Assembly: GCA_016716605.1 (NCBI GenBank)
Contig: JADJWA010000001.1
Coordinates: forward strand, 2,805,684 to 2,869,683
DNA length: 64,000 nucleotides
Direction: 5' to 3'
Source: Flavobacteriales bacterium
Lineage (GTDB): Bacteria > Bacteroidota > Bacteroidia > Flavobacteriales_F > PHOS-HE28
In this document: piece by piece, positions 1 through 64,000 of the stretch
Layout of the letters: every line of letters begins with the position of its first letter
Position numbering within the stretch: position 1 is the stretch's first letter
Notes under the pieces: model-generated
Told to the model about the DNA's origin: nothing
What the model saw: the letters and a program-made list of their open reading frames with translations, nothing else
Databases searched by the model: none
Made by a program: the position numbers and the translations under genes

Positions 1-168
1 GGAGGTTGGAAGCGTAGCGTGCTAAAGGAATTGGAGGCTGCCGATGTATACCTCCACCCGACCTATGCTCGGGCCGTGTAAGCACTTAGTTGAATTTGGG
101 AGCTTCCACAGCGCCCGTCACAACGTAACGTCCCAAGGCTTAGAGTGTGCAACTCCTAGAGGATTCCT

Positions 169-993
169 TTGGTGTTGGAACTGCAATCTTTTTCTGATAG
201 ACTTGACAGCACAGGATCGACGGATTTTATGGCAACCACCCCAAAAAAGCGAGTATCAGGTCATGGACGGCGTTTTCTACGGGATGCGTTTATCCATGAT
301 CAAAGTGTGCTACGCGCTGAGCTAGAACGCGCACGATTCAGCATCACGCACCCCACGCGCAAGGGGGAAGTTTCCGAGAAGCATGTTATTGATACCCTGC
401 GACGCTACCTACCCCAGAGGTATTGCGTTGAATCCGCTATCATTATCGACAGTGCGGGGAGAACCAGTGATGCAATCGATGTGGTGATTTTCGATCGCCA
501 TTTTACGCCGACGTTGCTTGACCAAAAGAGTTTTGCCTATGTGCCTGCGGAAGCGGTCTATGCGGTCTTCGAGGTCAAGCAGGACCTCAATGGCCCAATG
601 CTCGCATACGCATCTGAAAAGGCCGCTTCCGTCCGAAGAATGAAGCGAACTTCAGTTGGGTACATGAATGGAGATGTCCCGATGAAGCCCAAACCCCAGA
701 TCGACATCATCGCTGGTATTGTTGCCCTAGAGGCGACACTTACCCTGCAAACGGCGAAGGGGTTGGCAAAGGCATTGCTCCCCCTCGCGGGTGACGGCAT
801 CTTGAATTGCGGTCTGGCGGTGAAAGGTTGCTCCTTCGACACCTTTACTGCTGGGACCATCACGATAAGTAACCAAGAGACGGCCTTGATGCATTTCCTT
901 TTCAGACTGCTAGGACGCCTTCAGATCGTAGGCAGTGTTCCAGCGGTCAATTGGGCTGAGTATGCCAAGGTGCTCACTGTGCGCAAATCATAA
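169..993 (+). CDS. nucC: CBASS effector, NucC-like PD-(D/E)xK endonuclease (alternative start ATG 229)
   Basis: 274-aa ORF with motifs LPQRY, IDVVIFDR...VPAEAVYAVFEVKQ...ASVRRMKRTS that fit a restriction-endonuclease-like D...(D/E)xK core and the NucC-family pattern. It lies 11 nt upstream of the CD-NTase on the same strand. Confidence 0.55.
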   Translation: MVLELQSFSDRLDSTGSTDFMATTPKKRVSGHGRRFLRDAFIHDQSVLRAELERARFSITHPTRKGEVSEKHVIDTLRRYLPQRYCVESAIIIDSAGRTSDAIDVVIFDRHFTPTLLDQKSFAYVPAEAVYAVFEVKQDLNGPMLAYASEKAASVRRMKRTSVGYMNGDVPMKPKPQIDIIAGIVALEATLTLQTAKGLAKALLPLAGDGILNCGLAVKGCSFDTFTAGTITISNQETALMHFLFRLLGRLQIVGSVPAVNWAEYAKVLTVRKS

Positions 994-1004
994 CACTGCC
1001 TCCC

Positions 1005-2039
1005 ATGTTCGACTACGATAAGCAGATTAGGGCATACCAGAATGAGAAAGTCCGCATCTCGGACAACGCCCGTAGGGACTTGCTTGACAAGCGAAAGGCA
1101 AACCGAGATCGCTTGATCGCGAACCTTGGGGGCACGTATACCCTCGGGGAGAACCATTTCATTCCGCAAGGGTCGGTTACTATCTGGACCGCTATTCAAG
1201 CCGCTGATATGAACTACGACATTGATGATGGCGTCTGGTTCCATGCGTCTGAACTTATCGTCAAGGAGGGGAGCGGCGAACGAGAGCTTGTGCCGATCGA
1301 GCTACAACGAATTGTTTGCCATGCCTTGCAGGATGCCCGATTCAAGAAGCAGCCAGAGGTTCATCACAATTGCGTTCGTGTGTTCTACAATGAAGGGCAC
1401 CATGTTGACGTCCCTTGCTTCCGCTGGACGAACGATGGAACGACCTCTGGGAAGCTTGAACTGGCGGCGACAGGAAATAAATGGAGATTGTCCGATCCTA
1501 CTCAAATCAACAACTGGTTCAACGGTAGGGTTGAAGCACTGAACCTGCTGCGCTCGGACGCTGGTAAACAACTTCGACGTCTTGTTCGCTTGTTGAAGCG
1601 CTTTGCGACAAGTCGCGGGGATGCGTGGGACATGCCCAGTGGTTTGAAGCTGATGATGCTGGCCGAAGAGTGTCTCAACCATTCCTTCGAGCGAGATGAT
1701 GAAGCGTTCCACATCTTGCTCAAGAACCTGCGCGTTCGACTTTCGACTTCGTTGGTGGTGCTCAATCGAGCACAACAGATGCCGCAGGATCCTTTGACCA
1801 AAGGACTTGACGATGGCAACATGCAGCAGCTCAGACTCCATGTTGGTGAGGCGCTTGATCACTTGGCCATCACTGACAATCCCCAGTGCAACAAGAAATC
1901 TGCGAGAGAGGCTTGGGATTGGGTGTTCCAGTCTGATGCGTTCTTCGACGATTTTGACAGCGGTGACGATTCAGGTTCCATCGCTTCCTCTGCACCGAAT
2001 AAGCCCTTTGAGAAAGCTACGGCTACGAGGTGGGCGTAG
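1005..2039 (+). CDS. cGAS/DncV-like nucleotidyltransferase (CD-NTase) of CBASS
   Basis: N-terminal long helix, then QGSVTIWTAIQAADMNYDIDDGV (GS...[DE]h[DE]h nucleotidyltransferase motif) and a downstream HHVDVP third acidic residue. The C-terminus ends in Ala. The gene overlaps the Cap2 start. Confidence 0.7.
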   Translation: MFDYDKQIRAYQNEKVRISDNARRDLLDKRKANRDRLIANLGGTYTLGENHFIPQGSVTIWTAIQAADMNYDIDDGVWFHASELIVKEGSGERELVPIELQRIVCHALQDARFKKQPEVHHNCVRVFYNEGHHVDVPCFRWTNDGTTSGKLELAATGNKWRLSDPTQINNWFNGRVEALNLLRSDAGKQLRRLVRLLKRFATSRGDAWDMPSGLKLMMLAEECLNHSFERDDEAFHILLKNLRVRLSTSLVVLNRAQQMPQDPLTKGLDDGNMQQLRLHVGEALDHLAITDNPQCNKKSAREAWDWVFQSDAFFDDFDSGDDSGSIASSAPNKPFEKATATRWA

Positions 2040-3751
2040 TGACTAGTCCTTCACGGGCCAAACATGAACATGCATCGGCAAGGGTTGCTGATTGGATATC
2101 CGATGCCCATATTGATGCACGCGCACTAAGACTTCCTTCGTACTCCCGTGCGTGGGAACTTGAGCTTGAGGTAGGTGCTACTCGTGTTGCGGTTTATCTG
2201 TGCCTGCCAGAAGACTTTCCCGTTCAAGATCCTGTCGTTCTCGTTAAGAATGCTGAGGAGTTCTGGGGGAAGGTGCCTCACGTCGAGCATAGCGGCAAGC
2301 TCTGTCTCAGTTCGACCAACACCGTTCACGGTGTAGAGCATGCCGTTCCATTGGTAGAAAGTGCTCTTTCCGATGCCCGTGGTCTTCTTGCCAACGCCTC
2401 TCCGCGCGACTTTGCTGAGGAGTTCAACAGCTACTGGCCTTCTTCCGATCCTAAGCCTCCCGATGCGGTGATGCTTTGCCGCAATGGGCTGCCAGAAGAC
2501 CCGTGGTGCCGTAAGAACAATCGAGAGATCGTTCTGGGAGATGACAAGGACAGTGTGGATAGTTGGTGCAACAACACGGGGCGCACTTTTGACGAGGCTA
2601 CACAGACCTATCGGATCGACATCGACAAAGAGATGTTGCCCGTGGATTTCCCCCGCGACCTCAAGGGCTTGCACGCTTTGCTCCTTGACAAGGACCCAGC
2701 GTTATCCACGAAGCTGAGGCGAAACGTTAGGAGAAGCAAGGAATACCTCGTCCTTCCTCTTCGGGTTGTTGTTGCAGGAGAGATGAAGGACGCGGTGATA
2801 GGTGTACAGGGCGCGGCTGATTCTCTTCCGAGGAAGGGTGGGTTCAGAACAACGCAAACAGTTCCTTGGACCCTGATTGAACAACGCTCGCCGCAAATCC
2901 AACGGATTTTGCTGCGTCCTGTAACCCCACAAGCAGTGATCACTAGATCGGGCGATGGCTTTGACTTGTCCGATAAGAAGGTCGTGCTTGTTGGCTGCGG
3001 CTCGCTTGGAGGATACTTGGCTCAGATGCTGGCTAGAGCAAGCGTGGGACAACTGACGCTTGTTGATGACGATGCACTTGGCTGGCAGAATACTGGACGA
3101 CATGTTCTTGGCGCCGCCCATATCGGCAAAAACAAAGCGGTGGCTCTGAAGGCAACACTTGGTGTAGAGAACCCGCAAGTGAAGCTGGTGGCAATACCCA
3201 AAAAAGTGGAGTTAGTTCTGAGGGATCGACCTGAGGTACTGAAAGACGCGGACATTGTTATTTCGGCGACGGGTGATTGGCCAGTGGAGTATGCCTTGAA
3301 CTACTGGCGTACATACACCAGTGGTGCACCTCCATTGCTGTTTACTTGGCTCGAACCCCATGCTGTTGCTGGCCACTCGTTCCATGTCGCTCCCGCACAG
3401 GGGGGGTGCCTGAATTGCTATTTCTCCGCAAGCGGACATTTTTCCCAAGCGGTTGTCGATCCGAGCGGCGTTGAGCCCCACAAGGAGGCTAGTTGCGCTG
3501 GCTTCTATCAGCCCTACGGTGCAACTGACATGCTTCCTACGGTCGCACTGGCAGCGGCACATGCTGTGGACGTGTTGCTTGGTAGAGAACGGACTTCGAC
3601 GCTTCGCACCTGGACAGGTGCTCAATCGCGTTTTGAACTGCATGCCTTGTCACCAACTGAGGAGTGGGTGGAACGCTTGGCCGTTGCATCTTTCGGCTGT
3701 GTTCATGAACGCACGATGCCTCCGATTGAAACGTGCGGGCTATGTTTCTAG
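2030..3751 (+). CDS. cap2: Cap2 (E2-like N-terminus plus E1/ThiF-like adenylation domain) CBASS regulator
   Basis: 573 aa. The N-terminal part has HVEHSGKLCLSS (E2-like Cys). The central part has VVLVGCGSLGGYLAQMLARASVGQLTLVDDD (ThiF/MoeB Rossmann GxGxxG) plus Cys-rich segment CLNCY...EASCAGFYQPYG. The gene overlaps the CD-NTase end and the Cap3 start. Confidence 0.8.
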   Translation: MGVVTSPSRAKHEHASARVADWISDAHIDARALRLPSYSRAWELELEVGATRVAVYLCLPEDFPVQDPVVLVKNAEEFWGKVPHVEHSGKLCLSSTNTVHGVEHAVPLVESALSDARGLLANASPRDFAEEFNSYWPSSDPKPPDAVMLCRNGLPEDPWCRKNNREIVLGDDKDSVDSWCNNTGRTFDEATQTYRIDIDKEMLPVDFPRDLKGLHALLLDKDPALSTKLRRNVRRSKEYLVLPLRVVVAGEMKDAVIGVQGAADSLPRKGGFRTTQTVPWTLIEQRSPQIQRILLRPVTPQAVITRSGDGFDLSDKKVVLVGCGSLGGYLAQMLARASVGQLTLVDDDALGWQNTGRHVLGAAHIGKNKAVALKATLGVENPQVKLVAIPKKVELVLRDRPEVLKDADIVISATGDWPVEYALNYWRTYTSGAPPLLFTWLEPHAVAGHSFHVAPAQGGCLNCYFSASGHFSQAVVDPSGVEPHKEASCAGFYQPYGATDMLPTVALAAAHAVDVLLGRERTSTLRTWTGAQSRFELHALSPTEEWVERLAVASFGCVHERTMPPIETCGLCF

Positions 3752-4254
3752 GTAAGAAAGCCCTCAAGAACGCGCCATTGCAGGACTTCGCTCTGCCGAA
3801 CCGTACGGTCCTCCGTTTCACGCCAGAAGTTGTAGGAGTGCTCTCGAAATTTGGCCAAGCAAAGGCGAACTCGAAGGAGGCAGGCGGAATGTTGTTCGCA
3901 AGGTTCGCAGATGGTCTTATTAGCGTTGATTATGTGACTACACCTTCACCCTTCGACTTTAGATCCCGCTTTGCCTTCCGTCCATCCCTTGCTCACCAAC
4001 GGGACGTGATCATGAAACAGTTCAGCAAAGGACTCCACTTTATTGGTGAGTGGCATACTCATCCACAGGAACAACCTCATCCATCGCAACAGGACATACT
4101 TACCGCAAGAGCATGCTTGGTCGAATCCGAGCACGAATTGAACGCCTTTGTTGTTGTAGTCCTCGGCTCCAATGCCGCGATCGCAAATGCTTGGGTCGGA
4201 ATTGTGCGTGAAGAGGATGTTCAACGCCTTCAGGCAATTGCCCGAACGAAGTGA
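3733..4254 (+). CDS. cap3: Cap3 JAB/JAMM-family isopeptidase
   Basis: 173 aa with EWHTHPQEQPHPSQQD, matching the JAMM motif HxHx7Sx2D, and an upstream Glu (EAGGMLFARF). It overlaps the Cap2 stop by 19 nt. Confidence 0.8.
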   Translation: MRAMFLGKKALKNAPLQDFALPNRTVLRFTPEVVGVLSKFGQAKANSKEAGGMLFARFADGLISVDYVTTPSPFDFRSRFAFRPSLAHQRDVIMKQFSKGLHFIGEWHTHPQEQPHPSQQDILTARACLVESEHELNAFVVVVLGSNAAIANAWVGIVREEDVQRLQAIARTK

Positions 4255-4275
4255 ACGTGTCGGATCGCCAATCAG

Positions 4276-5310
4276 TTATAGCATGTGCGCTATAGGGGCT
4301 CGGACAAGCAACTCATGACAAGCCAAAAGCTGACTGGTCATAAAGCTCTCATCGAATGTGCCATCCTCTCCTTGTGCCATGAATGGTTCATCCAGAACAG
4401 CGTAGCGCGAAGACTTTCCACCGATTCGAGCCCACTTCGGATAAAGTATGCGCTTACCCATGGAACTGGCGGCTGCCTGAAGTGAGTTGAAGGTTCCTTT
4501 CATGAAGGCGGGGCCCACAAAGTCATTCTTAGGGGCTGCAATACGAAACGTCAATGCTGGCGGCCTTGAGCGGTAGGCATCGACTTGTAAGTATGTGCAC
4601 CAATCCTCTGGTTCCCCCACCCAGCCGATCCAGAAGCCAATGAAATTGCCCAAGTGGACGTATCCGTAGCCAGCGCTCAGGGTCGCGAGAACAGGTTGTC
4701 GCGCCATGTGATCAAAGCAACCGTACCACTGGTCATCCTTCCACTCGCGCACAGGGAGCGAGCGGAATCGCTCATGCGCCAGATGTGCCTCAGTGCGCAT
4801 CTCGCACCAGGAGTGGAATACTTCGCTTTGAACGCCTGATTTGTCAAGCGATGAAATAAAGTCCACGATGTCGGTCAGATACAACCGCAAGTGCCCATCG
4901 CTCTTTCTAGGCTCTAACGAGGACTTAAAATAAACAGGCAGGACGCGCGATGGGTCCTCGATGTATTCCTTCTCCTTCAATGAACGGAGGTAGCCGTTGA
5001 TCTGCTCCGAATGATCGCTGGTGTAGGTCTTGTCTTCAATGAGCAGATGATGCACTTCACCATCTGGTGTGGTGAGCTTCACCAACACGTCAATGTGCAG
5101 GTACTGAAGCCTGACCTCGGCCTTGTTGTAATTGGGTAATGACCATCCTTTCTTCGCATACAACCACGCGATGAAAGCCCTCCCAACCGCATGCATTCCA
5201 CTTGGGTGGTAGGTATGGGCTTCGTCAGCCCATTCGCAAAGCCACGCCAAGAACGCATCTTGGCTCAGTTCGCTTGTTGCATGACGGAAGATGTTCGGCT
5301 CGCTCTTCAT
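4276..5310 (-). CDS. PD-(D/E)xK nuclease family protein, Rpn/YhgA-like
   Basis: 344 aa. The N-terminus has HATSELSQDAFLAWL, then IDVLVKL...HHLLIEDKT (D...ExK core). It is convergent on Cap3 with a 22-nt gap. Confidence 0.5.
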   Translation of the reverse strand: MKSEPNIFRHATSELSQDAFLAWLCEWADEAHTYHPSGMHAVGRAFIAWLYAKKGWSLPNYNKAEVRLQYLHIDVLVKLTTPDGEVHHLLIEDKTYTSDHSEQINGYLRSLKEKEYIEDPSRVLPVYFKSSLEPRKSDGHLRLYLTDIVDFISSLDKSGVQSEVFHSWCEMRTEAHLAHERFRSLPVREWKDDQWYGCFDHMARQPVLATLSAGYGYVHLGNFIGFWIGWVGEPEDWCTYLQVDAYRSRPPALTFRIAAPKNDFVGPAFMKGTFNSLQAAASSMGKRILYPKWARIGGKSSRYAVLDEPFMAQGEDGTFDESFMTSQLLACHELLVRAPIAHML

Positions 5311-5338
5311 CGTGTATCCTCAACGGTTTCATGCTCCG

Positions 5339-6826
5339 TCAGCGCCAACCCAGCGTGCCTCCGCACAACCACCACGTTCTACCGAAGTCCATGTCACGTA
5401 GAACTTGCGCGGCTTGTGCTGATCGACCGCCGCCCTTGGCGCATACAGTAACGATGCGTTCGCGTCGTGACCAGTCATGAGCGTGTTGCAAAAGGCGCTC
5501 AATGGGGATGTTCATTGCTTGGGGTAGGTGGCCATTGGCATACTCCTCGGGCGAACGAACGTCCACGATACGTACGTCAGGTCTACCAAGCCAGCGTTTC
5601 AGGTCGAGCGGTTCCAAGCAACGCCGCTCCGCAGGCATCCGCAACCAGACGATTACGCCAGAGAGCACCGTGACACCACCGATGGACAGTATCGAGGCCG
5701 ACAACCCGAAGCGATCGGCGATGAGGCCCGTAAGGAGCGCACCGATCGCATAGCCCAGATCACGCCAGAGACGGAAGATGCCGAGGCTTTCGGCGCGTTG
5801 TGTCGGATGTGTATGCGCGGCAATGGTGGCGAGGAAGGTGGGGTACACCAATGCGGTGCCAAGCCCCAGCGCAGCGCTCAGCATGATGTACGCGCTCTGC
5901 GTTCCGATGTATGGCAGCAGGAGAATGGCTGTTCCTTGCAGCACCATACCCACCACGAGCATGAACTTGCGATCGACGTGATCGGCGAGCTTGCCAGTGG
6001 CCAACTGGCCCAGACCCCAAACGGCAGGATAGACCGCAGCTATCGCACCGATGCCTTGGGCATCATACCCTTTGTTGTCAAGCAACACAGGCAGCAGCCC
6101 CCAAAGCATGCCGTCGTTCAGGTTGTTCACCAAGCCCGCTTGTGTCACAGTGCCCAGCACACGATGTCGCAAGCTCGTGTCCATGAAGGGCCGTTCCAAT
6201 AATGGCACAACGCTCTTGGCCGATTCGACGCTCACATGCTGCGTTGTGTCCTTCACCCACATCACCGAAAGGAGCAGCCCGATCACCGCTACGCCAATTC
6301 CAACCTCAAAGGGCAATGGCCGTGGTCCATAGTTCGCGGCCAGCAGCCCTGTGAGGAAGGCCATGGCTGCCACGGCGAGGTAGCCCGCGAATTCGTTCAA
6401 GCCCATGGCCAAGCCACGGTCCTTCTCGCCCACGAGGTCCATCTTCATGACCACGGTACTGCTCCACGCGAACCCTTGGTGGATACCTAGCAGGATGTTC
6501 GCCGCAACGACCCAATGCCATGTTTGCGCATAGATGAGCATGAGGGGCACAGGCAACGCGAGCAGCCATCCCGTTACGAGTAAGCGCTTACGTCCGAAAC
6601 GGCGGGCCAGTCGTCCCGTGAAGTAGTTCGCGGCTGCCTTGGAAACGCCGAAGGCCATGATGAACGAAAGTGCCGCTGCATATGACGCAATGCCGAACTC
6701 CTGTTCTGCGAGAATGGGAAGCACGGTGCGTTCCAACCCGACCATGGCACCGACGAACGCGTTCACGACGACAAGCAGGCTGAACTGTCGCCAGTTCGCA
6801 CGGAGGCCCAGCACAGGAGGGTTCAT
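5339..6826 (-). CDS. MFS transporter with C-terminal rhodanese domain
   Basis: About 12 predicted TM helices typical of MFS. The C-terminal ~100 aa are rhodanese-like (VDVRSPEEYANGHLPQAMNIP...CAKGGGRSAQAA active-site Cys loop). Confidence 0.7.
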   Translation of the reverse strand: MNPPVLGLRANWRQFSLLVVVNAFVGAMVGLERTVLPILAEQEFGIASYAAALSFIMAFGVSKAAANYFTGRLARRFGRKRLLVTGWLLALPVPLMLIYAQTWHWVVAANILLGIHQGFAWSSTVVMKMDLVGEKDRGLAMGLNEFAGYLAVAAMAFLTGLLAANYGPRPLPFEVGIGVAVIGLLLSVMWVKDTTQHVSVESAKSVVPLLERPFMDTSLRHRVLGTVTQAGLVNNLNDGMLWGLLPVLLDNKGYDAQGIGAIAAVYPAVWGLGQLATGKLADHVDRKFMLVVGMVLQGTAILLLPYIGTQSAYIMLSAALGLGTALVYPTFLATIAAHTHPTQRAESLGIFRLWRDLGYAIGALLTGLIADRFGLSASILSIGGVTVLSGVIVWLRMPAERRCLEPLDLKRWLGRPDVRIVDVRSPEEYANGHLPQAMNIPIERLLQHAHDWSRRERIVTVCAKGGGRSAQAAQVLRDMDFGRTWWLCGGTLGWR

Positions 6827-6832
6827 CGTTGT

Positions 6833-7453
6833 TCAGTGTTTTGTCGGCCCGAGCAATAGCACGCGCTCCTGCTTCACGGGTGGGGACCAGTGCAGGTCGA
6901 AGCGCTCGGCGTACTTCTCCAAGGGTTCCAACCGCACGGCGGCGCGGCGTTCGTTCACATGCTCCTCATCCTCGATGGGCTGGATGTAGGGTTTGTTGTC
7001 CTTCCACCCGATCTGTGAGCCGTAGATCTGGAGTTGGCCGTGATTCACCCTGACACGGTCTTCCAACAGCGCCAGTTCCCATGAGTTTGCTTTGCCTTCC
7101 CGCACTGCATCGCGCATGAGCGGAAGGTACTGCGCTTGTATCTCAGGCTTCGCGTCCGCATGCTGGATCACCAAGAACAGTGCTTGGTTGGCCTTCTGGC
7201 CGATCACATCCGCGCCCAGCCAGCCCGCGCTGTCGATGATAGCGGTAACGCGAATGAGGTTCAATGAATCGTGAAGGATCATGTGAGCGACCACGCTGTC
7301 CTTTTGCGCTCCGAGGAAGCCGCCTACGTTATGGCGGTCGTTCTGGTCGAGGTCATGGATGCGTTCCAATTGGATGCGTAGCCCCTCCGCACCACTTTGG
7401 GCGTTGGCCGATGCGCTGGCGATGAGGGTGGTGATGAGGAGTAGGGGGCGCAT
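6833..7453 (-). CDS. secreted hypothetical protein
   Basis: Signal peptide MRPLLLITTLIASASANAQ. No recognisable catalytic motifs. The start is chosen at the internal Met of ORF 6833..7480. Confidence 0.45.
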   Translation of the reverse strand: MRPLLLITTLIASASANAQSGAEGLRIQLERIHDLDQNDRHNVGGFLGAQKDSVVAHMILHDSLNLIRVTAIIDSAGWLGADVIGQKANQALFLVIQHADAKPEIQAQYLPLMRDAVREGKANSWELALLEDRVRVNHGQLQIYGSQIGWKDNKPYIQPIEDEEHVNERRAAVRLEPLEKYAERFDLHWSPPVKQERVLLLGPTKH

Positions 7454-7502
7454 ATTGTTCAAAGGAACGAACGGCAGCATTGATTGTGATGTTCGCTATT
7501 TG

Positions 7503-9392
7503 TCAGTTCCTTAAGCGAGTTGTCCACCGCATCAACTGCAAACTGGTCATGATGACGAGCAGCGTAACTCCTACGTCCGCAGCAATGGCCAAAACAAGAT
7601 TACTCTTGCCGAAGAAGGCCAGTGCGAGGAAGATGGCCTTTACGATAATCGCCATCCCCGTATTGAAACGGATGCGCTTCAAGGTAGCGCGGGAGAGTTG
7701 GATGAGGTAGGGGATGAGTCGAAGGTCATCGTTCATGAGCGCCACGCCAGCCGTTTCAATGGCGGTGTCGCTGCCCAATGCACCCATGGCAATGCCGACG
7801 GTCGCGGTGGCCAATGCAGGCGCGTCGTTCACCCCGTCGCCTACGTGTGCAGCTGGTCCAGTCGTTCGTTGCAGGTCTGCAATGCGTGTAGCCTTGTCCT
7901 CGGGTAGCAGTCCACCGAAAACCTTGGTGATGCCCACCTGTGCTGCGACGTGCTCGGCGGCTTGTTGGTTGTCGCCAGTGAGCATGACAGGCTCCACGCC
8001 AATCGCTTTCATGGACGCGATCGCCGCTGCGCTGTCTGGTTTGATCTTGTCGGCGATGCCAATCACACCCGCTACCTGATCTGTGAAACTGACCACAACG
8101 GCGGTCTTGCCTTGCGCTTGCAATTCCTCCACAGCTTTCACCGCTTCGGGTTGCGCCTTGCGGTTCTCGGTGATGAATTCCAGCTTGCCGATGAGGATAT
8201 CGTCGTGATCGCACACCATGCACTCGGCTTGCAGGCCCTTGCCCATGGTGCTTTGAAAATCTCTCACTCTGTGAGGCTCGAATCCTTCCGCTTTGGCTCG
8301 GTCCACGATAGCCTGTGCCAGTGGATGCTCGCTGAAGGCTTCCGCGCCCGCAGCACATGCGAGAAGCTCCTCCATGGTGGTGTCCCCGAAAGTGATCACA
8401 TCCTCGGCGATCGGTTGGCCGAAGGTGATTGTGCGCGTCTTGTCGAGGCCCACCACCTTCAATGCAGCCAGCGATTCAAGGTATTTGCCGCCCTTGATCA
8501 CCACACCTCGGCCACCAGCATTGCCAATGGCACTGTAGATCGCCACGGGCGTGCTGATCACCAATGCGCATGGGCAGGCGATCACCAGCACGGTGATGGC
8601 CTGTTTCAACCATACATCGAAAGGCAGCCCCATGACGAGCACGGGCACCACTACCAAGCCTAGTGCAATGATTAATACGCATGGTGTGTAGATACGCGCG
8701 AAACGCTCGATGAACTGTTGGGTGACGCTGCGGTTCGTCTGGGCTTGGAAAGTGAGTTGAACGATACGTGAAAGCGTAGTATCGCTGTTCGTGCGCGTGG
8801 TGCGGATCTCCAATACCCCCTGCTTGTTCAAAGTGCCACCGAACACCTTGTCATCGGCACGTTTGTCCTTCGGCAATGGCTCGCCTGTTATGGTCGATTC
8901 GTCCACGCTGCTGTGACCATCCACCACGACGCCATCCAACGGGATCATCTCGCCCGACTTCACCAAGAGCACGCTGCCCAGAGGTACTTGATCAATGGGA
9001 ACGGGCTGGGATGTTCCTTTCACAAGCACCGTCTTTGGCATGCTGCTCACGAGCTTGTCCAGCGCACTTTTGCTCTGCTCGATGCCGATGTCTTCGAGCT
9101 TTTCGCCGAGCACGTAGAGCGTGATCACCACGGCCGCTTCGGGATACTCGCCGAGGTAGAAGGCCCCGATCACAGCGATCACCATGAGCAGGTTGATGCT
9201 GCTGAACCGCAGCGCGATCATTGCTTTCAGTCCTTTCCAGAGCACCTGCCAGCCTACGGCCAATACGAATGCGCCGAACAGGATGGGTGCCCATGGCATC
9301 GGCAGGTCGATGCCCATGAGTGATAGCACTTCGAGGGTGATCACCACCGCGACGGCCGCTAGTAGCAACAGGAACTTCTTGTCCTTCATCAT
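7503..9392 (-). CDS. heavy-metal translocating P1B-type ATPase (Zn/Cd/Pb type)
   Basis: TM CPC motif (ACPCALVISTP), phosphorylation-site region GLDKTRTITFG (DKTGT with Gly to Arg), hinge GDGVNDAPAL. It has no N-terminal HMA domain. Confidence 0.8.
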   Translation of the reverse strand: MMKDKKFLLLLAAVAVVITLEVLSLMGIDLPMPWAPILFGAFVLAVGWQVLWKGLKAMIALRFSSINLLMVIAVIGAFYLGEYPEAAVVITLYVLGEKLEDIGIEQSKSALDKLVSSMPKTVLVKGTSQPVPIDQVPLGSVLLVKSGEMIPLDGVVVDGHSSVDESTITGEPLPKDKRADDKVFGGTLNKQGVLEIRTTRTNSDTTLSRIVQLTFQAQTNRSVTQQFIERFARIYTPCVLIIALGLVVVPVLVMGLPFDVWLKQAITVLVIACPCALVISTPVAIYSAIGNAGGRGVVIKGGKYLESLAALKVVGLDKTRTITFGQPIAEDVITFGDTTMEELLACAAGAEAFSEHPLAQAIVDRAKAEGFEPHRVRDFQSTMGKGLQAECMVCDHDDILIGKLEFITENRKAQPEAVKAVEELQAQGKTAVVVSFTDQVAGVIGIADKIKPDSAAAIASMKAIGVEPVMLTGDNQQAAEHVAAQVGITKVFGGLLPEDKATRIADLQRTTGPAAHVGDGVNDAPALATATVGIAMGALGSDTAIETAGVALMNDDLRLIPYLIQLSRATLKRIRFNTGMAIIVKAIFLALAFFGKSNLVLAIAADVGVTLLVIMTSLQLMRWTTRLRN

Positions 9393-9404
9393 ATCAGGTG
9401 CGGT

Positions 9405-10595
9405 TCAATGGTGGTGCTCGCCACTTCCCTTGGTCAATTCACTGAGGAGGTAGTAGGCCCCTGAGACCACCACTTTGGCATCGGTAGCAAGCTGCTCGAA
9501 GGGCGTTACAGCGGTATATCCCTGATCACTTACACCAATGCGCACTTGCACTTGCTTGAAAGCGTTTTCCTCATGCTGCACGAAGATGAAGTGGTCGTCG
9601 CCGTTGCTCACGATGGCATCGTTCGGCACAGCCAGCGCACTGTCACTTTTCACCTGAATACGCGCGTCAATGAACATGCCTGGCAACAAATGATCGTCGA
9701 TGTCCTTCATGCGTGCATGAGCGACCACGGCCTGCTGTCCTTCCTCGAAGGATCGGTTCACCCCGTATATCTCCGCTTCATGCGATGAATGTGCGTCGTT
9801 GGCGATGGTGAAGCTCACCTTCTGGCCTTCGCGTACCTGTGCCAAGTCTTGCTCGAATACGGTGAGGTCGATGTGTAATGCACGGTTGTCGGTAATATCG
9901 AAGAGCGGTTTGTTCGGCTCGGCATACTGGCCAGTGGTGATGGCGATGGTATGCAAACTGCCAGGTATCGGAGCCCGTACCGCGAATGAACTGCGGATGG
10001 CACCTGCCGTGAAGCCCTCTGGATCTACACCAAAGAGTTTCAGTTTCTCGGCCATGGCCATTTGACGTGCCTCTGCACTGAGCAGGTCGCTCTGGGCCTG
10101 TTGCAAGGTGCGCTCGGCGTTGATGTTATCCGTTCGTAGATCGCGTTGACGGTTGAAGTCGGCCCGCTTCACCACCAACTGGGCGGCGCTCTCCAGATAG
10201 TCCTGTTGCAGTTGGAGGAATTCCGTACTGGCTAGTTCTGCGAGCACTTGTCCTTTCTGCACTGTCTGTCCTTCGGTGACGAGGATGCGCGTGATGGTCC
10301 CGCCCATGAGGGTACCCACTTGGGCTTGGTCCTGCGGTGGCAGCATGAGGCGACCGTTCACCTTCAGCGTGCCGCTCAATGTCTTGCGCTCCAATCCTGC
10401 GGTTTCCAGCCCGATGGCCTCGATCTGTGTAGGCGTCAATTCGACCTCGGCTCCTTCATGCTCTTCGTCATGATGTTGGCCTTCTTCTCCCACTTCTGGC
10501 GTGTTCCCCGAATCGCCACACGCGGACAGGAACAGGATGAGCAATGCCACGAGGGGAAGCCGTGACATGATGCGATGGATGAACATGTTGTTCAT
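9405..10595 (-). CDS. efflux RND periplasmic adaptor (CzcB/MFP family) with His-rich segments
   Basis: Lipoprotein-like N-terminus (LSACGDSG), His/Glu-rich EEGQHHDEEHEGAE, C-terminal GSGEHHH, and a biotinyl-lipoyl/beta-barrel MFP architecture. It sits between the RND pump and the ATPase. Confidence 0.75.
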   Translation of the reverse strand: MNNMFIHRIMSRLPLVALLILFLSACGDSGNTPEVGEEGQHHDEEHEGAEVELTPTQIEAIGLETAGLERKTLSGTLKVNGRLMLPPQDQAQVGTLMGGTITRILVTEGQTVQKGQVLAELASTEFLQLQQDYLESAAQLVVKRADFNRQRDLRTDNINAERTLQQAQSDLLSAEARQMAMAEKLKLFGVDPEGFTAGAIRSSFAVRAPIPGSLHTIAITTGQYAEPNKPLFDITDNRALHIDLTVFEQDLAQVREGQKVSFTIANDAHSSHEAEIYGVNRSFEEGQQAVVAHARMKDIDDHLLPGMFIDARIQVKSDSALAVPNDAIVSNGDDHFIFVQHEENAFKQVQVRIGVSDQGYTAVTPFEQLATDAKVVVSGAYYLLSELTKGSGEHHH

Positions 10596-10614
10596 GATGG
10601 TTCGTTTGAAGGGC

Positions 10615-13600
10615 TTAGCGCCCCGTGAGGTAGTTGAGTTGAAGAATGGAAGAGTTCAAGGCGAGCAGTGCATCGCTTTGGCCTACGTAGAGGCGATATG
10701 CTTGGTCAACGGTCTGCACGTACTCGAAGTAGCCGATAGCTCCGCTCTGGTAGAGTTTGGTGGCGTTGTTCAGGAGCGCATCGGCCAGCGCGGCCCCCTG
10801 ATCTCGGTAGTAACTGGCTTCGCGTTTCCGTTGCATGTATTCCTGCATTTCGGAAGCGACCTGTGCCGTGATGCTGCGATCGGCTGCATCGCGTTGATCG
10901 GCGGCAATACGTGTGTCGATCTCCACCGCACGGGTCGTGTTGCCCCGTCCCGTTTTGAAGAGCGGGAACGAGGCACCGACCATCCAACCCCAGAAAGGCG
11001 TGACCAGATCGAGACTTTGATTGAACGCCCCGAAGCGCAGGGCGGGTGCCCATGAGTTGCGCTGCAATTTCAGTTCAGCTTCGCTGAGCTTGACCTCTTC
11101 GTTGAGGGCGCTCAATTCGGGATTTGCACTGATGAGCGCCGTATCCAAAATGGGTTCAGGAAGTGCAATGAGTGCGCCCACGCTTGGGTCCGTCGCTGCA
11201 CCGATCCATGCTTGCAACAGTGCCTTTGCCGCGTATACGTTCGCATCTGCCCGTGATCGATCGAGCTTCACCTGTTGCCAGCGAGCTTGTGCGCTCAATC
11301 CCTCAACGGGCGGACTTTCGCCCACTTGCACATTGCGTTCTGCATACCGTGAGAGGTCGCTGTAAATGCTGTCCAACTTGGCATAGGTGGCCGCTTGTTG
11401 CTCGGCCGCTTGCAGCCCTACGTAGGCCAACGAAACCTCTCTGCGGACCTGAGCCTCGGTAAGCGCGGCGCGACTTTGGGCAAGTGCGATCCGCTGGCGA
11501 AGGGTGGCCGATCGCTGAGCGATCACATTGGGCGATGCGATGCCCGTGCTCACTTGCAGGTTATAGTCGTCCACGCTGGTGTTGATCTGACCACGCTGAT
11601 ATTGCACATCCAGCGGTTCCAGCATGAAGGCATTGCCCTTCAATGCCTGCTCGCGTTCCACCACGCCATACGCAGCATTAACGAGAGGATGTTCCTGCAA
11701 GGCCAGCGATACGGCTTGCTCCAAGGTGAGTGAAGGCGTCTGGGCCTTCGCTTCACCGCCAACGGAGATCAATGCGAGAAAGGCAACAACGGCACCTAAT
11801 TGGGGAGGACGGATCTTCTTCTTCCGCCCTGAGCCGTAGCGTTTGTAGAGCACGGGTAGCACGAAGAGCGTAAGCAGCGTGCATGTTATGAGCCCGCCGA
11901 TGACCACGGTGGCCAATGGTCGCTGTACTTCACTGCCAATAGACGTATTGAACGCCATGGGCAGGAACCCGAGGGATGCCACTGCTGCCGTAGCCAGCAC
12001 GGGACGCAAGCGCTCCTTCACGCCTCGAAGTATGCGGTGCGTGATGTCCGTATCGCCTTCCTCTTCTTCGCGGTTGAAATAGCTGATCAGGACAATGCCA
12101 TTGAGCACCGCCACACCGAATAATGCGATGAAGCCAATGCCAGCGCTGATGCTGAAGGACATACCGCGGATCCAGAGTGCCAGCACACCTCCAACGGCCG
12201 CTAAGGGTACAGCACTGAAGATGATGAGCGCCTCCCTGATGGATCCAAAAGCGAGGAACAGCAGAAGCAGGATCAACAGAAGTGCCACAGGCAGGGCCAC
12301 CCCAAGACGGGCCTTCGCTTCCTGCAAGTTTTTGAATGTGCCGCCGTATTCGATGTAATAGCCGCTGGGCAAGTCCAGCTTGTCGTTCAGGGTTTGGGAT
12401 ATGTCCATTGCCACACTCTGGATATCACGCCCGCGAACGTTCGCTTCCACCACGATCCTGCGTTCGCCGTTATCGCGACTCACCTGTGCGGGTGCGCTCA
12501 GGAACTCCACTTTGGCCACATCGCTGATCGGTACCTGTGATCCGTTCGGCAAAGGGATTCGGATGTCCTTCACCTTGTCAGCATCCGCGTCACGGTAGTT
12601 GGCCAAGCGCACAACGAGGTCGAACCTGCGCTCTCCTTCATACACAATGCCCGCTTTGCCACCCGCTAGCGCGGTGTTCAGGATGCGGTTCAGTTCTTCC
12701 ACGGTCACACCGTATTGGGCGAGACGTGTACGATCGGGCCGTACCACCAATTGGGGCATGCCCGTGATCTGTTCCACCTTCACGTCCTGTGCGCCATCCA
12801 CGGTACTCACAAGCGCCGCTACTTCATTTCCCTTCTTGAATAGCAGGTCGAGGTCGTCCCCGTAGATCTTGATTGCGAGGTCGCTCTTCACGCCAGCGAT
12901 GAGTTCATTGAAACGCATCTGGATGGGTTGCTCGAAGCTGAGGTTGACCCCAGGTATCGCGCTCATCTTCTCTTCCATCTTCTCTGCGAGATCCTCTTTG
13001 TTGTGCGCAGTAGTCCATTCATCATGATCCTTCAATACCACTATCAGGTCGGCGCTTTCAATAGGCATGGGATCGGTCGGAATTTCACTTGATCCAACTT
13101 TGCTGACCACCTCGACCACTTCTGGGAATTCCTTGACGAGGATGCTCTCCAACTGCTGGCCTACGCGCATGGTGTGCTGAAGGCTGCTCCCTTGGCGGAT
13201 GGTATAGTTGATGGCGAAGTCACCTTCGTCCAGTTCGGGGATGAACTCACCACCAAGAGAGTTGAAGACCATGAACGCACCAACGAGCAGAGCGATAGAG
13301 GCGGCAATGACCACGCCAGTGCGCTTCAGGGCTTGCTTCAGCAGAGGTTCGACCATGCGGTGCAACCGAGAGACCAGTCGATCGCTGAATGTCTCATGAG
13401 CTTTTACCTTCCTATCGAGGAAGAGCGAACTCATGAGTGGTACGTATGTGAGACTGAGCAGGAGTGCGCCGATGATCGCGAAGCTCACCGTGAGCGCCAT
13501 GGGCTTGAACATCTTCCCTTCAATGCCCGTGAGCGCGAAAATGGGCACGTATACTATGAGAATGATCACCTGACCGAAGACAGCGCTGCGCATGATACGC

Positions 13601-14925
13601 GAACTTGTTCCGATCACCTCCTTGTCCATTTCGTTGCGCGATAGTGTCTTGTTGGCATAGCTCGCATGCAGAAGGAAGAGCGTGCTTTCAACTACGATCA
13701 CTGCTCCGTCCACGATCAGGCCGAAGTCCAAAGCGCCCATGCTCATGAGGTTGGCGCTAACCCCGAATAGGCTCATGAGGCTGATGGCGAAGAGCATGGA
13801 CAACGGGATCACCGATGCCACGATCAATCCCGCTCTAATTTGGCCTAGCATCAGGACTAGGATCCCGATCACGATCGCGGCTCCGATCAACAGGTTCTCC
13901 TCGACAGTCCCGATGGTACGTGAGATAAGTCTGGATCGATCAACGAAGACGTCCACGCGCACGCCTTCGGGCAGGCTTTGCTGGATCTGCTCTATGCGCT
14001 CCTTCACTCTACCGATCACTTCCATGGCGTTCTCGCCCTTGGTCATGAGCACGACGCCGCCAACGGTTTCACCCTCGCCATTGCGTGTGAGCACACCAAA
14101 TCGCGGGGCATAACCGAACTGGACCTTTGCCACGTCGCGAATACGGACGGGCACACCACGGCTGCTACGTATGCTGAGGTCGGCGATCTGGTCCAACGAG
14201 GTCAACAGACCTTCGGATCGGATGTAGTAAAGGCCTGCGCCTTTCTCGATATAACTGCCACCCGTATTGGCATTGTTCGCTGATAGAGCATCGTACACAT
14301 CCAGCAACGTGAGGTCCATGCTGGCCAAACGCACTGGATCAACGGCTATCTCGTACTGTTTCAGTTTGCCACCGAAGCTGCTCACGTCCACCACACCCTG
14401 TACGCCCAGCAATTGTCGCCGAACGATCCAGTCTTGGATGGTGCGCAACTCCATGATGTCATATTGATCCCGATGAGTGCTGTCGATGGCAAGCGTGTAC
14501 TGGAAGATCTCGCCAAGACCCGTAGTAGGAGGGAGCATACTCGGCCTGCCGTATTCTAGAGGGATGTCCTCCTCTGCCAGTTTTAGCCGTTCGGCAACCC
14601 ATTGACGGGTGAGAGGAACAGGCATGTCGTCCTCGAAAACGATCGTAATCACGGACAGCCCGCTTCGACTGATGCTTCGGAGTTCGACCAATCCTTGCAG
14701 GTTCTTGAATTGAAGTTCCAGTGGATAGGTGATGAACTTCTCCACCTCCTGCGTGGCGAGATTCGGTGCGGTGGTGATCACCTGCACTTGGTTGTTCGTC
14801 ACGTCGGGTAATGCGTCGATGGGTAGGTGGGCGGCGCTGTAGACGCCCCAACCGACCATCGCGAGCAGGAGAAGCCCCGTGATCAGCTTGTTGGTCACGG
14901 AGAAGTGAATGATGCGATCAAGCAT
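10615..14925 (-). CDS. CzcA-family heavy-metal RND pump fused in frame to a TolC-like outer membrane factor
   Basis: The first ~1040 aa are CzcA-like (MLDRIIHFSV..., 12 TM, large periplasmic loops) and end in ...LYKRYGSG. With no stop or ATG, the frame continues into RKKKIRPPQLGAVVAFLALISVGGEAKAQ (signal-peptide-like) and ~410 aa of OMF (TolC/CzcC-like) sequence. The start is chosen at MLDRII (the ORF extends to 14997). Confidence 0.7.
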   Translation of the reverse strand: MLDRIIHFSVTNKLITGLLLLAMVGWGVYSAAHLPIDALPDVTNNQVQVITTAPNLATQEVEKFITYPLELQFKNLQGLVELRSISRSGLSVITIVFEDDMPVPLTRQWVAERLKLAEEDIPLEYGRPSMLPPTTGLGEIFQYTLAIDSTHRDQYDIMELRTIQDWIVRRQLLGVQGVVDVSSFGGKLKQYEIAVDPVRLASMDLTLLDVYDALSANNANTGGSYIEKGAGLYYIRSEGLLTSLDQIADLSIRSSRGVPVRIRDVAKVQFGYAPRFGVLTRNGEGETVGGVVLMTKGENAMEVIGRVKERIEQIQQSLPEGVRVDVFVDRSRLISRTIGTVEENLLIGAAIVIGILVLMLGQIRAGLIVASVIPLSMLFAISLMSLFGVSANLMSMGALDFGLIVDGAVIVVESTLFLLHASYANKTLSRNEMDKEVIGTSSRIMRSAVFGQVIILIVYVPIFALTGIEGKMFKPMALTVSFAIIGALLLSLTYVPLMSSLFLDRKVKAHETFSDRLVSRLHRMVEPLLKQALKRTGVVIAASIALLVGAFMVFNSLGGEFIPELDEGDFAINYTIRQGSSLQHTMRVGQQLESILVKEFPEVVEVVSKVGSSEIPTDPMPIESADLIVVLKDHDEWTTAHNKEDLAEKMEEKMSAIPGVNLSFEQPIQMRFNELIAGVKSDLAIKIYGDDLDLLFKKGNEVAALVSTVDGAQDVKVEQITGMPQLVVRPDRTRLAQYGVTVEELNRILNTALAGGKAGIVYEGERRFDLVVRLANYRDADADKVKDIRIPLPNGSQVPISDVAKVEFLSAPAQVSRDNGERRIVVEANVRGRDIQSVAMDISQTLNDKLDLPSGYYIEYGGTFKNLQEAKARLGVALPVALLLILLLLFLAFGSIREALIIFSAVPLAAVGGVLALWIRGMSFSISAGIGFIALFGVAVLNGIVLISYFNREEEEGDTDITHRILRGVKERLRPVLATAAVASLGFLPMAFNTSIGSEVQRPLATVVIGGLITCTLLTLFVLPVLYKRYGSGRKKKIRPPQLGAVVAFLALISVGGEAKAQTPSLTLEQAVSLALQEHPLVNAAYGVVEREQALKGNAFMLEPLDVQYQRGQINTSVDDYNLQVSTGIASPNVIAQRSATLRQRIALAQSRAALTEAQVRREVSLAYVGLQAAEQQAATYAKLDSIYSDLSRYAERNVQVGESPPVEGLSAQARWQQVKLDRSRADANVYAAKALLQAWIGAATDPSVGALIALPEPILDTALISANPELSALNEEVKLSEAELKLQRNSWAPALRFGAFNQSLDLVTPFWGWMVGASFPLFKTGRGNTTRAVEIDTRIAADQRDAADRSITAQVASEMQEYMQRKREASYYRDQGAALADALLNNATKLYQSGAIGYFEYVQTVDQAYRLYVGQSDALLALNSSILQLNYLTGR

Positions 14926-15030
14926 GCGGAATGCGTGAATGGGAATGAGAACCTGAGAGAAAAGGACAACGCGCGGAACGCACGTCTGCATGGCCACAAT
15001 AGGCCACGCGAAAGGGCCGAGGCCCTTAAC

Positions 15031-15336
15031 TCAAGCTTGGGGAGGTTGCCACACGGGAATGCGCGGCATTGAAAGCACGAATGCAGTGCCGTCATTATAG
15101 GCCAGTGAGCCTACTGGTGGCACGCGAGGCGAATGATCGATCACGACCAAAGTGACGCCTGCGCAACATGTGCATGTGCAGAACGGGCTGCACAAGTCCA
15201 TGTGCTCATGCTGGTCCCCCTCGGTTTGAACTGCGCACGTCTCGTGGTTTGCTACCTGAGCGTCAGTGCAAGGTTGAACGCTGAGGGCGAATACATAGAG
15301 GGCAAGGATGATGCAGAACCAGCGCATGGGTGGCAA
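15031..15336 (-). CDS. small secreted Cys/His-rich protein (putative metal-binding)
   Basis: 101 aa with a signal peptide, then HETCAVQTEGDQHEHMDLCSPFCTCTCCAG. It lies directly upstream of, and co-oriented with, the czc-like operon. Confidence 0.4.
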   Translation of the reverse strand: MPPMRWFCIILALYVFALSVQPCTDAQVANHETCAVQTEGDQHEHMDLCSPFCTCTCCAGVTLVVIDHSPRVPPVGSLAYNDGTAFVLSMPRIPVWQPPQA

Positions 15337-15348
15337 AGCTATGCAACG

Positions 15349-15780
15349 TCAGTTCAGCAGGAAACGTTCGTTATTCCTTCGTAGATGGCGCTCGAAAAGA
15401 CTGCTGATCCAGAAGTAGTGCGCGGTCACGGCGTGCAACCGTTGAGCATCCACCACTCCTTCAATGGCCACCTCATATGTGGCCAAGGGAGTGCGCAACT
15501 GACCATTATGCTGAGAAAGGTGCGCGAATAGGTCGATCAGGACCGCCTCGCCGAACATGGCTCCTTCGGCGGTGACAAGGATGCACTTGTCCCTTCTATT
15601 GTGAGCAAAGAGGTAGTTGTAGGTCAGTGCTGACATCCTGAGTGCGACCTCGGCTGGATAGTAGCGCGTCAATAGCATGCGAATGCCGCGTCGCAGGTCT
15701 TGGATATGCCCGCCACGCTTCGATGCGAAGACTAGTGACACATTTGAAGGCCGAGGTCGGAAGGGGTCATGTAGGTCCAT
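15349..15780 (-). CDS. hypothetical protein
   Basis: 143-aa ORF co-oriented in the island. No recognisable motif. Confidence 0.35.
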   Translation of the reverse strand: MDLHDPFRPRPSNVSLVFASKRGGHIQDLRRGIRMLLTRYYPAEVALRMSALTYNYLFAHNRRDKCILVTAEGAMFGEAVLIDLFAHLSQHNGQLRTPLATYEVAIEGVVDAQRLHAVTAHYFWISSLFERHLRRNNERFLLN

Positions 15781-15834
15781 GCAAAGGGTCGGGAGGGAAT
15801 TGGAAGCCCCCCCATATATGGGCGAATCGCAGCC

Positions 15835-16317
15835 TCACCACAAGCGATGGACACCAGCAGCATGCTCTGGTTCTTTTTGAAGGGGCGCACCCGCCGTCTG
15901 CCCCTTATGGGCAACGGGCGGGGCACCCCCTCCTGTTTGATATTCTTCCTTCATCAGGTAGCATCTGGCGTTCACATCCTTGCCGAGGTAGAAGCACAGG
16001 CCCTCTGCACCCCAGACAGGAGTGATCTTGACATTCAATCCCTTTTCTCGCAGTTCGTCCGCAATACGCTCGACCTCCTTCTTCTCTTTCGCCATGAGCC
16101 AATGCACATGCGCCCGATCTATCACTGCGCTACCTCTTTGTTGCATTCTTTCTACTACGATCACGCCGTCGTGTGGGATGGTGGCTGCCATTTTCACAAC
16201 ATCCTGGCATAGCTGTTCTGCACCTTCATCGGTACATGGATTCGCTGTTATCATGTAGCCTCCGTTCACGAGGAGGCCACCTAGATCTCTTACTGTACTG
16301 CGGTCAATCTGTTTCAT
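15835..16317 (-). CDS. hypothetical protein
   Basis: 160-aa ORF co-oriented in the island. No recognisable motif. Confidence 0.35.
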   Translation of the reverse strand: MKQIDRSTVRDLGGLLVNGGYMITANPCTDEGAEQLCQDVVKMAATIPHDGVIVVERMQQRGSAVIDRAHVHWLMAKEKKEVERIADELREKGLNVKITPVWGAEGLCFYLGKDVNARCYLMKEEYQTGGGAPPVAHKGQTAGAPLQKEPEHAAGVHRLW

Positions 16318-16519
16318 GCTACTTGCTTTTGGGTTAGTTGGACATACGAAGACTTCTGGAGGCTTGGCCTCATCAACTTTGTGGGGAGTGTCCCACTACG
16401 ACAACGGCGATCTCGAACAGGGTGGAAGTGCAAATGCGTGGGCGACTTCGCAGGGAAATCGAGGGCATTCCAACCCTTGCAATAGGGCGGCAGGGCGGCA
16501 TGCGCTGGTACGATCGGAA

Positions 16520-16987
16520 TCACTCAGGCGGTCGCTTCGGAGGCGATTCCGTAGTTCTCTCGCTCTTTGACTTTTCGCGCTCCCGTTCTTTCCTTCTGCG
16601 GTACATCGCCACGGCTGTACGCACAGTTCCCGATGGCAGCATCAGGAATTCATCCAACGCGGCCTTGCTGAAGCGGTAATGCTCACCCTTCAGGGCATCG
16701 GGATTTACAGGCTTGACGAGGCGGGCACCAACGTAGTCGCGAAATGTCCGTTCGCTCACCGCTATGTAGCTCCACGCCTCACAGCTAGAGTGGAGCTTAC
16801 CGTACTTCGGTGTTGGTGTTTCGACCTTTTTATGGAGGTCTGCGACTTGTTGGCGAAGTGCGGATATTTCCTGCACTTCCATGGCGTCGCGTGCCATGTC
16901 AAGAGCAAGGGCATGTATGCGCTTTGCTCGTGTGGGGGGTAACTTGCTTAAAGCAGTTGATAGCTCATCTATGTCCCATGCTGACAT
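16520..16987 (-). CDS. excisionase/AlpA-like helix-turn-helix DNA-binding protein
   Basis: SERTFRDYVGARLVKPVNPDALKGEHYRFSKAALDEFL resembles the HTH_17/excisionase-type domain that accompanies Bacteroidota integrases. The tail is basic (RRRKEREREKSK). It is adjacent to the integrase. Confidence 0.5.
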   Translation of the reverse strand: MSAWDIDELSTALSKLPPTRAKRIHALALDMARDAMEVQEISALRQQVADLHKKVETPTPKYGKLHSSCEAWSYIAVSERTFRDYVGARLVKPVNPDALKGEHYRFSKAALDEFLMLPSGTVRTAVAMYRRRKEREREKSKSERTTESPPKRPPE

Positions 16988-17193
16988 CCATTAGGCCCGA
17001 TCACTTGTATGTGCCCTTGTCCTAGAAGCGCCAACTAGGTTCCCCTCTTCTTCGGCGCTCAACGCAAAACTAAGTGCATGAAGTTGGTCGTGCCAACTCG
17101 ATTATTCCACAGGACATGTCGAAATGTTGAGAAAAACCCAAGGTCTAAGTACCGATCGTTCACGCTTTTCTATGTACGCGCGGGAACAACATG

Positions 17194-18712
17194 TCACGCC
17201 CTTCTGCGCTCTGGTTCACGAAAGCGCACGTTGATTAAGTCGATGCCAGGAAACACTTCATCCGCCATGGCCATCGCTTGGATGACCAGCAGTTCCGCCT
17301 TCTTTTCCAAGGGGCGATTCAAATACGCGCGATCAGCGGACTTGTCGGGTAGTTTATGACCCATCATCTGGCACACAAGGTCGCGGGCAATACCCATGTC
17401 CTCCTCAGCCCATTGCTTGGTCGTGCGCCTGAAATCATGACTGGATAAAACCGAGTGTAGAGGCAGGGAGTTTTGTTCTTTTTTGCTCTTTTTCCCACGG
17501 ACCTTTACCTCGATTTGGTCGTACAGCCTGTTGAAACCCATGGCCAGAGCAACCTCCTTGATGTGGCGGTTGTGCGTCTGGTCGTCGGGAGGCATTACAG
17601 GCCGCACGCCTTTCAGAACGTCCAGCGCTGGGGTGAACAACGGGATGACCATCTCGTTCATCGGGGGCTTTGTGCGGACCATTCGGATGGCTGTAAAATC
17701 GAAGGTCTTGCCTTTGAACCATTGAATGTCTTTTGTGAGCACCTGCCGCAAGTCCGTTATGTCCACCCCCGTGAAACCCTGAAGAACCATCAACTGGCGG
17801 CAGTTCTCCAAGTGTGGCTTGTCCAGCTTCGTCAGGACTAGATGGGAAAGCTCTTCAGCGGTCAAGTAGGGCTTGACCGTGTGCTCCCGACTGGCCGATA
17901 CGAACGAAGTTGTGTCTATGGACTTGATCCGTTTGTTTTCGATGGCATGGTTCAGAGTCGTCTTTATCTGCTGCTGGTACTTCTCCAACGTGTTGACCGA
18001 GTACCGAGATGGCTGTTCGTCCACGGCCCATTTCCACGCGTCGGTACTTTTCATGTCCTTGGGGTCGGCGTAGGGGAGATATTCAGTGGATCGGGCTATG
18101 AGGTTGCTAAAATCGGTCCAGTCCAAAGGGGTGAAATTTCCGAGCATGACCTCTCCTTCGCCCTTGATCCAGCCGAACAGCGGGTGGGTCTTATCCTTGG
18201 CCATGGATCGGATGACTGGCAACATGTCCAAGAGCGCTGCGGTGGTTGAGTACTTCTGTCTCGTCCGAATGTTGTTGCAGAAGTTTGGATCAGCGATGAT
18301 CTCACGGATGTAGTCCGCCAGTGGGATGGGGGTGATCTGCTCAGTATCGACCTTCAGGCGGGCGAGTATCTGGTCGGGGTGTGGCTTTCCCCCCAGTTCC
18401 TTGCTGAGGGCCTTGAATGTATTCCAGACCTCCGCCCTCAGTTCAGCAACACCTTCCGTAATCTGGACCAGTTGGTCCTTCTTTTTCTTCATGAAGGAGC
18501 CGCTGAATGCCTGCTCCGTCATGTCCCACTCGCTTGCATCCACGGCATGTCCCGTTGTCACCCTTAGGGTGAGGTATTGGGGGGACCTTCCAACCTCCAT
18601 TGCACGAAAGCCATAGTTGAATGCTAGCAGGAGGTGGATCCGCCCCTGAACGTATCGCCCAACCAACCTGATGGAGGCGGGGCCGTAGGTCTTCTTGTAT
18701 GTCTTGCCCATG
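17194..18712 (-). CDS. tyrosine site-specific integrase (Bacteroidota type)
   Basis: The C-terminal catalytic region has HDFRRTTKQWAEE (HxxR), MGHK and DRAYLNRP (catalytic Tyr). The N-terminal start is uncertain. The ORF is open to 19002, but a plausible Met lies at 18712 (MGKTYKK...). Confidence 0.75.
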
Positions 18713-18918
18713 GTATATGGTGTTAGTTTCACCGCAACGTTCCGATGAGCCCGATGCTGGCCCCAAATCCAACATTGCTCCAAAATCCGCTCAAAGACCC
18801 TCTTCCCGAACCCTTCTGAAGTGCCCGTCCAACTTTGCATTCCCCCAGCACTGGCGAGGCGTTGGTACCCATGCAGACCACTGCATCGCCATGCAAACCG
18901 TCGCGTCCCCCGCGCTAC

Positions 18919-18955
18919 AAGGCCATCCCCGAAAGGCGGATGGCCTTTTGCTTTT
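18919..18955 (+). other. GC-rich hairpin with T-tract at the island/backbone junction
   Basis: aaggccatcc-ccgaaaggc-ggatggcctt followed by ttgcttttc. It lies 11 nt upstream of the next + strand gene and about 200 nt upstream of the integrase N-terminus. Confidence 0.35.
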
Positions 18956-18965
18956 CTTCGCAGGC

Positions 18966-19379
18966 ATGCGCGCGCTCCTCTACGTGCTGTTGCTCTCTTC
19001 ATGCGGGGTTGGCTTCAGGCCCTCCGATGAGGCCTCGATCCGATCACTGATGGCTGAACAGGAAGCGGCCTGGGACCGTGGTGACATCCCCGGCTTCATG
19101 ACGGCCTATTCCGATAGCATCTGCTTCCACAGCCCCAGGGGCAATACCTGCGGCAAGCAGCAGGTCATGGAGAACTACATGCGCTCTTACCCCACGCCGG
19201 AGCACATGGGCGATCTGCAATTCGGAATCCACGAGGTGGTGCCCGCTGGCGCGGACCATGCCTGGCTTTCGGGTACTTGGGCGCTGCACCGCCAGGCAGA
19301 TACCTTGAAAGGGGCCTTCGCGCTGCTCTGGGCGAGGCAGCCGGAGGGCTGGAGGATCATCAGGGACCACACGTATTGA
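18966..19379 (+). CDS. lipoprotein, SnoaL-like/DUF4440 (NTF2 fold) family
   Basis: The N-terminus LLLSSCGV is a lipobox. The motif AEQEAAWDRGDIPGFMTAYSD...GWRI is typical of NTF2-like DUF4440. The start is the internal ATG of ORF 18699..19379. Confidence 0.5.
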   Translation: MRALLYVLLLSSCGVGFRPSDEASIRSLMAEQEAAWDRGDIPGFMTAYSDSICFHSPRGNTCGKQQVMENYMRSYPTPEHMGDLQFGIHEVVPAGADHAWLSGTWALHRQADTLKGAFALLWARQPEGWRIIRDHTY

Positions 19380-19382
19380 CCC

Positions 19383-20015
19383 ATGCTCGACGAGACCGGC
19401 GCCCCCATCACCCTACTGCTGTTAGGTGCCAGTATCGTATTGTCCTTGCTTGCCTTCGGGAACCAGAAGCTCTTCAGCGACCTGCTCTTCGAACCCTTCG
19501 TGATCAAGGCTCGCGGGCAATGGCACCGCTTCATCACGCACGCCTTCATCCACGCGAATTGGCCGCACCTGTTGGTGAACATGTTCGTGCTCTTTGGCTT
19601 CGGGCAGCATGTGGAGCAAGCGCTCTGGTTCTACGCCCCGGCCGCGCCGGCGCTCGCCTTCGCCACGCTCTACCTTGGTGGGATCCTATTCTCTTCGCTT
19701 CCCGCATACAGGCGCCACATCCATGATCCGAACTACCGCGCTGTGGGGGCTAGCGGTGCTGTCTCAGCAGTGCTGTTCGCGTACATCTTGATGACGCCCA
19801 CCAACGCCATCCGCTTCCTGTTCATTCCGGCGCCCATACCGGCTTGGGTCTTCGGTGGTCTCTACTTGGCTTACAGCTGGTACATGGACAAGCGCGGCCA
19901 GGACAACGTGGCGCACGATGCCCACTTCTACGGCGCCGTGTTCGGCCTGGTGTTCATGATCGTTCTCGACCCGGGCATCGTGGCCGAGTTCATCACGCAG
20001 ATCCTCGGCGAATGA
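19383..20015 (+). CDS. rhomboid-family intramembrane serine protease
   Basis: HAFIHANWPHLLVNM, GASGAVSAVLFAY (GxSG catalytic Ser) and HFYGAVFGL (catalytic His), with six TM segments. Confidence 0.75.
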   Translation: MLDETGAPITLLLLGASIVLSLLAFGNQKLFSDLLFEPFVIKARGQWHRFITHAFIHANWPHLLVNMFVLFGFGQHVEQALWFYAPAAPALAFATLYLGGILFSSLPAYRRHIHDPNYRAVGASGAVSAVLFAYILMTPTNAIRFLFIPAPIPAWVFGGLYLAYSWYMDKRGQDNVAHDAHFYGAVFGLVFMIVLDPGIVAEFITQILGE

Positions 20016-20509
20016 GCTTGCGCCCCGGACTCTTCCTGGACCGCGATGGCGTGATCAACCGCGAGCGCGGGGAGCATACCTGGCGCATGGCCGATTTCGA
20101 ACTGCTGCCTGGCGTGGCCGAGGCCGTGCGCTCCGCTGCAAATGCTGGTTATGCCGTGGTGGTAATCACGAACCAGAGCGGGATCGGGCTGGGATTGTAT
20201 GGGCACGCCGATGTGACTGCCCTACATGAGCGACTGGAATCCGGATTGGCCGCTTCAAGCGCGCGAATCGACTTGGTCCTTTACTGCCCGCACCACCCCT
20301 CGAAGGGCAAGTGCCTTTGTCGCAAGCCCGGGGGCCTGCTTCTGGAGCGGGCGATGGCCCGCCTTGGCATCGATCCGGCGCGTTCGGTAATGATCGGAGA
20401 CCGCGAGCGCGATGTCCAGGCAGCCGGATCTGCAGGCGTACGGGGCGTGCTGGTGCCTGCCAATGGCGATCTGAGCATGACCGTGAAGCGCGAACTTCGC
20501 CCCGCATGA
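20012..20509 (+). CDS. gmhB: HAD-IIIA phosphatase, GmhB-like (D,D-heptose 1,7-bisphosphate phosphatase family)
   Basis: FLDRDGVIN (DxDG motif), VVITNQSGI and GDRERD. The ATG overlaps the rhomboid stop (ATGA). The longer ORF from 19844 is an upstream extension. Confidence 0.65.
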   Translation: MSLRPGLFLDRDGVINRERGEHTWRMADFELLPGVAEAVRSAANAGYAVVVITNQSGIGLGLYGHADVTALHERLESGLAASSARIDLVLYCPHHPSKGKCLCRKPGGLLLERAMARLGIDPARSVMIGDRERDVQAAGSAGVRGVLVPANGDLSMTVKRELRPA

Positions 20510-21348
20510 CCGAATGGGTGGACCATAACGGCGACCTGCACCCGGCCGATGAACCCGTGCTCCGGCTGGACAATCGCGCATTCCACTTCGGTGATGGCCT
20601 CTTCGAGAGCATCCGCGTGGTGGGGGGCATGCCTTGTTTCCTCGATGCGCATTGGGCGCGCATGAGCACCGGCGCTGACCTCCTGAGGATCACCTTGCCG
20701 CAAGGCCTCGACCGGCAGCGCTTCGGTGAGGCGGTGCAGGCCATCATCCAGAAATCGGGCATCGCAAGCGGGCGCATGCGCTTCACGCTATACCGCAGCG
20801 GCAGCGGGTATTACCGCCCGCAAACCGACCAAGGCGCCTACACCATCGAACTCAAGCCGATCGAAGAGCCGCATCACGTGCTCAACCCGAACGGACTGCT
20901 GGTTGACATCTGGCCCGAGATGCGCAAGCCGGTGAACGAGCTCTCGCGGCACAAGACGCTCAATTGCCAGTACTACATCATGGCTGCGCTATGGAGCCGG
21001 GCGCGCGGCCTCGATGATTGCCTGCTGCAGAACGATCGCGGCAACATCATCGAGAGCAGCGCGGGCAACCTCTTCATCGTGAGCAATGGCGTGCTATACA
21101 CGCCATCGCTCACAGACGGCTGCTTGGGCGGTGTGATGCGCGCGCAGGTGATCAACCTCGCCATCGCCAATGGCATCAAGGTGTATGAGTGCTCCCTGAA
21201 CCCGCAGAACCTGCTGGCGGCCGACGAGCTGTTCTTCACCAACGCGATCCAGGGCATCCGCTGGGTAGGCGGATACCGAACCAAGCGCTACACGCACAAG
21301 ATGGCGGGTGCCCTCACGGACCTGCTGGTGCAAGCCACGGCTAATTGA
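20506..21348 (+). CDS. class IV aminotransferase (branched-chain/D-amino acid aminotransferase or ADC lyase family)
   Basis: Fold-type IV PLP enzyme pattern (FHFGDGLFES, ESSAGNLF, GVMR). It is coupled to the upstream stop by ATGA. Confidence 0.65.
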   Translation: MTEWVDHNGDLHPADEPVLRLDNRAFHFGDGLFESIRVVGGMPCFLDAHWARMSTGADLLRITLPQGLDRQRFGEAVQAIIQKSGIASGRMRFTLYRSGSGYYRPQTDQGAYTIELKPIEEPHHVLNPNGLLVDIWPEMRKPVNELSRHKTLNCQYYIMAALWSRARGLDDCLLQNDRGNIIESSAGNLFIVSNGVLYTPSLTDGCLGGVMRAQVINLAIANGIKVYECSLNPQNLLAADELFFTNAIQGIRWVGGYRTKRYTHKMAGALTDLLVQATAN

Positions 21349-21925
21349 GCGAAGGATCCTCCGGGAAATTGGCCAGCGGCGCGAAGGCACGGCCCATGCC
21401 GCGCAGGGTGTTGCCCCAGAGCGCTTCCACGCGCCGGTCCATCACGCGACGGCGATCGGCCGGGGCGATCAGCCAGGAGCGGTCGCCGAGCTCTTTCTTG
21501 AGCTGATCGGGCCCCCAGCCGCTATAGCCCACGAAGAAGCGTACATGCTTGCTGAGCTTGGGGTCCGTGGCCAGCAAGGAGCGCAATTGCTCATAGTCGC
21601 CGCCCATGTGCACCCCGTCCACCACTTCGGCGCTGCCCTCAATGGCCTTGCCCAGCGTGTGCAAGTAGTAGAGCTCCCCGCTCTGCACGGGCCCACCGAT
21701 GCCCACGTGTGCATTCACGGGCGGGAAATTCTCCATGAGGTCGTTGATGGTGATGTCCATGCGACGGTTCAGCACGAAGCCGAAGGAGCCCTCCTCATTG
21801 TGGTCGCAGAGCAGCACCACCGTGCGCCGGAAGTAGGGGTCCGGGAGGTATGGCTCGCTCACGAGAAGCCGGCCGCGCGAAGGAAGCAGGCGATTCTCCG
21901 GGTCGAAGTCGAGCAAATGGCCCAT
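21341..21925 (-). CDS. YqgE/AlgH family protein (UPF0301)
   Basis: RTVVLLCDHNEEGSFGFVLNRR...GGPV...LH...GYSGWGPDQLKKEL matches the family signature. The start is chosen at MGHLLDF. Confidence 0.7.
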   Translation of the reverse strand: MGHLLDFDPENRLLPSRGRLLVSEPYLPDPYFRRTVVLLCDHNEEGSFGFVLNRRMDITINDLMENFPPVNAHVGIGGPVQSGELYYLHTLGKAIEGSAEVVDGVHMGGDYEQLRSLLATDPKLSKHVRFFVGYSGWGPDQLKKELGDRSWLIAPADRRRVMDRRVEALWGNTLRGMGRAFAPLANFPEDPSLN

Positions 21926-22035
21926 GCGGTGCGGAAGATAGCTGGGATGCGTGTCCGGCACCAAGGGCGAGCGAGCACCGGTCACCGCAGGTTGTTTGCA
22001 GGTATTTGATGGCCTTTGGAACTGGACACTGATCC

Positions 22036-23151
22036 ATGGCCGACATTCGCGCAATGAGGTGCCTGCTCTTCGCACTGTTGCTGCCTTCCCTCGCGGAGGC
22101 GCAGCTCATCACGCCAGAACTGCTCTCCGTGCTGCCCGTGCAGCTGAATGAGACCAGCGGCTTGGTGGTGATCGATGGCGCGGTGTGGACGGTGCTTGAT
22201 AGCGGCAATCCGCCAGCGGTGCTGCAGGTTGATCCTTTGAACGGCACCGTCACGCGCACCGTGCAGCTCATCGGCGCGAGCAATATCGATTACGAGGACA
22301 TCACGGCTGATGGCAATTGGGTCTATGTCGGTGACTTCGGCAATAACTCGGGCTCGCGCACGGATCTGAGGATCTATCGCATCCCTCGATCGGCGCTGGA
22401 GGATGAAGGTGTGACCGCTGCGCAAGTGGATACGATCCGGTTCAGCTTTGGCGATCAGACCGACTTCACCCCAGCCTTCAACAATACCAACTTCGATTGC
22501 GAGGCCTTCATCGCCGATGATGACAGCCTATTCCTATTCACCAAGCGATGGATTGACGAGAACACGCGGCTCTATGCGCTGCCAGCTGCGCCCGGAACGC
22601 ATGTGGCCAGCGTTCACGGCGATCACGACACCGATGGGCTGATCACGGCCGCTTCATGGGATGGCGCTGGTCGTCTTGTGCTGCTCGGGCATGAGGATGA
22701 TCCAGGCCAGCCTTTCATTATCCACTTCAATGCGGTGCAGGGCCACGATTTCTTCGGACAGCCCGGCATTCGACGCGAAGTGGACCTCTTTGACCACCAG
22801 ACCGAGGGCATCGCTTGGCTCACGCCCGATGATTGGATCCTGAGCAACGAACTGGCGAACGGCTTCCCGGCGGCGCTCTGGAGCATTGATGTCATGTCAA
22901 CGAGGATCGCTTCACCATCGGGCGACCGGATACGGGCCTATCCCATTCCTGCGAGCGATCGCATCAGCTTTATCGGCCCACACGGAACCATGCGCGTGGA
23001 ACTGCATGATGCGTCCGGGCGAATCGTCCTCGGCTCCCAAGAGATCATTGATGGGCAGGTGGACGTGTGCGATTTGGCTGCTGGGCGCTACGTGGCGCGC
23101 ATCGCTTGCCTTGGCAGCGAGTTTCGTTTGCCCGTGGTGATCGCGCGCTGA
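22036..23151 (+). CDS. secreted beta-propeller-like protein with T9SS C-terminal sorting domain
   Basis: Signal peptide (LLFALLLPSLAEAQ). The C-terminal ~80 aa (MRVELHDASGRIVLG...LAAGRYVARI) resemble a Por/T9SS type A CTD. Confidence 0.55.
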   Translation: MADIRAMRCLLFALLLPSLAEAQLITPELLSVLPVQLNETSGLVVIDGAVWTVLDSGNPPAVLQVDPLNGTVTRTVQLIGASNIDYEDITADGNWVYVGDFGNNSGSRTDLRIYRIPRSALEDEGVTAAQVDTIRFSFGDQTDFTPAFNNTNFDCEAFIADDDSLFLFTKRWIDENTRLYALPAAPGTHVASVHGDHDTDGLITAASWDGAGRLVLLGHEDDPGQPFIIHFNAVQGHDFFGQPGIRREVDLFDHQTEGIAWLTPDDWILSNELANGFPAALWSIDVMSTRIASPSGDRIRAYPIPASDRISFIGPHGTMRVELHDASGRIVLGSQEIIDGQVDVCDLAAGRYVARIACLGSEFRLPVVIAR

Positions 23152-23152
23152 G

Positions 23153-23506
23153 CTATTCTGACCGAACGGGAGCATCGAGCAGCACTACATCCAGCTTGCG
23201 GTGGGTGTAGGAGCGTTGCAACGAGGCCCGTTTCTCATCGGCTTCGTCCTTGGTGCCGAAGAGCAGCACGTCGAGGTTGTCATCGGCGATGTCCTTCAAC
23301 TCAGCGTACTGCTCACGGAACTGCGCTGCGAGCTTCATTTTGCTCATGGCTTCGCTGGTCTCGATCACCGGAGTGATGCAGACCGGGCTGCCGCTGCGCC
23401 AATTGCCGATGGCTAGGCTGTAGATGGTGTTCTGGGCCAAGGCGGAAAGGCCACAGAGCAGGAGTGCGAAGGAGAGGAGGTTTCTCATGGCGTTCTCGTT
23501 GCGCAA
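23153..23506 (-). CDS. small secreted hypothetical protein
   Basis: Signal peptide LLSFALLLCGLSALAQ. 117 aa. Confidence 0.4.
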   Translation of the reverse strand: MRNENAMRNLLSFALLLCGLSALAQNTIYSLAIGNWRSGSPVCITPVIETSEAMSKMKLAAQFREQYAELKDIADDNLDVLLFGTKDEADEKRASLQRSYTHRKLDVVLLDAPVRSE

Positions 23507-23514
23507 AGATTGTT

Positions 23515-25809
23515 CTATCGCACCTCAATCTCATCCAGGAACATCCATGCCGGGTTGCCTGCTCCAGGGAAGCCCTCGGGGATATTGCCAGCGTGCTTCA
23601 CCACGAAGCGCACGTAGCGCGCCTTGCCGCTCTTCTCGATGCCCAAGCTGTTGCGGCCCATGCCTGCGCTCACCTCAGCGGAACCGAATGCGGTGTACGT
23701 CTTCCCATCGCTGCTCACAAGGAACTCCCCCGCCTTGGGCAGATGGATCCAGCTATGCGTCTCGTTGAGCGCTCCGATGGCGATGCGGCTGATGTCCTGC
23801 AAGCTGCCCAGATCCACCGTTATGGTGACGCCTTCGCGCCAGCCCAGCCATTCGGTGCTCACACGCTTCTCCTGCGCGGTGATGCCATCCACCAAGGTGA
23901 AAGCGCCGCCTTCGTTGTAGCGCTCGTTGGGCGGGACGCTCAAGATGATGGGGCGGGCGGTGGCGAGGTTGAACGTGTATGTCCGTTTGGTGACGTCTCC
24001 AACAGCTTGGCCACCTCTGAAGACCGATGTGAGAAGTACTCTGCTCGAACTAAACTCGAAGGGTTGGGAATATCTGAGCTTCTTGTTCAGGGGCAACGCA
24101 TCCGGATGGACCATTCCAGAGAGGGCGTCGGAGGGGTAGGGAAGGAGCATGTACTGAATGGAATCAGCCAGTGGACTGCTTAGTTCAATTTGGATTGCCC
24201 CGGATCGACTCGAATTCTTCGCCCTGACCGACACATAATACACGCTATTGGAGAAACGGACTCCTAAAGCATCGAGCCTCAGGAACTCCTTCTCCAATCG
24301 CTGGATGAAATCCGCCTCATCCCGCTTCGCCTTCGGCGTCCACAGCACTTCCGCCAATGCGAGAATGCGCGGCACGGCCATGTACTCCACATGCTCGGGT
24401 GTGAGGATGTACTCCGTCCACACGTTGCCCTGCGCGCCGAGGATGTATTTGTGCTCATCGGGCTTCAGTTCTGTGGGGATGGGCTCGTAGCTGTACACCT
24501 TCTGCAAGGTGGTGTAGCCGCCGATGGCCAACGGTTCGTTCGCGGGGTTGCCTTGGTAGTGATCGAAATAGCAATGGCTGCCGGGGCTCATGACCACATT
24601 GTGCTTCTGCTTCGCTGCTGCCACACCGCCTTCCGTTCCGCGCCAACTCATCACGGCCGCGTTCGGCGCCAGCCCGCCTTCCAGGATCTCATCCCAGCCG
24701 ATGATCTTCCGGCCCTTGCTGTTCACGAACTTCTCGATGCGCTGGATGAAGTAGCTCTGCAGTTCGTGCTCGTCCTTCAAGCCGTGCGTTCTCATCCGCG
24801 ACTGGCATTTTGCGCAGGTCTTCCAACGCTCTTTCGGGCATTCATCACCACCGATATGGATCAGCTCGCTGGGGAAGAGGTCCATCACTTCGGTGAGCAC
24901 ATCTTCCAGCACGGTGAACACGCTGTCGTTGCCCGCGCAGAACATATCGTCGAAGACGCCCCAGCCCTTCTGCACTTCGTAAGGTCCGCCCGTGCAGCCC
25001 AGTTGCGGGTAACTCGCCAGCGCGGCCAAGGCATGCCCCGGCATCTCGATCTCCGGCACCACGGTGATGTGCCGCGCTGCCGCGTAGGCCACCACATCGC
25101 GGATCTGCTCCTGCGTGTAGAAGCCACCGTAGGGAATGCTGTCGTATTCGCGCCGACTGTACGGTCCCACCTGGGATCCGCTGCGCCAAGCGCCCACTTC
25201 GGTGAGCTTCGGGTACTTCTTGATCTCGATCCGCCAGCCTTGGTCCTCCGTGAGGTGCCAGTGGAAACGATTCATCTTGTAGCGTGCCAGCAGGTCGATG
25301 TACTTCTTGGTGAATTCCACGCTCCAGAAGTGGCGGCAGGCATCGAGGTGCATGCCCCGCCATGGGAAGCGCGGCCAATCGGTGATGATGAGGCAAGGGA
25401 GGTTGCCGGTTCCGCGGCCCTGCTCCAGCAATTGGATCAGCGTCCGGCTTGCCCGGAAGAGGCCTTCCTCCGACGTTGCTATGACCGAGATTCCATCCGG
25501 TGCGACGTGTATGCTGTGCCATTCATCCGGCAGAATGGTATCCGGTTGGATGCGATTGAATTGGATCCGGAGCGGCAGAACGCAATCCTTGGTCTTCGGT
25601 AGCTGCAGCGGAGCCAGTTCCGCTTGAAGCAGATCGAATAATCCCTTGGAGGTAGATTCGCTCACCTCAACCTGCCACGGGCAGCCCAAATCCAGCGTGC
25701 CGGGCTCCATCCGCAATTCCACGGGTTTCGGAATGAGGTTCGGCTCGGTCGGAGCTTGTGCCAAGGCGCTGGACGCCAATAGGAATAGCAAGGCTGGGGT
25801 GATGCGCAT
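23515..25809 (-). CDS. GH20 beta-N-acetylhexosaminidase with C-terminal discoidin (F5/8 type C)-like domain
   Basis: HIGGDE catalytic motif (ELIHIGGDECPKERW), signal peptide MRITPALLFLLASSALAQ, and GH20 N-terminal domain. Confidence 0.8.
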   Translation of the reverse strand: MRITPALLFLLASSALAQAPTEPNLIPKPVELRMEPGTLDLGCPWQVEVSESTSKGLFDLLQAELAPLQLPKTKDCVLPLRIQFNRIQPDTILPDEWHSIHVAPDGISVIATSEEGLFRASRTLIQLLEQGRGTGNLPCLIITDWPRFPWRGMHLDACRHFWSVEFTKKYIDLLARYKMNRFHWHLTEDQGWRIEIKKYPKLTEVGAWRSGSQVGPYSRREYDSIPYGGFYTQEQIRDVVAYAAARHITVVPEIEMPGHALAALASYPQLGCTGGPYEVQKGWGVFDDMFCAGNDSVFTVLEDVLTEVMDLFPSELIHIGGDECPKERWKTCAKCQSRMRTHGLKDEHELQSYFIQRIEKFVNSKGRKIIGWDEILEGGLAPNAAVMSWRGTEGGVAAAKQKHNVVMSPGSHCYFDHYQGNPANEPLAIGGYTTLQKVYSYEPIPTELKPDEHKYILGAQGNVWTEYILTPEHVEYMAVPRILALAEVLWTPKAKRDEADFIQRLEKEFLRLDALGVRFSNSVYYVSVRAKNSSRSGAIQIELSSPLADSIQYMLLPYPSDALSGMVHPDALPLNKKLRYSQPFEFSSSRVLLTSVFRGGQAVGDVTKRTYTFNLATARPIILSVPPNERYNEGGAFTLVDGITAQEKRVSTEWLGWREGVTITVDLGSLQDISRIAIGALNETHSWIHLPKAGEFLVSSDGKTYTAFGSAEVSAGMGRNSLGIEKSGKARYVRFVVKHAGNIPEGFPGAGNPAWMFLDEIEVR

Positions 25810-25941
25810 CGGGCTAAAGGTCGTGCCGGCGCGTGCTTCGGGGGACCTCCTTGGCACAAGGCCGGAGCCTTGATGTGCTCTTCGCCCGGAAAAGCCCATA
25901 TTTGCGCCCCCAATTCCGGGGACCTAAACACAAACCGCGAC

Positions 25942-26511
25942 ATGCCAACTCGCATCCGCCTTCAGAGAAAAGGCAAGAAAGGCCGGCCCTACTACCATTT
26001 GGTGGTGGCCGATTCCCGCGCTCCGCGCGACGGGAAGTACATCGAACGGATCGGTGCCTATGATCCCAACCAGAATCCCGCATTCATCGAGATCAATCGC
26101 GATAAGGCGCTTGACTGGCTGGAGAAGGGCGCGCAACCCAGCGATACCTGCCGTGCGATCCTGAGCTATACGGGAATCGTTTACCGCAACCATCTCAATG
26201 GCGGGGTGAAGAAGGGCGCGTTCACGCAAGAAGAGGCCGACCGCCGTTTCGATGCGTGGATGAATGAGAAGAACGCCAAGATCGAGAGCAAGCGCACCAA
26301 GCTCGCCGATGGCGCCGACAAGGCCGCCAAGGACCGCGTGGCCGCAGAACTGAAGAAGGCCGAGGAGATGGCCGCGAAGCTCAGCGCCAAGCTGGCTGCT
26401 TCCGCCGCTGCTGAGGTTGCCGCTCCTGCTGCCGAGGAAGCTCCCGCCGAAACGGCTGCTGACGCGCCCGCCGAGGCCGCTGCAGAAGGCGATGCCCCTG
26501 CCGCCGAGTAA
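25942..26511 (+). CDS. rpsP: 30S ribosomal protein S16 with Ala/Glu-rich C-terminal extension
   Basis: MPTRIRLQRKGKKGRPYYHLVVADSRAPRDGKYIERIGAYDP is the canonical S16 N-terminus. The ~90-aa low-complexity tail is AAELKKAEEMAAKLSAKLAASAAAEVAAPAAEE. Confidence 0.9.
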   Translation: MPTRIRLQRKGKKGRPYYHLVVADSRAPRDGKYIERIGAYDPNQNPAFIEINRDKALDWLEKGAQPSDTCRAILSYTGIVYRNHLNGGVKKGAFTQEEADRRFDAWMNEKNAKIESKRTKLADGADKAAKDRVAAELKKAEEMAAKLSAKLAASAAAEVAAPAAEEAPAETAADAPAEAAAEGDAPAAE

Positions 26512-26530
26512 TCAAGCACGCTATTTATCA

Positions 26531-26567
26531 GAAGCCTCCCGATCCGTCGGGGGGCTTCTTTATTTCC
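26531..26567 (+). terminator. rho-independent terminator after rpsP
   Basis: gaagcctccc-gatccgtc-ggggggcttc stem-loop followed by tttatttcc. Confidence 0.55.
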
Positions 26568-27090
26568 TCCCCTTCGGTTTCGAAGGCTCCGGCCCTTTGC
26601 CCACCTGGAAATGGCCGGTCTCGAATCGCCGCAGCAGCTCAGCGATCCGCTTGGCACGTGTGGGCTCGGTCTTGGCGCTGCCCACCCAGTAGCACATGCT
26701 GCGCTTCATGCCGGGCGTGAGCTTGTCCCAAGCCGCCTTCATCTCCGGGATGAAATCGAGTGTTTCCGCCAGTTCAGCCGGGATGCTGATGCGGTCAGGC
26801 TCGGGGTCCAGCCACAATTCCATTTTCACCGGTTCGCCAGGCCGTTTGATCCCGGCTTGCCGGCGCAGGTCTCCGCCGAGCACAATGATGTGGTAGCCGC
26901 TCTTCGTGGGCATCAGGGCGCGGTCCGCGGCCACACCATTGACCAGGCAGTTTACACGTACCTCGCCGCGCTTGCCGAAAAGCTCCTTCACATCGTGCGG
27001 GAACTCCACGTAGCTCCACGCGAACCGGCCCGTCATGCGCTCCAGCGGGGCCGTGAACTGGAAGACCGGAGGACTCTTCTTCGCTGTCAT
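26560..27090 (-). CDS. DUF1905 plus YdeI/OmpD-associated (bacteriocin-protection) family protein
   Basis: VFQFTAPLERMTGRFAWSYVEFP (DUF1905) and IPEMKAAWDKLTPGMKRSMCYWVGSAKTEPTRAKRIAE (YdeI-like). The start is the internal Met of the longer ORF. Confidence 0.55.
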   Translation of the reverse strand: MTAKKSPPVFQFTAPLERMTGRFAWSYVEFPHDVKELFGKRGEVRVNCLVNGVAADRALMPTKSGYHIIVLGGDLRRQAGIKRPGEPVKMELWLDPEPDRISIPAELAETLDFIPEMKAAWDKLTPGMKRSMCYWVGSAKTEPTRAKRIAELLRRFETGHFQVGKGPEPSKPKGRK

Positions 27091-27281
27091 GGTGGCTGGT
27101 GCAAGTGTAGCTTTTGGTATAGCGCTGCGCGGTGCAGGGAATAGGGTTCTCGCGGGCCGCTGTTCGGCGCACCGACGGCCTGACCGACAGGTTCGCGTTG
27201 ACAAGGCTTCGGCCCCGGCACGGGATCGGGTAGGCCGCGCGCGATCTTCGCGCACTCCTAAGACGGCTAAATCCAGGAACC

Positions 27282-30122
27282 ATGAAAAAGTGGGTCAAGC
27301 GCATACTCCTCACGCTCGGGACAATATTCATCCTGCTGCTCGCAGCGGCGGTGCTCATCCCCATCCTGTTCAAGGATAAGATTGAAGCAGCCGTAAAGGC
27401 GGAGGTGAACAAGAGCCTCAATGCCACGGTGAATTGGGGCGCATGGGACATCACCATCCTCAGGAGCTTCCCGAACCTCACGGTGGAAATAGCCGATGTG
27501 AGCGTGCTGAACGCCGCACCATTCGAAGGCGTGGAATTGGCCCGCATCGCTGGCCTTATCGCCACGGTGGACGTCAAGAGCCTCTTCGGTGACAAGATCG
27601 AAGTGAAGCGCATCCAGCTGGTGAAGCCGAACATCCATGTGAAGGTGCTCGAGGACGGCCGCGCGAACTGGGACATCGCCAAGCCGGACACAGCGCAGGC
27701 AGCTGAAGTGGAGCCGGCGGACACCGCGAGCGCATTCCACCTTGGGCTCTCGGAATTCTCGATCACGGACGGTCGATTGATCTACGACGACGCATCCCTC
27801 ACTTTCTCGATGGACCTCTTCGGCCTCGACCTCACTGGCAGCGGTGACATGACCGAAAGCCTGTACACCCTCAAGACCGTGCTGCACGCCGATACGGCTA
27901 ACGTCTCGTTCGACGGCGTGAAGTACCTGCGCCATGTGAAGGCGGATATCACGGCTGACCTCGACATGGACATGCCCAACATGAAGTTCACCTTCCGCGA
28001 GAACGAGGCCACCATCAATCAACTCGTGCTGGGCTTCGATGGCTGGCTGGCCATGCCCGGCGACCCCATCGACATGGACATCACCTGGAACGCCAAGAAG
28101 ACCGACTTCGGCACCCTGCTCTCTTTGGTTCCCGCAGAGTTCGCCACGGATCTGAGCGGCGTGCAGATGAGCGGAAAGGCCGGGTTCAGCGGGCATGTGA
28201 AGGGCAGCATGAGCGACGAGAGCATGCCGGGCTTTGGCGTGGCGATGGACGTTGATCAAGGGCGCTTCAAGTACCCGGACCTTCCGGCGGCCGTGGAGGA
28301 CATCTACATTGACCTGAAGGTGAACAGCCCCGGCGGAAAGGACCTCGACGGCATGGTGGTGGACCTGAAGCGGTTCGCGATGAAGATGGCCGGCAATCCG
28401 GTGGAAGCGCGCATGCACCTCACGCATCCCATCAGCGACCCGAATGTGGATGCGGAGCTGAAGGCCGACCTCGATCTCGCCAGCGTGAAGAAAGTGGTGC
28501 CCATGGAAGGCGACGAGCTGCAGGGCAAGCTCGCAGCCGATGTGCGCATGAAAGGCGCCATGAGCGATGTGGAGGCGCAGCGATACGAGGAGTTCCAGGC
28601 CGATGGGCGCGTGACGCTCGCGGGCATGAACTACGCCTCGGACTCACTGCCGTACGCCGTCGGCATCAAGGCGCTGCAGTTCGATTTCAGCCCGCGCTTC
28701 CTGGCGCTCACCAGCTTCACCGGAAGCCTGGGAAGCAGCAACCTGCAGGCGAACGGCCGCATGGACAATTACATCCAATGGTGGCTGCGCGACAGCACCC
28801 TCATGGGCAGCTTCGACCTCGTGGCGGACAAATTCGACCTGAATGAACTCATGGGTCCGAGTGATTCGCCCGAAGCCGAAAGCGCACCGGCCGACAGCAC
28901 GCCGATGAGCGTGATCGAAGTGCCCGGCAACATCGACTTCCGGATGGGGCTCAAGGCCGGTGAGGTGATCTACGACCAGATGAAGCTCACCAATGTCCGC
29001 GGCGGCATGCATGTGCACGACCAGCGCGTGGACCTGAAGGATGTATTCTTCAACCTGTTCAATGGGTCAGTGGTCATGTCCGGCGGCTATGAGGCGCGCG
29101 ATGTGCAGAAGCCCAGCATCGATTTCCGGTACGATATCAAGGACCTCGACATCCAGCAGACCGTGGCCTATGTGGACCTCGTTCAGAAAGTGGCCCCGAT
29201 CGCCAAGACCTGCAAGGGCAGCTTCAGCACCAGGCTCGACATGAAGGGCCGATTGAACGAGCGCATGGAAGCCGACCTCAATTCGCTCACCGGCGACGGC
29301 ACCCTGGTGACGCGCAATGTGCAGGTGGATGGATTCCAGCCCTTGGTTGACCTCGCGAAGGCGCTCAAGGTGAAGGAGATCGAGAACACGAAGCTCCAGG
29401 ATGTCAGCTTCAGCTACGAATTCAGGGACGGCCGCATGGAGGTGAAGCCATTCAAGGTGAAGATCGATCGCATCCAGAGCGAAGTGAAGGGGAGCACGGG
29501 CTTCGCGCAGCAGGACATCGACTACGACATGAAGGCGAGGGTCCCCACGGACATCTTCGGGTCGAATGCGGCGACCGCGGTGGGCGGGCTGCTCGGCAAG
29601 GCCAATGCGGCCATCGGGTCGAACCTGCAGGTGCCGAAGGAACTCGATGCCACGATCAAGTTCACGGGCACGGTGACCAAGCCCATCGTGAAGCCGGTCT
29701 TCGCGGGTGGAACCACCAGCGTAAAGGATGCCGTGGTCACTGAGGTGAAGGAGGAGATCAACACCCAGATCAACAAGGCCAAGGAAGAGGCGATCGCCCG
29801 CGCGAAGGAGGAGCGTGACAAGCTCATCGCCAAGGCGCAGGCCGAGGCCGATAAGCTCAAGGCCGATGCGCGGCGCGAAGCAGCGGCAGCCAAGGCACAG
29901 GCCTACAAAGCCGCCGACGATGAGCTGGCCAAGGTGTCCAATCCGCTCGCCAAGGCTGCCGCTAGGCTCGTGGCCGACAAGGCCAAGCAGGAGGCCGACA
30001 AGGTTGAGCAGCGCGCCATCGCGGAAGCTGATAAGCGCGCCGACGCGATCGTGGAGGCAGCACGGAAGCAGGGCGATGAACTGGTGAGGAAGGCGGAGGC
30101 CACGGATACGACAGTGAAATGA
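27282..30122 (+). CDS. AsmA-family outer-membrane assembly protein with Lys/Ala/Glu-rich coiled-coil tail
   Basis: N-terminal TM anchor (RILLTLGTIFILLLAAAVLIPILF), a long beta-rich AsmA-like body, and ~120 aa of KAKEEAIARAKEERDKLIAKAQAEADKLKADARRE at the C-terminus. Confidence 0.65.
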   Translation: MKKWVKRILLTLGTIFILLLAAAVLIPILFKDKIEAAVKAEVNKSLNATVNWGAWDITILRSFPNLTVEIADVSVLNAAPFEGVELARIAGLIATVDVKSLFGDKIEVKRIQLVKPNIHVKVLEDGRANWDIAKPDTAQAAEVEPADTASAFHLGLSEFSITDGRLIYDDASLTFSMDLFGLDLTGSGDMTESLYTLKTVLHADTANVSFDGVKYLRHVKADITADLDMDMPNMKFTFRENEATINQLVLGFDGWLAMPGDPIDMDITWNAKKTDFGTLLSLVPAEFATDLSGVQMSGKAGFSGHVKGSMSDESMPGFGVAMDVDQGRFKYPDLPAAVEDIYIDLKVNSPGGKDLDGMVVDLKRFAMKMAGNPVEARMHLTHPISDPNVDAELKADLDLASVKKVVPMEGDELQGKLAADVRMKGAMSDVEAQRYEEFQADGRVTLAGMNYASDSLPYAVGIKALQFDFSPRFLALTSFTGSLGSSNLQANGRMDNYIQWWLRDSTLMGSFDLVADKFDLNELMGPSDSPEAESAPADSTPMSVIEVPGNIDFRMGLKAGEVIYDQMKLTNVRGGMHVHDQRVDLKDVFFNLFNGSVVMSGGYEARDVQKPSIDFRYDIKDLDIQQTVAYVDLVQKVAPIAKTCKGSFSTRLDMKGRLNERMEADLNSLTGDGTLVTRNVQVDGFQPLVDLAKALKVKEIENTKLQDVSFSYEFRDGRMEVKPFKVKIDRIQSEVKGSTGFAQQDIDYDMKARVPTDIFGSNAATAVGGLLGKANAAIGSNLQVPKELDATIKFTGTVTKPIVKPVFAGGTTSVKDAVVTEVKEEINTQINKAKEEAIARAKEERDKLIAKAQAEADKLKADARREAAAAKAQAYKAADDELAKVSNPLAKAAARLVADKAKQEADKVEQRAIAEADKRADAIVEAARKQGDELVRKAEATDTTVK

Positions 30123-32173
30123 GGATTGAAGGTTGGAGCTTGCCGACGTTGAGGGCTGCTGGTTGCACGTTGGCGATGGCCTTTTGCATGGGTGCCGCCA
30201 TGGCCCAGGAAGAGGATCCCTGCGCCATGCCCACCGACAAGAAGATCCTGAAGCTGCTCGACGACGCCGCCAAGGCCAAGGACCCGAAGGAGCGGCACGC
30301 CAAGCTCAAGAGCACCTTGGAGATCGATGCGGAGTGCGTTGAGTGCAAGTACCGGCTGGGCCTCTCCGCCTCGCGGATCGCGCGTGAGGCCGGAAGGGGA
30401 TACGCTCCGGCGATCGCCTACCTCGAGGCCGTGCAGGCCCTATGCCCCAACTACCATAGCGAGGTGGCCTATACGCTCGGCATGATGCGCTACGCCGAAG
30501 GCGATCATGCCGGTGCCGCGCGAGACCTGGAGGCCTTCCGCAAGTTCCCAACGGATGATCCATCGCGCGTGAGCAAGGACTTCGACAAGCAATATGCGGA
30601 GGTGGAGGCGCTGATGCCTGAGCTGCAGTTCTACGCCGACTTCTACCGCAACGCCGGCAGGCTCGATCCGGTGCCCGTGCCCAACGTGAGCACGCCCAAC
30701 GACGAGTACCTGCCCATGCTCTCGCCCGATAATGAGATGCTCTTCTTCACGCGCAAGCGGCAGGTGAAGGCCAAGGGCGATATCATGGCGCGTGAGGTCG
30801 AGGAGCTCATGGAGGCGCGCCGCAAGTCGATCACCGATGAATTCAACACCGGCCGCGTGCTGCCGGATCCCTTCAACAGCGGCGACAGCTACGGCGGTGT
30901 CACCATCAGCCTCAACAACAAGGAGATGTTCGTCACGGTGTGCGGGCCGAAGGATAGCCGGGGCTACAGCAATTGCGACATCCATCGCTCGCACTTCAAC
31001 AGCAAGTTCAATCTGGACGCCGGCGGGCAGGAGTGGGAGTGGGAAGGGCTGGACGAGATCGGCGATGCCGTGAACGGCCCTGGCAGTTGGGAGAGCCAGC
31101 CCAGCCTCAGCGGCGATGGGCGCACCTTGTATTTCGCCACGGCGCGCGAGGGCAGCATGGGCATCGACATCTACTGCTCAACCCGCGAAGGCAAGGGGAA
31201 ATGGTCGCCTGCGCAGCCCGTGCCCGGCATCAATACCGAAGGCGATGAGAAGGCCCCATTCATGCACGCCGACAGCCGCACGTTGTACTTCGCCGCCAAG
31301 CCTGCGGCCAACGGCCAAGGCCACAAAGGCATCGGTGGCTACGACATCTTCTTCAGCAAGCTCAACGACGATGGCACATGGACCAGGCCGCGCAACATCG
31401 GTCATCCGGTCAATACCGATCAGGATGAGCACGGCCTCATCGTGAGCGCCGATGGCCGCACCGCCTTCTTCGCCAGCGCACGGTACAAAGGCGTGGGCGG
31501 GCTCGATATCATGAGCTTCCCGCTGCCCAGCGATGTGCGCCCGGACGAAGTGCTCATCGTGAAAGGCGAGGTGAAGGACGAGAAGGGGCAGGCCGTTCGC
31601 GGAGCCACCGTGGAGGTCAAGTACATGGATAGCCGCAAGACCGAGGTGATCAAAGCCGACAGCGTCGATGGCCGGTACGCCACGGTGCTTCGCCTTAAGG
31701 CCGGCAGCGATGTGGTGGTCACGGTGAAGAAGGAAGGGCATGTCTTCGATTCGCGCAGCTTCGCCATCGAGGACACTGCGCGCAAAGGCGTCGCCCAGGT
31801 TGATATGAGCGTGCAGCGGATCGCAGTGAACCGGAGCTACCGGGTGAATGACATCAACTTCGCCACCAACAGCGCGGAGATCACCAAGAGCAGCGAGTTC
31901 ATCCTCGATGAGCTGATCACCTTCCTCAAGGAGAACCCCAGCATCAGGATCCGCATCGAAGGCCATACGGACAACGTGGGCCAGCTCGCCGACAACATGG
32001 CCTTGAGCAACGACCGCGCATTCACGGTGATGGGCTATTTGCAGGAGAAGGGCATCGCAGCGGCGCGCTTGAGCTTCAAGGGACTCGGGCCTACCAAGCC
32101 GGTGGCCACCAATGATACCCCTGAAGGCCGCGCGCGCAACCGCCGCACCGAGTTCGTGATCGTGGCGCGCTGA
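30119..32173 (+). CDS. OmpA-family protein with TPR and PD40/TolB-like beta-propeller repeats
   Basis: C-terminal OmpA domain (IRIEGHTDNVGQLADNMALSNDRAFTV...RNRRTEFVIV) with upstream WD40-like PD40 repeats. It is coupled to asmA by ATGA. Confidence 0.8.
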   Translation: MRIEGWSLPTLRAAGCTLAMAFCMGAAMAQEEDPCAMPTDKKILKLLDDAAKAKDPKERHAKLKSTLEIDAECVECKYRLGLSASRIAREAGRGYAPAIAYLEAVQALCPNYHSEVAYTLGMMRYAEGDHAGAARDLEAFRKFPTDDPSRVSKDFDKQYAEVEALMPELQFYADFYRNAGRLDPVPVPNVSTPNDEYLPMLSPDNEMLFFTRKRQVKAKGDIMAREVEELMEARRKSITDEFNTGRVLPDPFNSGDSYGGVTISLNNKEMFVTVCGPKDSRGYSNCDIHRSHFNSKFNLDAGGQEWEWEGLDEIGDAVNGPGSWESQPSLSGDGRTLYFATAREGSMGIDIYCSTREGKGKWSPAQPVPGINTEGDEKAPFMHADSRTLYFAAKPAANGQGHKGIGGYDIFFSKLNDDGTWTRPRNIGHPVNTDQDEHGLIVSADGRTAFFASARYKGVGGLDIMSFPLPSDVRPDEVLIVKGEVKDEKGQAVRGATVEVKYMDSRKTEVIKADSVDGRYATVLRLKAGSDVVVTVKKEGHVFDSRSFAIEDTARKGVAQVDMSVQRIAVNRSYRVNDINFATNSAEITKSSEFILDELITFLKENPSIRIRIEGHTDNVGQLADNMALSNDRAFTVMGYLQEKGIAAARLSFKGLGPTKPVATNDTPEGRARNRRTEFVIVAR

Positions 32174-32207
32174 ATCAGCGCTAGATTCGCCTCAAGTTCC
32201 GATCTTC

Positions 32208-34283
32208 ATGCGAGCAGCAATGCTGACGACCGCCTTGGGCATGGCGGTTGCGGCCTACGCCCAGGTGAGCCATGGCGGGCAGCCGGCCGAATGGCTGTAC
32301 CCGAACCTTGACCGCGGAATGCTGGCCACCGTTGACTTCGGTGCGTTGGAACCTGAGGAGGCCGCCCCGGTTGAGGGCGAATTCCGCTATGGGGTGCAGC
32401 GCTTCAAGCGGATCAATGTGCTCGATTCCCTGGGCCGTTGGGATGTGCTCCCTGGCGGTGGCCTCGTCTGCCGGCTGGCGCTGCGCTCGCCCGGCGCCGT
32501 CATGCTCAGCGTGCAATTCGAGGGATGGGAGCTCAACGAAGGTGACCTGGTCTTCCTCTATGATGCAGCCAGGACGCGCTTCATCGGCGGCTTTGATGCC
32601 AGCAACCGCCAATCCGATGGAAGCATGTCCACGGCGGTGCTGCCCGGTGATGAGGTGGTGATCGAGTACCGTGCGCGCAGCCGCCATCACCGGCCGTCGC
32701 AATTGCACGTGGCAAGCATCACCCACGGCACGGTGGACCTGTTCGGTTTCACCGCAGAGTCCGGCGCTGATGAGGATCGTGACATCAATCCTGGCTTCCA
32801 GAGCTCGCCGTGCCAGATCAACGTGATCTGCCCCGAGGCCGCCAACTGGCAGGATGAGAAACGCTCGGTGGCGCTCTTCCTGCGCGCCGATGGCGGCGGC
32901 TGCTCCGGCAACCTGATGAACAACACGCAATCGCCGCGCAAGCCCTACTTCCAGCTGGCCCTCCACTGCTATCAGCCGACAACGCCGAGCTGGGTCTTCT
33001 ACTTCAATTACGAATCGCCGGCCTGTGTGGGCAGCGTGGGGCCCAGCGACCAGACCTTGACCGGATGCACCGTGCGCGCGGCTGATTATTACCGGGATAT
33101 GATGCTCGTGGAGCTCAGCTCGGATCCGCCGTCCAGCTACAATGTGTACTACGCGGGCTGGGACCGCAGCGGGGCCACGCCCCAGTCCACCGTGGTGATC
33201 CAGCATCCCATGTATGATGTGAAGAAGATCGCCTTCAACAACGACCCCAGCACCAGCTACACCGACGCCATCGGCGTGCAGGCCTGGCGCGGCTATTGGG
33301 ACCAAGGGCTCGTTCAGGCCATCTCCAGCGGTTCACCGCTCTTCGACCAGAACCGCCGTTTCATTGGCCACATGTACGATGGTGCGCAAGTGTGCTCCAC
33401 CGCCACCTCCGTGCCCACTGATTGCGCCAAGTTCGGTCCCATGTGGGATGGCCCTTCGCCCGCTGAGCGCATGCGTGATTGGCTGAACCCTGCCAACAAC
33501 CTGACCGTGATGGATGGAGCTTATGCGGTGGCGCCGACCGTGCAGGTACGCCCGCGGGTCTACCTCGAAGGCCCGTACGACACCGGGACCTCCCAGATGA
33601 ACGCCACCCTGCGCGCCAATGGCCTGGTGCCGCTCACGGAGCCCTACACTTCAGCCGGATACAGCCATGTAGGCGGCGGAGGTGGAGAGACCACCACCAG
33701 CACCGTGCTGAATGTGACCGGCAACAATGCCGTGGTCGATTGGGTGGTGGTGGAACTCCGTTCCGCGCTGAACAATGCGCAGGTGCTGGCTACGCGCAGC
33801 GCATTGCTGCAGGCCGATGGCGATATCGTCTCGGCGACCGATGGGAGCTCGGCGGTAGCGTTGAACGTGCCGTCGGGCAGCTATTTCGTGGCGATCCGCC
33901 ACCGGAACCACCTGGGCGTGATGACCGCTTCGGCCGTAGCCTTGACCTCCGCCGCAGCAACGATCGACATGAGCAATGGCTCCATCAGCCTCTTCGGCGG
34001 AGCCGAGGCCACCAAGCCTGTCGGAGGCCGCAACGTGATGTATGCCGGTGATGCGCTGCACGATGGCGTGCTCAAGTACACAGGTACCGGCAACGACCGT
34101 GATCCGATCCTCATCCGTATTGGGGGCACGGTGCCCACGGCCACGGCCAACGGCTATTTCCCGGAAGATGTGAACCTCGATGGCGTGGTGCGCTACACCG
34201 GTACGGGCAACGACCGCGATGCCATCCTGGTGAACATCGGCGGCACGGTGCCCACGGCACTGCGCGCCGCCCAGCTCCCTTGA
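32208..34283 (+). CDS. secreted trypsin-fold serine protease, lysyl-endopeptidase-like, with C-terminal duplicated ~38-aa motif
   Basis: Signal peptide, S1-family hallmarks (GGGCSGNLMNN, ISSGSPLFD), and two C-terminal copies of YTGTGNDRD(P/A)IL..IGGTVPTA. Confidence 0.45.
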   Translation: MRAAMLTTALGMAVAAYAQVSHGGQPAEWLYPNLDRGMLATVDFGALEPEEAAPVEGEFRYGVQRFKRINVLDSLGRWDVLPGGGLVCRLALRSPGAVMLSVQFEGWELNEGDLVFLYDAARTRFIGGFDASNRQSDGSMSTAVLPGDEVVIEYRARSRHHRPSQLHVASITHGTVDLFGFTAESGADEDRDINPGFQSSPCQINVICPEAANWQDEKRSVALFLRADGGGCSGNLMNNTQSPRKPYFQLALHCYQPTTPSWVFYFNYESPACVGSVGPSDQTLTGCTVRAADYYRDMMLVELSSDPPSSYNVYYAGWDRSGATPQSTVVIQHPMYDVKKIAFNNDPSTSYTDAIGVQAWRGYWDQGLVQAISSGSPLFDQNRRFIGHMYDGAQVCSTATSVPTDCAKFGPMWDGPSPAERMRDWLNPANNLTVMDGAYAVAPTVQVRPRVYLEGPYDTGTSQMNATLRANGLVPLTEPYTSAGYSHVGGGGGETTTSTVLNVTGNNAVVDWVVVELRSALNNAQVLATRSALLQADGDIVSATDGSSAVALNVPSGSYFVAIRHRNHLGVMTASAVALTSAAATIDMSNGSISLFGGAEATKPVGGRNVMYAGDALHDGVLKYTGTGNDRDPILIRIGGTVPTATANGYFPEDVNLDGVVRYTGTGNDRDAILVNIGGTVPTALRAAQLP

Positions 34284-34292
34284 TGCCGGTGG

Positions 34293-35039
34293 TCAGCGCT
34301 TGATCAGTCCCGTGCGCGCCATGCGCAGGTTCAGCATCTCCACCGCTACGCTGAAGGCCATGGCGAAGTAGATGTAATTCTTGTTGATGTGCTCGCCCAT
34401 GCCTTCAATGAGCAGCGCCACACCGATCATCACCAGGAAGGCCAGCGCCAGCACCTTCACGGTTGCGTGCTTCTCCACGAAGGAACTGATCGCACCGGCG
34501 GCGAGCATCATCACCACCACAGCGATGATCACGGCCAGCACCATGATGATGATCTCGTTGCTCATGCCCACAGCCGTGATCACTGAATCGATGGAGAAGA
34601 CCATGTCGATGAGGATGATCTGGCCGATCACGGAGGCGAGGCCCTTCGCCTTCTTCACGGCGCCTTCTAGGTGCCCTGCGCCGGTGACCTTCTCATGGAT
34701 CTCCGCGGTGGCCTTGTAGATCAGGAAGAGGCCGCCGAGCAGCAGCACAATATCCCTTCCGCTGAATGCATGATCCAGCACCGTGAAGAAGGGCTTGTCC
34801 AGGCCCATCACCCAGCTCAAGGAGAGCAGCAACACGATGCGGGTGACCATGGCCAAGGCCAGGCCCAGTTGCCTGGCCTTGCGCTGATCCTGCTTGCCGG
34901 AAAGGCTGTTGCTGATGATGGAGATGAAGATGATGTTGTCGATGCCCAGCACGATCTCCAGTGCCGTGAGGGTGAGCAGGGCGACGAGGCCATGCCCGGT
35001 CAGGAGCACGGCGGGGTCGAGGTGGCTGAGTTCGAGCAT
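34293..35039 (-). CDS. TerC-family integral membrane protein
   Basis: LEIVLGIDNIIFISI and a second repeat FSIDSVITAVG are characteristic of TerC/YkoY. Confidence 0.7.
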   Translation of the reverse strand: MLELSHLDPAVLLTGHGLVALLTLTALEIVLGIDNIIFISIISNSLSGKQDQRKARQLGLALAMVTRIVLLLSLSWVMGLDKPFFTVLDHAFSGRDIVLLLGGLFLIYKATAEIHEKVTGAGHLEGAVKKAKGLASVIGQIILIDMVFSIDSVITAVGMSNEIIIMVLAVIIAVVVMMLAAGAISSFVEKHATVKVLALAFLVMIGVALLIEGMGEHINKNYIYFAMAFSVAVEMLNLRMARTGLIKR

Positions 35040-35048
35040 GGCCGCGAA

Positions 35049-36470
35049 TTAATGCGCGGTGCGGTCACTGATGCGCGCGATCACGATCACCTCATTCCGG
35101 TTGACCGGGTTGAGCCAATGAACGATGCGGTCGATCAGGCCGGGCTCCGCACGGCCAAGGACTTCAACCGGACCGTAGCTCGACTCGAAACGCGCGATGC
35201 GTTCTTCGAGCTTGTCCTCGCCGATGAAGAGCACATGATGATCACGGCCGTCCACATGGTCCTTGGCCAAATGCTCGCGCAGGTCGAGCTCCGCGCGGCT
35301 CGGGCCGAAGAGGAAGATGCCCATGTCCCATTGGCCCAGGTAGAAGCGCGGCGGCATGGCGGGCTCCTCGTCGCTGTCCTGCACGATCAGTCCGCCCAAC
35401 GGCCGATGCTCGCGCAGCATCAGCATGGCCTCGATCCGGCTGCGTTTGCTGTAGGTGGTGCTGATCAGGGGCAGCAGCAGCAGGTTCAGCGCCCAGACGA
35501 ACACGAGGGCGCCGCGCCACAGGCTTTCGCGGCGTTTCCACCAGGCCGATGCGGATCGCCATTGCTCCCATGAGGCATGGCCCAGCACGAAGAAGAGCGG
35601 CACGATCGGCAGCAGGAAGCGTTCCTGCTTGTTCGGGAAGTAGGAGTGGATGGCGATGAAGAGCAGCACGGGCAGCGAGAGCACCAAGGGCTTCGCTCGG
35701 CGGAAGAATCCGAAGATCACGGCGAGGCTCAGCGGCGGGATCAGCAGGCCGGCGAGCAGCAGGAGGTAATTGTACCACGGCAGCACGCCGTAGGTGGTGG
35801 TGTTGCTCAGGTTGTAGCGCACGTACTCCGTGATCTCGGCCCAGGGCCTTCCCCAGAGGATCGAATCGATCGCGCCCTGGATCAGCAGGATCGGCAGCAG
35901 CACGCCGGCCCCATAGGCGAGCATCGAATTCCACCGGCGCATGAGCATGAACGCGATGCCCGGGCCCGCCGCGAAGAAGATGGTCTGGAACCGCACATTC
36001 ATGGCCACGCCGATCCATAGTCCGGCGATGAGCGCCGGTCGCCATGCCCGATCCGCGTCGGCATCGAGCAGCCGCAGGCTCCCCACCATCAGCAAAGGGA
36101 TGCACGCCACTTCCACCAGATTGCGCACGCTGAGGAAGGGCATGAAGCAGAACAGCGCGAGGAAGAGGCCGGCCTGCCAAGCTGTGGCCGGACCCGCCAG
36201 CCGCATCGCTATCCGGTAGCCGGCCCGGACCGCGATCAGGCTCCATGCAGCGTGAAGCAGCCGCACCACGAGCATCCAGGAGCGCGGATCCCCGATGCCG
36301 ATGGCATCCAGCGCGCTGAATAGGATGTAGTGCAGGCCCACATAGAAGAAGCTGTGCCCGCTAGGTGAGGCATCGGCACCTTGATTCCAGGGCAGCCAAT
36401 CGTTGTAGTCGAAGCCGGCCACCCAGCTCGCCGCGGCCTCGATCACCAGGAAATGATCGTCGTGCGCCAT
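35049..36470 (-). CDS. GT-C fold membrane glycosyltransferase (ArnT/PMT-like); the start is uncertain and possibly further upstream
   Basis: Multi-TM N-terminal half and soluble C-terminal domain. The ORF is open to 36800, but that would overlap divergent bshA by about 150 nt, so an internal Met at 36470 or a non-ATG start is assumed. Confidence 0.4.
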   Translation of the reverse strand: MAHDDHFLVIEAAASWVAGFDYNDWLPWNQGADASPSGHSFFYVGLHYILFSALDAIGIGDPRSWMLVVRLLHAAWSLIAVRAGYRIAMRLAGPATAWQAGLFLALFCFMPFLSVRNLVEVACIPLLMVGSLRLLDADADRAWRPALIAGLWIGVAMNVRFQTIFFAAGPGIAFMLMRRWNSMLAYGAGVLLPILLIQGAIDSILWGRPWAEITEYVRYNLSNTTTYGVLPWYNYLLLLAGLLIPPLSLAVIFGFFRRAKPLVLSLPVLLFIAIHSYFPNKQERFLLPIVPLFFVLGHASWEQWRSASAWWKRRESLWRGALVFVWALNLLLLPLISTTYSKRSRIEAMLMLREHRPLGGLIVQDSDEEPAMPPRFYLGQWDMGIFLFGPSRAELDLREHLAKDHVDGRDHHVLFIGEDKLEERIARFESSYGPVEVLGRAEPGLIDRIVHWLNPVNRNEVIVIARISDRTAH

Positions 36471-36644
36471 ATAGCCGGGGCTGAAGAGCGCCGCAATCAG
36501 CCGTGGCAGCAGCGCGATGGCGGTGAGCCAGCGCACCGCATGGGCGGGAGGCCCTTCCCAGATTCGTCTCACGGCGCCCAAGATGGCCGCGAAGATCGCA
36601 TCGGCCAGCCACGCGCGCGTGCGATCTTCGCGCCCGGCATTCTC

Positions 36645-37775
36645 ATGCGCATCGGCATTGTCTGTTATCCCACTTTCGGCGGAAGCGGCGTAGTGGCCAC
36701 CGAGCTGGGCATGGCCCTGGCGGAGAAAGGCCACGTCATCCACTTCATCACCTATGATCGGCCCGTGCGGCTGCGCGATCACCCCAACGTGTTCTACCAC
36801 GAGGTTCGCGTAAGCGATTATCCGCTCTTCGATTACCAGCCTTACGAGCTGGTGCTCACCAGCAAGCTAGTTGATGTGGCCAAGTACGAGGGCCTCGACC
36901 TCATGCATGTGCACTACGCCATCCCGCACGCCAGCGCAGCCTGGATGGCTCAGCGCATCCTTGATGCGCAAGGCATGCATGTGCCCTTCATAACCACCCT
37001 GCACGGCACCGATATCACCATCGTGGGTCGCGACCCCAGCTTCGAGCCGGTGATCACCTTCAGCATGGAGCGCAGCAATGCGGTCACGGCGGTGAGCGAG
37101 AGCCTACGCCGCGATACCTTCTCGCACTTCCCGCTCAAGCGCGAGGTGCAGGTGATCCCCAACTTCGTGTGCCTCGATCAGTACCGGCACGAGCCCGACG
37201 CCGCCCTGCGCGCCCGATATGCGCCCAAGGATGAGCGCCTGCTGGTGCACGTCTCCAACTTCCGGCCGGTGAAGCGCGTGGACGATGTGGTGGCCATGTT
37301 CAAACTGCTCCGCCAAAGGGTACCTGCCAGGCTGCTGTTGATCGGCGATGGGCCCGAGCGCCAGCGCATCGAGACGCAATGCCGCCAGGACGGGAGCTGC
37401 GATAGCATTCACTTCCTCGGCAAGATGACGCGTCCGGAAGAGGTGGTGGCCAGTTGCGACCTCTTCGTGCTGCCCAGTGAGACCGAGAGCTTCGGTCTCG
37501 CGGCGCTTGAGGCGATGGCTTGCGGCGTGCCCGTGGTCTGCAGCGATTCAGGTGGCCTGCCCGAGGTGGTCTCGCACGGGGAGAGCGGCTTGCTCTGCCC
37601 GGTGGGCGATGCGCGCGCCATGGCCGATGCAGCGGCCGCCATCCTCAGCGATCCGGCCACGCACGCAGCATACCGCGGAGGGGCGCTGCGCGGTGCAGCG
37701 CGCTTCGACCTGAAGGAAGTGCTGCCGCGTTATGAAGCCCTCTATGGCCAGGTGCTGGCGCAAGTGAGCGCGTGA
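36645..37775 (+). CDS. bshA: GT4 glycosyltransferase, BshA-like N-acetyl-alpha-D-glucosaminyl L-malate synthase
   Basis: MRIGIVCYPTFGGSGVVATELG is the BshA-type N-terminus. E-x7-E GT4 C-terminal region (FGLAALEAMACGVPVV). Confidence 0.6.
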   Translation: MRIGIVCYPTFGGSGVVATELGMALAEKGHVIHFITYDRPVRLRDHPNVFYHEVRVSDYPLFDYQPYELVLTSKLVDVAKYEGLDLMHVHYAIPHASAAWMAQRILDAQGMHVPFITTLHGTDITIVGRDPSFEPVITFSMERSNAVTAVSESLRRDTFSHFPLKREVQVIPNFVCLDQYRHEPDAALRARYAPKDERLLVHVSNFRPVKRVDDVVAMFKLLRQRVPARLLLIGDGPERQRIETQCRQDGSCDSIHFLGKMTRPEEVVASCDLFVLPSETESFGLAALEAMACGVPVVCSDSGGLPEVVSHGESGLLCPVGDARAMADAAAAILSDPATHAAYRGGALRGAARFDLKEVLPRYEALYGQVLAQVSA

Positions 37776-38338
37776 TGGAGTTCATCAGCGATCGCGTGAG
37801 CGTGGAGCAGGCCGATGGCCGATGGAGCGCGGTGATCAGCGCCAGGCCCAGCGCTGGCAAGCGATTCATGCTGCTGGCCTGGGCAACGGCATGGCTCGTT
37901 TGCGGGGCCCTGATCCTCTATGAGCGGAGCAAGTTGCCTGTGGGCGAACCCTTGCGCCAATACCTGCTCGCCTTGCTCGCCTTCTGGGCCTACTTCATGC
38001 TGCAAACAGGCCGGGCCACGCTCTGGCGATTCAAGGGCTATGAGATCTGGCGCGTGAAGGATGGCAGGCTCACCATCAAGGACAGCCTCTTCGGGTTCGG
38101 GAGGGCGCACGCCTATTTCGCGGAGAACATCACGGGCGTCGGGATGCTCAACATCGACCGCCGCTCATGGAAATGGCAGTGGAGCGATAGCGTCTGGATG
38201 ATCGGAGGAGAACGGCTCGGGTTCGAGCATCTCGGGAAGAAGGTCGCCTTCGGCAAAGGCCTGACCGAAGAGGAGGCGAAGCGCCTGGTGCCCTTGCTGA
38301 AGCAAGCGCTGAGGAAGTCCCGCGACCCGCAGGGTTGA
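37772..38338 (+). CDS. hypothetical membrane protein
   Basis: 188 aa with two TM helices. It is coupled to the bshA stop by ATGA. Confidence 0.4.
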   Translation: MMEFISDRVSVEQADGRWSAVISARPSAGKRFMLLAWATAWLVCGALILYERSKLPVGEPLRQYLLALLAFWAYFMLQTGRATLWRFKGYEIWRVKDGRLTIKDSLFGFGRAHAYFAENITGVGMLNIDRRSWKWQWSDSVWMIGGERLGFEHLGKKVAFGKGLTEEEAKRLVPLLKQALRKSRDPQG

Positions 38339-38339
38339 T

Positions 38340-39407
38340 TCAGCCCTCGACGCGGAAGGCGTTGCCGCTCAGGCGCAGGGTGGGTTGGCCGTCGATCGCA
38401 CTGGCCAGCGTCATGCGCCGCGCGGCCGGTGAGGCCAGCACCTCGTCGATGGAACGAACAGCCCCGCAGGGCACGCCGGCCGAAAGCAAACGGCCGAGCA
38501 GCGCGTCACGCATGTGGGAGGCGAAGACGGGCTCGAGCAGATCGGCGAGAGCCGTGCGATTCTGCACGCGCAAGGAACTAGAGCTGAATCGCGCATCGGT
38601 CGCCAGCGCTGGGGCGCCGATCACGGCGCAGAGCGCCATGAACTGCGCATCGCTGCCCACGGCCAGGATGATGCGGCCTTCATCCGCGCAGCGGAGCACT
38701 TCGCCGTACGGAGCGATATTGGGGTGCAGGGTGCCCAAGGGCCTGGCCACGGCGCCAGCCATCATGAAATTGCTCGCCTGATTGATGAGCCCGGCCAAGG
38801 CGGCCTCTTCGAGGGAGACATCCACGAATGCCCCTTTTCCGCTGCGCTCACGGCGCAGCAGCGCGATCAGGAGCCCCTCCTTGAGCTGATGCGCGGCCAG
38901 CAAATCGATGAGCGCGATGGGCATTTTCGCGAACTGGCCAGGTCCGCTGCCGGTCATGCTGATGTAACCGCACTCCGCCTGCAGCACCACATCGTATGCG
39001 GGGCGGTCCGGCTGTTCTGCAAAGCCCTTGATGTGGCCATGTATCAGGCGCGGATTCAAGGCGAGCAAGCGCTCGCGATCGAGGCCGAGCTTCACCGCGT
39101 CGTCGGCCATATGGTTGGTGATCAGGATATCCGCAACGCGCACAAGCGCATCGAACCGATCGCGGTCCGAGGCATCCTTCAGATCAAGGCGCATGTGCTC
39201 CTTGCCCCAATTCACGCTGCTGAAATAGGCGCTCAAGGGATTTCCGGCGGGCTCCACCGGCAGTTTCCAAGCGCGTGTGGCATCACCGTGAGGCGGCTCC
39301 ACCTTCACCACGCGAGCGCCCAGCTCCGCGAAGAAAAATCCCACGGAAGGGCCTGCGAGCACAGTGGCCGCCTCGAGCACCAGAAGGTCCTTCAGCTGTC
39401 CTGCCAT
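38340..39407 (-). CDS. family III CoA-transferase (CaiB/BaiF family)
   Basis: LKDLLVLEAATVLAGPSVGFFFAELGARVVKVEPP is the family III N-terminal signature. Confidence 0.75.
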   Translation of the reverse strand: MAGQLKDLLVLEAATVLAGPSVGFFFAELGARVVKVEPPHGDATRAWKLPVEPAGNPLSAYFSSVNWGKEHMRLDLKDASDRDRFDALVRVADILITNHMADDAVKLGLDRERLLALNPRLIHGHIKGFAEQPDRPAYDVVLQAECGYISMTGSGPGQFAKMPIALIDLLAAHQLKEGLLIALLRRERSGKGAFVDVSLEEAALAGLINQASNFMMAGAVARPLGTLHPNIAPYGEVLRCADEGRIILAVGSDAQFMALCAVIGAPALATDARFSSSSLRVQNRTALADLLEPVFASHMRDALLGRLLSAGVPCGAVRSIDEVLASPAARRMTLASAIDGQPTLRLSGNAFRVEG

Positions 39408-39701
39408 CGATTCGGGGCTTTGAGGATCAAGGTGGCACTTCAGAATTCTCGATGGCAGCTACGGGCTCGGCCGACCAAAGATGGGACGTGCATTCCGACC
39501 ACGGCTGCCCGGTGATGTCTGGCGACACCTTCTTGGTGCCATGGCCCTCTCTCGCGGGCCGCTCACGACGAGCCCTTTCATCGTACTGCCCTTGATCCGC
39601 TTGGCACTGCCTGAATCAGCCTGCTCATTGCGGCGGCCATGCGCGATCCGTGGGAACATGAAAAAGCCCCGCCGCTGCGCGGCGAGGCTTTGATCATCAA
39701 G

Positions 39702-39785
39702 TGCCCAGGACTGGACTCGAACCAGCACACCCTTTCGGGCGCTACCACCTCAAAGTAGTGCGTCTACCAATTTCGCCACCTGGGC
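39702..39785 (-). tRNA. tRNA-Leu (anticodon GAG), type II with long variable arm
   Basis: Reverse complement is GCCCAGGTGGCGAAATTGGTAGACGCACTACTTTGAGGTGGTAGCGCCCGAAAGGGTGTGCTGGTTCGAGTCCAGTCCTGGGCA. The 7-bp acceptor stem pairs, the anticodon loop is TTGAGGT, and the T-loop is TTCGAGT. Confidence 0.85.
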
Positions 39786-39845
39786 AGTCTCGAAAGAACA
39801 TGAGGCTCATGAGCGTTGCTCTCCGCTCATTCACCCGAAATCCAG

Positions 39846-39918
39846 TGACTCGGCTGGGGCTCGAACCCAGGACCCCAACATTAAAAGTGTTGTGCTCTAC
39901 CAACTGAGCTACCGAGTC
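39846..39918 (-). tRNA. tRNA-Lys (anticodon UUU)
   Basis: Reverse complement is GACTCGGTAGCTCAGTTGGTAGAGCACAACACTTTTAATGTTGGGGTCCTGGGTTCGAGCCCCAGCCGAGTCA. The acceptor stem pairs (GACTCGG/CCGAGTC), the anticodon loop is CTTTTAA, and the T-loop is TTCGAGC. Confidence 0.9.
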
Positions 39919-39997
39919 CTCCGGCGCGCTTCCCCCGAAGGGTCCCTGCGCCAAGGGGCGGCAAATGTAGAGATCTCGGCCGCTGCTCCAAACGGGC

Positions 39998-41194
39998 TCA
40001 TTTATCCTTCTTCTCGATCACCGGATGCCGCTCGAACGGCGCGCTCCGGTCGAAGAGGTAGCGGTAGGTGGCCAGCGTGCGGTAATTCACCGCATCGAGG
40101 TTCTGGCACACCTTGATCATGCGCGGGTTGAAGTCGCCGATCCAGGTGAGCACCGTGTCCCGGTAGAGCTTTTTCTCCACGATGGTCTTCTCGGCGAACA
40201 CGATCAGCGCGCCTTCGAGACCCTTGCCCTGCCAGGGCTTGGCCACGCCGAATACGATGCCCGTCATGGTCTTCACCGTGCCGCGCCATTTGTGCCAGAG
40301 GAACTTCAGCTTGCCCAGCCAATTGAGGTTGCCGTTCACGTGCCGGAAGATCTCGTTCAGCTCTGGAAGGCTGATGTACATGGCCACGGGACGGTCCTTG
40401 TGCCGGATGAACATGAGCAGCCTCGGGTCCATCACCGGTTTCATGGCCTTCACGATCTTCAGGGCGGTTGCGTGTTCCATGGCCTTGTGGTTGTCGTGAT
40501 CGACCCAGGCGTCGTTGTACACCGTGCAGAAATCCTCGGCGATCTGCTGCACGCTTCGCCCGGTGCACTCGTGGATGCGGAAATCCGGGTCATTCATCAG
40601 CTGGTTGTACTTCCGGTGGAAGATCGGTTGCGCGCCGACCTCCACCGAGCGCTTGAAGAAGAGCTGTTTGAAGTACTCCTGGAAGCCGTATGCCTCGAAC
40701 AGGTCCTTGTAGTACTGCGGATTATAGTTGGTGAGGTAGATCGGCGGATCGGTGAAGTTCTCGGTGAGCAGGCCCCAGAACTGGTTGCGGTCGCCGAGGT
40801 TGATCGGGCCGTCCATGGCCTGCATGCCGAGGCTCTGGAGCCATTCCCTGGAGGCGTCGAGCAGCGTGCTGGCAGCAGGCTCATCGTTGATGCACTCGAA
40901 GAAGCCGATGCCGCCTGTGGGCTGCTTCTCGGTATAGGCCGTGCGCGGATTGATGAAAGCCGCGATGCGGCCGATGGCCCCGCTCTGGTCATCATAAAGC
41001 ACCCAGCGCTTCGCGGTGGCGCGCTCTCCATTGTCCTTGTCGGGCTGGAAGACCTTGTTGCGCTCCGGGTCGAAGACCTTTTCGATGTCCTGCCTCAGGT
41101 GCGGGATCCAGTTCGGGTCGTGCTTGTAGATATGCCAGGGCAGGCGCATCCAGTCGCGCAGGGTCTTCGGGTCGTTCGCTTCAATGAGCTTCAT
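39998..41194 (-). CDS. GNAT-fold N-acyltransferase-like protein
   Basis: About 400-aa protein of a conserved Bacteroidota family. The start is chosen at MKLIEANDPKTL. No firm catalytic assignment. Confidence 0.4.
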   Translation of the reverse strand: MKLIEANDPKTLRDWMRLPWHIYKHDPNWIPHLRQDIEKVFDPERNKVFQPDKDNGERATAKRWVLYDDQSGAIGRIAAFINPRTAYTEKQPTGGIGFFECINDEPAASTLLDASREWLQSLGMQAMDGPINLGDRNQFWGLLTENFTDPPIYLTNYNPQYYKDLFEAYGFQEYFKQLFFKRSVEVGAQPIFHRKYNQLMNDPDFRIHECTGRSVQQIAEDFCTVYNDAWVDHDNHKAMEHATALKIVKAMKPVMDPRLLMFIRHKDRPVAMYISLPELNEIFRHVNGNLNWLGKLKFLWHKWRGTVKTMTGIVFGVAKPWQGKGLEGALIVFAEKTIVEKKLYRDTVLTWIGDFNPRMIKVCQNLDAVNYRTLATYRYLFDRSAPFERHPVIEKKDK

Positions 41195-41260
41195 GGGCGG
41201 CGAAGTTCTTTCTTTCGTGGCCGCGACGGCTGGTCCACCTCCCACGCCGCGCCTTTGAGC

Positions 41261-41782
41261 ATGAACGGCCATGTGCAGCTGATCGGCATGATGTGCAGCG
41301 GCAAGAGCACCGTTGGTCGATTGCTGGCCGTGAGGCTCGGCCTGCCTTTCGTCGATCTCGATCGCGCGATCGAATCACGGATCGGCCCGCTGCTGCCATT
41401 CGTGCAGCGCGAAGGGGAGCAGGCCTTCCGCGACTTGGAATCATCGGTTCTGGAAGGGCTGCTGCTTGGTGAGGATGCCGTGATCGCCATGGGCGGCGGA
41501 ACGTCCACTGTTGCAGCGAACATGCAACGCATGCTCAGCGCCGGTACGGTGGTCTGGCTCGATGCGCCCTTGGCAGCGCTGATGCCGCGGATCGAGCGCG
41601 CCGGGGGCGACCGGCCCTTGCTCTTCGGGCTGAAAGGCGATGCCCTTCGTGCCCGTGTCGCCAGCCTGATGCAGGAGCGCGCACCGGACTACGCGCGCGG
41701 TCATTTGCGCGTGGATGCGGGAAGGACGCCCGAGGAGGTGGCCGGGAGCATCGTTGCCGCGCTTGCTGATCAGCGCAGGTGA
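41261..41782 (+). CDS. aroK: shikimate kinase
   Basis: Walker A motif GMMCSGKSTVGRLLA, 174 aa, and DLD/shikimate-binding region FVDLDRAIE. Confidence 0.8.
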   Translation: MNGHVQLIGMMCSGKSTVGRLLAVRLGLPFVDLDRAIESRIGPLLPFVQREGEQAFRDLESSVLEGLLLGEDAVIAMGGGTSTVAANMQRMLSAGTVVWLDAPLAALMPRIERAGGDRPLLFGLKGDALRARVASLMQERAPDYARGHLRVDAGRTPEEVAGSIVAALADQRR

Positions 41783-42270
41783 ACCCCGTCCTGCTTGCCG
41801 AATTCCACGCTGATGTGCTCCTGCAAGGTGGTGCTCAAGGTGAGCCCGACGATATCGGCGCGTATCGGGAAGAGCCGGTGCCGCCGGTCAACGAGCACCA
41901 CGGTGGTCAATCGCTTGGGCGCGGCCTGCACCAGGTAGCCTGCCGCGTGAATGAGCGTGCGGCCGCTCATGAGCACATCATCCACCAGCACCACCACGCG
42001 GTTCTTCAATTCCTTGGGCTCGATGCTGAGCCGCACAGGGCGCTCGATGGGTCTTTCCTTATCCAGCGTGAGCTCCGCCAGCACCACGTTCTGTTCAGTG
42101 ATCTCCTTGAGCAACGCTGCCAAACGCTGCGAGAGGATTATGCCTCTCGGGGCGATGCCCACCAGCACGATGCTCTTCTCGGGATGATGCTCTTCGTGCA
42201 ACTGATGGGCGATTCGCCTCAGTTTGCGTTGCACCTGCTCATGGGTGAGCACCAGTGTGCGATTGCTCAT
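41770..42270 (-). CDS. pyrR: PyrR-like phosphoribosyltransferase (pyrimidine operon regulator/UPRTase family)
   Basis: PRPP-binding motif VVVLVDDVLMSGRTLIHAAGYL, and size of 166 aa. Confidence 0.65.
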   Translation of the reverse strand: MSNRTLVLTHEQVQRKLRRIAHQLHEEHHPEKSIVLVGIAPRGIILSQRLAALLKEITEQNVVLAELTLDKERPIERPVRLSIEPKELKNRVVVLVDDVLMSGRTLIHAAGYLVQAAPKRLTTVVLVDRRHRLFPIRADIVGLTLSTTLQEHISVEFGKQDGVHLR

Positions 42271-42351
42271 GGGGCCAAGGTAAAGGGGGCGCGGCGCTGG
42301 GGGCCTGCCGAGCGCCTTGGCCGCGCGCCGACCCGGTGATCCAGGATGCTT

Positions 42352-42762
42352 TCAGGCAGCGGGCAGCTTCCGTTTCGCGGTCGGCCGCACGGATAGCCGG
42401 CTGAGGTGGATCTGGCTGCCGACGTACTTGATCACGCGGTCGAGCAGGTCAGTGGCCTCCGGCGTCAGGGATCGGAAACGGATGCAGGCCTGTCCGCAAT
42501 CGTGCTGCATCATCTCATGCTTGAAGGGGGCCAGGAGATCAGCGGCGATCACATGCAGCACATCCCCGTTCTTCTGGCTGGCGATCGCGAAGGCGGGCTT
42601 GCCTTGTATCCGATAAGTGGGCATGCGGTGGGAGAAGTCCTCCACGGCATCGGGCCAAAGGTGCCGGATGTGGCTGCGGAGCGCACCCAGTTGCTCACGG
42701 CGATCGGCGGGCAGTGCCTCGAAATATTCCTGCACTTCGGTCGGTGCGCTTTTCACGGGCAT
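42352..42762 (-). CDS. DUF1801-family protein
   Basis: YFEALPADRREQLGALRSHIRHLWPDAVEDFSHRMPTYRIQGKPAFAIASQKN pattern, 136 aa. Confidence 0.45.
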   Translation of the reverse strand: MPVKSAPTEVQEYFEALPADRREQLGALRSHIRHLWPDAVEDFSHRMPTYRIQGKPAFAIASQKNGDVLHVIAADLLAPFKHEMMQHDCGQACIRFRSLTPEATDLLDRVIKYVGSQIHLSRLSVRPTAKRKLPAA

Positions 42763-42813
42763 GTGGATGTGCGGGTGAAGGTCGGCAAAGGATCCGGAAT
42801 GCGGTCACGGGCC

Positions 42814-43587
42814 TCAGTCCATCCTCACCACCGAGTCAGCGCGCAGCTCACGGCCATCTGACAGGATGATCCTATCGGCGCCATCGCGCGCAACGAGATC
42901 AGCGATGATGCCCTCCGTGGATCGGCCATCGCTCAGCAGCAGGCGAACAGGTTTCCGCTGTACGGCGGCTTCCTCGAAGCGATCGAGCAAGGCGCATCCC
43001 ACCGGCGATGGCTTCACCGCTTTCAGCCAGAGCTCCCGGCCGGCGCGTGGAGCAATCGAGTTGCGACAGGCCTCCATGCTAACGCCGGGGAACCAGCGCC
43101 TGAACAGCGGCAAGTAATCGTCGCGGAACCCGCCGAAGGGGGGCTTGTCCGCGTTGAGCGCATCGTTGAAGAGCACGCCTGCCAGCTTCCCGCCCGGCGC
43201 GAGCAGGCAGTGCATGTGCGCCACGTAGCGCTCACGCAGGGCCGGGTCGATGGCGCAGAAGAAGGTCTGCTCCAGGATCAGGTCGTACTTGCCGGCATGC
43301 GTGAAGAAGTCCCCGACGATGAAGCATTCACGCGGGAAACCGGGGCATCGTGCGAGCAAGTCGTTCAGCGGCGCTTCGGTGAGGTCGATGATGAACACGT
43401 TCCGGAAGCCGAGCCGATGCGCATATTCAGCTTCCCATGCGCGGCCGCCGCCGGGAATGAGGACCCGGGTCGACCTGTCGGTGAGCTGGTCCAGGTATTC
43501 CTTCAAAGGGGTCGAGGGCGCACCGAGGTCCCAGGCAGTGTCGCCTGCAGCGTAGCGCTGGTTCCAGAAGTCGTGGTCGAGTTTCAT
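42814..43587 (-). CDS. TPMT-family SAM-dependent methyltransferase with C-terminal ~70-aa extension
   Basis: FWNQRYAAGDTAWDLGAPSTPLKEYL and VLIPGGGRAWEAEY (SAM motif I). Confidence 0.55.
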   Translation of the reverse strand: MKLDHDFWNQRYAAGDTAWDLGAPSTPLKEYLDQLTDRSTRVLIPGGGRAWEAEYAHRLGFRNVFIIDLTEAPLNDLLARCPGFPRECFIVGDFFTHAGKYDLILEQTFFCAIDPALRERYVAHMHCLLAPGGKLAGVLFNDALNADKPPFGGFRDDYLPLFRRWFPGVSMEACRNSIAPRAGRELWLKAVKPSPVGCALLDRFEEAAVQRKPVRLLLSDGRSTEGIIADLVARDGADRIILSDGRELRADSVVRMD

Positions 43588-43614
43588 GAAGGACCAGGAT
43601 TCAGCTGCGAAGGC

Positions 43615-45045
43615 TCATCGCCTCACCAGCCGCACCACGTTCTCCACGTGGTAGGTGTGCGGGAACATGTCCACAGGCTGCACGAAATCGATGCGGTAGT
43701 GGTGGTTGAGGATCGCCAGGTCGCGCGCTTGCGTGGCCGGGTTGCAGCTCACGTAAACGATGCGCTGCGGGTCAAGCTCTAGCAAATGGCGCGTCACGGG
43801 CTCGTCCATGCCGGCGCGCGGTGGATCCGTGACCACCACATCGGGCTTGCCGTGCAACCGGATGAACTCGGCGTTCAGCGTCTTCTTCATGTCGCCGGCC
43901 GTGAAGCTCACATTGGTGATGCCGTTGAGCTCGGCGTTCATGCGGGCATCCGCCACGCTTTCCGGAACCAGTTCGGCCCCCGTGATTTGGCGTGCTGCGC
44001 CAGCCAGGTACAAGGTGATGCTGCCAGCCCCGCAATAGAGGTCATAGACGTTCTCCGTGCCGGTCAATCCGGCGAGCTCGCGCACCAGCTTGTACATGGC
44101 GATGGTCTGCTGCGGATTGGTCTGGAAGAAGGTCTTTGGGCCGATGCGGAACCGCAGGGGCTTCCCGCCCGGGCCATCGGGCAGCTCCTCCACGATGTGA
44201 TCGCGGCCGTGCCAGCGCTGGATGTCGAGGTCGTAGATGGTGTCGTTCCGTTTCGGATTGATGGTGTAGAGCACGGATGCGAGCTGAGGGAAGCGCTCCG
44301 TGAGCGCGGAGAGCAGCCGTTCGCGCGGCTGCGGATCCTCGTGCCCGAGGGAGAGCAGCACCATGCACTCGCCCGTGGTGGCGGTGCGTATGAGCAGGTT
44401 GCGCAGGAAGCCCTGATGAGCGCGTACATCGTAGTGCGAGAGGCCATGCTCGCGCGCATGCTGGCGCACGAAGCCACGGATGGCATCGCTGGGCGCGGGC
44501 TGCAGGTGGCATGCACCGATGTCGAGCACGCGGTCGAAGCGCTGCGGGATGTGGAAGCCGAGCGCATTGCGATCGGTGAGCTGGCCGGTTGATCCGATTT
44601 CCTCCTTGGTGAGCCACCGGTTGTTGCTGAAGGTGAACTCGAGCTTGTTCCGGTAGTGCGTAAGCCGCGCGGATGGCATGATGGGCGTGATCGCCGGCAT
44701 TTGCAATCCGCCGATGCGCTCCAGGTTATCGACCACCTGCTGCTGCTTGTATTCCAGTTGCTTCGGATAGGAGAGGTCCTGCCACTTGCAGCCTCCGCAG
44801 GTGCCGAAGTGCGCGCAGAAAGGGCTCACCCGATCTGGCGACGGCGCCACGATACGCTGCGCGACGGCCTCCGCGTAATTCTTCTTCTTCAGCGTCACGC
44901 GCAGGTCCGCCACATCGCCGGGCACAGCGCCGTTCACGAAGACCACGAGGCCATCGACCTTCGCCAGCGCCTTCCCGTTGGCGCCTGCGCCGGTGATCGG
45001 CACGGCCTCCCATACGATGGTCTCCTTCGGTTTGCGGTTCCGCAT
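43615..45045 (-). CDS. rlmD: 23S rRNA (uracil-C5)-methyltransferase RlmD/RumA
   Basis: TRAM domain, Fe-S Cys cluster FCAHFGTCGGCKWQ, methyltransferase motif VVVTDPPRAGMDEPV, and nucleophile region near the C-terminus. The ORF is open to 45084. Confidence 0.8.
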   Translation of the reverse strand: MRNRKPKETIVWEAVPITGAGANGKALAKVDGLVVFVNGAVPGDVADLRVTLKKKNYAEAVAQRIVAPSPDRVSPFCAHFGTCGGCKWQDLSYPKQLEYKQQQVVDNLERIGGLQMPAITPIMPSARLTHYRNKLEFTFSNNRWLTKEEIGSTGQLTDRNALGFHIPQRFDRVLDIGACHLQPAPSDAIRGFVRQHAREHGLSHYDVRAHQGFLRNLLIRTATTGECMVLLSLGHEDPQPRERLLSALTERFPQLASVLYTINPKRNDTIYDLDIQRWHGRDHIVEELPDGPGGKPLRFRIGPKTFFQTNPQQTIAMYKLVRELAGLTGTENVYDLYCGAGSITLYLAGAARQITGAELVPESVADARMNAELNGITNVSFTAGDMKKTLNAEFIRLHGKPDVVVTDPPRAGMDEPVTRHLLELDPQRIVYVSCNPATQARDLAILNHHYRIDFVQPVDMFPHTYHVENVVRLVRR

Positions 45046-45138
45046 GGCTTCCGTTGATGGCGCGCAAAGATGGATCACCGCCATTGGGCCGCGCTTCGCG
45101 ATTGGGGCAGCCCTTCCAGCAGGCTATTTTCGCCGCCC

Positions 45139-45720
45139 ATGATCCTGCCCATCCGCGCTTACGGCGATCCAGTCCTGAAGAAGGTCGCCCGGGATATCGA
45201 GCCGGGGCACCCCGGGCTTGAACAGCTCATCGCCGACATGTTCGAGACCATGTACGCCGCCAATGGCGTGGGCCTCGCTGCGCCGCAGGTCGGGCAGGGC
45301 ATCCGCCTCTTCATCGTCGATGCCTCGCCCTTCGCCACCGATGAGGATGGCAAGCCAACGGAGGATGCGCACTTGAAGGACTTCAAGAAGGTCTTCATCA
45401 ATCCGTACATCGTTGAGGAGGAAGGGGAGGAGTGGCCCTTTGAGGAGGGTTGCCTGAGCATCCCCGGGATCCGTGAGAACGTGCAGCGCCAGCCGCGCAT
45501 CGTGCTGCAGTACCAGGATGAGCGGTTCCAGGAGCACGAGGAATCGTTCGATGGCTTCGCCGCGCGGGTGATCCAGCACGAGCACGACCACCTCGATGGC
45601 ATCCTCTTCATCGATCACCTGCCCGCGCTGCGCAGGCGATTGCTACAAGGCAAATTGCGCGACCTCTCCCGTGGCAAGGCCGATGTGAGCTACAAACTCC
45701 GATTCACCCCAGCGAAATGA
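45139..45720 (+). CDS. def: peptide deformylase
   Basis: GVGLAAPQVG, EGCLSIPG and HEHDHLDG motifs. Confidence 0.9.
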   Translation: MILPIRAYGDPVLKKVARDIEPGHPGLEQLIADMFETMYAANGVGLAAPQVGQGIRLFIVDASPFATDEDGKPTEDAHLKDFKKVFINPYIVEEEGEEWPFEEGCLSIPGIRENVQRQPRIVLQYQDERFQEHEESFDGFAARVIQHEHDHLDGILFIDHLPALRRRLLQGKLRDLSRGKADVSYKLRFTPAK

Positions 45721-46280
45721 ACTGCCTCAATCGCCATCTTCTCTTGATGCTGCCCATCGCGCTGCTGAGCGCATGCGGCAACAGCGACACCACCGCCGAC
45801 GCCAAGATGATCGAGGCCCGCGAGCGGATCCGGGCCAAGGAGGATTCGCTCTTCGAGCACCGCGCATTCGATCAGCGCACGGCCCTGGCCATGGTTGATG
45901 TGTACAAGGCATATGCAGCCGCCTACCCGTTGGACAGCATGGCGCCCGAGTACCTCTTCCGCGCGGCAGGCATGCACAAGAGCAACCATCAGCCCGATCA
46001 GGCGATGATGCTGTACGACCGCATCGCGCACAATTACCAGAGCTGGAGGCGCCGGGTGGATGTGCTCTACATGAAGGCGCTGACGCTCGATGATGACCTG
46101 GACCAGGACGGTGAGGCCAAACGGATCTACGAGCAGGTGATCAATGAGTATCCCGATCATCCTTTCGCGCGCGATGCGCGGGCCATGATCGAGAACCTTG
46201 GCCTCACCAATGAGGAGCTCATCGCCAAGTTCAAGGCCATGAATGATACGGCCAAGGGCGATGAAGAAGCCGGCCGATGA
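45717..46280 (+). CDS. lipoprotein, TPR-like
   Basis: Lipobox LLSACGN, and helical repeats rich in Y/A/L. It is coupled to the def stop. Confidence 0.45.
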   Translation: MNCLNRHLLLMLPIALLSACGNSDTTADAKMIEARERIRAKEDSLFEHRAFDQRTALAMVDVYKAYAAAYPLDSMAPEYLFRAAGMHKSNHQPDQAMMLYDRIAHNYQSWRRRVDVLYMKALTLDDDLDQDGEAKRIYEQVINEYPDHPFARDARAMIENLGLTNEELIAKFKAMNDTAKGDEEAGR

Positions 46281-46281
46281 T

Positions 46282-47586
46282 TCAGGCTCCTACCAATGCT
46301 GAATAACCTGGGGCGAGCATCAAGCGGCCCTGGCTCACTATGCCGAGCGGCCTTCCGGTGAAACGCGTCCCGATGAACGGCGTGTTCCTGCTGCGGCTCA
46401 CCAGATCCGATTCGCTGAATTTCCATTCCACGCCCGGGTGGAACAAGGTCATGCACGCCGGGCCGGCATCGGCGATGTGAGCCGTCGGGAGGCCCAGCAC
46501 CGCACGCGGTCCGGTCGTGAAGCGCTCGATGAGCCGGCGCAGCGGCACGCTTCCCTTCAGTGCCGTGTTCGCCGCTGCGAAGGCCGTTTCGAGGCCGACC
46601 GCGCCGAAGGCGGCCCTGCCCAGCTCAACGCGCTTATGCTCGGGATCCTCCGGCCGATGATCGCTCACGATCGCGTCGATGGTGCCGTCCTTCAGCCCGA
46701 GCCGGAGCGCTTGAATGTGCGACTCGTCGCGCAGCGGCGGCATTACCTTGAAGCTGCTGTCATAGCCGCTCAAGCAACGGTCATCGAGCAGCAGATGATG
46801 CGCGGCCACCGAAGCGGTCACCTGGGACTTCCGTGCCTTGGCTTGCCGCACGAGTTCCACCGCCTGCGCCGTGCTGATGGTCGCAGCATGCAGCCGCCCT
46901 CCGGCGTACTCCGCTAATGCAATGTCACGTGCCAACTGAATGGCTTCGGCTTCGGCCGGGATCGCGCGCAGGCCCAAGCTGGTGCTCATCAGTCCTTCGT
47001 GCATCAACCCGTTCGCAAGAAGGCCCCGATCCTGCGCGAATGTCATGATCGGCGGTGGGTCACCGGGCAAGCCAGCGCTGTAGCGCAGGGCCAAGGCCAT
47101 CAGCCTGCTGTTCATGATCGGGTGCTGATCATCGCTGAAGGCCACGGCACCGGCTGCCCGCATATCGGCCATTTCGGCCAGCTGCTTCCCTTCACAGGCC
47201 TGGGTGATGGCGCCCAAGGGCATCAGGCGCACAGGGTGTCCTTCGGCCTTGCGGAGCAGGTATCCGATGCCCGCGCGCCCATCAATCGCCGGTTGCGTCG
47301 AGGGCAGCACGCAGGCATGCGTGAAACCGCCTGCAGCCGCCGCGTCGAGCCCATTGGCGATCCCGCATTTCCATTCCTCGCCGGGATCGCGGAAATGCAC
47401 GCGCAGGTCAATCCATCCGGGGCTCACGTGCAAACCTTCGACCCTGATCTCCCGGGCACCGCCTTTCTGCAGGCGCTGGCCGGTGCGGGCGATGAGGCCG
47501 TCGCGGACCAGGATATCCAGCTCTTCTCCATTGTGCGGGCCTCCAGGGTCCACCACGAGCGCGCGCCTGATGATCAAATCGCTCAT
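46282..47586 (-). CDS. pyrC: dihydroorotase (amidohydrolase superfamily)
   Basis: DLRVHFRDPGEEWK metal-site region, IIRRALVVDPGG N-terminus, 434 aa. Confidence 0.7.
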   Translation of the reverse strand: MSDLIIRRALVVDPGGPHNGEELDILVRDGLIARTGQRLQKGGAREIRVEGLHVSPGWIDLRVHFRDPGEEWKCGIANGLDAAAAGGFTHACVLPSTQPAIDGRAGIGYLLRKAEGHPVRLMPLGAITQACEGKQLAEMADMRAAGAVAFSDDQHPIMNSRLMALALRYSAGLPGDPPPIMTFAQDRGLLANGLMHEGLMSTSLGLRAIPAEAEAIQLARDIALAEYAGGRLHAATISTAQAVELVRQAKARKSQVTASVAAHHLLLDDRCLSGYDSSFKVMPPLRDESHIQALRLGLKDGTIDAIVSDHRPEDPEHKRVELGRAAFGAVGLETAFAAANTALKGSVPLRRLIERFTTGPRAVLGLPTAHIADAGPACMTLFHPGVEWKFSESDLVSRSRNTPFIGTRFTGRPLGIVSQGRLMLAPGYSALVGA

Positions 47587-49613
47587 CGTTTCGCCCTGAG
47601 CAGGATGGTTTCAGCGGTGAGCATCAGCAAAGCGATGGCGATGAACCAGAGCCAAAGCTTGCGGGCTTGGCCAAGCTCGGCCAAACGTAGCGAAAGATCA
47701 TCGGCCTCGTCGAGTACGGAGAAGGTCCGGAGTCTGTGCTGCGCAATGGCCGAACGAAGCTCCTCGACCGAATAGGAGCCGGGGGCGCTCTCCGTGCGCG
47801 CGCGGTTCATGGCGAAGGCCTCGAGGGTATCGCCTTCGGCAGCCACCAGAGCGTAATGCCCGGTCGGCAATGCGCTATCGTGCAGGATGAGCGCAGTTCC
47901 CGCCATCGAGCGGCGCAGTTCCGGGATGGACTCCACGCCGTTCGGTCCCATGAGTCGAGGTGGCTTCTCACCGGTCAAGGCCAACCCGTTCACGGATAGG
48001 CTGACCTCCTCGCCGATAACGGCATAGGGTGGGGGTGATGGCCTTGATAGCTCAGCCATGCGCAACAAGGTGGTGGCGAACAGCGCATGGCGCATGAGAC
48101 TGCCGCTCCGTTCGCTCAAGGGCGCCGCGAACAGGTACACCGCGCCGAGGCCAGCAGGGATCCGCGTGAGGTAGGGCAGGCCATCGGTGGTGCGCAGCAG
48201 CACATCACTGCCGGCCGGTGGGCGCAGGGCCCATCGCTCGTGCTCCGTCGGTAGATCAACGTTGCGCGGCATGCTGAGGAACATGTCGCGGAAGAAGGGG
48301 TTGTCAAGGTCGATACGCTCAACTCGGGCCAGCCCCGTGTCGAGCCGGGAAGCGGTTGCACCGAAGGCGGCCAGCAGCGGCGCATATCCGCTGGGATCCC
48401 CGTCGCTGGGCGGGAACACGGCCACGCTGCCGCCGCTGCGGGCGAAACCCTCGAGTGCTTGCGCGGTGCCGCTTGCGATGCTGGGCAGCGCTATCAGCAA
48501 GGCCAGGTCGAGGCCCTCGAGGCCGGCCAGGTCGAATGCCCGATGATCGGACACGGTGACCGCATGCGCGCTATCGGTACCTAACGCCGCCGCAACCGCG
48601 CGATCCGCCTGGGCATCCCCACCGGAAAGGAGTGCGATCCGGATTCGGTCGATGGTGCGATAAGCGAGGTACAGCCGGTCATCGAAGGTCACGGGCTGGT
48701 CGGCGATCGCAACTTCGGCCCGATGCAGGCCGGCTGCGTCGTTCCGGAAGCGCAGCACGGTGTCCACGGAGGCGCCGGCGGCGGCATCGAGCGCCAGGAG
48801 GCCGCGTTGCTCGCCATCGATGTCCAATCTCATCGCCACATTGCTGCGTTCCGCAGCGCCGTGATTGGTGATCCTCACATGCAGTTCCTCCTGTTGGCCG
48901 TATCGCCTGATCGGTGTGCCGAACCACGCGGAGTCAAGGCTGACATTCGCGGCTTCGATCGAAGGAGTCGGGATGATCACCGTGTGCGCAGTGCTATCAT
49001 CTCGCCAATTCTCCGGGTCGGTGATGGAGCGCTGCAGGTCGGTGAAGGCAAAGGCGCGCTTATCGGTGGCATTCGATGTCGCGAGTGCTTCACGTTGCCT
49101 GGCGATAACCTTGGAGAGCGGCCGCGACCATGGGCCTGCATCGGCTTGTGCAGCGGCTAATAGCGCTTCATCCCGGCTGATGAGATTCTGTTGGCGGGCC
49201 TCGAAGCGGCCAGTGAGCACTTGGAACCGATCGGTGGCGCCATGGCTCATCACCAGGTCCTGGGCGGCCTTACGCGCTTGATCCAGCAGCCGGCCATTGG
49301 CGTTCTGCCCGTCCATGCTGAAGCTGTCATCGATGTACATCGAGACAGCCCTGTCTCCGGCCACGGCCCCGCTGCCGGGGATGTGCGGTTGCGCGAATGC
49401 GATCACAAGGGCGGCCAGGGCGATGCACCGGGCCAGCAGGACCAGCCAATGCTGCACTTTGCGCCGTGCCCGGGTCTGCTTTGTGACTTCTGCCAGCAAC
49501 CGCACATCCGGGAAGTCGATCCGCTTGAATCGGCGAAGCTGGAAAAGATGGATGAGGACCGGGATGAGCAAGGCGAGCAGCGCCCACAGGAATCCCGGAT
49601 GAACGAACGACAT
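47583..49613 (-). CDS. BatA-like N-terminal double-transmembrane domain protein
   Basis: MSFVHPGFLWALLALLIPVLIHLFQLRRFKRIDFPDVRLL matches the aerotolerance-regulator N-terminal domain. It has a large periplasmic body and a C-terminal TM. Confidence 0.6.
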   Translation of the reverse strand: MSFVHPGFLWALLALLIPVLIHLFQLRRFKRIDFPDVRLLAEVTKQTRARRKVQHWLVLLARCIALAALVIAFAQPHIPGSGAVAGDRAVSMYIDDSFSMDGQNANGRLLDQARKAAQDLVMSHGATDRFQVLTGRFEARQQNLISRDEALLAAAQADAGPWSRPLSKVIARQREALATSNATDKRAFAFTDLQRSITDPENWRDDSTAHTVIIPTPSIEAANVSLDSAWFGTPIRRYGQQEELHVRITNHGAAERSNVAMRLDIDGEQRGLLALDAAAGASVDTVLRFRNDAAGLHRAEVAIADQPVTFDDRLYLAYRTIDRIRIALLSGGDAQADRAVAAALGTDSAHAVTVSDHRAFDLAGLEGLDLALLIALPSIASGTAQALEGFARSGGSVAVFPPSDGDPSGYAPLLAAFGATASRLDTGLARVERIDLDNPFFRDMFLSMPRNVDLPTEHERWALRPPAGSDVLLRTTDGLPYLTRIPAGLGAVYLFAAPLSERSGSLMRHALFATTLLRMAELSRPSPPPYAVIGEEVSLSVNGLALTGEKPPRLMGPNGVESIPELRRSMAGTALILHDSALPTGHYALVAAEGDTLEAFAMNRARTESAPGSYSVEELRSAIAQHRLRTFSVLDEADDLSLRLAELGQARKLWLWFIAIALLMLTAETILLRAKR

Positions 49614-49644
49614 GGGCGGCGAATGTACCGCGCCACTTCCGCGA

Positions 49645-51870
49645 TCAGTGCTTGCGTGGTGCCCTTCGGCTGGCGCCGCTCAGCGCTTCACCCGGGTCAT
49701 GCGCGGATCCGGCTACGGTCATCCGGAACTCAACCCGGCGGTTGCGGGCACGGCCCTCCTCGGACTTATTGCTCATGATCGGCTGGTTCTTTCCATGCCC
49801 AACCGGGACCAAGCGCGCCGGTGCAACGCCCGCATCAACCAAGAAGTCCATCACGGACAACGCCCTGCTCTGCGAGAGTTCGAGGTTGTAACGGTGCCCG
49901 CCGATGTCATCGGTATGCGCTTCGATCACCAAGTGCAGCTCCGGGTGCTGGCGCATCAGGCCGAGAATCTGTTCCAGCACCTCAAGCGACTCATCCTCGA
50001 TGGCCGCGCTCTTGTAGGCGAAGTGGATCGCATTGGTGCGCAGCTTCCGATGATTGAGTTCCTCGAGTTTGGCGAGATCGAGCAAGCTCAGGTCGATGAG
50101 CTTCTCCTCCCGCAGCGCGAATACCTCCGCATCAAGGAACTGGAGCTCCTTCACCTTCTTGAACACCTGATAGAGATCCTCGGCGCTCTTGGTCTCGCCG
50201 ACGGAGTAGGTGTATAGGCCGGCCACCGGGTCGAAGCGCTCCACCACACGATAGAACTTCTTGATCTGCGTGAAGCGGGCATCATCCAGGTCGATCCGCT
50301 CCTTGCTGCTGAATAATTGCACGCTGAACACGGCATCGGTGAGCGACTCGCCGCTCAGGCTGACATCATCGAAGGGCAGCTCCTGGTACTCGAAGGTGTG
50401 GGTCTTGCCGAAGGCGTCCTGGTACTCGGCCACAACGGCAAGGTCCTCGTGGTCCTTGAAACGGTCGAGGACCACCACGCTGCGGCTGTTGCAGCGATTG
50501 TTGATCGTGCCATCCGCCTCCGGCTCCCCGATGACATCCAGCCGGATCTGGTAGGTGCCCGGTTGCTTGAATGCATGGATCACGCGGAGGCCCTCCGCGT
50601 ATGAGCCATCGCCAAGGTCCCAATGGTACTCTGCGGGCCGGATGCCCGGCAGGTAGCTCAGCGCGCCGTTCAACTCCACGCGCCGGCCCGTGCGGACCGT
50701 GTCCTGCACAGCGGCCCAGGCTTGCTGCATATCCGCGACCTCCAGAGCCTGCTCGCCCAATTCATGGAACACAGTGCCGGTCTTCCTGTCAACCAGGATC
50801 GAACGGACCACGTATCGCCCAGGCTTGCTGTAGCAGTGCTGCGCTAGATAGCCTTTGATGCGGGTGCCGTCGCCCATGTCCCAGAAATGGTCAACGGGGA
50901 TGGATGAGGTGGCGGCGTGAGGGCGTTTGCGCAGGGTGTAGCAATAGTTGTTGCGCTTCTGCTCGGAGCAATCGCGGAATTTCGGGACCGTGCGTTTCAC
51001 GTGGTAGATCGCATCCGCGCCACTGCGGTCGGAACTGATCATTGCCTGGTATGCATCTGGCAGCAGATGGTAGCCGTGCTCGTTGCGTTCGCTATTGACC
51101 GGCGTCGGCATGGACTGAGGCGCGTCCCAGCCCGCACCCTTGGGCTGTGCGGCGTAGATGTCCAGGCCGCCCAGGCCGCCGAGCCTGTTGCTGGAGAAAT
51201 GAAGCGTTCCATCGGCTTGGAGCCTTGGATAGACCTCATCCATCTGCGTGTTCAGCTCAGGTCCGAGGTTCTGTGGTGCGCTCCAGCCTAGTGCGGTTCG
51301 TTCGCAACGATATAGATCCATGCCGCCATAGCCGCCCGGCCGGTCGCTGGCGAACACGAGGGTCCGGCCATCTGCGGAGAAGGCCGGGTGCATGTTGGAC
51401 GACTTAGGCTCATTGAATGGGAAGGGCTCCGGCATCGTCCACGCCTCGTTCTCTAGATGCGAGAAGAACAGGCCCAGCTGGCCGTTCGCCGCGCGCATGT
51501 TCGAGAGCTTCTTCGGGAGCACCTGATTGCGGGTGAAGCAGATGGTTCGCCCGGCATCCGTGAAGCTGGCGGGGCCTTCATTCACCGGTGTGCTCAGATT
51601 CTGGCTGAAGAGCACGGGAGCGCCGGCCTTGCCCGATTCGAGCGGCACGTAGTACAGGTCGCTCAAGGGCTTGCCGGACTCGGCATCCACGAAGCCCACG
51701 AACGCCGCGTTGTCACGGACGCTGCACATCACGAAACCGCTATCGAGGATCACGGGTGCATAATCCTCACCTGCCGGGCTGATGGCCAGCGGGCTCACCT
51801 CGTAGATGAGCTGCCCGCTCAGCGGCAGGCCGGCGCTGAGGGCGAAGAGGAGTGGAAGAGCGCTCTTCAT
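49645..51870 (-). CDS. OmpA-family protein with PD40 beta-propeller and PKD-like domains
   Basis: C-terminal OmpA domain (VIEAHTDDIGGHRYNLELSQSRALSV...RNRRVEF), WD40-like PD40 repeats, and a signal peptide. Confidence 0.8.
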   Translation of the reverse strand: MKSALPLLFALSAGLPLSGQLIYEVSPLAISPAGEDYAPVILDSGFVMCSVRDNAAFVGFVDAESGKPLSDLYYVPLESGKAGAPVLFSQNLSTPVNEGPASFTDAGRTICFTRNQVLPKKLSNMRAANGQLGLFFSHLENEAWTMPEPFPFNEPKSSNMHPAFSADGRTLVFASDRPGGYGGMDLYRCERTALGWSAPQNLGPELNTQMDEVYPRLQADGTLHFSSNRLGGLGGLDIYAAQPKGAGWDAPQSMPTPVNSERNEHGYHLLPDAYQAMISSDRSGADAIYHVKRTVPKFRDCSEQKRNNYCYTLRKRPHAATSSIPVDHFWDMGDGTRIKGYLAQHCYSKPGRYVVRSILVDRKTGTVFHELGEQALEVADMQQAWAAVQDTVRTGRRVELNGALSYLPGIRPAEYHWDLGDGSYAEGLRVIHAFKQPGTYQIRLDVIGEPEADGTINNRCNSRSVVVLDRFKDHEDLAVVAEYQDAFGKTHTFEYQELPFDDVSLSGESLTDAVFSVQLFSSKERIDLDDARFTQIKKFYRVVERFDPVAGLYTYSVGETKSAEDLYQVFKKVKELQFLDAEVFALREEKLIDLSLLDLAKLEELNHRKLRTNAIHFAYKSAAIEDESLEVLEQILGLMRQHPELHLVIEAHTDDIGGHRYNLELSQSRALSVMDFLVDAGVAPARLVPVGHGKNQPIMSNKSEEGRARNRRVEFRMTVAGSAHDPGEALSGASRRAPRKH

Positions 51871-51873
51871 GGG

Positions 51874-52800
51874 TCAGAAGTACCGCGGGTCCCTTACCCG
51901 GATGCGGTAGCCGAATTCGTATTGCACCAAGAGCTCATGCGAGCCGTGGTGATGCGGGTTGATCCTGGAGAAGCCGGCGTCGTATGAATAGCCAATCCGC
52001 CATTGCGGTGTGGGCAGCACCTCCACCATGCCGATGATGGCATCGCCGGTGCGAACCGATGCGCCAAGCCACAATTTGTCCTTGTAGATGAGATTGCCGC
52101 TCACATCGCCCTGCAGGCCACTGGCAAGCCGGTAACGGAGAAGCGAAGTGGGCTTCAGCTTGAATTCATCGTTCAAGGTGAACACGTAGCCGCCGGTGAC
52201 CATGGGCTCCAGGTCCACGCGCTCATCAGACAGCCGGTAGGTCCTGTTCAGCACGTCGTAGCGGTGCGCAAGGAGGAAGGGCACCGATGCGCCCACGTAC
52301 CCTGTCTTGGTCTGATACAGGACACCGGCGCTGAAATTCGGTCGGGCCGCTCCTCTCGAATCGCCCGCGAAGCTCGGATCGTTGCCATCGACGATGGCCA
52401 CTTGCGTCCATTGGGCGCGATAAAGGCTGAGGCCGGCTCCGATCCCGAAGGCGAGCTTGGCCTTCTTAGGCATCTTGATCCGGTAGGCATAGTTGGCCAG
52501 CAGGCCGGTCTCGTTGCTCACGCCGATGCGATCGTTGAAGACCATCAGCCCCAAGCCGACCTTGCTCCTGCGCACAGGTGCATGCACGGCGATGTTCTGG
52601 GTGATGGGCGCTCCATCGAAACCGACCCATTGCTGCCGGTGCGTGAGCGTGGCGCTAAGAACGTCGCGGCTTCCGGCATAAGCCGGATTGATGGCCAGGC
52701 CATTGAACAGGTATTGGCTCGTGAGTGGCGTGTGCTGGGACATGCAATCGACCGCGAGGGCCGCTGCCACGGAAGCAAGAAAGGGCAGTTGGAACCTCAC
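51874..52800 (-). CDS. type IX secretion system membrane protein PorP/SprF family
   Basis: QYLFNGLAINPAYAGSRDVLSATLTHRQQW is the PorP/SprF signature. It has a beta-barrel-like C-terminus and sits immediately downstream of the CHU_C adhesin. Confidence 0.8.
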   Translation of the reverse strand: MRFQLPFLASVAAALAVDCMSQHTPLTSQYLFNGLAINPAYAGSRDVLSATLTHRQQWVGFDGAPITQNIAVHAPVRRSKVGLGLMVFNDRIGVSNETGLLANYAYRIKMPKKAKLAFGIGAGLSLYRAQWTQVAIVDGNDPSFAGDSRGAARPNFSAGVLYQTKTGYVGASVPFLLAHRYDVLNRTYRLSDERVDLEPMVTGGYVFTLNDEFKLKPTSLLRYRLASGLQGDVSGNLIYKDKLWLGASVRTGDAIIGMVEVLPTPQWRIGYSYDAGFSRINPHHHGSHELLVQYEFGYRIRVRDPRYF

Positions 52801-55800
52801 CGTTTGATGATGACGGGGCCGTTGTACGTGCGTTGGCCACTTAGGTTAAGGACGTAGAAATAGGTGTCATCCGGCAGGGATTGGCCATTGCGCGAGCGGC
52901 CATCCCACTCGTTCGCATAGGCGTCGGCCTCAAAGACCAGTTTGCCCCAACGGTTGAAGACTTGCAATGCACTGTTCGGATAGGCTTCGATGCCCCGGAT
53001 CTCCCATCGGTCATTCGAGCCGTCACCGTTCGGGCTGTAGCCTTCCGGGATGAAGAGGTCATCGACATGCAGCAGCACGGTGTCGCTGACTGACGCACAT
53101 TGATTGATGCTGGCTGTGAGCACGATGAGGTTATCACCCAAGCCGAGCCCGGCGATGGCGGTTGAACTGTCATTGGGCTCCTCGATGCTGCCAGATCCGC
53201 TCAGCACCCACCAGCTGAGGTTGGCGCCTGCGGTAGCGCTGCCCAAGAGCCAAGTGTGATCAACTACGGCCAGGTACTGATCCTCGCCCGCATCAACGCT
53301 GAGGCCAGGCGCCGGATCAATGAAGCTGACAAGTGCGGTATCCGATGCGCTGCAAGCCCCGTTGGTCACGGTCCAGACCAAGGCATAGGTCCCGTATAGG
53401 GCTGCACCGATCTCAATGGCGGGCGTGTTCAGGCCAGTGTATGGGGTGATTCCCGCTGGAAGCGACCAGCTGCCGTTCGCGCTTACGGCCGACATCGAGG
53501 CGCGGAGCCCGCAAGCACTCACATCCGGCCCGGCATTGGCCACTGGCGGTTCGAGTACCATGATGGATTGGGCCGATTCCGAGGTGCATGAACCGATTGA
53601 TACCGAATACGTGACCTGAACCGCGCCTGACAGGCCACTTGGATCGAATACGCCATTGCTCACGCCGGTGCCGAGCCATGATCCACCAGGCGTGCCGGTG
53701 ACCAGTGCGTTGAGGTCGAGTGTGGCGCCGGTGCTGCAGAGTGCTGCTGGGAGTGACCAGCTCGCATCAGCGTCGGCAGCGATGGTGATGGATTGGCTCT
53801 CTGCTGCAGGGCAGTTGCCACCTATGGCATAGGAGATCTGATAGGTGCCCGGTGCACTGTTGCCGATATTGATGGTCCCGCTCGACGCGTCAATCACCAA
53901 ACCGGACGGGAATGCAGTGAACCCTCCGCTTGGCTGTGCGACCCACGGGGTTGCGGAGGGGTCGCCATGGCAGTAGGAGCTTTGCGCGTAGGCGAAGGAG
54001 GCGTCGCCCGCTGCGTTGAAGGTGATGGACACCGTGTCGATACCGATGCAAGAGCCGACGGTCACGGTCCAATACAGGTCGTAGCTGCCTGGCTGAGCGG
54101 CCACGACAACCGTTTGCGCCGCCGATGAATCCAAGAACGTGACATTCGCAGGCCCTGTCCATATACCAAGGCCAGTCGCTTGCATGGTGGCGGTGAGCCC
54201 GCAGATTGTTTGATCGGGGCCAGCTTCGCTAACGCAATCGATCAGCTGTCCAGCGCAGGAGCAATCAGCTCCAAACACATCGTTGCCTGTGGTGGGATCG
54301 CCGTCATCGCAAGGCGTGCCGGGCAGCGCCGATCCGCCGGGGACGTTGGTGCAATCGATCAGCACACCGACGCAGTTGCAGTTGAGGTCGTAGGCATCGT
54401 TGCCGGTGGTGGGATCGCCGTCATCGCAGGGCGTTCCGGGCAGCGCTGCGCCTCCGGGGACGTTGGTGCAATCGATCAGCTGTCCAGCGCAGGAGCAATC
54501 CGCGCCATACACGTCGTTGCCGGTGGTGGGATCGCCGTCATCGCAGGGCGTTCCGGGAAGCGCTGCGCCTCCGGGGACGTTGGTGCAATCGATCAGCTGT
54601 CCTGCGCAAGAGCAATCCGCGCCATACACGTCGTTGCCGGTGGTGGGATCGCCGTCATCGCAGGGCGTTCCGGGAAGCGCTGCGCCTCCGGGGACGTTGG
54701 TGCAATCGATCAGCTGTCCTGCGCAGGTGCAATCCGCGCCGTACACGTCGTTGCCCGTGGTGGGATCGCCGTCATCGCAGGGCGTTCCGGGCAGTGCCGA
54801 TCCGCCGGGGACGTTGGCGCAATCGATCAGCTGTCCAGCGCAGGAGCAATCCGCGCCGTACACATCGTTGCCGGTGGCGGGATCGCCGTCATCGCAGGGC
54901 GTTCCGGGAAGCGCTGCGCCTCCGGGGACGTTGGTGCAATCGATCAGCTGTCCAGCGCAGGAGCAATCAGCTCCAAACACATCGTTGCCTGTGGCGGGAT
55001 CGCCGTCATCGCAAGGCGTGCCGGGCAGTGCCGATCCGCCGGGGACGTTGGTGCAATCGATCAGCACACCGACGCAGTTGCAGTTGAGGTCGTAGGCGTC
55101 GTTGCCCGTGGTGGGGTCGCCGTCGTCACAGGGTGTTCCAGGCAGTGCCGATCCGCCGGGGACGTTGGCGCAATCGATCAGCTGTCCAGTGCAGGAGCAA
55201 TCAGCTCCAAACACATCGTTGCCTGTGGTGGGATCGCCGTCATCGCAAGGCGTGCCGGGCAGTGCCGATCCGCCGGGCACGTTCTCACAATCGAACAGCA
55301 GGCCGACGCAGTTGCAGTTGAGGTCGTAGGCATCGTTGCCCGTGGTGGGATCGCCGTCATCGCAGGGCGTTCCGGGCAGTGCCGATCCGCCGGGGACGTT
55401 GGCGCAATCGATCAGCTGTCCAGCGCAGGAGCAATCCGCGCCGTACACATCGTTGCCGGTGGCGGGATCGCCGTCATCGCAGGGCGTTCCGGGAAGCGCT
55501 GCGCCTCCGGGGACGTTGGTGCAATCGATCAGCTGTCCAGCGCAGGAGCAATCAGCTCCAAACACATCGTTGCCTGTGGCGGGATCGCCGTCATCGCAAG
55601 GCGTGCCGGGCAGTGCCGATCCGCCGGGGACGTTGGTGCAATCGATCAGCTGTCCTGCGCAAGAGCAATCCGCGCCGTACACATCGTTGCCGGTGGTGGG
55701 ATCGCCGTCATCGCAAGGCGTGCCGGGCAGTGCCGATCCGCCGGGGACGTTGGTGCAATCGATCAGCTGTCCTGCGCAAGAGCAATCCGCGCCGTACACA

Positions 55801-58800
55801 TCGTTGCCGGTGGTGGGATCGCTGTCATCGCAAGGCGTACCGGGCAGTGCCGATCCGCCGGGCACGTTCTCACAATCGAACAGCAGGCCGACGCAGTTGC
55901 AGTTGAGGTCGTAGGCATCGTTGCCCGTGGTGGGATCGCCGTCATCGCAGGGCGTTCCGGGAAGCGCTGCGCCTCCGGGGACGTTGGTGCAATCGATCAG
56001 CTGTCCTGCGCAAGAGCAATCCGCGCCATACACGTCGTTGCCGGTGGTGGGATCGCCGTCATCGCAGGGCGTTCCGGGCAGCGCCGAGCCGCCGGGGACG
56101 TTGGTGCAATCGATCAGCTGTCCAGCGCAGGAGCAATCCGCGCCGTACACATCGTTGCCGGTGGTGGGATCGCTGTCATCGCAGGGCGTTCCGGGCAGTG
56201 CCGATCCGCCGGGGACGTTGGTGCAATCGATCAGCTGTCCTGCGCAGGTGCAATCCGCGCCGTACACATCGTTGCCGGTGGCGGGATCGCCGTCATCGCA
56301 GGGCGTTCCGGGAAGCGCTGCGCCTCCGGGGACGTTGGTGCAATCGATCAGCTGTCCAGCGCAGGAGCAATCAGCTCCAAACACATCGTTGCCTGTGGTG
56401 GGATCGCCGTCATCGCAAGGCGTGCCGGGCAGTGCCGATCCGCCGGGGACGTTGGCGCAATCGATCAGCACACCGACGCAGTTGCAGTTGAGGTCGTAGG
56501 CATCGTTGCCCGTGGCGGGATCGCCGTCATCACAGGGCGTTCCGGGCAGCGCCGATCCGCCGGGGACGTTGGTGCAATCGATCAGCACACCGACGCAGTT
56601 GCAGTTGAGGTCGTAGGCATCGTTGCCGGTGGTGGGATCGCCGTCATCGCAGGGCGTTCCGGGCAGCGCTGCGCCTCCGGGGACGTTGGTGCAATCGATC
56701 AGCTGTCCAGCGCAGGAGCAATCAGCTCCAAACACATCGTTGCCTGTGGTGGGATCGCCGTCATCGCAAGGCGTGCCGGGCAGTGCCGATCCGCCGGGGA
56801 CGTTGGCGCAATCGATCAGCACACCGACGCAGTTGCAGTTGAGGTCGTAGGCATCGTTGCCCGTGGCGGATCGCCGTCATCACAGGGCGTTCCGGGCAGC
56901 GCCGATCCGCCGGGGACGTTGGTGCAATCGATCCAGCACACCGACGCAGTTGCAGTTGAGGTCGTAGGCATCGTTGCCGGTGGTGGGATCGCCGTCATCG
57001 CAGGGCGTTCCGGGCAGCGCTGCGCCTCCGGGGACGTTGGTGCAATCGATCAGCTGTCCAGCGCAGGAGCAATCCGCGCCATACACGTCGTTGCCGGTGG
57101 TGGGATCGCCGTCATCGCAGGGCGTTCCGGGAAGCGCTGCGCCTCCGGGGACGTTGGTGCAATCGATCAGCTGTCCTGCGCAAGAGCAATCCGCGCCGTA
57201 CACATCGTTGCCGGTGGCGGGATCGCCGTCATCGCAGGGCGTTCCGGGAAGCGCTGCGCCTCCGGGGACGTTGGTGCAATCGATCAGCTGTCCAGCGCAG
57301 GAGCAATCAGCTCCAAACACATCGTTGCCTGTGGCGGGATCGCCGTCATCGCAAGGCGTGCCGGGCAGTGCCGATCCGCCGGGGACGTTGGTGCAATCGA
57401 TCAGCTGTCCTGCGCAAGAGCAATCCGCGCCGTACACATCGTTGCCGGTGGTGGGATCGCCGTCATCGCAAGGCGTGCCGGGCAGTGCCGATCCGCCGGG
57501 GACGTTGGTGCAATCGATCAGCTGTCCTGCGCAAGAGCAATCCGCGCCGTACACATCGTTGCCGGTGGTGGGATCGCTGTCATCGCAAGGCGTACCGGGC
57601 AGTGCCGATCCGCCGGGCACGTTCTCACAATCGAACAGCAGGCCGACGCAGTTGCAGTTGAGGTCGTAGGCATCGTTGCCCGTGGTGGGATCGCCGTCAT
57701 CGCAGGGCGTTCCGGGAAGCGCCGAGCCGCCGGGCACGTTCTCACAATCGAACAGCAGGCCGACGCAGTTGCAGTTGAGGTCGTAGGCATCGTTGCCGGT
57801 GGTGGGATCGCCGTCATCGCAGGGCGTTCCGGGAAGCGCTGCGCCTCCGGGGACGTTGGTGCAATCGATCAGCTGTCCTGCGCAAGAGCAATCCGCGCCA
57901 TACACGTCGTTGCCGGTGGTGGGATCGCCGTCATCGCAGGGCGTTCCGGGCAGCGCCGAGCCGCCGGGGACGTTGGTGCAATCGATCAGCACACCGACGC
58001 AGTTGCAGTTGAGGTCGTAGGCGTCGTTGCCGGTGGTGGGATCGCCGTCATCGCAGGGCGTTCCGGGAAGCGCCGAGCCGCCGGGCACGTTCTCACAATC
58101 GAACAGCAGGCCGACGCAGTTGCAGTTGAGGTCGTAGGCATCGTTGCCGGTGGTGGGATCGCCGTCATCGCAGGGCGTTCCGGGCAGCGCCGAGCCGCCG
58201 GGGACGTTGGTGCAATCGATCAGCTGTCCTGCGCAGGTGCAATCCGCGCCGTACACATCGTTGCCGGTGGTGGGATCGCTGTCATCGCAGGGCGTTCCGG
58301 GCAGTGCCGATCCGCCGGGGACGTTGGTGCAATCGATCAGCTGTCCTGCGCAGGTGCAATCCGCGCCATACACGTCGTTGCCTGTGGTGGGATCGCCGTC
58401 ATCGCAAGGCGTGCCGGGCAGTGCCGATCCGCCGGGGACGTTGGTGCAATCGATCAGCTGTCCTGCGCAGGTGCAATCCGCGCCGTACACGTCGTTGCCC
58501 GTGGTGGGATCGCCGTCATCGCAGGGCGTTCCGGGCAGTGCCGATCCGCCGGGGACGTTGGCGCAATCGATCAGCTGTCCAGCGCAGGAGCAATCCGCGC
58601 CGTACACATCGTTGCCGGTGGCGGGATCGCCGTCATCGCAGGGCGTTCCGGGAAGCGCTGCGCCTCCGGGGACGTTGGTGCAATCGATCAGCTGTCCTGC
58701 GCAAGAGCAATCCGCGCCGTACACATCGTTGCCGGTGGTGGGATCGCCGTCATCGCAAGGCGTGCCGGGCAGTGCCGATCCGCCGGGGACGTTGGTGCAA

Positions 58801-61800
58801 TCGATCAGCTGTCCTGCGCAAGAGCAATCCGCGCCGTACACATCGTTGCCGGTGGTGGGATCGCTGTCATCGCAAGGCGTACCGGGCAGTGCCGATCCGC
58901 CGGGCACGTTCTCACAATCGAACAGCAGGCCGACGCAGTTGCAGTTGAGGTCGTAGGCATCGTTGCCCGTGGTGGGATCGCCGTCATCGCAGGGCGTTCC
59001 GGGAAGCGCCGAGCCGCCGGGCACGTTCTCACAATCGAACAGCAGGCCGACGCAGTTGCAGTTGAGGTCGTAGGCATCGTTGCCGGTGGTGGGATCGCCG
59101 TCATCGCAGGGCGTTCCGGGAAGCGCTGCGCCTCCGGGGACGTTGGTGCAATCGATCAGCTGTCCTGCGCAAGAGCAATCCGCGCCATACACGTCGTTGC
59201 CGGTGGTGGGATCGCCGTCATCGCAGGGCGTTCCGGGCAGCGCCGAGCCGCCGGGGACGTTGGTGCAATCGATCAGCTGTCCAGCGCAGGAGCAATCCGC
59301 GCCGTACACATCGTTGCCGGTGGTGGGATCGCTGTCATCGCAGGGCGTTCCGGGCAGTGCCGATCCGCCGGGGACGTTGGTGCAATCGATCAGCTGTCCT
59401 GCGCAGGTGCAATCCGCGCCGTACACATCGTTGCCGGTGGCGGGATCGCCGTCATCGCAGGGCGTTCCGGGAAGCGCTGCGCCTCCGGGGACGTTGGTGC
59501 AATCGATCAGCTGTCCAGCGCAGGAGCAATCAGCTCCAAACACATCGTTGCCTGTGGTGGGATCGCCGTCATCGCAAGGCGTGCCGGGCAGTGCCGATCC
59601 GCCGGGGACGTTGGCGCAATCGATCAGCACACCGACGCAGTTGCAGTTGAGGTCGTAGGCATCGTTGCCCGTGGCGGATCGCCGTCATCACAGGGCGTTC
59701 CGGGCAGCGCCGATCCGCCGGGGACGTTGGTGCAATCGATCAGCACACCGACGCAGTTGCAGTTGAGGTCGTAGGCATCGTTGCCGGTGGTGGGATCGCC
59801 GTCATCGCAGGGCGTTCCGGGCAGCGCTGCGCCTCCGGGGACGTTGGTGCAATCGATCAGCTGTCCAGCGCAGGAGCAATCCGCGCCATACACGTCGTTG
59901 CCGGTGGTGGGATCGCCGTCATCGCAGGGCGTTCCGGGAAGCGCTGCGCCTCCGGGGACGTTGGTGCAATCGATCAGCTGTCCTGCGCAAGAGCAATCCG
60001 CGCCGTACACATCGTTGCCGGTGGCGGGATCGCCGTCATCGCAGGGCGTTCCGGGAAGCGCTGCGCCTCCGGGGACGTTGGCGCAATCGATCAGCACACC
60101 GACGCAGTTGCAGTTGAGGTCGTAGGCATCGTTGCCGGTGGTGGGATCGCCGTCATCGCAGGGCGTTCCGGGCAGCGCTGCGCCTCCGGGGACGTTGGTG
60201 CAATCGATCAGCACACCGACGCAGTTGCAGTTGAGGTCGTAGGCGTCGTTGCCCGTGGTGGGGTCGCCGTCATCGCAGGGCGTTCCGGGAAGCGCTGCGC
60301 CTCCGGGGACGTTGGTGCAATCGATCAGCTGTCCAGCGCAGGAGCAATCCGCGCCATACACATCGTTGCCGGTGGTGGGATCGCCGTCATCGCAGGGCGT
60401 TCCGGGAACGATAATGATGAGTTCCAGGGTCTCGGTGTGGCAGCCAACGATGTGGGAATAACTGCCGCTGGCAGTGTAGGCGATTCCATCGGCCGCCCAG
60501 GTGTAGCTGTTGCAGGCGGTAGCGACCGAGTGGTTGCTGGTGCTGGGCGTGATAGTGAGGTCGAGGGTCTCGGTGTGGCAGCCAAGAGTGTAGGCGTAGC
60601 TGCCGCTGGCAGTGTAGGTATTGCCATCCACAGCCCAGATGTAGCTGTCGCAGGCACTGACCGCCGTCGTATCAGACGTTTGCCCGGCTATCCGGATCGT
60701 GTGGTTATTCCATAGCCCATTTCCGAATGCATCCTCGATCCACATGGTCATGTTCACCAGCGTGTCCTGGTTGAACACCGTGCCCGGAGCGGGTGTCATC
60801 GTGTTGGTCCAGGCGCTGCAATCGCTCACGGTGATACTGTCCCGGAGGTCAGGGAAAACGAGTGAGCAACCCGGGCCGCTGAGCAGGAGCGGGTATTCGT
60901 CGTATAGCGGGCATGCTACTGTGGGTGCATCGTCATCTGTCACTTCTATCTCGAAGGAGCATGTGCTCTGCAGGCCGGCGGCGTCGGTGGCGGTGTACTC
61001 GATTGCGTGCGTGCCGATCGCGAACGTGCTTCCTGGCGCTTGGCCATCGGTCTGGACGATCGTTGCGCCTGGGCAGTTGTCGATCACAGTTGGCGGAGTC
61101 CACGTGGCCGTTGCACCGCATGTGTTGGCCACGGAGGTCATCGATATGTCCCCTGGGCAATTCGCGAATGCCGGAGGTGTGGCATCAACGATGCTCACGC
61201 TGAATGCGCAGTTGGCGCTCAGACCGCCCTGTGTGGCTGTCAGCGTGACCGTGACCGTACCGGTGCCTACGGATGCGCCCGGTGCCGGTGATTGCGAGAC
61301 CACCACGCCGGTGTTCCCGCTGCAATTCCCTGCAACAGTCGCGCTGAGGGTGTAATCCGGCAAGGACACGGTGCAATTCGCGCCTGCATTGAGTTGCGCA
61401 ACAAAGGCGGGGCAGGAGATGGAAGGGGCGTTCGAATCGACCACATTCACGCTCCACGCGCACGTATCCTGGTTGCCGCTGTCATCACGGTGGATTTCCA
61501 TGATCTGATGAAGCCCTGGAGCGAACGCGTGGTTCAACTGTCCGGTCACCTCTTGCCAAAGCGTATTGCCCGACTCCAGGATGAAGGCGCGATAATCGCT
61601 CTCGGTGTCAGCATCGCAGTTGTCCGAGCTCTCGATCGTCGGGAAGGTGTACAGGTGCTCACAGCTGTTAGGGTCGGTATTCAGGACAATCGTTCCGGGC
61701 CCAGGACAGTTGTCGAACACCGGTGGATCGTTGTCGATGGTGACCACGGTCATCGGGCACTGGCCTACGTTCGCCCATGCATCGGTTGTGTAGATGTGGA

Positions 61801-64000
61801 TGATGTCCCCTGTCTGGACCAGGCTGCCCACTGCGAGGTCCTGCAGCAAACTCAGCGAGCTGGTGCAGTTGTCCATGACGCTGGTCGCCATGCCGGTCAC
61901 ATTAGGCACTGCTGCCTTGCATGAGGCGCCTGCAGTGAGTTCAATCGTCGGCGGGCAGGTCACCAAGGGGGCCTCATAGTCGCCGCTGATCACCACGAAG
62001 CTGCATGCGCTCGTGTTGCCCGATGGATCGATTGCGGTATAGGTCACGGTTACGGTATCTGGAAGCCACAGTCCATCACCATGGGTCGAGGTCCACGCGA
62101 CACTTGTGCAGTTATCGCTCAATGAATCGGGCGGATTCAGGCTGACATCCGCCCCGCACTGACCGGTAACGTACGTGCTCGAATAGCTGGCCGGGCACAC
62201 GATCATCGGAGCTATCGTGTCCAGCACGGTGATTGACCAGTCGCAGATACTGAAGTTCCCGTTCGCGTCGAAGATCGTGTCGGTGAATTGGTGCGTCCCC
62301 AAGGAAGGTCGATCGCGCTTCCGCCACCAACACCCAGATCCACATCGACCAGTATCGCGGTGCCGTTCACGGAGATGGTCCCGCCAGCTGATCCCGCGAT
62401 CAGGAATGGGCCACCGCTGATCGGTCCGAGGCAATTGTCAGTGCTCGCGATGTTCGGAACATTGTACGGCGCCGTGCAGGATGCCGCGGTCACAAAGAGC
62501 GTATCGTCCTGGGGGCAGACCACCGATGGCGGGATCAGGTCCTGCACGATGATGGTGGTTGTGCTGCTATAGGTGGTGCCGCATGCGCCCCCATCCAGCA
62601 GAACCCGGAATCGCATGGTGCCGGTGATTCCGCTCCAGGTAAGGGAGTCGGATGATTCAGTGAGCGGGATCCAGGTGACGCCATCCACGCTGCGCTCCCA
62701 TCGGATCACCTGGCCGCTGGAGCCCGTGAGGGTGAGCACACCGGAAGCGCTGGGGCAATAGGTGCCGCCGCCACTGATGGTGCCGCCTTCAGGTGGGTCG
62801 TCCACAAGGATCGTGCGTGTATGCGTGTAATTGCAGGAACCAAGTATCACAGCGTAGGTGACGGGATACTGACCTGAGGCGGGTGGCGTGAATGTGCCTG
62901 CTGCGCTCACGTATGGCCCGCCGCTCCAGATGCCACCAGCCATGCTGGATCCCAGGAAGCGGACAGCGTCGAGCAGGAAGGCGGTATAGAGCCCGTTGCT
63001 GTGCCGTTGCACCTTGATGAAGCGTGCGTTCACCGGTACCGGGTAGCTCGTGGTGACGTAGGTTCCGCTGGTGGTGCTGTAGGTGGTTGAGTTGCTCCAG
63101 GTCACACCATCCAAGGATGAGGAAACGAGCATGCGCGCCTGCACGCCGGCGGTCTGGCTTCGCCACAAGAGGCTTACGGCCTCTCCAACCAGAACCGTAT
63201 CGGCCAGATCAAGCACCGCCCAGCTACTCGTGGCGTTGAAGGATGCTCCGACTCCGTTTGGAGCGCCAACAGCTTGCTCGGGGGTTATGGCGTTGGAGCT
63301 GGCAACCACCGAATCGGCATAAGCCAGCAGGTAGATGTTCAGGTCGAATGGAGCATTGCTCGTGCAGAACGGACCTGGTTGCGCGAAGCGGGCCGGATTG
63401 TTCGAGACGTTGGCCCAATCGGGGTCAGTGAAGCTGGCCGTGAACAGGTCCGTGCCGCTTGATCCGGCGTACGTGTTGCTGCCCAGAGTGAGCGCGTCCT
63501 CGAATTGTCCGCCGACGATTTGGCCTCCATTGCCCGTAGCGGCGATCGCCATTGCGCTTTCATCATCAGGGCTCGCTTCGCGCTGGTACCACACGGCCGT
63601 GCCATCCCGGTTGAATCGAGCGAACAGGAGATCTTCATCGGAATTGCCCGGGATCACGGTGCCGCCATCACTGGTCAGTGTACCGGAGCTCATTCCGGCC
63701 ACATTGATCTGCCCGTTCCGGCCAACCGAGACATCGTAACCTGTGGCGCCGTGGTCAATGCTGCTCGAGGCGGTCCGGATCCAATTGGTGATGCCGTTGG
63801 TTGGATGGAGCGATGCAAGGAACCAGTAATCGTGCGTGCCGGGATTCGTCGGCGTGATGCCGCCCGGGAATAGCGTTCCAGTGTGCGTTCGGCCGGTGAT
63901 GTACACACCGGCGCAATCGACCGCCACGCCGTTGCACTCCGCTTCCGAGTCACCCGGATTGTTGATCAGCCTGGTCCAAGCATGACCACCCGCAAGGCTC
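52797..64000 (-). CDS. giant T9SS-secreted cell-surface adhesin (HYR/Ig-like domains, ~53 Cys-rich 39-aa repeats, CHU_C gliding-motility C-terminal domain). It is 5'-truncated by the window and has local frame breaks
   Basis: The C-terminus NGDGSNDRWEIRGIEAYP...DDTYFYVLN is the CHU_C/T9SS type B sorting domain. HYR-like domains lie at 60.4 to 62.4 kb. ORFs 52797..56822, 56880..59630, 59624..62434 and 62212..63927 are collinear pieces of one reading direction, separated by 1-nt indels. Confidence 0.65.
54180..60410 (-). repeat. tandem array of about 53 near-identical 117-bp units encoding the repeat LIDCTNVPGG(S/A)ALPGTPCDDGDP(T/A)TGNDVYGADCSCAGQ
   Basis: Strict 117-nt periodicity is visible directly. 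Long blocks are identical at an offset of 3159 bp (27 units). Confidence 0.9.

What the first reader, a model, noticed from the sequence alone, without database searches (positions are those of the whole stretch)
1..18960. Integrase-bounded island combining phage defence (CBASS) and heavy-metal resistance cargo
A tyrosine integrase (17194 to 18712) and an excisionase-like HTH gene (16520 to 16987) sit at the right end. Everything to their left (czcA-OMF, czcB, P1B-ATPase, MFS-rhodanese, Rpn-like nuclease, CBASS) has GC visibly lower than the very GC-rich DNA starting at about 18.96 kb. No tRNA lies at the junction. A GC hairpin marks the boundary. The left end is outside the window.
Basis: partly seen in the sequence, partly recalled or inferred. 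Interest (0 to 1): 0.55.

Follow-up and report, generated by a model that had tools for sequence, protein, structure and literature searches.

The report
Genomic island inserted in tRNA-Met
This is a real but fairly ordinary mobile genomic island of roughly 39-41 kb, inserted into the end of a tRNA-Met gene of an uncultured sludge Flavobacteriales bacterium, carrying copper and zinc/cadmium resistance and anti-phage genes, and ending in an unusually divergent integrase.

Summary
The island is real. Window 1-18905 has lower GC than the flank (0.557 against 0.628) and a different tetranucleotide usage. It is absent from the same locus in all the related Flavobacteriales MAG loci examined. There, tRNA-Met(CAT), its terminator hairpin, a DUF4440 lipoprotein gene, rhomboid and an aminotransferase gene lie in one block.

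The junction holds the last 13 nt of tRNA-Met (18906-18918). The "GC hairpin" is the tRNA's own chromosomal terminator. So this is a classic insertion into a tRNA 3' end.

The island runs at least 17 kb beyond the window's left edge. That stretch holds a copper module and TIR, HEPN and CoiA-like genes. Protein accession order puts about 34 genes between the conserved flanks. The attL junction itself could not be read.

The 505-aa "integrase" has no Pfam or NCBIfam hit and is annotated as hypothetical. It does match PHROG integrase profiles, it folds like full-length lambda integrase, and it keeps Lys, His, Arg, His and Tyr. It has Asp at the canonical Arg-I position.

The CBASS is a complete type II system with a NucC effector. 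No conjugation genes were seen. The same metal backbone occurs elsewhere with other defence genes. The verdict is a new member of a known kind, of modest interest.

The parts
1..18905 (.). Right-hand 18.9 kb of the genomic island. The island continues at least 17,075 bp to the left of the window.
   Evidence: Low GC and deviant tetranucleotide usage. Absent from the same locus in related genomes. L001 and L091 extend it leftward at 100% identity over the overlap compared (window 1-6446).
229..993 (+). CBASS effector, a NucC-type endonuclease (Pfam DUF6602).
   Evidence: PADLOC Effector/NucC at E=8.2e-79. DUF6602 at E=6.6e-30. Start codon taken from the gene call in L001.
1005..2039 (+). CD-NTase (CBASS cyclase).
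   Evidence: DncV-like NTase. NF041078 cGAS at E=2.8e-33, below its curated cut-off. PADLOC cyclase at E=3.3e-87.
2030..3751 (+). Cap2 (E2 and E1/ThiF domains).
   Evidence: ThiF plus Prok-E2_B. PADLOC E1-E2 at E=2.2e-115.
3733..4254 (+). Cap3 (JAB deubiquitinase-like).
   Evidence: Prok-JAB. PADLOC JAB at E=3.7e-44.
4276..5310 (-). 344-aa protein of unknown function. It may be PD-(D/E)XK-like; it is not demonstrably Rpn-like.
   Evidence: PDDEXK_4 at E=6.8e-4, below its cut-off. PADLOC PDC-S26 at E=2.3e-6.
5339..6826 (-). MFS transporter fused to a rhodanese domain.
   Evidence: MFS_1 plus Rhodanese. A relative is also present in the related island L092.
6833..7480 (-). DUF6624 protein.
7503..9392 (-). 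P1B-type heavy-metal ATPase of the Zn/Cd/Pb class (MBK9148401).
   Evidence: TIGR01525 at 556.6 bits (cut-off 346) and TIGR01512 at 479.7 bits. Accession.
9405..10595 (-). Membrane-fusion protein (CzcB/CusB-like).
   Evidence: HlyD_D23 and HlyD_3.
10615..14997 (-). CzcA/CusA-family HME-RND permease fused in frame to an outer-membrane-factor domain (1460 aa).
   Evidence: TIGR00914 at 1132 bits (cut-off 701) and OEP at residues 1289-1459. The linker resembles a signal peptide.
15031..15336 (-). DUF6660 protein.
15349..16317 (-). Two ORFs of unknown function (143 aa at 15349-15780 and 160 aa at 15835-16317).
   Evidence: No Pfam, NCBIfam or PHROG hit.
16520..16987 (-). 155-aa protein with a weak HTH_17-like motif, directly downstream of the integrase. 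It is a candidate recombination directionality factor or regulator.
   Evidence: HTH_17 at E=4.5e-4, 20.9 bits against a cut-off of 27. No similarity to the HTH_17 protein of element E430.
17194..18711 (-). Divergent three-domain tyrosine integrase of 505 aa (MBK9148407, annotated as a hypothetical protein).
   Evidence: PHROG_1 integrase at E=1.2e-13. No Pfam or NCBIfam hit. Invariant K348, H425, R428 and Y463. AlphaFold2 pLDDT 87. Foldseek top hits are lambda Int, Tn1549 Int and XerH at probability 1.0.
18712..18905 (.). Island arm (the P arm of attR) between the integrase start codon and the att core.
   Evidence: Homology to relatives starts only at 18906. The inner roughly 100 nt are conserved with the upstream region of the 67% relative in L090; this was judged by eye, with no alignment run.
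18906..18918 (+). att core, the last 13 nt of tRNA-Met(CAT). This is the attR remnant.
   Evidence: Alignment A1. It is the only exact copy in the window, and chance predicts 0.09 matches allowing one mismatch.
18919..18958 (+). Chromosomal terminator hairpin and T-run of tRNA-Met. This is outside the island.
   Evidence: A hairpin plus T-run occupies this position in all 8 aligned relatives; only the GGCC stem ends and the T-run are sequence-conserved. Terminator-like by scan.
18966..19379 (+). Chromosomal DUF4440 lipoprotein gene, the first core gene to the right of the island.
   Evidence: Syntenic in about 73 of the 80 related loci. DUF4440 was assigned to the orthologue in L088. The lipobox LSSC was read from the sequence.

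Best explanation
Window 1-18905 is the right half of a genomic island of roughly 39-41 kb with about 34 genes. The island integrated by site-specific recombination into the 3' end of the chromosomal tRNA-Met(CAT) gene of an uncultured high-GC Flavobacteriales bacterium. The source contig is 3.66 Mb, with locus-tag prefix IPM12.

Proposed mechanism:
- A lambda-Int-like tyrosine integrase of 505 aa is encoded 194 bp inside the right end.
- It recombined a short core in the circular element (attP) with the identical 13-nt 3' end of tRNA-Met (attB).
- This left the displaced tRNA 3' fragment plus the tRNA terminator at the right junction (attR).
- A tRNA-Met gene should have been re-formed at the far left junction (attL).

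Cargo:
- a copper module (two multicopper oxidases, T9SS-tailed proteins, HMA proteins, a P-type ATPase, an AraC regulator);
- a Zn/Cd/Co-type module (CzcA-OMF, CzcB, a P1B ATPase, MFS-rhodanese);
- between them a defence block: a type II CBASS with a NucC effector, a TIR protein, a HEPN/AbiU2 protein and a CoiA-like nuclease.

No conjugation or mobilisation gene is recognisable. It is therefore a non-self-transmissible island, or at best a mobilisable one.

Shown: the insertion, the junction, the composition difference, the recombinase fold and residues, the cargo identities, and horizontal sharing of the backbone.
Inferred: that this integrase did the integration, that attL restores the tRNA, that the HTH protein controls directionality, and that the element can still excise.

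The confidence of 0.8 is for 'a site-specifically integrated island in tRNA-Met'. For the narrower step, that the 505-aa protein is the integrase responsible, I put about 0.6.
For: Insertion:
- The right-flank block is conserved in about 73 of 80 related loci. None of them has island genes.
- tRNA-Met lies directly upstream of the hairpin and lipoprotein gene in every relative checked. It is within 200 bp in 44 of 67 loci.
- The left-flank genes of relatives are not in the window.

Junction:
- Homology to relatives starts exactly at the 13-nt tRNA 3' end, 18906-18918.

Left side:
- L093 comes from the same sample as the 100%-identical contig L001/L091. It carries the source's exact LptF/G, the Lys-rich gene and the first 30 nt of tRNA-Met.
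- Protein accessions run in order: LptF/G ...372, multicopper oxidase ...378, T9SS protein ...386, CD-NTase ...395, ATPase ...401, integrase ...407, rhomboid ...409.

Mobility:
- The copper backbone is 80-88% identical in amino acids (82% in nucleotides) to L092. That genome's core aminotransferase is only 59% identical.
- Copies about 93.5% identical in nucleotides occur on dozens of contigs from other samples.

Integrase.

The same architecture occurs elsewhere:
- L058 and L065 have an 8.14-kb element in the same tRNA-Met with 51-nt direct repeats. Its integrase ends about 60 bp from attR.
- In L102, p486 is a 32%-identical full-length relative of this integrase. It sits 215 bp from a tRNA-like att core.

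Cargo.
Against: - attL was never read. The last 2.8-4 kb on the left, including two genes (...374 and ...375), are unknown.
- In the roughly 93%-identical copies from other samples, the island's left arm abuts a different tRNA-like core (CCCTACGGGCTACCA) and other integrases. The source's left end cannot be inferred from them.
- The integrase has Asp (D317) at the canonical Arg-I position, so its activity is unproven.
- No arm-type repeat is shared between its arm and the left arm of the related copies.
- Only a 13-nt core is visible, which is short compared with the 51-nt repeats in L058.
- No excised form or empty site was found within the same species.
Confidence: 0.8

Rival explanations
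1. The island was integrated by a different, canonical integrase encoded at or near its unseen left end, next to the intact tRNA. That is the commoner layout. The 505-aa protein would then be an inactive relic or an accessory recombinase.
For: - D317 replaces the canonical Arg-I.
- Two unidentified genes (...374 and ...375) lie next to tRNA-Met in the source.
- In the roughly 93%-identical copies, canonical integrases of 430 and 434 aa lie just beyond the island's left arm.
Against: - In those copies the canonical integrases belong to separate stacked elements. Each is bounded by its own copies of the core and carries its own arm repeats.
- All four elements examined here have the integrase at the attR-proximal end, 60-215 bp from the core: the window's island, E430, the p486 element, and the L058/L065 element.
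- All other catalytic residues of the 505-aa family are invariant.
- CTnDOT-type integrases are active without the canonical Arg-I (PMC8138268).
Confidence: 0.2
2. The region is not one element. It is a tandem array of two or more islands (a metal island plus a defence island) built up by accretion at tRNA-Met.
For: - Stacking at tRNA-like cores is seen directly in L102.
- GC differs between the defence block (about 0.52) and the metal modules (0.56-0.60).
- L092 has the same metal backbone with different defence genes.
Against: - In the 36 kb that could be read there is no internal forward-strand copy of the 13-nt core, even allowing 2 mismatches.
- There is only one recombinase in that stretch.
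- The defence genes sit between two metal modules that are also linked in L092. This fits a variable cargo slot better than separate elements.
Confidence: 0.1
3. The block is ancestral DNA that was deleted in the relatives, or it is a prophage or a conjugative element.
For: None beyond the presence of an integrase. A PHROG integrase profile matches.
Against: - All 67 related loci that hold a tRNA-Met upstream of the right flank, spanning 55-93% core identity, have a whole tRNA-Met there. A deletion model would need many precise, independent deletions.
- The composition differs from the flank.
- No phage structural genes were found, and there is no match in IMG/VR.
- No relaxase, coupling protein or T4SS domain is among the genes scanned.
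Confidence: 0.03

Closest known systems
tRNA-targeting integrative elements of Bacteroidota, such as NBU1 (IntCTnDOT subgroup of tyrosine recombinases)
   Same: - A Bacteroidota host.
- Site-specific insertion into the 3' end of a tRNA gene, leaving a short duplicated core.
- A three-domain (arm-binding, core-binding, catalytic) tyrosine integrase at one end.
- No conjugation machinery of its own.
- The IntCTnDOT subgroup is noted for weak conservation of the first catalytic Arg (PMC8138268). That NBU1 targets tRNA-Leu is from my own knowledge.
   Different: - The integrase is not recognised by Pfam Phage_integrase, Arm-DNA-bind_5 or SAM_5.
- It is 505 aa rather than about 400-440 aa.
- No relaxase, primase or oriT module was identified.
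- The cargo of about 34 genes is far larger than that of an NBU-type element.
CTnDOT integrase IntDOT
   Same: It lacks Arg at the canonical Arg-I position but keeps the rest of the pentad and the Tyr. IntDOT is active nevertheless (PMC8138268, citing Kim et al. 2010).
   Different: - No detectable sequence similarity was established here.
- CTnDOT is conjugative and not tRNA-specific (my own knowledge).
- The compensating Arg in the 505-aa family was not identified. The invariant R305 is the '-12' Arg, and the canonical integrase int430 compared here also has an Arg there.
Metal-resistance and defence cargo on chromosomally integrated elements, such as ICEclc-family elements in Pseudomonas, and surveys of defence systems on integrated elements
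   Same: One integrated element carries heavy-metal resistance together with anti-phage systems, CBASS included. The accessory regions vary within a conserved backbone. Both papers (PMC10732049 and PMC10201445) were seen only as search listings and were not read.
   Different: - A different phylum and a different integrase family.
- No conjugation module here.
- The metal modules use Bacteroidota-specific features: T9SS-sorted multicopper oxidases and a CzcA-OMF fusion.
Site-specific accretion (tandem stacking) of integrative elements at tRNA genes
   Same: L102 shows three elements stacked head to tail, separated by copies of one 15-bp tRNA-like core. Each has its own integrase about 190-215 bp from the core. 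The concept is reviewed in PMC5704250 and PMC5812530, which I saw only as search listings and did not read.
   Different: In the window's own genome only one element is evident between the flanks. Stacking was seen only in other samples.

Membership tests
tRNA-integrated genomic island (tyrosine-recombinase type) | Present in one genome and absent from the same locus in relatives (an empty site exists). | tested here: met
   tRNA-Met, hairpin and lipoprotein gene are contiguous in relatives, with no island genes.
tRNA-integrated genomic island (tyrosine-recombinase type) | A displaced 3' fragment of the target tRNA at the distal junction (attR). | tested here: met
   A 13-nt exact tRNA-Met 3' end at 18906-18918, followed by the tRNA's own terminator.
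tRNA-integrated genomic island (tyrosine-recombinase type) | An intact tRNA with the matching direct repeat at the other junction (attL). | tested here: inconclusive
   Only the first 30 nt of tRNA-Met, next to the left flank, were recovered (L093). Gene order comes from accessions. Look-ups and scans were exhausted.
tRNA-integrated genomic island (tyrosine-recombinase type) | An integrase gene close to one end. | tested here: met
   The start codon is 194 bp from the core.
tRNA-integrated genomic island (tyrosine-recombinase type) | Composition deviates from the host chromosome. | tested here: met
tRNA-integrated genomic island (tyrosine-recombinase type) | Excision to a circular form (attP and attB detectable). 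| not testable with these tools
   This needs raw reads or PCR.
Tyrosine recombinase (lambda-Int type, AB-CB-CAT) | A catalytic-domain fold plus core-binding and arm-binding domains. | tested here: met
   AlphaFold2 pLDDT 87.3. Foldseek hit to full-length lambda Int 1z1b at E=5e-6 and probability 1.0, over 438 aligned columns.
Tyrosine recombinase (lambda-Int type, AB-CB-CAT) | The Lys, His-I, Arg-II, His-II and nucleophile Tyr residues. | tested here: met
   K348, H425, R428 and Y463 are invariant, and H452 is conserved in at least 90% of 21 family members.
Tyrosine recombinase (lambda-Int type, AB-CB-CAT) | Arg-I at the canonical TG-x-R position. | tested here: not met
   D317 in this protein, Ala or Pro in its closest relatives, and Arg in more distant members.
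Tyrosine recombinase (lambda-Int type, AB-CB-CAT) | A match to the curated family model (Pfam PF00589). | tested here: not met
   No hit even at E<=10. There is also no PDB hit by sequence or by profile. PHROG_1 does match.
Integrative and conjugative element (ICE) | A relaxase, a coupling protein and a T4SS. | tested here: not met
   None was found among the genes of the 36 kb read plus the proxy left end. Several small ORFs remain unassigned.
Type II CBASS | A CD-NTase, Cap2 (E1/E2), Cap3 (JAB) and an effector in one operon. | tested here: met
   The effector is NucC-type.
HME-RND (Czc/Cus) efflux system | A CzcA/CusA-family permease above its curated cut-off, with an adjacent membrane-fusion protein and an OMF. 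| tested here: met
   TIGR00914 at 1132 bits against 701. HlyD_D23 membrane-fusion protein. An OEP domain fused to the permease.
Prophage | Capsid, tail or terminase genes. | tested here: not met
   Five island proteins were scanned against PHROGs; only integrase profiles matched significantly. No relative was found in IMG/VR.

The most novel reading that the evidence does not exclude
The 505-aa protein founds a small, so far unannotated clade of lambda-Int-like tyrosine integrases. Only 16 cluster representatives at E<=1e-30 were found among 1.84 billion proteins.

Its closest members have lost the canonical Arg-I (Asp, Ala or Pro instead). They may nevertheless catalyse tRNA 3'-end integration, which would imply an active site completed in a different way from the classical RKHRH-Y arrangement.
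Probability: 0.35. Interest if true: 0.45.

Novelty: new member of a known kind. Interest (0 to 1): 0.3.

Why it matters
- It shows that metal-resistance and anti-phage genes travel together on a tRNA-targeting island in uncultured Flavobacteriales. The closest relatives are MAGs whose isolate names suggest activated-sludge studies; that habitat is my inference, not a tested result.
- The same copper backbone recurs in distant hosts with swapped defence genes. This is a concrete case of a variable defence slot inside a conserved cargo backbone.
- The practical lesson is for annotation. The island's integrase is invisible to Pfam and NCBIfam and is deposited as 'hypothetical protein'. Island finders that key on integrase models would miss this element.
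- The Asp at the Arg-I position gives a testable question about tyrosine-recombinase catalysis.

Tried and rejected
- Pfam, NCBIfam, and PDB sequence and profile searches on the integrase gave no hit.
- Exact look-ups of the integrase found nothing on record.
- P0002 and L090, the only close relative, is truncated on a chimeric-looking 1.7-kb contig and does not reach att.
- Walking to attL failed in several ways:
  - Logan contigs L082, L083 and L093 all break inside tRNA-Met.
  - The source's own 3.66-Mb contig could not be retrieved.
  - A metagenome scan with the canonical integrase found nothing, and so did a scan with the left-arm DNA.
  - The proxy contigs L097 and L102-L111 lead into other stacked elements rather than into tRNA-Met.
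- I first read the canonical 430-aa integrase as the island's own left-end integrase. I rejected this after finding that it belongs to a separate 5.56-kb element bounded by two copies of a 15-bp core.
- I first read the invariant R305 as a replacement for Arg-I. I rejected this because the canonical integrase int430 has an Arg at the same '-12' position.
- A search for arm-type repeats shared between the window's arm and the related copies' left arm found nothing above chance.
- Rfam found nothing in 1-22000.

Full report
**Observation.** The compositional step is real.
- Per-kb GC is 0.52-0.58 from 1 to 19000 and 0.59-0.66 beyond, with one kb at 0.574.
- Over the part of the island that could be read (36 kb), GC is 0.557, against 0.628 for the 45 kb to the right.
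- The tetranucleotide correlation of 5-kb windows with the right flank is 0.54-0.83 inside the island. It is 0.93-0.97 for the seven windows from 17.9 to 52.9 kb.
- Profile scans confirm the listed genes. These are a CD-NTase, Cap2, Cap3, an MFS-rhodanese fusion, a Zn/Cd-type P1B ATPase, a CzcB-like membrane-fusion protein, and a 1460-aa CzcA permease fused to an outer-membrane-factor domain.
- PADLOC identifies the gene at 229-993 as a NucC-type effector. The CBASS is therefore a complete type II system.
- 'Rpn-like' for 4276-5310 is not supported. 'Excisionase-like' for 16520-16987 rests on a sub-threshold HTH_17 hit.

**The integrase.** The ORF at 17194-19002 has no Pfam or NCBIfam hit.
- Its GC-rich first 97 codons overlap the chromosomal flank, so they are an ORF artefact. 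The deposited protein starts at 18711 (505 aa, MBK9148407, 'hypothetical protein IPM12_11410').
- PHROG integrase profile 1 matches residues 185-474 at E=1.2e-13.
- An exhaustive phmmer search of 1.84 billion representatives gives only 16 hits at E<=1e-30. The weaker hits cover only the catalytic domain.
- In a 21-member family alignment, K348, H425, R428 and Y463 are invariant and H452 is nearly so.
- The canonical Arg-I position is Asp317 here. It is Ala or Pro in the nearest relatives and Arg in more distant members.
- The AlphaFold2 model is confident, with pLDDT 87.3.
- Its best structural matches are full-length lambda integrase, the Tn1549 integrase and XerH, all at probability 1.0.
- It is therefore a three-domain tyrosine integrase from a divergent family. 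Loss of the canonical Arg-I has a precedent in the IntCTnDOT subgroup (PMC8138268).

**The junction and the empty site.** A scan of one genome per species with the flanking aminotransferase returned 80 loci, all from uncultured high-GC Flavobacteriales. The best match is 87% identical in amino acids.
- The lipoprotein-rhomboid-aminotransferase block is syntenic in about 73 of the 80 loci. None has island genes next to it.
- In every relative examined, a tRNA-Met(CAT) gene lies directly upstream of a hairpin and the lipoprotein gene. It is within 200 bp in 44 of 67 loci.
- The alignment shows that the window matches these genomes only from 18906 onward. That stretch runs through TCCCCCGCGCTAC (the last 13 nt of the tRNA), the terminator hairpin, and the lipoprotein gene.
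- The 13-mer has no other exact copy in the window; chance predicts 0.09 matches allowing one mismatch.
- The relatives' left flank (two glycosyltransferases, LptF/G, a Lys-rich protein, then the tRNA) is conserved and absent from the window.

**Extent.** A Logan contig from run SRR11674018 (L001/L091) is 100% identical to window 1-6446. It extends 17,075 bp further left.
- Reading leftward from the window edge, it adds a TIR protein, a HEPN/AbiU2 protein, a CoiA-like nuclease and UbiA.
- Next comes a T9SS-tailed multicopper oxidase, three T9SS-tailed proteins and an AraC regulator.
- At the far left are HMA proteins, a second P-type ATPase and a second multicopper oxidase.
- GC stays at 0.51-0.61 throughout.
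- Protein accessions of the source MAG run in gene order:

| Protein | Accession MBK9148... |
|---|---|
| LptF/G | 372 |
| 104-aa ORF | 376 |
| 118-aa ORF | 377 |
| multicopper oxidase | 378 |
| P-type ATPase | 379 |
| T9SS protein | 386 |
| CD-NTase | 395 |
| P1B ATPase | 401 |
| integrase | 407 |
| rhomboid | 409 |

- About 34 protein genes therefore lie between the flanks. Only two of them (...374 and ...375) are unseen.
- A contig from the same sample carries the source's exact LptF/G, the Lys-rich gene and the first 30 nt of tRNA-Met. It then breaks.
- From the proxy contig L097, the island is estimated at 39-41 kb.
- attL itself was not read.

**Mobility and relatives of the island.**
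- Copies of the copper module about 93.5% identical in nucleotides occur on dozens of contigs from other samples.
- L092 comes from a genome whose core aminotransferase is only 59% identical. It has the same backbone at 80-88% amino-acid identity, but carries GmrSD and other genes where the window has CBASS, TIR and HEPN.
- This argues for horizontal transfer and for a variable defence slot.
- In the 93% copies, the island's left arm abuts a 15-bp tRNA-like core (CCCTACGGGCTACCA).
- Beyond that core lie alternative canonical integrases of 430 or 434 aa.
- In L102 the core occurs twice and brackets a 5.56-kb element that has its own arm-like repeats. The second copy lies 215 bp upstream of p486, a 32%-identical full-length relative of the window's integrase.
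- Independently, L058 and L065 carry an 8.14-kb element in the same tRNA-Met with 51-nt direct repeats. Its canonical integrase ends about 60 bp from attR.
- Thus all four elements seen at these tRNA-type sites place their integrase at the attR end. This supports the 505-aa protein as the window island's own integrase.

**What was not found.**
- No relaxase, coupling protein, T4SS or phage structural gene.
- No Rfam family in 1-22000.
- No relative in IMG/VR.
- No forward-strand internal copy of the att core in the 36 kb read, even allowing 2 mismatches.

**Verdict.**
- It is tRNA-Met-targeted.
- Its boundary is at 18905/18918.
- The hairpin is chromosomal.
- The island is about twice as long as the part seen.

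In kind it is well known. tRNA-integrated islands, metal plus defence cargo on integrated elements, and tandem accretion all appear in the literature (PMC8138268, which I read; PMC5704250, PMC5812530, PMC10201445 and PMC10732049, which I saw only as search listings). The one moderately unusual item is the integrase family. It is undetected by curated models and lacks the canonical Arg-I. Interest is modest.

Noticed in passing
window 10615-14997 (-): The CzcA RND permease is fused in frame to an outer-membrane-factor domain (1460 aa). The linker, at about residues 1052-1085 (GSGRKKKIRPPQLGAVVAFLALISVGGEAKA|QTPS), looks like a retained signal peptide. It could act as a 13th transmembrane segment or as a cleavable signal.
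   Followed up: partly
L058 363-8580 and L065 157-8381: An 8.14-kb integrative element sits in the same tRNA-Met. It is flanked by 51-nt direct repeats (96% identical). It carries a canonical Bacteroidota integrase, a 458-aa unknown protein, a DUF3987 protein and a DUF6371/Zn-ribbon protein.
   Followed up: partly
L102 2695-8266: A 5.56-kb element (int430, a 449-aa protein, an HTH_17 protein and others) is bounded by two copies of CCCTACGGGCTACCA. GGGACAGTTTC repeats lie near both ends. It is stacked between a p486-bearing element and the copper island.
   Followed up: partly
L110 2003-4489: This contig has the same copper-island left arm as L102. Beyond the same 15-bp core it carries a different integrase (434 aa) with different arm-like repeats (GGTTGTCGGTT).
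   Followed up: partly
L092 1-8200: A related metal island in a distant Flavobacteriales MAG carries GmrSD, MerR and other genes in the slot where the window has CBASS, TIR, HEPN and CoiA-like genes.
   Followed up: partly
window 52800-62434: Three large minus-strand ORFs (1341, 916 and 936 aa) lie in a stretch with strong positive GC skew. Its tetranucleotide correlation with the rest of the flank drops to 0.82-0.85.
   Followed up: no
L053, L054, L057, L080, L036, L015: Several relatives have 1.4-1.6 kb of extra DNA between tRNA-Met and the lipoprotein gene (the rhomboid gene in L080). In L036 ARAGORN finds a tRNA-Thr(CGT), not a tRNA-Met, just upstream of the lipoprotein gene. L015 has about 2.1 kb inserted between the lipoprotein and rhomboid genes.
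   Followed up: no
window 39701-39918 (-): tRNA-Leu(GAG) and tRNA-Lys(TTT) are the only complete tRNA genes in the window. No island features were noted next to them.
   Followed up: no
L082, L083, L093 (contig ends): Three independent Logan contigs carrying the left flank all break inside the tRNA-Met gene. This fits the tRNA being a shared or branching sequence in the assembly graphs.
   Followed up: no

Follow-up and report, generated by a model that had tools for sequence, protein, structure and literature searches.

The locus considered here raises the question of whether a NucC-type nuclease accompanied by Cap2 and Cap3, rather than by HORMA and TRIP13, belongs to a complete type II CBASS operon, and which nucleotide messenger would connect it to its cyclase. 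The locus lies at the beginning of the window, by which we mean the whole 64,000-nucleotide stretch analysed, taken from a Flavobacteriales MAG. An intact cluster of four co-directional genes, NucC, CD-NTase, Cap2, and Cap3 in that order, occupies positions 229–4254 of the forward strand. The features are as follows.

82..228, + strand: intergenic region upstream of NucC, between the TIR gene stop (79–81) and the NucC ATG (229); presumed operon promoter region
229..993, + strand: NucC-family effector endonuclease, 254 aa; likely start ATG 229, in a frame open from TTG 169
1005..2039, + strand: CD-NTase (cGAS/DncV-like cyclase), 344 aa, clade-B-like (PADLOC, Pfam, fold)
2030..3751, + strand: Cap2, E2-E1 fusion, 573 aa, GTG start (PADLOC, Pfam)
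3742..4254, + strand: Cap3, JAB/JAMM isopeptidase, 170 aa; called start ATG 3742, in a frame open from GTG 3733

The ATG at 229 is the likely start of NucC because the protein called on identical metagenome contigs has 254 residues and homologues have about 250. All four reading frames are strong matches to CBASS models, with PADLOC values of 1.1e-78 (NucC), 3.3e-87 (cyclase), 2.2e-115 (E1-E2), and 3.7e-44 (JAB); as sequence matches, these are far beyond chance, and a complete operon is found where the original prediction had placed it. That prediction also described the genes as joined by overlapping stops and starts. The description holds for two of the three junctions, CD-NTase/Cap2 and Cap2/Cap3, which overlap by 10 nt each, but not for NucC and the CD-NTase, which lie 11 nt apart on the same strand, a gap that places the effector within the cyclase operon.

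The reading of the effector as a NucC-like nuclease is borne out by both sequence and predicted fold. The protein matches Pfam DUF6602 (6.6e-30), and a phmmer comparison with solved sequences returned every solved NucC (3.8e-61 to 4.3e-34), with Serratia NucC (7ZGV) as the best match at 3.8e-61 and the P. aeruginosa (Pa) and E. coli (Ec) enzymes at 1.2e-38 and 1.6e-37. The AlphaFold monomer model (pLDDT 89.9) superposes on NucC crystal structures with TM 0.85–0.92 (Foldseek matches with E ~1e-21 to 1e-25 span TM 0.75–0.92); after these come two restriction enzymes, NgoMIV and SgrAI, at E no better than 0.01. The active site reads I83-D84-x30-E115-V116-K117, in which Val replaces the central Ala of the family motif IDx30EAK, and its D, E, and K show no variation across 38 homologues.

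Compared with the cAAA-binding pocket residues R53, Y81, T226, and V227 of Ec NucC, the Arg (R64) and the Val (V237) are kept, and F92 and S236 stand in for the Tyr and the Thr, changes that are conservative as judged from the alignment. The three closest relatives of the window NucC have the Phe as well; the Ser occurs in the window NucC alone, its relatives keeping Thr. The gate-loop latch formed by H136 and Y141 in Ec NucC, where mutation of these residues abolishes activity, is absent, with N147 and M152 at the aligned positions. The two closest relatives have the same gate loop, VGYMNGD..MKPKP, as the window NucC, and in the third relative the latch is likewise missing. In the structure of Serratia NucC with cA3, the latch positions are occupied by N and A. 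Because this cA3-bound enzyme lacks the His/Tyr pair too, the latch is not a defining trait of NucC proteins as a whole.

The CD-NTase, which also matches Pfam DncV-like_NTFase (6e-16), carries the GS...DIDD motif noted earlier, as G56-S57 and D72-I-D74-D, and D135 completes the catalytic set; G56-S57, D72, D74, and D135 are without variation in 39 homologues. All top fold matches of its model (pLDDT 88.8) are solved CD-NTases, BfCdnB leading (TMt 0.85) and DwCdnB next. A family profile likewise gives BfCdnB (7LJO, B04) at 4.6e-28, DwCdnB at 8e-15, DncV at 2.7e-8, and CdnC at 5e-3. The two CdnB structures are nearest by profile and by fold, ahead of DncV (clade A), CdnG, CdnC, and CdnD, and the enzyme appears closest to clade B, a crude assignment drawn from the nearest solved structures, at only 20–24% identity. 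The chain ends in ...ATRWA, with Ala344 on a tail (residues 323–344) that is predicted to be disordered (pLDDT <50). The tails of type II CD-NTases have been described as disordered (10.1101/2022.03.31.486616), matching this cyclase. Termination of the cyclase in Gly or Ala is a specific trait of operons that have both Cap2 and Cap3, and Ala is the last residue of the E. cloacae enzyme (Jenson et al. 2023, PMC10097602); the suggestion that Ala344 is a terminus suited to Cap2 fits this documented pattern.

The two accessory proteins have the motifs that had been read from them. The PADLOC E1-E2 model covers the full length of Cap2 (residues 12–572), and Pfam resolves an N-terminal Prok-E2_B domain (43–140, 2.3e-7) and a C-terminal ThiF domain (312–536, 1.1e-26), with the E2 cysteine, C92, in PHVEHSGKLC and the ThiF GxGxxG motif as G322-C-G-S-L-G-G, as in an E2-E1 fusion. 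The closest solved chain by family profile is E. cloacae Cap2 (7TO3, 3.5e-20), in an alignment that covers the adenylation domain only. Residues H84 and C92 (E2), G322/G324, D346, R357, C460xxC463, and C569 are unvarying in seven Cap2 proteins of NucC-type II loci, and Cys489, on the crossover segment, is a candidate for the E1 catalytic cysteine. Cap3 is a JAB isopeptidase by Pfam (Prok-JAB, 2.1e-11), by its solved relative 9ILD (7.9e-12), and by its JAMM HxHx7Sx2D motif, H105-T-H107-x7-S115-x2-D118, to which E46 can be added. Its NCBIfam Cap3 match (1.2e-17), like the NCBIfam match of the cyclase, scores under the curated equivalog cut-off.

We conclude, from sequence, models, and analogy, that this is very probably an intact type II CBASS abortive-infection operon, triggered by phage and with NucC as its killing enzyme. 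The biochemical steps, the identity of the nucleotide, and the anti-phage activity are those that we infer from characterised homologues. The E1 domain of Cap2 would adenylate Ala344 on the disordered tail of the cyclase, which would then be carried as a thioester on the E1 cysteine (candidate C489) and on the E2 cysteine (C92) and conjugated to a cellular target, leaving the cyclase primed. Cap3, as a JAMM metalloprotease, would strip the conjugate and restrain the system. Upon phage infection, the primed CD-NTase would make a cyclic oligonucleotide, most likely 3',3',3'-cyclic tri-AMP, that could bind the three-fold pocket of the NucC trimer and drive formation of the hexamer; this hexamer would cut double-stranded DNA non-specifically, and the cell would die ahead of the release of phage progeny. 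NucC is known to be activated by cAAA through a hexamer mechanism (Lau et al., 10.1101/694703).

How unusual is this combination? The type III CBASS of E. coli MS115-1 and P. aeruginosa ATCC 27853, which act by abortive infection through cA3-activated DNA degradation, share the effector family, the IDx30E-x-K active site, and, apart from the conservative changes noted above, the trimer pocket residues with the window operon, but their cyclases are CdnC/CdnD (clades C and D), their regulation is by HORMA and TRIP13, and their NucC proteins, at 33–35% identity by structural alignment, carry the H136/Y141 latch. Neither HORMA (Cap7/Cap8) nor TRIP13 (Cap6) was found in window positions 1–9000 or in the 9 kb upstream, and the same approach found both beside other NucC genes. 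The closest solved relative, the Serratia type III CRISPR-associated NucC (7ZGV/7ZGW; 42–46% identity by structural alignment, TM up to 0.92), depends for its activator on a CRISPR Cas10 complex instead of a CD-NTase. Conversely, the type II CBASS of V. cholerae, E. coli TW11681, and E. cloacae have the same four-gene layout, Cap2 E1-E2 conjugation of a cyclase C-terminus (Gly/Ala), and Cap3 deconjugation, but use a phospholipase (CapV) or Cap4 as effector rather than NucC, with cyclases (DncV/CdnD) of clade A or D.

The pairing of NucC with Cap2 and Cap3 is real, as had been claimed, but its novelty was overstated, given a published case and five further examples in our survey. The published case is the 'Type II-C CBASS' of Microbacterium ketosireducens, which comprises a CD-NTase, a TIR-SAVED effector activated by cA3, NucC, and a ubiquitin-like module (Hogrel et al., 10.1101/2022.05.04.490601). 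Like it, the window operon is a type II CBASS with a NucC effector and a Cap2/Cap3-type module; unlike that actinobacterial 'II-C' system with its second effector, the operon of the Flavobacteriales MAG has NucC as sole effector and a cyclase nearest clade B. We read the letter in 'II-C' as the CD-NTase clade. In the survey of 80 NucC loci, E2-type ancillary genes were found in 27, as full Cap2+Cap3 in 5 and as E2 only in 22. Among the relatives retrieved, the cyclases with Cap2+Cap3 all end in R[F/Y/L]G (5/5), and those without full Cap2/Cap3 end otherwise. Synteny of the four-gene module is kept in other genomes and metagenomes at 67–88% NucC identity, and 49 collection blocks index a cyclase (P0121) that is 99% identical to that of the window. 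The pairing is thus already described and recurrent, and the system is of a well-understood kind; what is mildly unusual is the clade-B-like cyclase beside NucC and the latch-less NucC subclade.

These two features invite a different view of the messenger, in which the architecture is the same but the signal is not 3',3',3'-cA3, having another linkage or base composition to which the pocket and gate loop of this NucC subclade have been re-tuned. The cyclase is, after all, nearest CdnB by profile and fold, and the sole clade B product that we found in the literature, made by characterised CdnB02 enzymes, is 2',3'-cGAMP, a nucleotide not known to activate NucC; the NucC partners given by Lau et al. 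(10.1101/694703) come only from clades C01, C03, and D05; and this NucC, like its three nearest relatives, combines loss of the H..Y latch with Phe at the Ec Y81 position. We nevertheless consider another messenger unlikely. Serratia NucC was crystallised with cA3 while also lacking the latch, the phosphate-binding Arg is kept, substitutions of the adenine-stacking aromatic and of the hydroxyl residue are conservative, and all NucC homologues assayed so far prefer cA3 (10.1101/694703). The clade call, from a nearest solved structure at 24% identity, is itself crude.

The preferred reading, a cA3-signaling operon with NucC as its one effector, must also be set against the genomic surroundings. 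The operon is part of a 9.3-kb low-GC defence island, and the window begins inside this larger island. The GC content of the operon is 53.3% compared with 61.3% in the rest of the window, where GC in 110 sliding 4-kb segments never drops that far (minimum 54.5%, sd 3.0); this contrast agrees with the earlier observation and supports the suggestion of horizontal acquisition. Directly upstream, co-directional and 147 nt before NucC, is a TIR-domain gene that could supply this CBASS with a second effector, as in Microbacterium, where a TIR-SAVED protein and NucC set the precedent for double effectors (10.1101/2022.05.04.490601). The TIR protein matches Pfam CAP12/Pycsar TIR (6.6e-33) and PADLOC CBASS TIR effector models (8e-23), but its best matches (6e-47) are to the single-gene candidate system PDC-S35, and its 245 residues hold no Pfam-detectable SAVED, STING, or other nucleotide sensor, with only ~95 N-terminal residues left over. 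Moreover, no TIR family occurs among the called CBASS-adjacent genes in the relatives L086–L089, and no homologue was found in the 80 NucC loci, making a second effector very improbable. It is harder still to credit a non-functional operon in decay, although the sub-cut-off NCBIfam scores and the lack of a promoter or terminator consensus would fit such decay. All four ORFs are full length with every catalytic residue intact, translational coupling is kept, and the synteny of the module is conserved in diverged relatives. As for the promoter, presumed to lie within 82..228, a sigma-70 consensus scan of window 1–4404 (L081 8900–13400) found no site in that interval and a single match inside the cyclase gene, fewer sites than in shuffles, but this consensus is uninformative for Bacteroidota; the Bacteroidota -7 motif TAnnTTTG had no match in the scan, and a search for a recognisable operon terminator found none.

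The operon adds one annotated CBASS to a Flavobacteriales MAG, one that automatic annotation with PADLOC-style tools would probably recover. Its modest wider interest comes from comparison with the 'type II (short)' modules of Verrucomicrobiota and others (L001–L067), which consist of NucC, CD-NTase, and E2. These have the same CD-NTase family (45–56% identity), NucC family, and NucC-first order, but where the window operon has Cap2+Cap3 they have only an E2 partner of ~140–170 aa (PADLOC E2 1.6e-39 to 5e-43), and their cyclases end in a conserved HKFYG[D/E] plus a short tail, not in ...TR[F/W][G/A]. In environmental bacteria, NucC is often coupled to ubiquitin-like (E2 or E1-E2) regulation and not to HORMA/TRIP13 alone. 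One pair of cyclase and NucC has been exchanged among E2-only, Cap2+Cap3, and AGS-C sensor contexts, with the cyclase C-terminus changing to match, and these swaps offer a natural comparison set for what the conjugation module contributes. A more speculative idea, which we regard as doubtful, is that one clade-B-like CD-NTase family signals to NucC across Flavobacteriales, Verrucomicrobiota, and other phyla, nearly always with E2 or E1-E2, and comprises either the first clade B synthases of cyclic trinucleotides or the source of another messenger for latch-less NucC. The operon is a candidate for finding the product of a clade-B-like cyclase with NucC as a simple read-out. Several of the 'type II (short)' modules are situated within type I R-M operons.

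The operon at the start of the window is an intact type II CBASS, as the original prediction had called it. Positions 1-5310 hold four co-directional genes on the + strand followed by one convergent gene. Coordinates of the four CBASS genes, refined from gene calls on metagenome contigs 100% identical to the window (L081) and from homologue lengths, are listed with their family matches.

229-993, + strand: NucC, 254 aa, likely start ATG 229, ORF opening at TTG 169; PADLOC NucC effector 1.1e-78, Pfam DUF6602 6.6e-30
1005-2039, + strand: CD-NTase (cyclase), 344 aa; PADLOC cyclase 3.3e-87, Pfam DncV-like_NTFase 6e-16
2030-3751, + strand: Cap2, 573 aa, GTG start; PADLOC E1-E2 2.2e-115, Pfam Prok-E2_B 2.3e-7 and ThiF 1.1e-26
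3742-4254, + strand: Cap3, 170 aa; PADLOC JAB 3.7e-44, Pfam Prok-JAB 2.1e-11

NucC is separated from the cyclase gene by 11 nt, and the CD-NTase/Cap2 and Cap2/Cap3 junctions each overlap by 10 nt. Scans for sigma-70 promoters, terminators and the Bacteroidota TAnnTTTG motif returned nothing above chance. The NCBI annotation gives NucC a length of 272 aa. In sibling strains with a 99%-identical cyclase (P0121), Cap2 is called at 570 aa from a start on the final base of the cyclase gene (L083:8573-10285, L084:7569-9281), and Cap3 at 167 aa; because these calls differ from those in the window, the Cap2 and Cap3 starts are uncertain by a few codons. Matches to the NCBIfam models "CBASS cGAMP synthase" and "Cap3" score under the equivalog cut-offs; the cyclase and Cap3 are diverged members.

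The effector had been predicted to resemble NucC, and its AlphaFold model (pLDDT 89.9) indeed superposes on NucC crystal structures with TM values of 0.75-0.92; the next structural matches are the restriction enzymes NgoMIV and SgrAI, at E 0.01 or worse. Comparison with solved structures gives 3.8e-61 for Serratia NucC and 1e-38 to 4e-34 for the Pseudomonas aeruginosa, Escherichia coli and Vibrio metoecus enzymes. The active site reads I83-D84-x30-E115-V-K117, and the motif as published is IDx30EAK (10.1101/694703). Pocket residues R53, Y81, T226 and V227 of E. coli NucC correspond to R64, F92, S236 and V237.

The gate loop differs. The H136/Y141 latch, which is required in E. coli NucC (10.1101/694703), is replaced by N147/M152, and the loop VGYMNGD..MKPKP (window 649-693, residues 141-155) is common to this NucC and its two closest relatives. 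The latch is also missing from the third closest relative and from a few other homologues, and most of the rest keep H..Y. Loss of the latch is no argument against cyclic tri-AMP (cA3) as activator, because these positions are N and A in Serratia CRISPR NucC, whose crystal structure was solved with cA3.

The catalytic acidic residues expected of the cyclase are present: D72, D74 and D135, like G56-S57, are invariant in 39 homologues, and the model (pLDDT 88.8) matches solved CD-NTases. A profile search ranks the clade B enzyme BfCdnB (B04) first at 4.6e-28, followed by DwCdnB (8e-15), DncV (2.7e-8), CdnG (1.6e-4) and CdnC (5e-3), and Foldseek likewise places BfCdnB first and DwCdnB second. We therefore provisionally consider the cyclase nearest to clade B, an assignment made by nearest-structure comparison at only 20-24% identity to the CdnB structures.

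We infer that the cyclase makes cA3, because this is the ligand to which NucC enzymes studied to date respond. The main rival is that NucC here is activated by another ligand. The cyclases that Lau et al. list as partners of NucC all belong to clades C01, C03 and D05 (10.1101/694703), and the sole clade B product that we found in the literature is 2',3'-cGAMP, from CdnB02 (10.1101/2023.07.24.550367). A ligand other than cA3 seems improbable. It is also unlikely that the latch-less NucC reads the product of a clade-B-like cyclase, be it a cyclic trinucleotide or a different messenger.

Residues 323-344 of the cyclase are predicted to be disordered, with the C-terminal end ...KPFEKATATRWA; an extended disordered tail has been described by Ledvina et al. 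(10.1101/2022.03.31.486616). Jenson et al. found that a C-terminal Gly or Ala is confined to operons that have Cap2 and Cap3 in full, and reported no C-terminal conservation outside such operons; the cyclase of E. cloacae ends in Ala (PMC10097602). The Gly/Ala rule holds among the relatives that we fetched, with an R[F/Y/L]G end in all five cyclases accompanied by Cap2 and Cap3 and other ends in the rest. In cyclases partnered by an E2 protein only (L001-L067; P0137-P0236), the motif [P/A]H[K/R/S]FYG[D/E] is strongly conserved close to the C-terminus, and a variable tail of about 1-8 residues comes after it.

Cap2 contains PHVEHSGKLC (C92), GCGSLGG (322-328), D346, R357, two CxxC pairs and a crossover-segment cysteine, Cys 489. 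Its profile alignment to solved Cap2 is limited to the adenylation domain, and the E1 and E2 cysteines were assigned from family conservation only, not by alignment onto C548 and C109 of E. cloacae Cap2 (7TO3). Cap3 has the motif E46, H105-x-H107-x7-S115-x2-D118. By analogy with homologues, from which all the biochemical steps are drawn, the system would most likely work as follows. Cap2 would conjugate and thereby prime the cyclase, and Cap3 would undo this conjugation. Phage infection would trigger production of a cyclic trinucleotide, which would drive NucC hexamerisation and then DNA degradation.

The pairing of NucC with Cap2 and Cap3, which the original prediction had singled out, is real but is not new. 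The "Type II-C CBASS" of Microbacterium ketosireducens has CD-NTase, TIR-SAVED, NucC and a ubiquitin-like module (Hogrel et al., 10.1101/2022.05.04.490601), and five loci in our survey carry both Cap2 and Cap3. The survey covered the best 80 of at least 492 NucC hits in species-representative genomes, a sample biased towards the query, and used an alignment-based scan of contigs; unlike it, a single-protein NucC scan of the same contigs gave no match. In 33 of these 80 loci a cyclase of the window's family lies directly downstream of NucC. Its context is Cap2 plus Cap3 in 5 of the 33 (L024, L041, L053, L056 and L063) and an E2-only partner of ~140-170 aa (type II short; PADLOC E2 up to 5e-43) in 22, including L016, where it is fused to the cyclase. 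In 5 more the C-terminal part of the cyclase is a sequence assigned by Pfam, in L022, to an AGS-C sensor, and 1 locus is cut by a contig end. NucC therefore occurs with E2-type machinery in 27 of the 80 loci of this query-biased sample. NucC and the cyclase thus seem to form a constant pair, around which the regulatory module is swapped freely.

A type I CBASS reading of the relatives without Cap2 and Cap3 was ruled out by their conserved small downstream ORF, which is a CBASS E2. The cyclase-E2 fusion (L016:8733-10268) is 511 aa long, and the AGS-C fusion in L022 (Pfam 1.3e-28) shares its C-terminal sequence with L020, L028, L046 and L060. Verrucomicrobiota relatives (L014:5306-13514, L019:5667-13539, L002 and L037) have the three-gene module of NucC, CD-NTase and E2 (type II short CBASS) among type I restriction-modification genes, in the order hsdM, hsdS, NucC, cyclase, E2, hsdR in L014. 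The genes nearest to NucC in each remaining locus, three at most, include 24 other SMODS-type cyclases, 6 type III CRISPR RAMP proteins and at least 10 bacterial HORMA proteins, the latter accompanied by TRIP13-like AAA proteins.

The window begins inside a defence island, of which L081 (subtract 8996 from its coordinates to obtain those of the window) shows four further upstream genes. The sequence comes from a Flavobacteriales MAG, and NucC matches IPM12_11345 (3.66-Mb contig) with 100% identity across 99% of its length as query. The genes flanking the operon are as follows.

within L081:5005-8311, - strand: DUF7830/CoiA_nuc/DUF6035/DUF7829 protein, 593 aa
within L081:5005-8311: 190-aa protein with no family match
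within L081:5005-8311: HEPN_AbiU2 protein, by family match
L081:8340-9077, ending at window 81, + strand: TIR-domain protein, 245 aa, immediately upstream of NucC
4276-5310, - strand: PD-(D/E)XK_4-family protein, 344 aa; Pfam 6.8e-4, PADLOC PDC-S26 2.3e-6 (weak)
5339-7480, - strand: MFS transporter with C-terminal rhodanese domain (495 aa) and DUF6624 protein (215 aa), between the island and a P-type ATPase (7503-9392)

PADLOC models gave no match for the first three proteins. The TIR protein matches Pfam CAP12/Pycsar TIR at 6.6e-33, and the single-gene candidate PADLOC PDC-S35 (6e-47) beats the CBASS TIR effector models (8e-23). We judged it unlikely to be a second CBASS effector: no nucleotide-sensor domain can be recognised in it, and relatives lack it beside CBASS.

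The low-GC block (L081 5005-14306) has 52.6% GC and the operon 53.3%, compared with 61.3% for window 5311-64000, where none of 110 4-kb windows is as GC-poor as the operon. A repeat search found no flanking direct repeats, no tRNA lies within 35 kb, and the called genes of L081 include no integrase. Sibling strains (L082-L085) keep CBASS and lack the PD-(D/E)XK, MFS-rhodanese and DUF6624 genes; because DUF3703 and HMA genes stand in place of the latter two, the variable region reaches past the low-GC block. In a related genome, GCA_009612815.1 (L086), CBASS occupies the same place in the chromosome, with Cu-oxidase genes on one side and a metal-efflux cluster on the other, and HEPN and TIR genes are missing. 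The surroundings are different in a relative whose NucC is 67% identical, where they consist of TPR, MazG-like and SLFN-type helicase genes. CBASS is thus kept while its neighbours differ, which makes the module of four genes the conserved unit of a variable hotspot. The PD-(D/E)XK gene, which NCBI names "PD-(D/E)XK nuclease family protein", and Cap3 are convergent, with 21 nt between their stop codons. At 52.7% its GC content is like that of CBASS, and it may be a single-gene defence function of its own that travels within this hotspot. A family member in L086 (346 aa, P0243, 66% identical) lies upstream of CBASS and is divergent.

Follow-up and report, generated by a model that had tools for sequence, protein, structure and literature searches.

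A CzcA-type RND pump fused in frame to a short TolC-like outer-membrane factor: a gene fusion conserved in Bacteroidota and carrying a predicted internal signal peptide

The window is the whole stretch of DNA that was analysed (64,000 nucleotides; Flavobacteriales bacterium, GCA_016716605.1 JADJWA010000001.1:2805684-2869683). Its ORF listing includes a single uninterrupted reading frame of 1460 codons (10615..14997, minus strand), whose stop codon is 10615-10617 (minus strand). The encoded protein comprises an RND permease (residues 1-1037), a 24-residue linker (I1038-A1061) and a complete short TolC-like outer-membrane factor, OMF (1062-1436). The features of the locus are given below in order of position.

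7503..9392, minus strand: P1B-type heavy-metal ATPase, Zn/Cd type (TIGR01525, 556.6 bits; TIGR01512, cadmium family, 479.7 bits).
9405..10595, minus strand: periplasmic adaptor (membrane fusion protein, CzcB-like; TIGR01730, HlyD_D23).
10618..11742, minus strand: mature OMF, Q1062-R1436, 375 aa, short TolC/CusC-like protomer (Pfam, AlphaFold2, Foldseek).
11743..11814, minus strand: predicted internal signal peptide, I1038-A1061 (120-sequence junction alignment, hydropathy, stand-alone relatives).
11815..14925, minus strand: RND permease domain, residues 1-1037 (Pfam, TIGR00914, ZneA alignment, hydropathy).
15031..15327, minus strand: small Cys/His-rich DUF6660 gene (Pfam DUF6660, E 1.5e-11).

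The start of the fused protein is likely the ATG at 14925, which gives 1436 aa; the GTG at 14997 is probably not used, since the ATG (MLDRIIHFSV...) is where the alignments with the homologues, ZneA and TIGR00914 all begin. An identical 1436-aa protein, from a MAG, is present in GenBank (MBK9148403.1).

The adaptor gene starts 19 nt 3′ of the fused gene. Its product scores 152.5 bits against TIGR01730 (cutoff 94.9), also matches HlyD_D23 and is a predicted lipoprotein (LFLSAC). The position of this gene is conserved in three other loci with a fused gene (L001, L002 and L003) and in an unfused locus (L005). The P1B ATPase gene is the next of the same strand-run; L001, L002 and L003 each have a similar ATPase close to the fused gene. 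The DUF6660 gene adjoins the fused gene upstream, occupies the same position in Limnovirga soli (L002, 4605-4922) and probably opens the operon. At 19383-20015, 4.4 kb from the fused gene, there is a rhomboid-domain gene. A CHU_C type IX secretion domain encoded in the window places the organism in Bacteroidota.

The permease half matches Pfam ACR_tran at residues 5-1027 (E 2.4e-278) and NCBIfam TIGR00914 (CusA/CzcA) over residues 1-1036 (1132.1 bits; cutoff 701.45). The best PDB match is ZneA (4k0e, E 4.7e-202), aligned end to end (ZneA 1-1024); CusA is collinear with this half (E 1.2e-172). Hydropathy gives 12 TM segments and two large periplasmic loops (33-344 and 555-873). The TM4 motif is DFGLIVDGAVIVVES: the acidic D, D and E of DFGX3DGAX3VEN are present and the final N is replaced by S. 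DFGX3DGAX3VEN is said to have been described by Nies in 2003 and Goldberg in 1999 as the TM4 acidic proton-relay motif of divalent-cation HME pumps. By these matches, the permease half is classified as a CzcA/ZneA-type heavy-metal RND efflux pump. By homology, its substrate is probably Zn/Cd/Co; the adjoining P1B ATPase of Zn/Cd type provides context for the metal range. The pump ends in a basic tail, KRYGSGRKKK.

In the OMF half, two stretches that extend to residue 1435 match Pfam OEP (PF02321; E 9.6e-28, 97.7 bits; cutoff 22). The AlphaFold2 monomer model (mean pLDDT 89) displays its elements in TolC order (H, helix; E, strand; residues in brackets): H, H, E, E, H (70), H (36) in the first repeat and H, H, E, E, H (67), H (35) in the second. 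Foldseek searches of the PDB retrieved TolC, ST50, CmeC, SilC, CusC and OprM with probability 1.0 and a TM-score of about 0.7. The four amphipathic barrel strands are retained. As modelled, this half is a complete TolC-fold protomer. H2 (20 residues) precedes the beta-hairpin and H3 has 70 residues; the N-terminus of the OMF is placed by the model in the equatorial region, with the barrel about 20 helical residues (about 30 Å) farther up and the periplasmic tip about 70 Å farther down. The initial annotation had described a CzcA-type pump fused in frame to a full TolC-like OMF, and the continuous ORF and the strong matches of both halves bear this out.

The junction lies at about 11.74-11.83 kb of the window; it is real but slightly below the 11.85-11.87 kb first indicated. 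The DNA reads ...ctc tac aaa cgc tac ggc tca ggg cgg aag aag aag atc cgt cct ccc caa tta ggt gcc... and its translation is ...LPVLYKRYGSGRKKKIRPPQLGAVVAFLALISVGGEAKAQTPSLTLEQAV... Inspection of the junction sequence ahead of the hydrophobic segment found neither a stop codon nor an in-frame ATG, GTG or TTG. The junction 24-mer has, by its sequence, the complete n-h-c anatomy of a signal peptide, the OMF's own: an n-region, I-R-P-P-Q, after RKKK; an h-region of 15 residues, LGAVVAFLALISV(GG); and a c-region, E-A-K-A. The predicted cut falls between A1061 and Q1062 (A-K-A/Q), with small residues at -3 (A1059) and -1 (A1061) and Gln at +1. In stand-alone OMF relatives, the matching position is occupied by an N-terminal signal peptide. 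Here the OMF has no separate precursor: its signal peptide is internal, beginning at residue 1038, behind the 12 TM helices of the permease.

This segment differs from the TM helices of the pump. Its uncharged stretch has 15 residues, versus 17-29 in the intact uncharged TM stretches, a range that leaves out TM4 and part of TM5, both broken by charged residues. Among the 120 junction sequences, all but one carry a small residue followed by Q, 27-39 residues past TM12. Position -1 is A in 108 and A, S, G or C in 119; position -3 is mainly A, V or S; position +1 is Q in 119. In alignment A1, A62 and Q63 hardly vary. The net charge of the n-region ranges from +2 to +7. With a mean Kyte-Doolittle value of 2.6 the h-core is hydrophobic, but its sequence drifts across the 120 sequences. 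In distant fused proteins, the A/Q-type site is kept in 43 of 44 and the h and c regions together have a median length of 19, versus 17 in stand-alone OMF signal peptides. The distance from Q to H1 is short (median 4 residues, maximum 20). The junction is read as a signal peptidase I site because both the -3/-1 rule and the Bacteroidetes Q-rule, i.e. Gln directly after the signal peptidase I site (PMC5837995), fit it. A/G-Q sites are found in six other exported proteins encoded in the window. Signal-peptide-like segments located behind many TM helices sometimes stay uncleaved.

The fusion is widespread. The 120 top-ranking homologues (55-100% identity, 100% coverage) come from Bacteroidota MAGs and isolates (Flavobacteriales, Chitinophagaceae, Ferruginibacter, Limnovirga soli). 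All 119 full-length proteins among them are fused (about 1430-1477 aa), with ACR_tran in every one and a recorded OEP match in nearly all. The in-frame fusion recurs at 55-93% identity in well over 100 independent clusters drawn from NCBI, JGI, ENA and Logan assemblies. Of the best 150 representatives of clusters built at 50% identity for the OMF part, at least 45 are fused as well. A fused protein is also carried by the isolate Arenibacter palladensis and, at 85% identity, by the independent MAG locus L001. The junction region of the homologues aligns without frame disruption. On this evidence the fusion is considered natural and conserved in Bacteroidota. The literature search found no publication describing an RND-OMF fusion architecture.

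Unfused relatives have the organization czcA-stop-(1-4 nt)-ATG(signal peptide)-czcC-czcB, and the tail and signal peptide of the fused gene are collinear with their czcA-czcC arrangement. Since these relatives keep a stop codon and 1-4 nt before the czcC ATG, the fusion is interpreted as an evolutionary loss of the stop codon: czcA and the adjoining downstream OMF gene would have merged by losing the stop codon and the intergenic spacer. The ATC codon at 11812-11814 sits where the ancestral OMF start codon stood; the former czcC ATG is likewise ATC in L001, is kept as ATG in others and is a Leu codon in some members of the clade. A lost stop or start codon had been among the explanations offered in the initial annotation. 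Comparison with orthologous czc loci, which it had also proposed, supports such a loss (separate czcA and czcC in unfused relatives, 119/119 full-length close homologues fused), although as an evolutionary change whose fused state appears, from these sequences, to be fixed in a large lineage. A crude neighbour-joining tree of OMF domains has fused and unfused proteins interspersed (35 changes versus 40.6 with shuffled labels); this is compatible with either one fusion event or many.

The C-terminus of an RND permease is cytoplasmic, as the initial annotation correctly pointed out in raising the topological difficulty. Signal peptidase I cleavage, which that annotation did not consider, is the best-supported resolution. 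The fused product is, with good probability, a polyprotein that, once inserted in the membrane, is divided into two ordinary proteins. One chain of 1436 residues would be translated and its 12 RND helices inserted co-translationally, while the basic tail RKKK would be held in the cytoplasm. The 15-residue hydrophobic segment would insert N-in/C-out as a transient 13th helix and drive the OMF into the periplasm. Signal peptidase I would then cut after A-K-A1061. The RND protein, now with 13 helices, would remain in the inner membrane, and the OMF would start with a Gln that is probably cyclised to pyroglutamate. The freed OMF would trimerise, enter the outer membrane and assemble with the RND trimer and the CzcB-like adaptor into a conventional tripartite pump. 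The fusion would probably pay by enforcing 1:1 synthesis of the two trimeric partners, with no need to re-initiate translation at a second cistron. The analysis establishes the fusion and its conservation, the identity and fold of the domains, the signal-peptide anatomy and the ancestral, unfused gene order; that the chain is cleaved, what becomes of its products and how selection favours it we infer from compared sequences and a predicted structure.

The main rival is an uncleaved chain, in which the segment would be a permanent 13th TM helix tethering an OMF-like domain to the pump, in a periplasmic duct anchored in the inner membrane or in a non-canonical assembly. The continuous and conserved frame is in keeping with such a chain, as is a hydrophobic segment in the correct N-in/C-out orientation after a basic tail; the part of the initial annotation that treated the signal peptide as a 13th TM helix thus holds for insertion. 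The tether itself is probably not permanent. A simple anchor gives no rationale for a nearly invariant A-x-A/Q beside an unconserved hydrophobic sequence, the uncharged segment has the length of a signal peptide rather than that of the pump's TM stretches, and there are near relatives of the OMF that are ordinary secreted proteins. The geometry is also implausible, since only about 4 residues separate the segment from the first OMF helix: an OMF anchored in this way in the inner membrane could not sit in the outer membrane, yet the barrel strands and the full TolC fold are kept. A permanent tether is accordingly unlikely, and a working duct made of an uncleaved pump and an OMF-fold domain at the inner membrane, built unlike the canonical RND-adaptor-TolC assembly, is quite unlikely. 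In a milder variant, cleavage occurs and fused synthesis may nevertheless be mechanistically required; the pump would then deliver the channel subunit it carries to the assembly machinery where insertion takes place, and the retained 13th helix would have a role in the pump.

The other rivals concern the origin of the separate OMF, or the reality of the frame. Internal initiation at the old czcC start would make the OMF separately and leave the read-through fusion as a tolerated by-product. An n-region Met is found in 60 of the 120 close homologues, many of them aligned with the ancestral OMF start, and in Limnovirga soli it is encoded by ATG with an A-rich stretch ahead. In such lineages, OMF supply by internal initiation could account for a conserved signal peptide even if the fusion is not cut. 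In the present gene, however, the OMF must come via the fusion, because the codon is ATC and there is no in-frame start before the h-region. Yet here, in L001 and in the members with Leu, signal peptide and OMF show full conservation, and the retention of the fused frame in all close homologues argues that the fusion product matters; internal initiation is very unlikely. Separation by a protease other than signal peptidase I, e.g. an intramembrane rhomboid, would satisfy a geometry that demands two separate halves, and the window does contain a rhomboid-domain gene. Nevertheless, the conserved motif is exactly that of signal peptidase I and the Q-rule, unlike a rhomboid motif, and no rhomboid domain is recorded in the called genes around the fused gene of L002 and L003 (some of which have no Pfam record); cleavage by such another protease is highly improbable. 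As for a sequencing or assembly artefact (a lost stop or an indel falsely joining two genes), the identical GenBank protein does come from a MAG, MAG assemblies can hold indel errors, and canonical czc systems consist of separate genes. The sequencing error proposed initially is nonetheless effectively refuted, with a negligible probability, by the same in-frame fusion in the independent clusters, in L001 and in the isolates Limnovirga soli and Arenibacter palladensis, and by the undisrupted junction alignment.

The polyprotein reading can be compared with known systems. CzcCBA, ZneCAB and CusCBA (Cupriavidus metallidurans, Escherichia coli) likewise combine an HME-RND permease, an adaptor and a TolC-fold OMF, but each component has a gene of its own and the usual order is C-B-A; the present arrangement is A-C-B, with A and C in one frame. 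CusC-type OMFs are lipoproteins, whereas this OMF is a short non-lipoprotein (375 aa when mature) with a signal peptidase I site. The unfused operons L004 and L005 share the czcA-czcC-czcB order, and their OMFs, 25-30% identical to the OMF part, belong to this short subfamily. Their RND tail ends short and K-rich, and their OMF signal peptide starts where the fused junction segment starts; the stop codon and the 1-4 nt that they keep between czcA and the czcC ATG are both lost here.

The FbcH cytochrome b-c1 precursor of Bradyrhizobium japonicum, attributed to Thöny-Meyer et al. in 1989 and 1991, is reportedly a bacterial polyprotein. It is said to join a polytopic inner-membrane protein, an internal signal peptide and an exported partner belonging to the same complex, and to be split at that signal peptide post-translationally. 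The likeness would be one of mechanism only, not of family membership: FbcH involves unrelated proteins (respiratory complex III), both of its products are at the inner membrane and its host is a proteobacterium.

The nearest parallel for the cleavage site is Tanf_07615, a stand-alone outer-membrane efflux protein of Tannerella forsythia, whose pyroGlu N-terminus was verified by mass spectrometry (CAMA/QEVLTLDQCR; PMC5837995 supplement). This sequence closely parallels EAKA/QTPSLTLEQAV of the fused protein: both have A-x-A, Q and then the first OMF helix. Q-rule substrates have an N-terminal signal peptide; here it is internal, behind a 1037-residue protein with 12 TM helices. Unlike in Tanf_07615, it would stay on the pump after cleavage, as a C-terminal 13th helix.

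The permease and the outer-membrane factor (OMF, TolC-like) are encoded by a single uninterrupted minus-strand ORF (14997 to 10615, 1460 codons in the ORF listing of the window). The junction DNA (ctc tac aaa cgc tac ggc tca ggg cgg aag aag aag atc cgt ... gaa gcg aag gcc cag) is translated as LYKRYGSGRKKKIRPPQLGAVVAFLALISVGGEAKAQ; it contains no stop codon and, upstream of the hydrophobic stretch, no in-frame ATG, GTG or TTG. In the fused protein, Pfam places ACR_tran at residues 5-1027 (E 2.4e-278), followed by OEP in two repeats up to the last residue (E 9.6e-28); the NCBIfam model TIGR00914 (CusA/CzcA) gives 1132 bits (cutoff 701). The in-frame fusion of a CzcA-type RND pump with an OMF, proposed in the initial annotation at 10615-14997, is confirmed by this continuous frame, the junction DNA and these matches. 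The single frame stands, and its start is moved to ATG 14925 (MLDRIIHFSV), where the alignments of homologues, ZneA and HMMs begin. GTG 14997 is the less probable start, given the homologue and HMM alignments and GenBank MBK9148403.1 (Flavobacteriales MAG), which is the identical 1436-aa sequence. Residues are numbered from ATG 14925.

Genes of the metal cluster, in order of transcription. The source of each assignment is given in brackets.
15031-15327 (-), DUF6660, small Cys/His-rich protein (Pfam)
10615-14925 (-), fused czcA::czcC (Pfam, NCBIfam)
9405-10595 (-), czcB-like adaptor, predicted lipoprotein (Pfam, NCBIfam)
7503-9392 (-), Zn/Cd-type P1B ATPase (NCBIfam)
6833-7480 (-), DUF6624, exported protein (Pfam)
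5339-6826 (-), MFS-rhodanese protein (Pfam)

The fused gene belongs to a tightly packed minus-strand run, from the DUF6660 gene to the MFS-rhodanese gene. The fused gene, the adaptor gene and the ATPase gene are found as a set in three other fused loci (L001, from a MAG; L002, from Limnovirga soli; L003). The RND motif DFG..DGA..VE(S) of TM4 is kept in the query; motifs of the DFG..DGA..VE type are typical of divalent-cation HME pumps. Zn, Cd and Co are the probable substrates.

The full chain was searched against 5.8 billion proteins and the 120 best matches were examined. All but one are full-length (119/120; 1421-1477 aa, query coverage 98-100%, identity 55-100%); the single shorter match is a partial sequence. 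ACR_tran is found in all 119 and a recorded OEP match in nearly all. The homologues come from NCBI, JGI, ENA and Logan. Carriers named among the 120 best matches are Flavobacteriales, Bacteroidia, Chitinophagaceae, Ferruginibacter and the isolate Limnovirga soli, taxonomic breadth being taken from the source names of protein matches. The same continuous ORF is present in L001 (independent MAG locus, 85% identity), and a 1455-aa member of the family is encoded by the isolate Arenibacter palladensis. A search with the OMF part (1.84 billion 50%-identity representatives) yielded 1798 relatives. Among the best 150 of these, the RND C-terminus precedes the OMF within one polypeptide in at least 45; 78 stand alone, at ~400 aa, each with a Met and a signal peptide of its own. 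Fused forms make up roughly one third of the sequence clusters in this OMF subfamily. The fusion is a widespread and stable architecture, forming a large natural family in Bacteroidota, since it is found in 119 full-length homologues and at least 45 distant representatives. The initial annotation had allowed for a sequencing error joining two separate genes. This explanation is effectively refuted, its probability being close to nil: the same fusion is conserved in homologues from many assemblies, in loci L001 to L003 and in Arenibacter palladensis, that is, across independent sources including isolates.

Hydropathy of the full chain gives the 12 expected RND helices and then, as a 13th segment, an uncharged stretch of just 15 residues (L1043-G1057), past which nothing is hydrophobic. 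The features of this segment were tabulated for a junction set of 120 sequences, the query plus 119 full-length homologues.

Signal-peptide features of the junction set (n=120). Positions are relative to the predicted cleavage site.
n-region net charge: +2 to +7
h-core: mean Kyte-Doolittle hydropathy 2.6; sequence unconserved
Small residue then Gln, 27-39 residues past TM12: 119/120
Position -3: A, V, S, G or T in 109
Position -1: Ala in 108
Position +1: Gln in 119/119 site-bearing sequences

In the alignment, this otherwise variable stretch has few nearly invariant columns, A1061 and Q1062 among them. Of 44 distant fused proteins, 43 also have the small-residue-then-Gln site; the h+c length of these distant proteins (median 19) resembles that of stand-alone OMF signal peptides (median 17). 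Gln directly after the signal peptidase I (SPase I) site is the published Q-rule of Bacteroidetes (PMC5837995). A stand-alone OM efflux protein of Tannerella forsythia has a pyroglutamate N-terminus verified by mass spectrometry, MKQFIFLWMAVILPFCAMA/QEVLTLDQCR (PMC5837995 supplement), nearly the same arrangement as EAKA/QTPSLTLEQAV in the query. A search of the PMC5837995 supplements for proteomic evidence retrieved this stand-alone OMF only. The source organism obeys the Q-rule: signal peptides ending in A/G-Q are found in six other predicted exported proteins of the window. A CHU_C type IX secretion domain in the window confirms its place in Bacteroidota. Lipoprotein processing of the OMF by SPase II was rejected: the junction has neither Cys nor lipobox, whereas the adaptor has one.

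Two stand-alone OMF relatives were located on contigs. In both loci czcA and czcC are separate genes, with the OMF gene directly after czcA and before czcB. Their junctions read ...LPILYGIFENNKSK-TAA-a-ATG AAA AGA... and ...FDEFKFKKK-TAA-cctt-ATG AAA AGT.... The query is collinear with this order: short basic RND tail (KRYGSGRKKK), residue of the old start, signal peptide, mature OMF. A Met is kept at the old czcC start position in many homologues (...KRKKKM KINT...), and an n-region Met is present in 60/120 sequences of the junction set. The old start is ATG, preceded by an A-rich stretch, in Limnovirga soli (L002 8107-8112); it is ATC (Ile) in the query and L001, and Ile or Leu across the query clade. 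The lost stop or start codon suggested in the initial annotation is thus borne out as a fixed evolutionary event: the unfused relatives retain TAA, 1 or 4 nt and ATG where the query has ATC. A crude NJ tree was built from the OMF domains of 52 fused and 78 stand-alone representatives (~25% identity). Fused and unfused forms are interspersed on it (35 changes, vs 40.6 for shuffled labels); this reflects either repeated fusion and fission or a tree that is unreliable at such identity.

The OMF part was modelled with AlphaFold2 (residues 1000-1436, 43 homologues; mean pLDDT 89, TM12 and the 13th helix being of low confidence). From residue 1066, the model comprises H1, H2 (20 residues), a beta-hairpin, H3 (70), H4 (36), then a duplicate set. 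This order of elements is that of TolC, and the OMF part is predicted to be a complete channel protomer. Foldseek against the PDB retrieves TolC, ST50, CmeC, SilC, CusC, OprM, OprN, VceC and MtrE (probability 1.0, TM ~0.7). The fusion is absent from the solved structures of the PDB, where the best sequence match, ZneA, covers the RND part only.

The C-terminus of RND proteins is cytoplasmic, as established from the structures of AcrB, CusA and ZneA. The basic tail would therefore stay in the cytoplasm, and the short hydrophobic segment should insert N-in/C-out, taking the OMF part into the periplasm. The fused chain is then probably cut by SPase I after A1061, as suggested by the signal-peptide length of the segment, its drifting sequence, the near-invariant Q-rule site, the secreted OMF relatives and the geometry of a tether. 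The products would be a 13-helix RND protein (~115 kDa) and a 375-aa mature OMF with N-terminal Gln or pyroGlu. Once free, the OMF would join the RND trimer in normal assembly, together with the predicted lipoprotein adaptor whose gene starts 19 nt downstream. Bacteroidota start translation without Shine-Dalgarno sequences. The fusion would guarantee 1:1 synthesis of two trimeric partners, which may be useful to a phylum without Shine-Dalgarno-based coupling.

The initial annotation had considered the segment as a 13th TM helix tethering an OMF-like periplasmic domain. The N-terminal H1 of a TolC fold lies in the equatorial region (by model helix lengths, ~30 Å from the barrel above it and ~70 Å from the periplasmic tip below); in the assembled pump, the OMF tip sits above an RND headpiece of ~70 Å (AcrAB-TolC structures). 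The spacing from Gln to H1 has a median of 4 residues and a maximum of 20. With so few residues before an equatorial H1, the model predicts that an OMF tethered to the inner membrane cannot reach the outer membrane. A permanent tether is unlikely on this geometry, and also given how short the h-region is and how well the cleavage motif is conserved. Production of the OMF by internal initiation is somewhat less likely still. It is possible in lineages that retain the ATG, where the OMF may be made both by cleavage and by internal initiation; canonical internal start codons are excluded in the window, the codon at the old start being ATC and the next in-frame TTG falling within the h-region. The OMF of the query clade would thus be made only through the fusion. 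Splitting of the chain by another protease is the least probable of these three, having neither motif nor synteny in its favour. A gene for a rhomboid-family intramembrane protease (19383-20015 (+)) lies 4.4 kb from the fused gene; its proximity is probably coincidental, since none of the genes called near the fused gene in L002 and L003 has a recorded rhomboid domain.

Tripartite RND pumps are textbook three-gene systems. The system of the window is of the same functional type as CzcCBA and ZneCAB, and the HME-RND, OMF and adaptor features examined are present with one exception: the OMF has no precursor polypeptide of its own, and its signal peptide lies inside the chain. Bacterial polyproteins cut at a signal peptide within the chain are uncommon; the closest known mechanistic analogue is the cytochrome b-c1 polyprotein FbcH of Bradyrhizobium, which is reportedly split in this way. 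No description of an RND-OMF fusion was found in the literature covered (subscription journals and TCDB/InterPro notes lie outside it, so that an earlier description is possible), and none is mentioned in the accessible part of a 2021 Chem Rev review. The architecture is widespread, apparently unremarked and provided with a clear, testable processing model; its parts are ordinary, and so, most probably, is the pump that results. An inner-membrane pump and an outer-membrane channel are here one chain, which databases label generically as 'CusA/CzcA family heavy metal efflux RND transporter'. If cleavage occurs, the fusion would be a clean natural example of SPase I acting past 12 TM helices, with a hard-wired stoichiometric (3:3) output of partners for two membranes in a phylum lacking Shine-Dalgarno initiation, and with an RND protein bearing an extra 13th helix. 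Operons seemingly devoid of an OMF would then carry one inside the 'CzcA' entry, where annotation pipelines and resistance-gene surveys should recognise it.

Other genes of the window are as follows. The DUF6660 gene (…CTDAQVANHETCAVQTEGDQHEHMDLCSPFCTCTCCAG…) lies directly upstream of the fused gene in the window and in Limnovirga soli (L002 4605-4922); its product may be a metal-binding accessory or sensor of Bacteroidota czc operons. The DUF6624 protein, encoded between the P1B ATPase and MFS-rhodanese genes, has a Q-rule signal peptide (…ASASANA/QSG…) and may belong to the metal cluster as a periplasmic component. The strand-run ends with a gene encoding 495 aa with an MFS_1 domain and a C-terminal rhodanese (Pfam), an unusual transporter-sulfurtransferase fusion in a metal-resistance cluster. 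Upstream of the cluster, 16520-16987 (-), 17194-19002 (-) and 15835-16317 (-) comprise a weak match to HTH_17 (excisionase-like) together with two ORFs, of 602 and 160 aa, that have no Pfam match. Two tRNA genes, Leu(GAG) and Lys(TTT), adjoin at 39701-39918 (-). Three very large ORFs adjoin at 52797-56822 (-), 56880-59630 (-) and 59624-62434 (-). The N-terminal regions of the first two are identical and consist of repeated 'LIDC(A/T)NVPGG(S/A)ALPGTPCDDGDPTTGND' units; a CHU_C type IX secretion signal closes the first ORF, and HYR domains are found in the third. An opposite-strand ORF of 1864 aa (54180-59774) probably represents a shadow of GC-rich repeats in these large ORFs.

Follow-up and report, generated by a model that had tools for sequence, protein, structure and literature searches.

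What kind of surface protein is encoded on the minus strand at the end of the stretch of DNA analysed here (64,000 nucleotides; hereafter referred to as the window), in which a four-cysteine unit is repeated in tandem over 6.2 kb, and what part does the repeat play in this protein? Giant T9SS adhesins decide attachment, gliding and floc formation in Bacteroidota, and their stalk modules are poorly catalogued, as assemblies from short reads break within such modules. The reading that we consider probable is that the locus, from an uncultured Flavobacteriales-type bacterium, carries a SprB-like cassette for a very large adhesin with an expandable stalk module, and that the indels interrupting its frame are long-read consensus errors. 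The repeat is undescribed; the type of gene in which it lies is already familiar.

A single tandem array was identified by TRF at positions 54234..60406 (period 117 nt, 52.8 copies, score 8088). Division of this array on the minus strand yielded 52 full units of 117 nt (39 aa) together with a partial first one, and 53 units were counted with an HMM of the unit. The four cysteines were invariant in all 52 full units, the consensus being DCTNVPGG[SA]ALPGTPCDDGDP[TA]TGND[VA]Y...C.C.G..I. The preliminary description had reported about 53 copies of a four-cysteine 39-residue repeat, as found here, but the "near-nucleotide identity" that it ascribed to them was an overstatement: the match level given by TRF is 86%, the array encodes 22 distinct unit proteins of three main flavours, and the units diverge at synonymous sites (pS 0.30). 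Nonsynonymous divergence is lower (pN 0.08, pN/pS 0.26) and 25 of the 39 positions are invariant; the unit is a protein module under strong purifying selection. The array also contains exact duplicates of 539-612 nt, the longest measuring 612 nt, and segmental duplications at offsets of 5, 11, 15, 22, 24, 26 and 27 units, and its register is kept throughout, with the exception of three 1-nt changes. A plus-strand ORF at 54180..59774 (1,864 aa) was rejected as a shadow of the array, the homologues, the domain context and the pN/pS signal all being on the minus strand.

After the repair of four single-base lesions, described below, the giant gene encodes at least 3,734 aa, and its frame is still open at base 64000. 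The encoded protein has a propeller-like and discoidin-like head, followed by HYR modules, the array, a PKD/Ig-like region and a CHU_C (T9SS type B) tail, all of the corresponding segments being on the minus strand. In the N-terminal part (62554..63999), incomplete at the end of the window, lies the propeller-like region; a discoidin-like (F5/8 type C) segment is present there at approximately 62998..63237, with an F5_F8_type_C match (E 2.5e-5) under the Pfam cut-off. The homologous N-terminus begins with a hydrophobic, signal-peptide-like segment in L080 and in the complete orthologue L074. The HYR region (60917..62553) comprises about five to six modules, four stretches of which matched PF02494 (E 2.9e-30, 104.9 bits), with one further stretch recognised in addition. 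Just before the array, two copies of the motif CDSY.W..DG.TYT.SG.Y...GC.TE.L.L (60419..60664) were read from the sequence; this motif has no family match in Pfam. The L080 contig ends in the same motif. Between the array and the tail, the PKD/Ig-like region (53052..54233) gave weak matches in the window (K319L-like_PKD, E 0.0034; He_PIG, E 0.035), and a K319L-like_PKD match of 32.2 bits, over the Pfam cut-off, in L074. The T9SS type B sorting domain at the C-terminus, which together with the stop codon occupies 52797..53051, was recognised by both PF13585 (E 1e-26, 93 bits versus a cut-off of 27) and TIGR04131 (E 2.4e-20, 72.5 bits versus a cut-off of 35). SprB repeats (PF13573) were not matched at E≤1 in the head, array or tail. 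The HYR-like and Ig-like flanks, the giant type B cargo tail and the dissimilarity to SprB-type repeats, all proposed from a first inspection of the sequence, are thus borne out, the Ig-like flank most clearly in the orthologue.

Two further minus-strand genes complete the cassette. The first (51874..52800) encodes a PorP/SprF-family outer-membrane protein that matched PF11751 over the full length of the profile (E 5.6e-71), and its start overlaps the stop codon of the giant gene (GTGA). The second (49645..51870) encodes a PorE-like periplasmic protein with Pfam matches to PD40, PKD and OmpA domains. This order of cargo, PorP/SprF and PD40/PKD/OmpA genes is syntenic in L082, L066 and L074, and L082 also shares a wider gene order, including BatA, dihydroorotase-like, TPR, deformylase and tRNA U5-methyltransferase genes. 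Type B cargo is known to bind its PorP-like partner, as in the PorE-PorP-PG1035 complex and the SprB-SprF pair (PMC9143113), and cargo secretion requires the cognate PorP/SprF shuttle (PMC12618676).

The 39-residue unit is carried by approximately 1,700 protein clusters, essentially all from uncultured Flavobacteriales, and in species-representative genomes identity to the repeat was no higher than 69%. The closest relatives are L081, a C-terminal fragment of 92% identity from a contig of 2.5 kb, and the syntenic L082. Orthologues with the same flanks have 4 (L074), 29 (L066) and 38 (L082) units, versus 53 in the window; those of L074 and L066 are intact ORFs of 2,003 and 4,479 aa, respectively. 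Arrays of up to 57 units are also found in type A T9SS proteins, in which the unit separates a type A tail from a head of another kind; the conserved head of these relatives (about 580 aa) has no match in Pfam. Many small proteins of the family contain just one to five copies. Units are more alike within arrays (identity 0.75-0.91) than between arrays (0.54-0.69).

The preliminary description treated positions 52797-64000 as a single feature, having missed four single-base indels, three of them inside the array, by which the frame is broken: the gene as assembled is not one ORF, and no intact frame carrying both head and tail was found in the assembled sequence. At the first lesion (62290..62310, minus strand), one base is missing from GACCTTCCTT-GGGGACG, and the frame is shifted within an HYR-like module. 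This is the only lesion to lie beyond the array, in unique sequence; at the corresponding site of the relative L080 the frame is continuous. The second (59667..59680, minus strand) reduces unit 6 to 116 nt by the loss of one C in GATCC[C]GCC, shifting the frame from there to the end of the gene. The third (56924..56939, minus strand) extends unit 29 to 118 nt through an extra G in CTG[G]ATC, and the fourth (56859..56872, minus strand, or to 56882 with the TGA) is a C loss in unit 30 (116 nt), as in unit 6. An in-frame TGA at 56880-56882 falls in the out-of-frame stretch between the third and fourth lesions. Separate genes were ruled out, given that the frame changes lie inside an HYR-like module and repeat units, that the repairs give one frame and that the orthologues are single ORFs. 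Generally poor base quality of the assembly was likewise ruled out, the overlapping-frame pairs elsewhere being distinct complete genes.

The most likely origin of the four indels is error in the long-read consensus, left uncorrected in a repeat beyond the reach of short-read polishing. Since short-read contigs stop at such arrays, long reads must underlie an assembly that spans all 6.2 kb. The alternative is that the adhesin was recently inactivated, that the frameshifts and the TGA are genuine, and that the strain makes no full-length protein, which we judge to be unlikely. The distribution of the lesions favours inactivation, with four in the giant gene and none in the other genes checked in the window (about 52 kb), which are intact, with full-length domain matches; polishing that fails in repeats would nevertheless suffice to explain the concentration in the array, leaving the lesion in the HYR-like module as the one outside it. 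Units 6 and 30 lie within duplicated blocks and share an identical deletion, as would be expected had a mutated block been copied; the deletion may just as well be a genuine mutation propagated by segmental duplication. The frame of the syntenic L082 is also broken in several places, including outside its array, as would be expected both from a systematic fault of assembly and from recurrent genuine decay. Against inactivation, all four lesions are 1-nt changes at short base runs, of a kind typical of long-read consensus errors, and lesions of other kinds are absent; the units are under strong purifying selection, and the orthologues L066 and L074 are intact.

We investigated whether the unit is related to any described module. 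Neither sequence nor fold comparisons gave a match in Pfam, NCBIfam or the PDB, and no repeat of known structure was recovered. Literature searches for the motif strings of the unit and for cysteine-rich repeats in T9SS proteins returned nothing relevant. An AlphaFold2 model of four tandem units, a check suggested beforehand, was confident (pLDDT 87, and >92 for the first three units), with one β-hairpin per unit. Thrombospondin type 3 (TSP3) repeats (PF02412) resemble the unit in being short tandem cysteine- and aspartate-rich units of extracellular proteins, and they adjoin it in many members of the family, but the unit has no Pfam or fold match to them, and its comparison by hhalign with the TSP3 stretches that occur in those proteins gave a probability of 0.2%. 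In type A T9SS proteins of the bacteria that carry the unit, the TSP3 repeats are preceded by a motif, DCxGVxGGxAxxDxCGxCxGGxTG, whose opening 12 residues (DCxGVxGGxAxx) are shared with the unit (hhalign probability 85%). This motif alternates with the unit in a 73-residue super-repeat in L066; its second half differs, with CGxCxGG rather than the PGTxCDDGxxxTxND...CxCxG hairpin of the unit. The Myxococcus cysteine-rich repeat (DUF4215/TIGR02232) is a bacterial extracellular cysteine-rich repeat with a CDDGN-like core, but neither the window units nor 50 diverse family members matched it in Pfam or NCBIfam at E≤1.

In the model that we favour, a Sec signal peptide, encoded beyond the window, would take the protein to the periplasm, and the C-terminal type B domain would route it through the T9SS. 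On the outer membrane, the adhesin would then be held by the PorP/SprF-like product of the gene directly downstream, together with the neighbouring PorE-like protein of the OmpA family, and the distal head, with its propeller-like, discoidin-like and HYR modules, would bind a substrate. As a chain of small β-hairpin beads, each stapled by disulfides, the 53 tandem units would make up a stalk that keeps the head far from the cell and whose length may be altered by unequal recombination within the array. A modular rod or spacer had been suggested in the preliminary description, and this suggestion gains from the occurrence of the same unit in a type A architecture and from the orthologues with 4, 29, 38 and 53 units. 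Tentatively, as a possibility that goes further, we propose that the unit is an undescribed fold, a two-disulfide and possibly calcium-locked β-hairpin bead serving uncultured Flavobacteriales as a general, length-adjustable stalk in T9SS surface proteins of both types, A and B; copy number, which ranges from 4 to more than 50 in orthologues, would set the reach of the head.

A different role for the repeats, as the working part of the protein, is suggested by their conservation. Under this explanation, which we consider improbable, they would bind calcium, metal or a polysaccharide multivalently, with copy number tuning avidity rather than reach. Among 1,855 pooled units, D1, C2, G8, G13, C16, D18, T23, D26, C32, C34 and G36 are nearly invariant, as is an aromatic residue at position 28; all four cysteines are kept in 1,663 units, and 159 units add a fifth at position 22. 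The signature of the unit is D-C-x-G-[VTI]-x-[GN]-G-x-A-x-P-G-[TS]-x-C-[DN]-D-x-[DN]-x-x-T-x-x-D-x-[WYF]-x3-C-x-C-x-G. D18, T23, D26 and the aromatic residue fall in a proposed loop, C-D-D-G-[DN]-x-x-T-x-N-D-x-aromatic, and conservation of this degree exceeds the needs of a linker. However, the same residues may merely hold a tiny fold together, with or without calcium, and the calcium binding suggested in the preliminary description is a guess. The small proteins with one to five copies also point towards binding, as a long stalk makes little sense in them. On the other hand, the unit has no similarity to any known binding module, and it is placed between head and anchor in every architecture seen. 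Finally, it is very unlikely that the length or order of the array is an artefact of expansion, collapse or strain chimerism, with a different true number of units: the long exact duplicates and many shared blocks hamper assembly, the source looks like a metagenome-assembled genome, in which strain mixtures are common, and the indels reveal an imperfect consensus at the array, but the units differ enough to anchor long reads, the register is disturbed only by the three 1-nt changes, and independent assemblies of relatives hold 29-57 units, one of them in the intact ORF of L066.

The unit constitutes a compact family with neither a database entry nor a structural relative, abundant in the Flavobacteriales of activated sludge. 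A named model of it would improve the annotation of thousands of "hypothetical" fragments and flag assembly breakpoints, and the natural series of 4, 29, 38 and 53 units, in which head and tail stay the same, is well suited to the study of stalk length versus adhesion. The view of how T9SS cargo works is unchanged by this adhesin.

Two known systems resemble the cassette. SprB of Flavobacterium johnsoniae, a gliding adhesin with the PorP-like partner SprF, is, like the window protein, a surface protein of giant size with a repetitive body and a type B (CHU_C/TIGR04131) tail, and in the window, too, a PorP/SprF-family gene lies directly downstream; binding between partner and cargo has been published for that system (PMC9143113, PMC12618676). 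Unlike SprB, the window protein has a body of HYR modules and four-cysteine 39-residue repeats rather than PF13573 repeats, and no sign of gliding or of sprC and sprD partners was seen at the window gene. [quoted passage not shown] PG1035, however, is a small protein with no repeat stalk and, in contrast to the genes for that complex, the three genes of the window form one tight cassette that is conserved in four relatives.

The dominant tandem array of the window, at 54234..60406 on the minus strand, was described by Tandem Repeats Finder (TRF) as 52.8 copies of a 117-nt period (86% matches, score 8088), free of indel columns. With GATTGC as the cutting anchor, the minus strand yielded 52 full units and a partial first unit, and the unit HMM counted 53 units in the repaired protein (the translation of the giant gene after mending of four single-base indels), so the preliminary description was right about the coordinates, the length and consensus of the unit, and the copy number. 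The 39-aa unit has the form DC[TAE]NVPGG[SA]ALPGTPCDD[GS]DP[TA]TGND[VA][YF]...C.C.G..[IF], in which none of the 52 units varies at the four cysteines or at 21 further positions. Each unit most likely has its four cysteines paired in two disulfides, and calcium might be held by the conserved acidic loop. The unit proteins comprise 22 distinct sequences, of three flavours (...VYGADCSCAGQLI, ...AYDLNCNCVGVLI and ...AYDLNCNCVGLLF), and mean divergence between units is 0.30 at synonymous versus 0.08 at non-synonymous sites. The near-nucleotide identity previously attributed to the units does not, therefore, hold overall, but is found in exact duplicates of 612, 592 and 539 nt inside the array, the offsets of which are whole numbers of units. 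Antisense to the array, a 1,864-aa frame (54180-59774, plus strand) is open only because the repeat itself is stop-free, and is a trap for gene callers.

The giant protein contains four HYR stretches (Pfam, E 2.9e-30) and a weakly matching discoidin-like segment, and ends in a CHU_C domain (Pfam, E 1e-26) that is also recognized as the T9SS type B sorting domain TIGR04131 (NCBIfam, E 2.4e-20), as had been proposed. The array itself has no significant Pfam match. Of the flanking domains claimed, the HYR part was recovered, and a weak PKD-like match (Pfam) follows the array. Two copies of a CDSY.W..DG.TYT.SG.Y...GC.TE.L.L motif, with no Pfam match, directly precede the array (60419-60664, minus strand); the same motif terminates the contig of L080, a locus with a related head. 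The next ORF downstream of the giant gene (51874..52800) encodes a full-length PorP/SprF protein (E 5.6e-71), its start overlapping the giant gene's stop codon, and is followed by a PorE-like gene (49645..51870) with PD40, PKD and OmpA domains.

Comparison of the unit with existing families bore out the claim that it differs from SprB repeats. Pfam-A scans at E≤1, performed with eight tandem units and separately with 50 diverse family members, gave only scattered, inconsistent sub-threshold matches, none of them to a SprB, TSP_3, DUF4215 or EGF-type family. There was no match in NCBIfam or among PDB sequences (best E 0.38 with a single sequence and 0.28 with a profile). The sole detectable kin is a second local motif, DCxGVxGGxAxxDxCGxCxGGxTG (hereafter the CGxC motif), which has the first 12 residues in common with the unit (hhalign probability 85%). 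The stalk module is a new part, compact and well conserved, with no Pfam, NCBIfam or PDB entry or detectable structural relative.

A word-indexed search, in which 8,000 candidates were scored, identified 174 proteins at E≤0.001, nearly all from "Flavobacteriales bacterium" metagenome-assembled genomes; many have a type A T9SS tail, and many a visible truncation or frameshift. When 1.84 billion cluster representatives were searched exhaustively with a profile, 1,726 proteins matched at E≤1e-3, of which 897 reached E≤1e-10 and 268 reached E≤1e-30; the family comprises about 1,700 clusters. Where available, the names of the best matches were only "hypothetical protein" or "T9SS type A sorting domain-containing protein". 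Among the 600 pattern matches listed in species-representative genomes, 295 encode a relative, and all 79 loci kept are from uncultured Flavobacteriales or Bacteroidota. In 1,855 distinct pooled units, D1, C2, G8, G13, C16, D18, T23, D26, C32, C34 and G36 are near-invariant and position 28 is aromatic. Contigs from short-read metagenomes end at or inside arrays in nine loci (L002, L024, L041, L044, L048, L052, L071, L080 and L081), as expected for a repeat exceeding the read length; public assemblies therefore truncate the family systematically and under-count it.

The loci with the highest motif counts (57 in L017, 48 in L036, 43 in L026 and 42 in L055), in which TRF found arrays of up to 30.7 and 33.6 copies of a 123-nt unit, carry the array in a protein unlike that of the window. 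In these type A relatives, a signal peptide and a conserved head of about 580 aa, which has no Pfam match, precede the array, and the CGxC motif, TSP3 repeats and a type A tail follow it; the head was found by tblastn in 49 fetched loci. Two such genes lie in tandem in L017 (5141-19407) and L036 (1981-14857), the Cys repeat, with as many as 57 units in a locus, joining the head to the TSP3 repeats and type A tail.

Syntenic orthologues were sought in the fetched loci with the head, tail, PorP and PorE-like proteins of the window as tblastn queries. This search identified L066, whose intact ORF (4,479 aa or more) bears 29 units and eight interleaved CGxC motifs, and L074, with a complete 2,003-aa ORF and four units. 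A third, L082, was found through a C-terminal homologue and has eight downstream genes in the window's order; it carries 38.2 copies of 117 nt and at least four frame changes, with lesions also outside the array. The L080 head, 53% identical to that of the window, stays in one frame where the window has its first lesion, and its contig end coincides exactly with the expected array start. Unit identity is higher within arrays (0.75-0.91) than between orthologous arrays (0.54-0.69), the signature of concerted evolution, whether through unequal recombination or through gene conversion. At 8008-9783 of L066, the unit alternates with DCNxTINGTAxxDxCGVCSGGTTG, with which its first 12 residues are common, in a 219-nt (73-aa) super-repeat.

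The giant gene had been presented as one ORF, yet four single-base changes break its frame, and the minus-strand coding sequence lies in pieces at 63999..62215, 62437..59627, 59684..56883 and 56876..52800. One base is missing in GACCTTCCTT-GGGGACG (62290-62310), a C is missing from GATCC[C]GCC in unit 6, a G is added in CTG[G]ATC at the end of unit 29, and unit 30 has a C loss identical to that of unit 6; the TGA at 56880-56882 falls in the out-of-frame stretch between the unit 29 and unit 30 lesions. Repair of the four bases gives a continuous 3,734-aa frame still open at base 64000, and the N-terminus therefore lies beyond the window. These breaks are probably residual long-read consensus errors, because each of the four is a 1-nt change at a short run of bases, three sit where short reads lack unique placement, and the remaining window is clean; long reads are also implied by the crossing of a 6.2-kb array with 600-nt exact repeats. 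Real decay of the gene, although rather unlikely, is a serious rival, because one lesion is in unique sequence, the identical deletions of units 6 and 30 both lie within duplicated blocks, and the orthologue L082 is broken too.

Elsewhere, positions 1-19000 have a G+C content of 0.52-0.59, below the 0.60-0.66 of the remainder, and encode a Prok-E2_B+ThiF protein, an MFS-rhodanese fusion, a P-type ATPase, an HlyD-type adaptor, a DUF6660 protein and an HTH_17 protein; this region resembles an efflux or metal island and may be mobile. A 1,460-aa ORF (10615-14997, minus strand) combines a full AcrB/RND transporter domain (29-1051) with a TolC-like OEP domain (1289-1459), an unusual inner-/outer-membrane efflux fusion unless a stop codon has been lost. 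Just upstream (15034-16395, minus strand), three same-frame open segments of 105, 161 and 186 codons, separated by single stops, are probably small genes, and only the first matches a family (DUF6660).

The suggestion of a rod or spacer was supported, an expandable stalk or spacer fitting the array best, because it always lies between a variable head and a membrane-proximal tail, pairs with two different tail kinds, and spans an order of magnitude in copy number among orthologues while the protein sequence stays constrained. At 2 to 3 nm per bead, a guess at the length of 53 units would be about 100 to 160 nm. The unit can aid annotation and offers a natural length series, but it will not surprise specialists. 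Giant T9SS adhesins that combine a repetitive body with a PorP/SprF partner are already a well-known kind of system. The thrombospondin type 3 stretches present in the same protein family show no profile-profile similarity to the unit (probability 0.2%). PorE and a PorP-like outer-membrane protein are bound jointly by type B cargo, and SprF is bound by SprB (PMC9143113), and type B substrates need cognate PorP/SprF shuttles, usually encoded beside them (PMC12618676); the gene trio of the window agrees with this published picture. The giant gene, as predicted from its type B tail and its own PorP/SprF and PorE-like partners, is an SprB-like surface adhesin in the functional sense, resembling SprB as a type B cargo with a PorP/SprF partner but lying outside the SprB repeat family.
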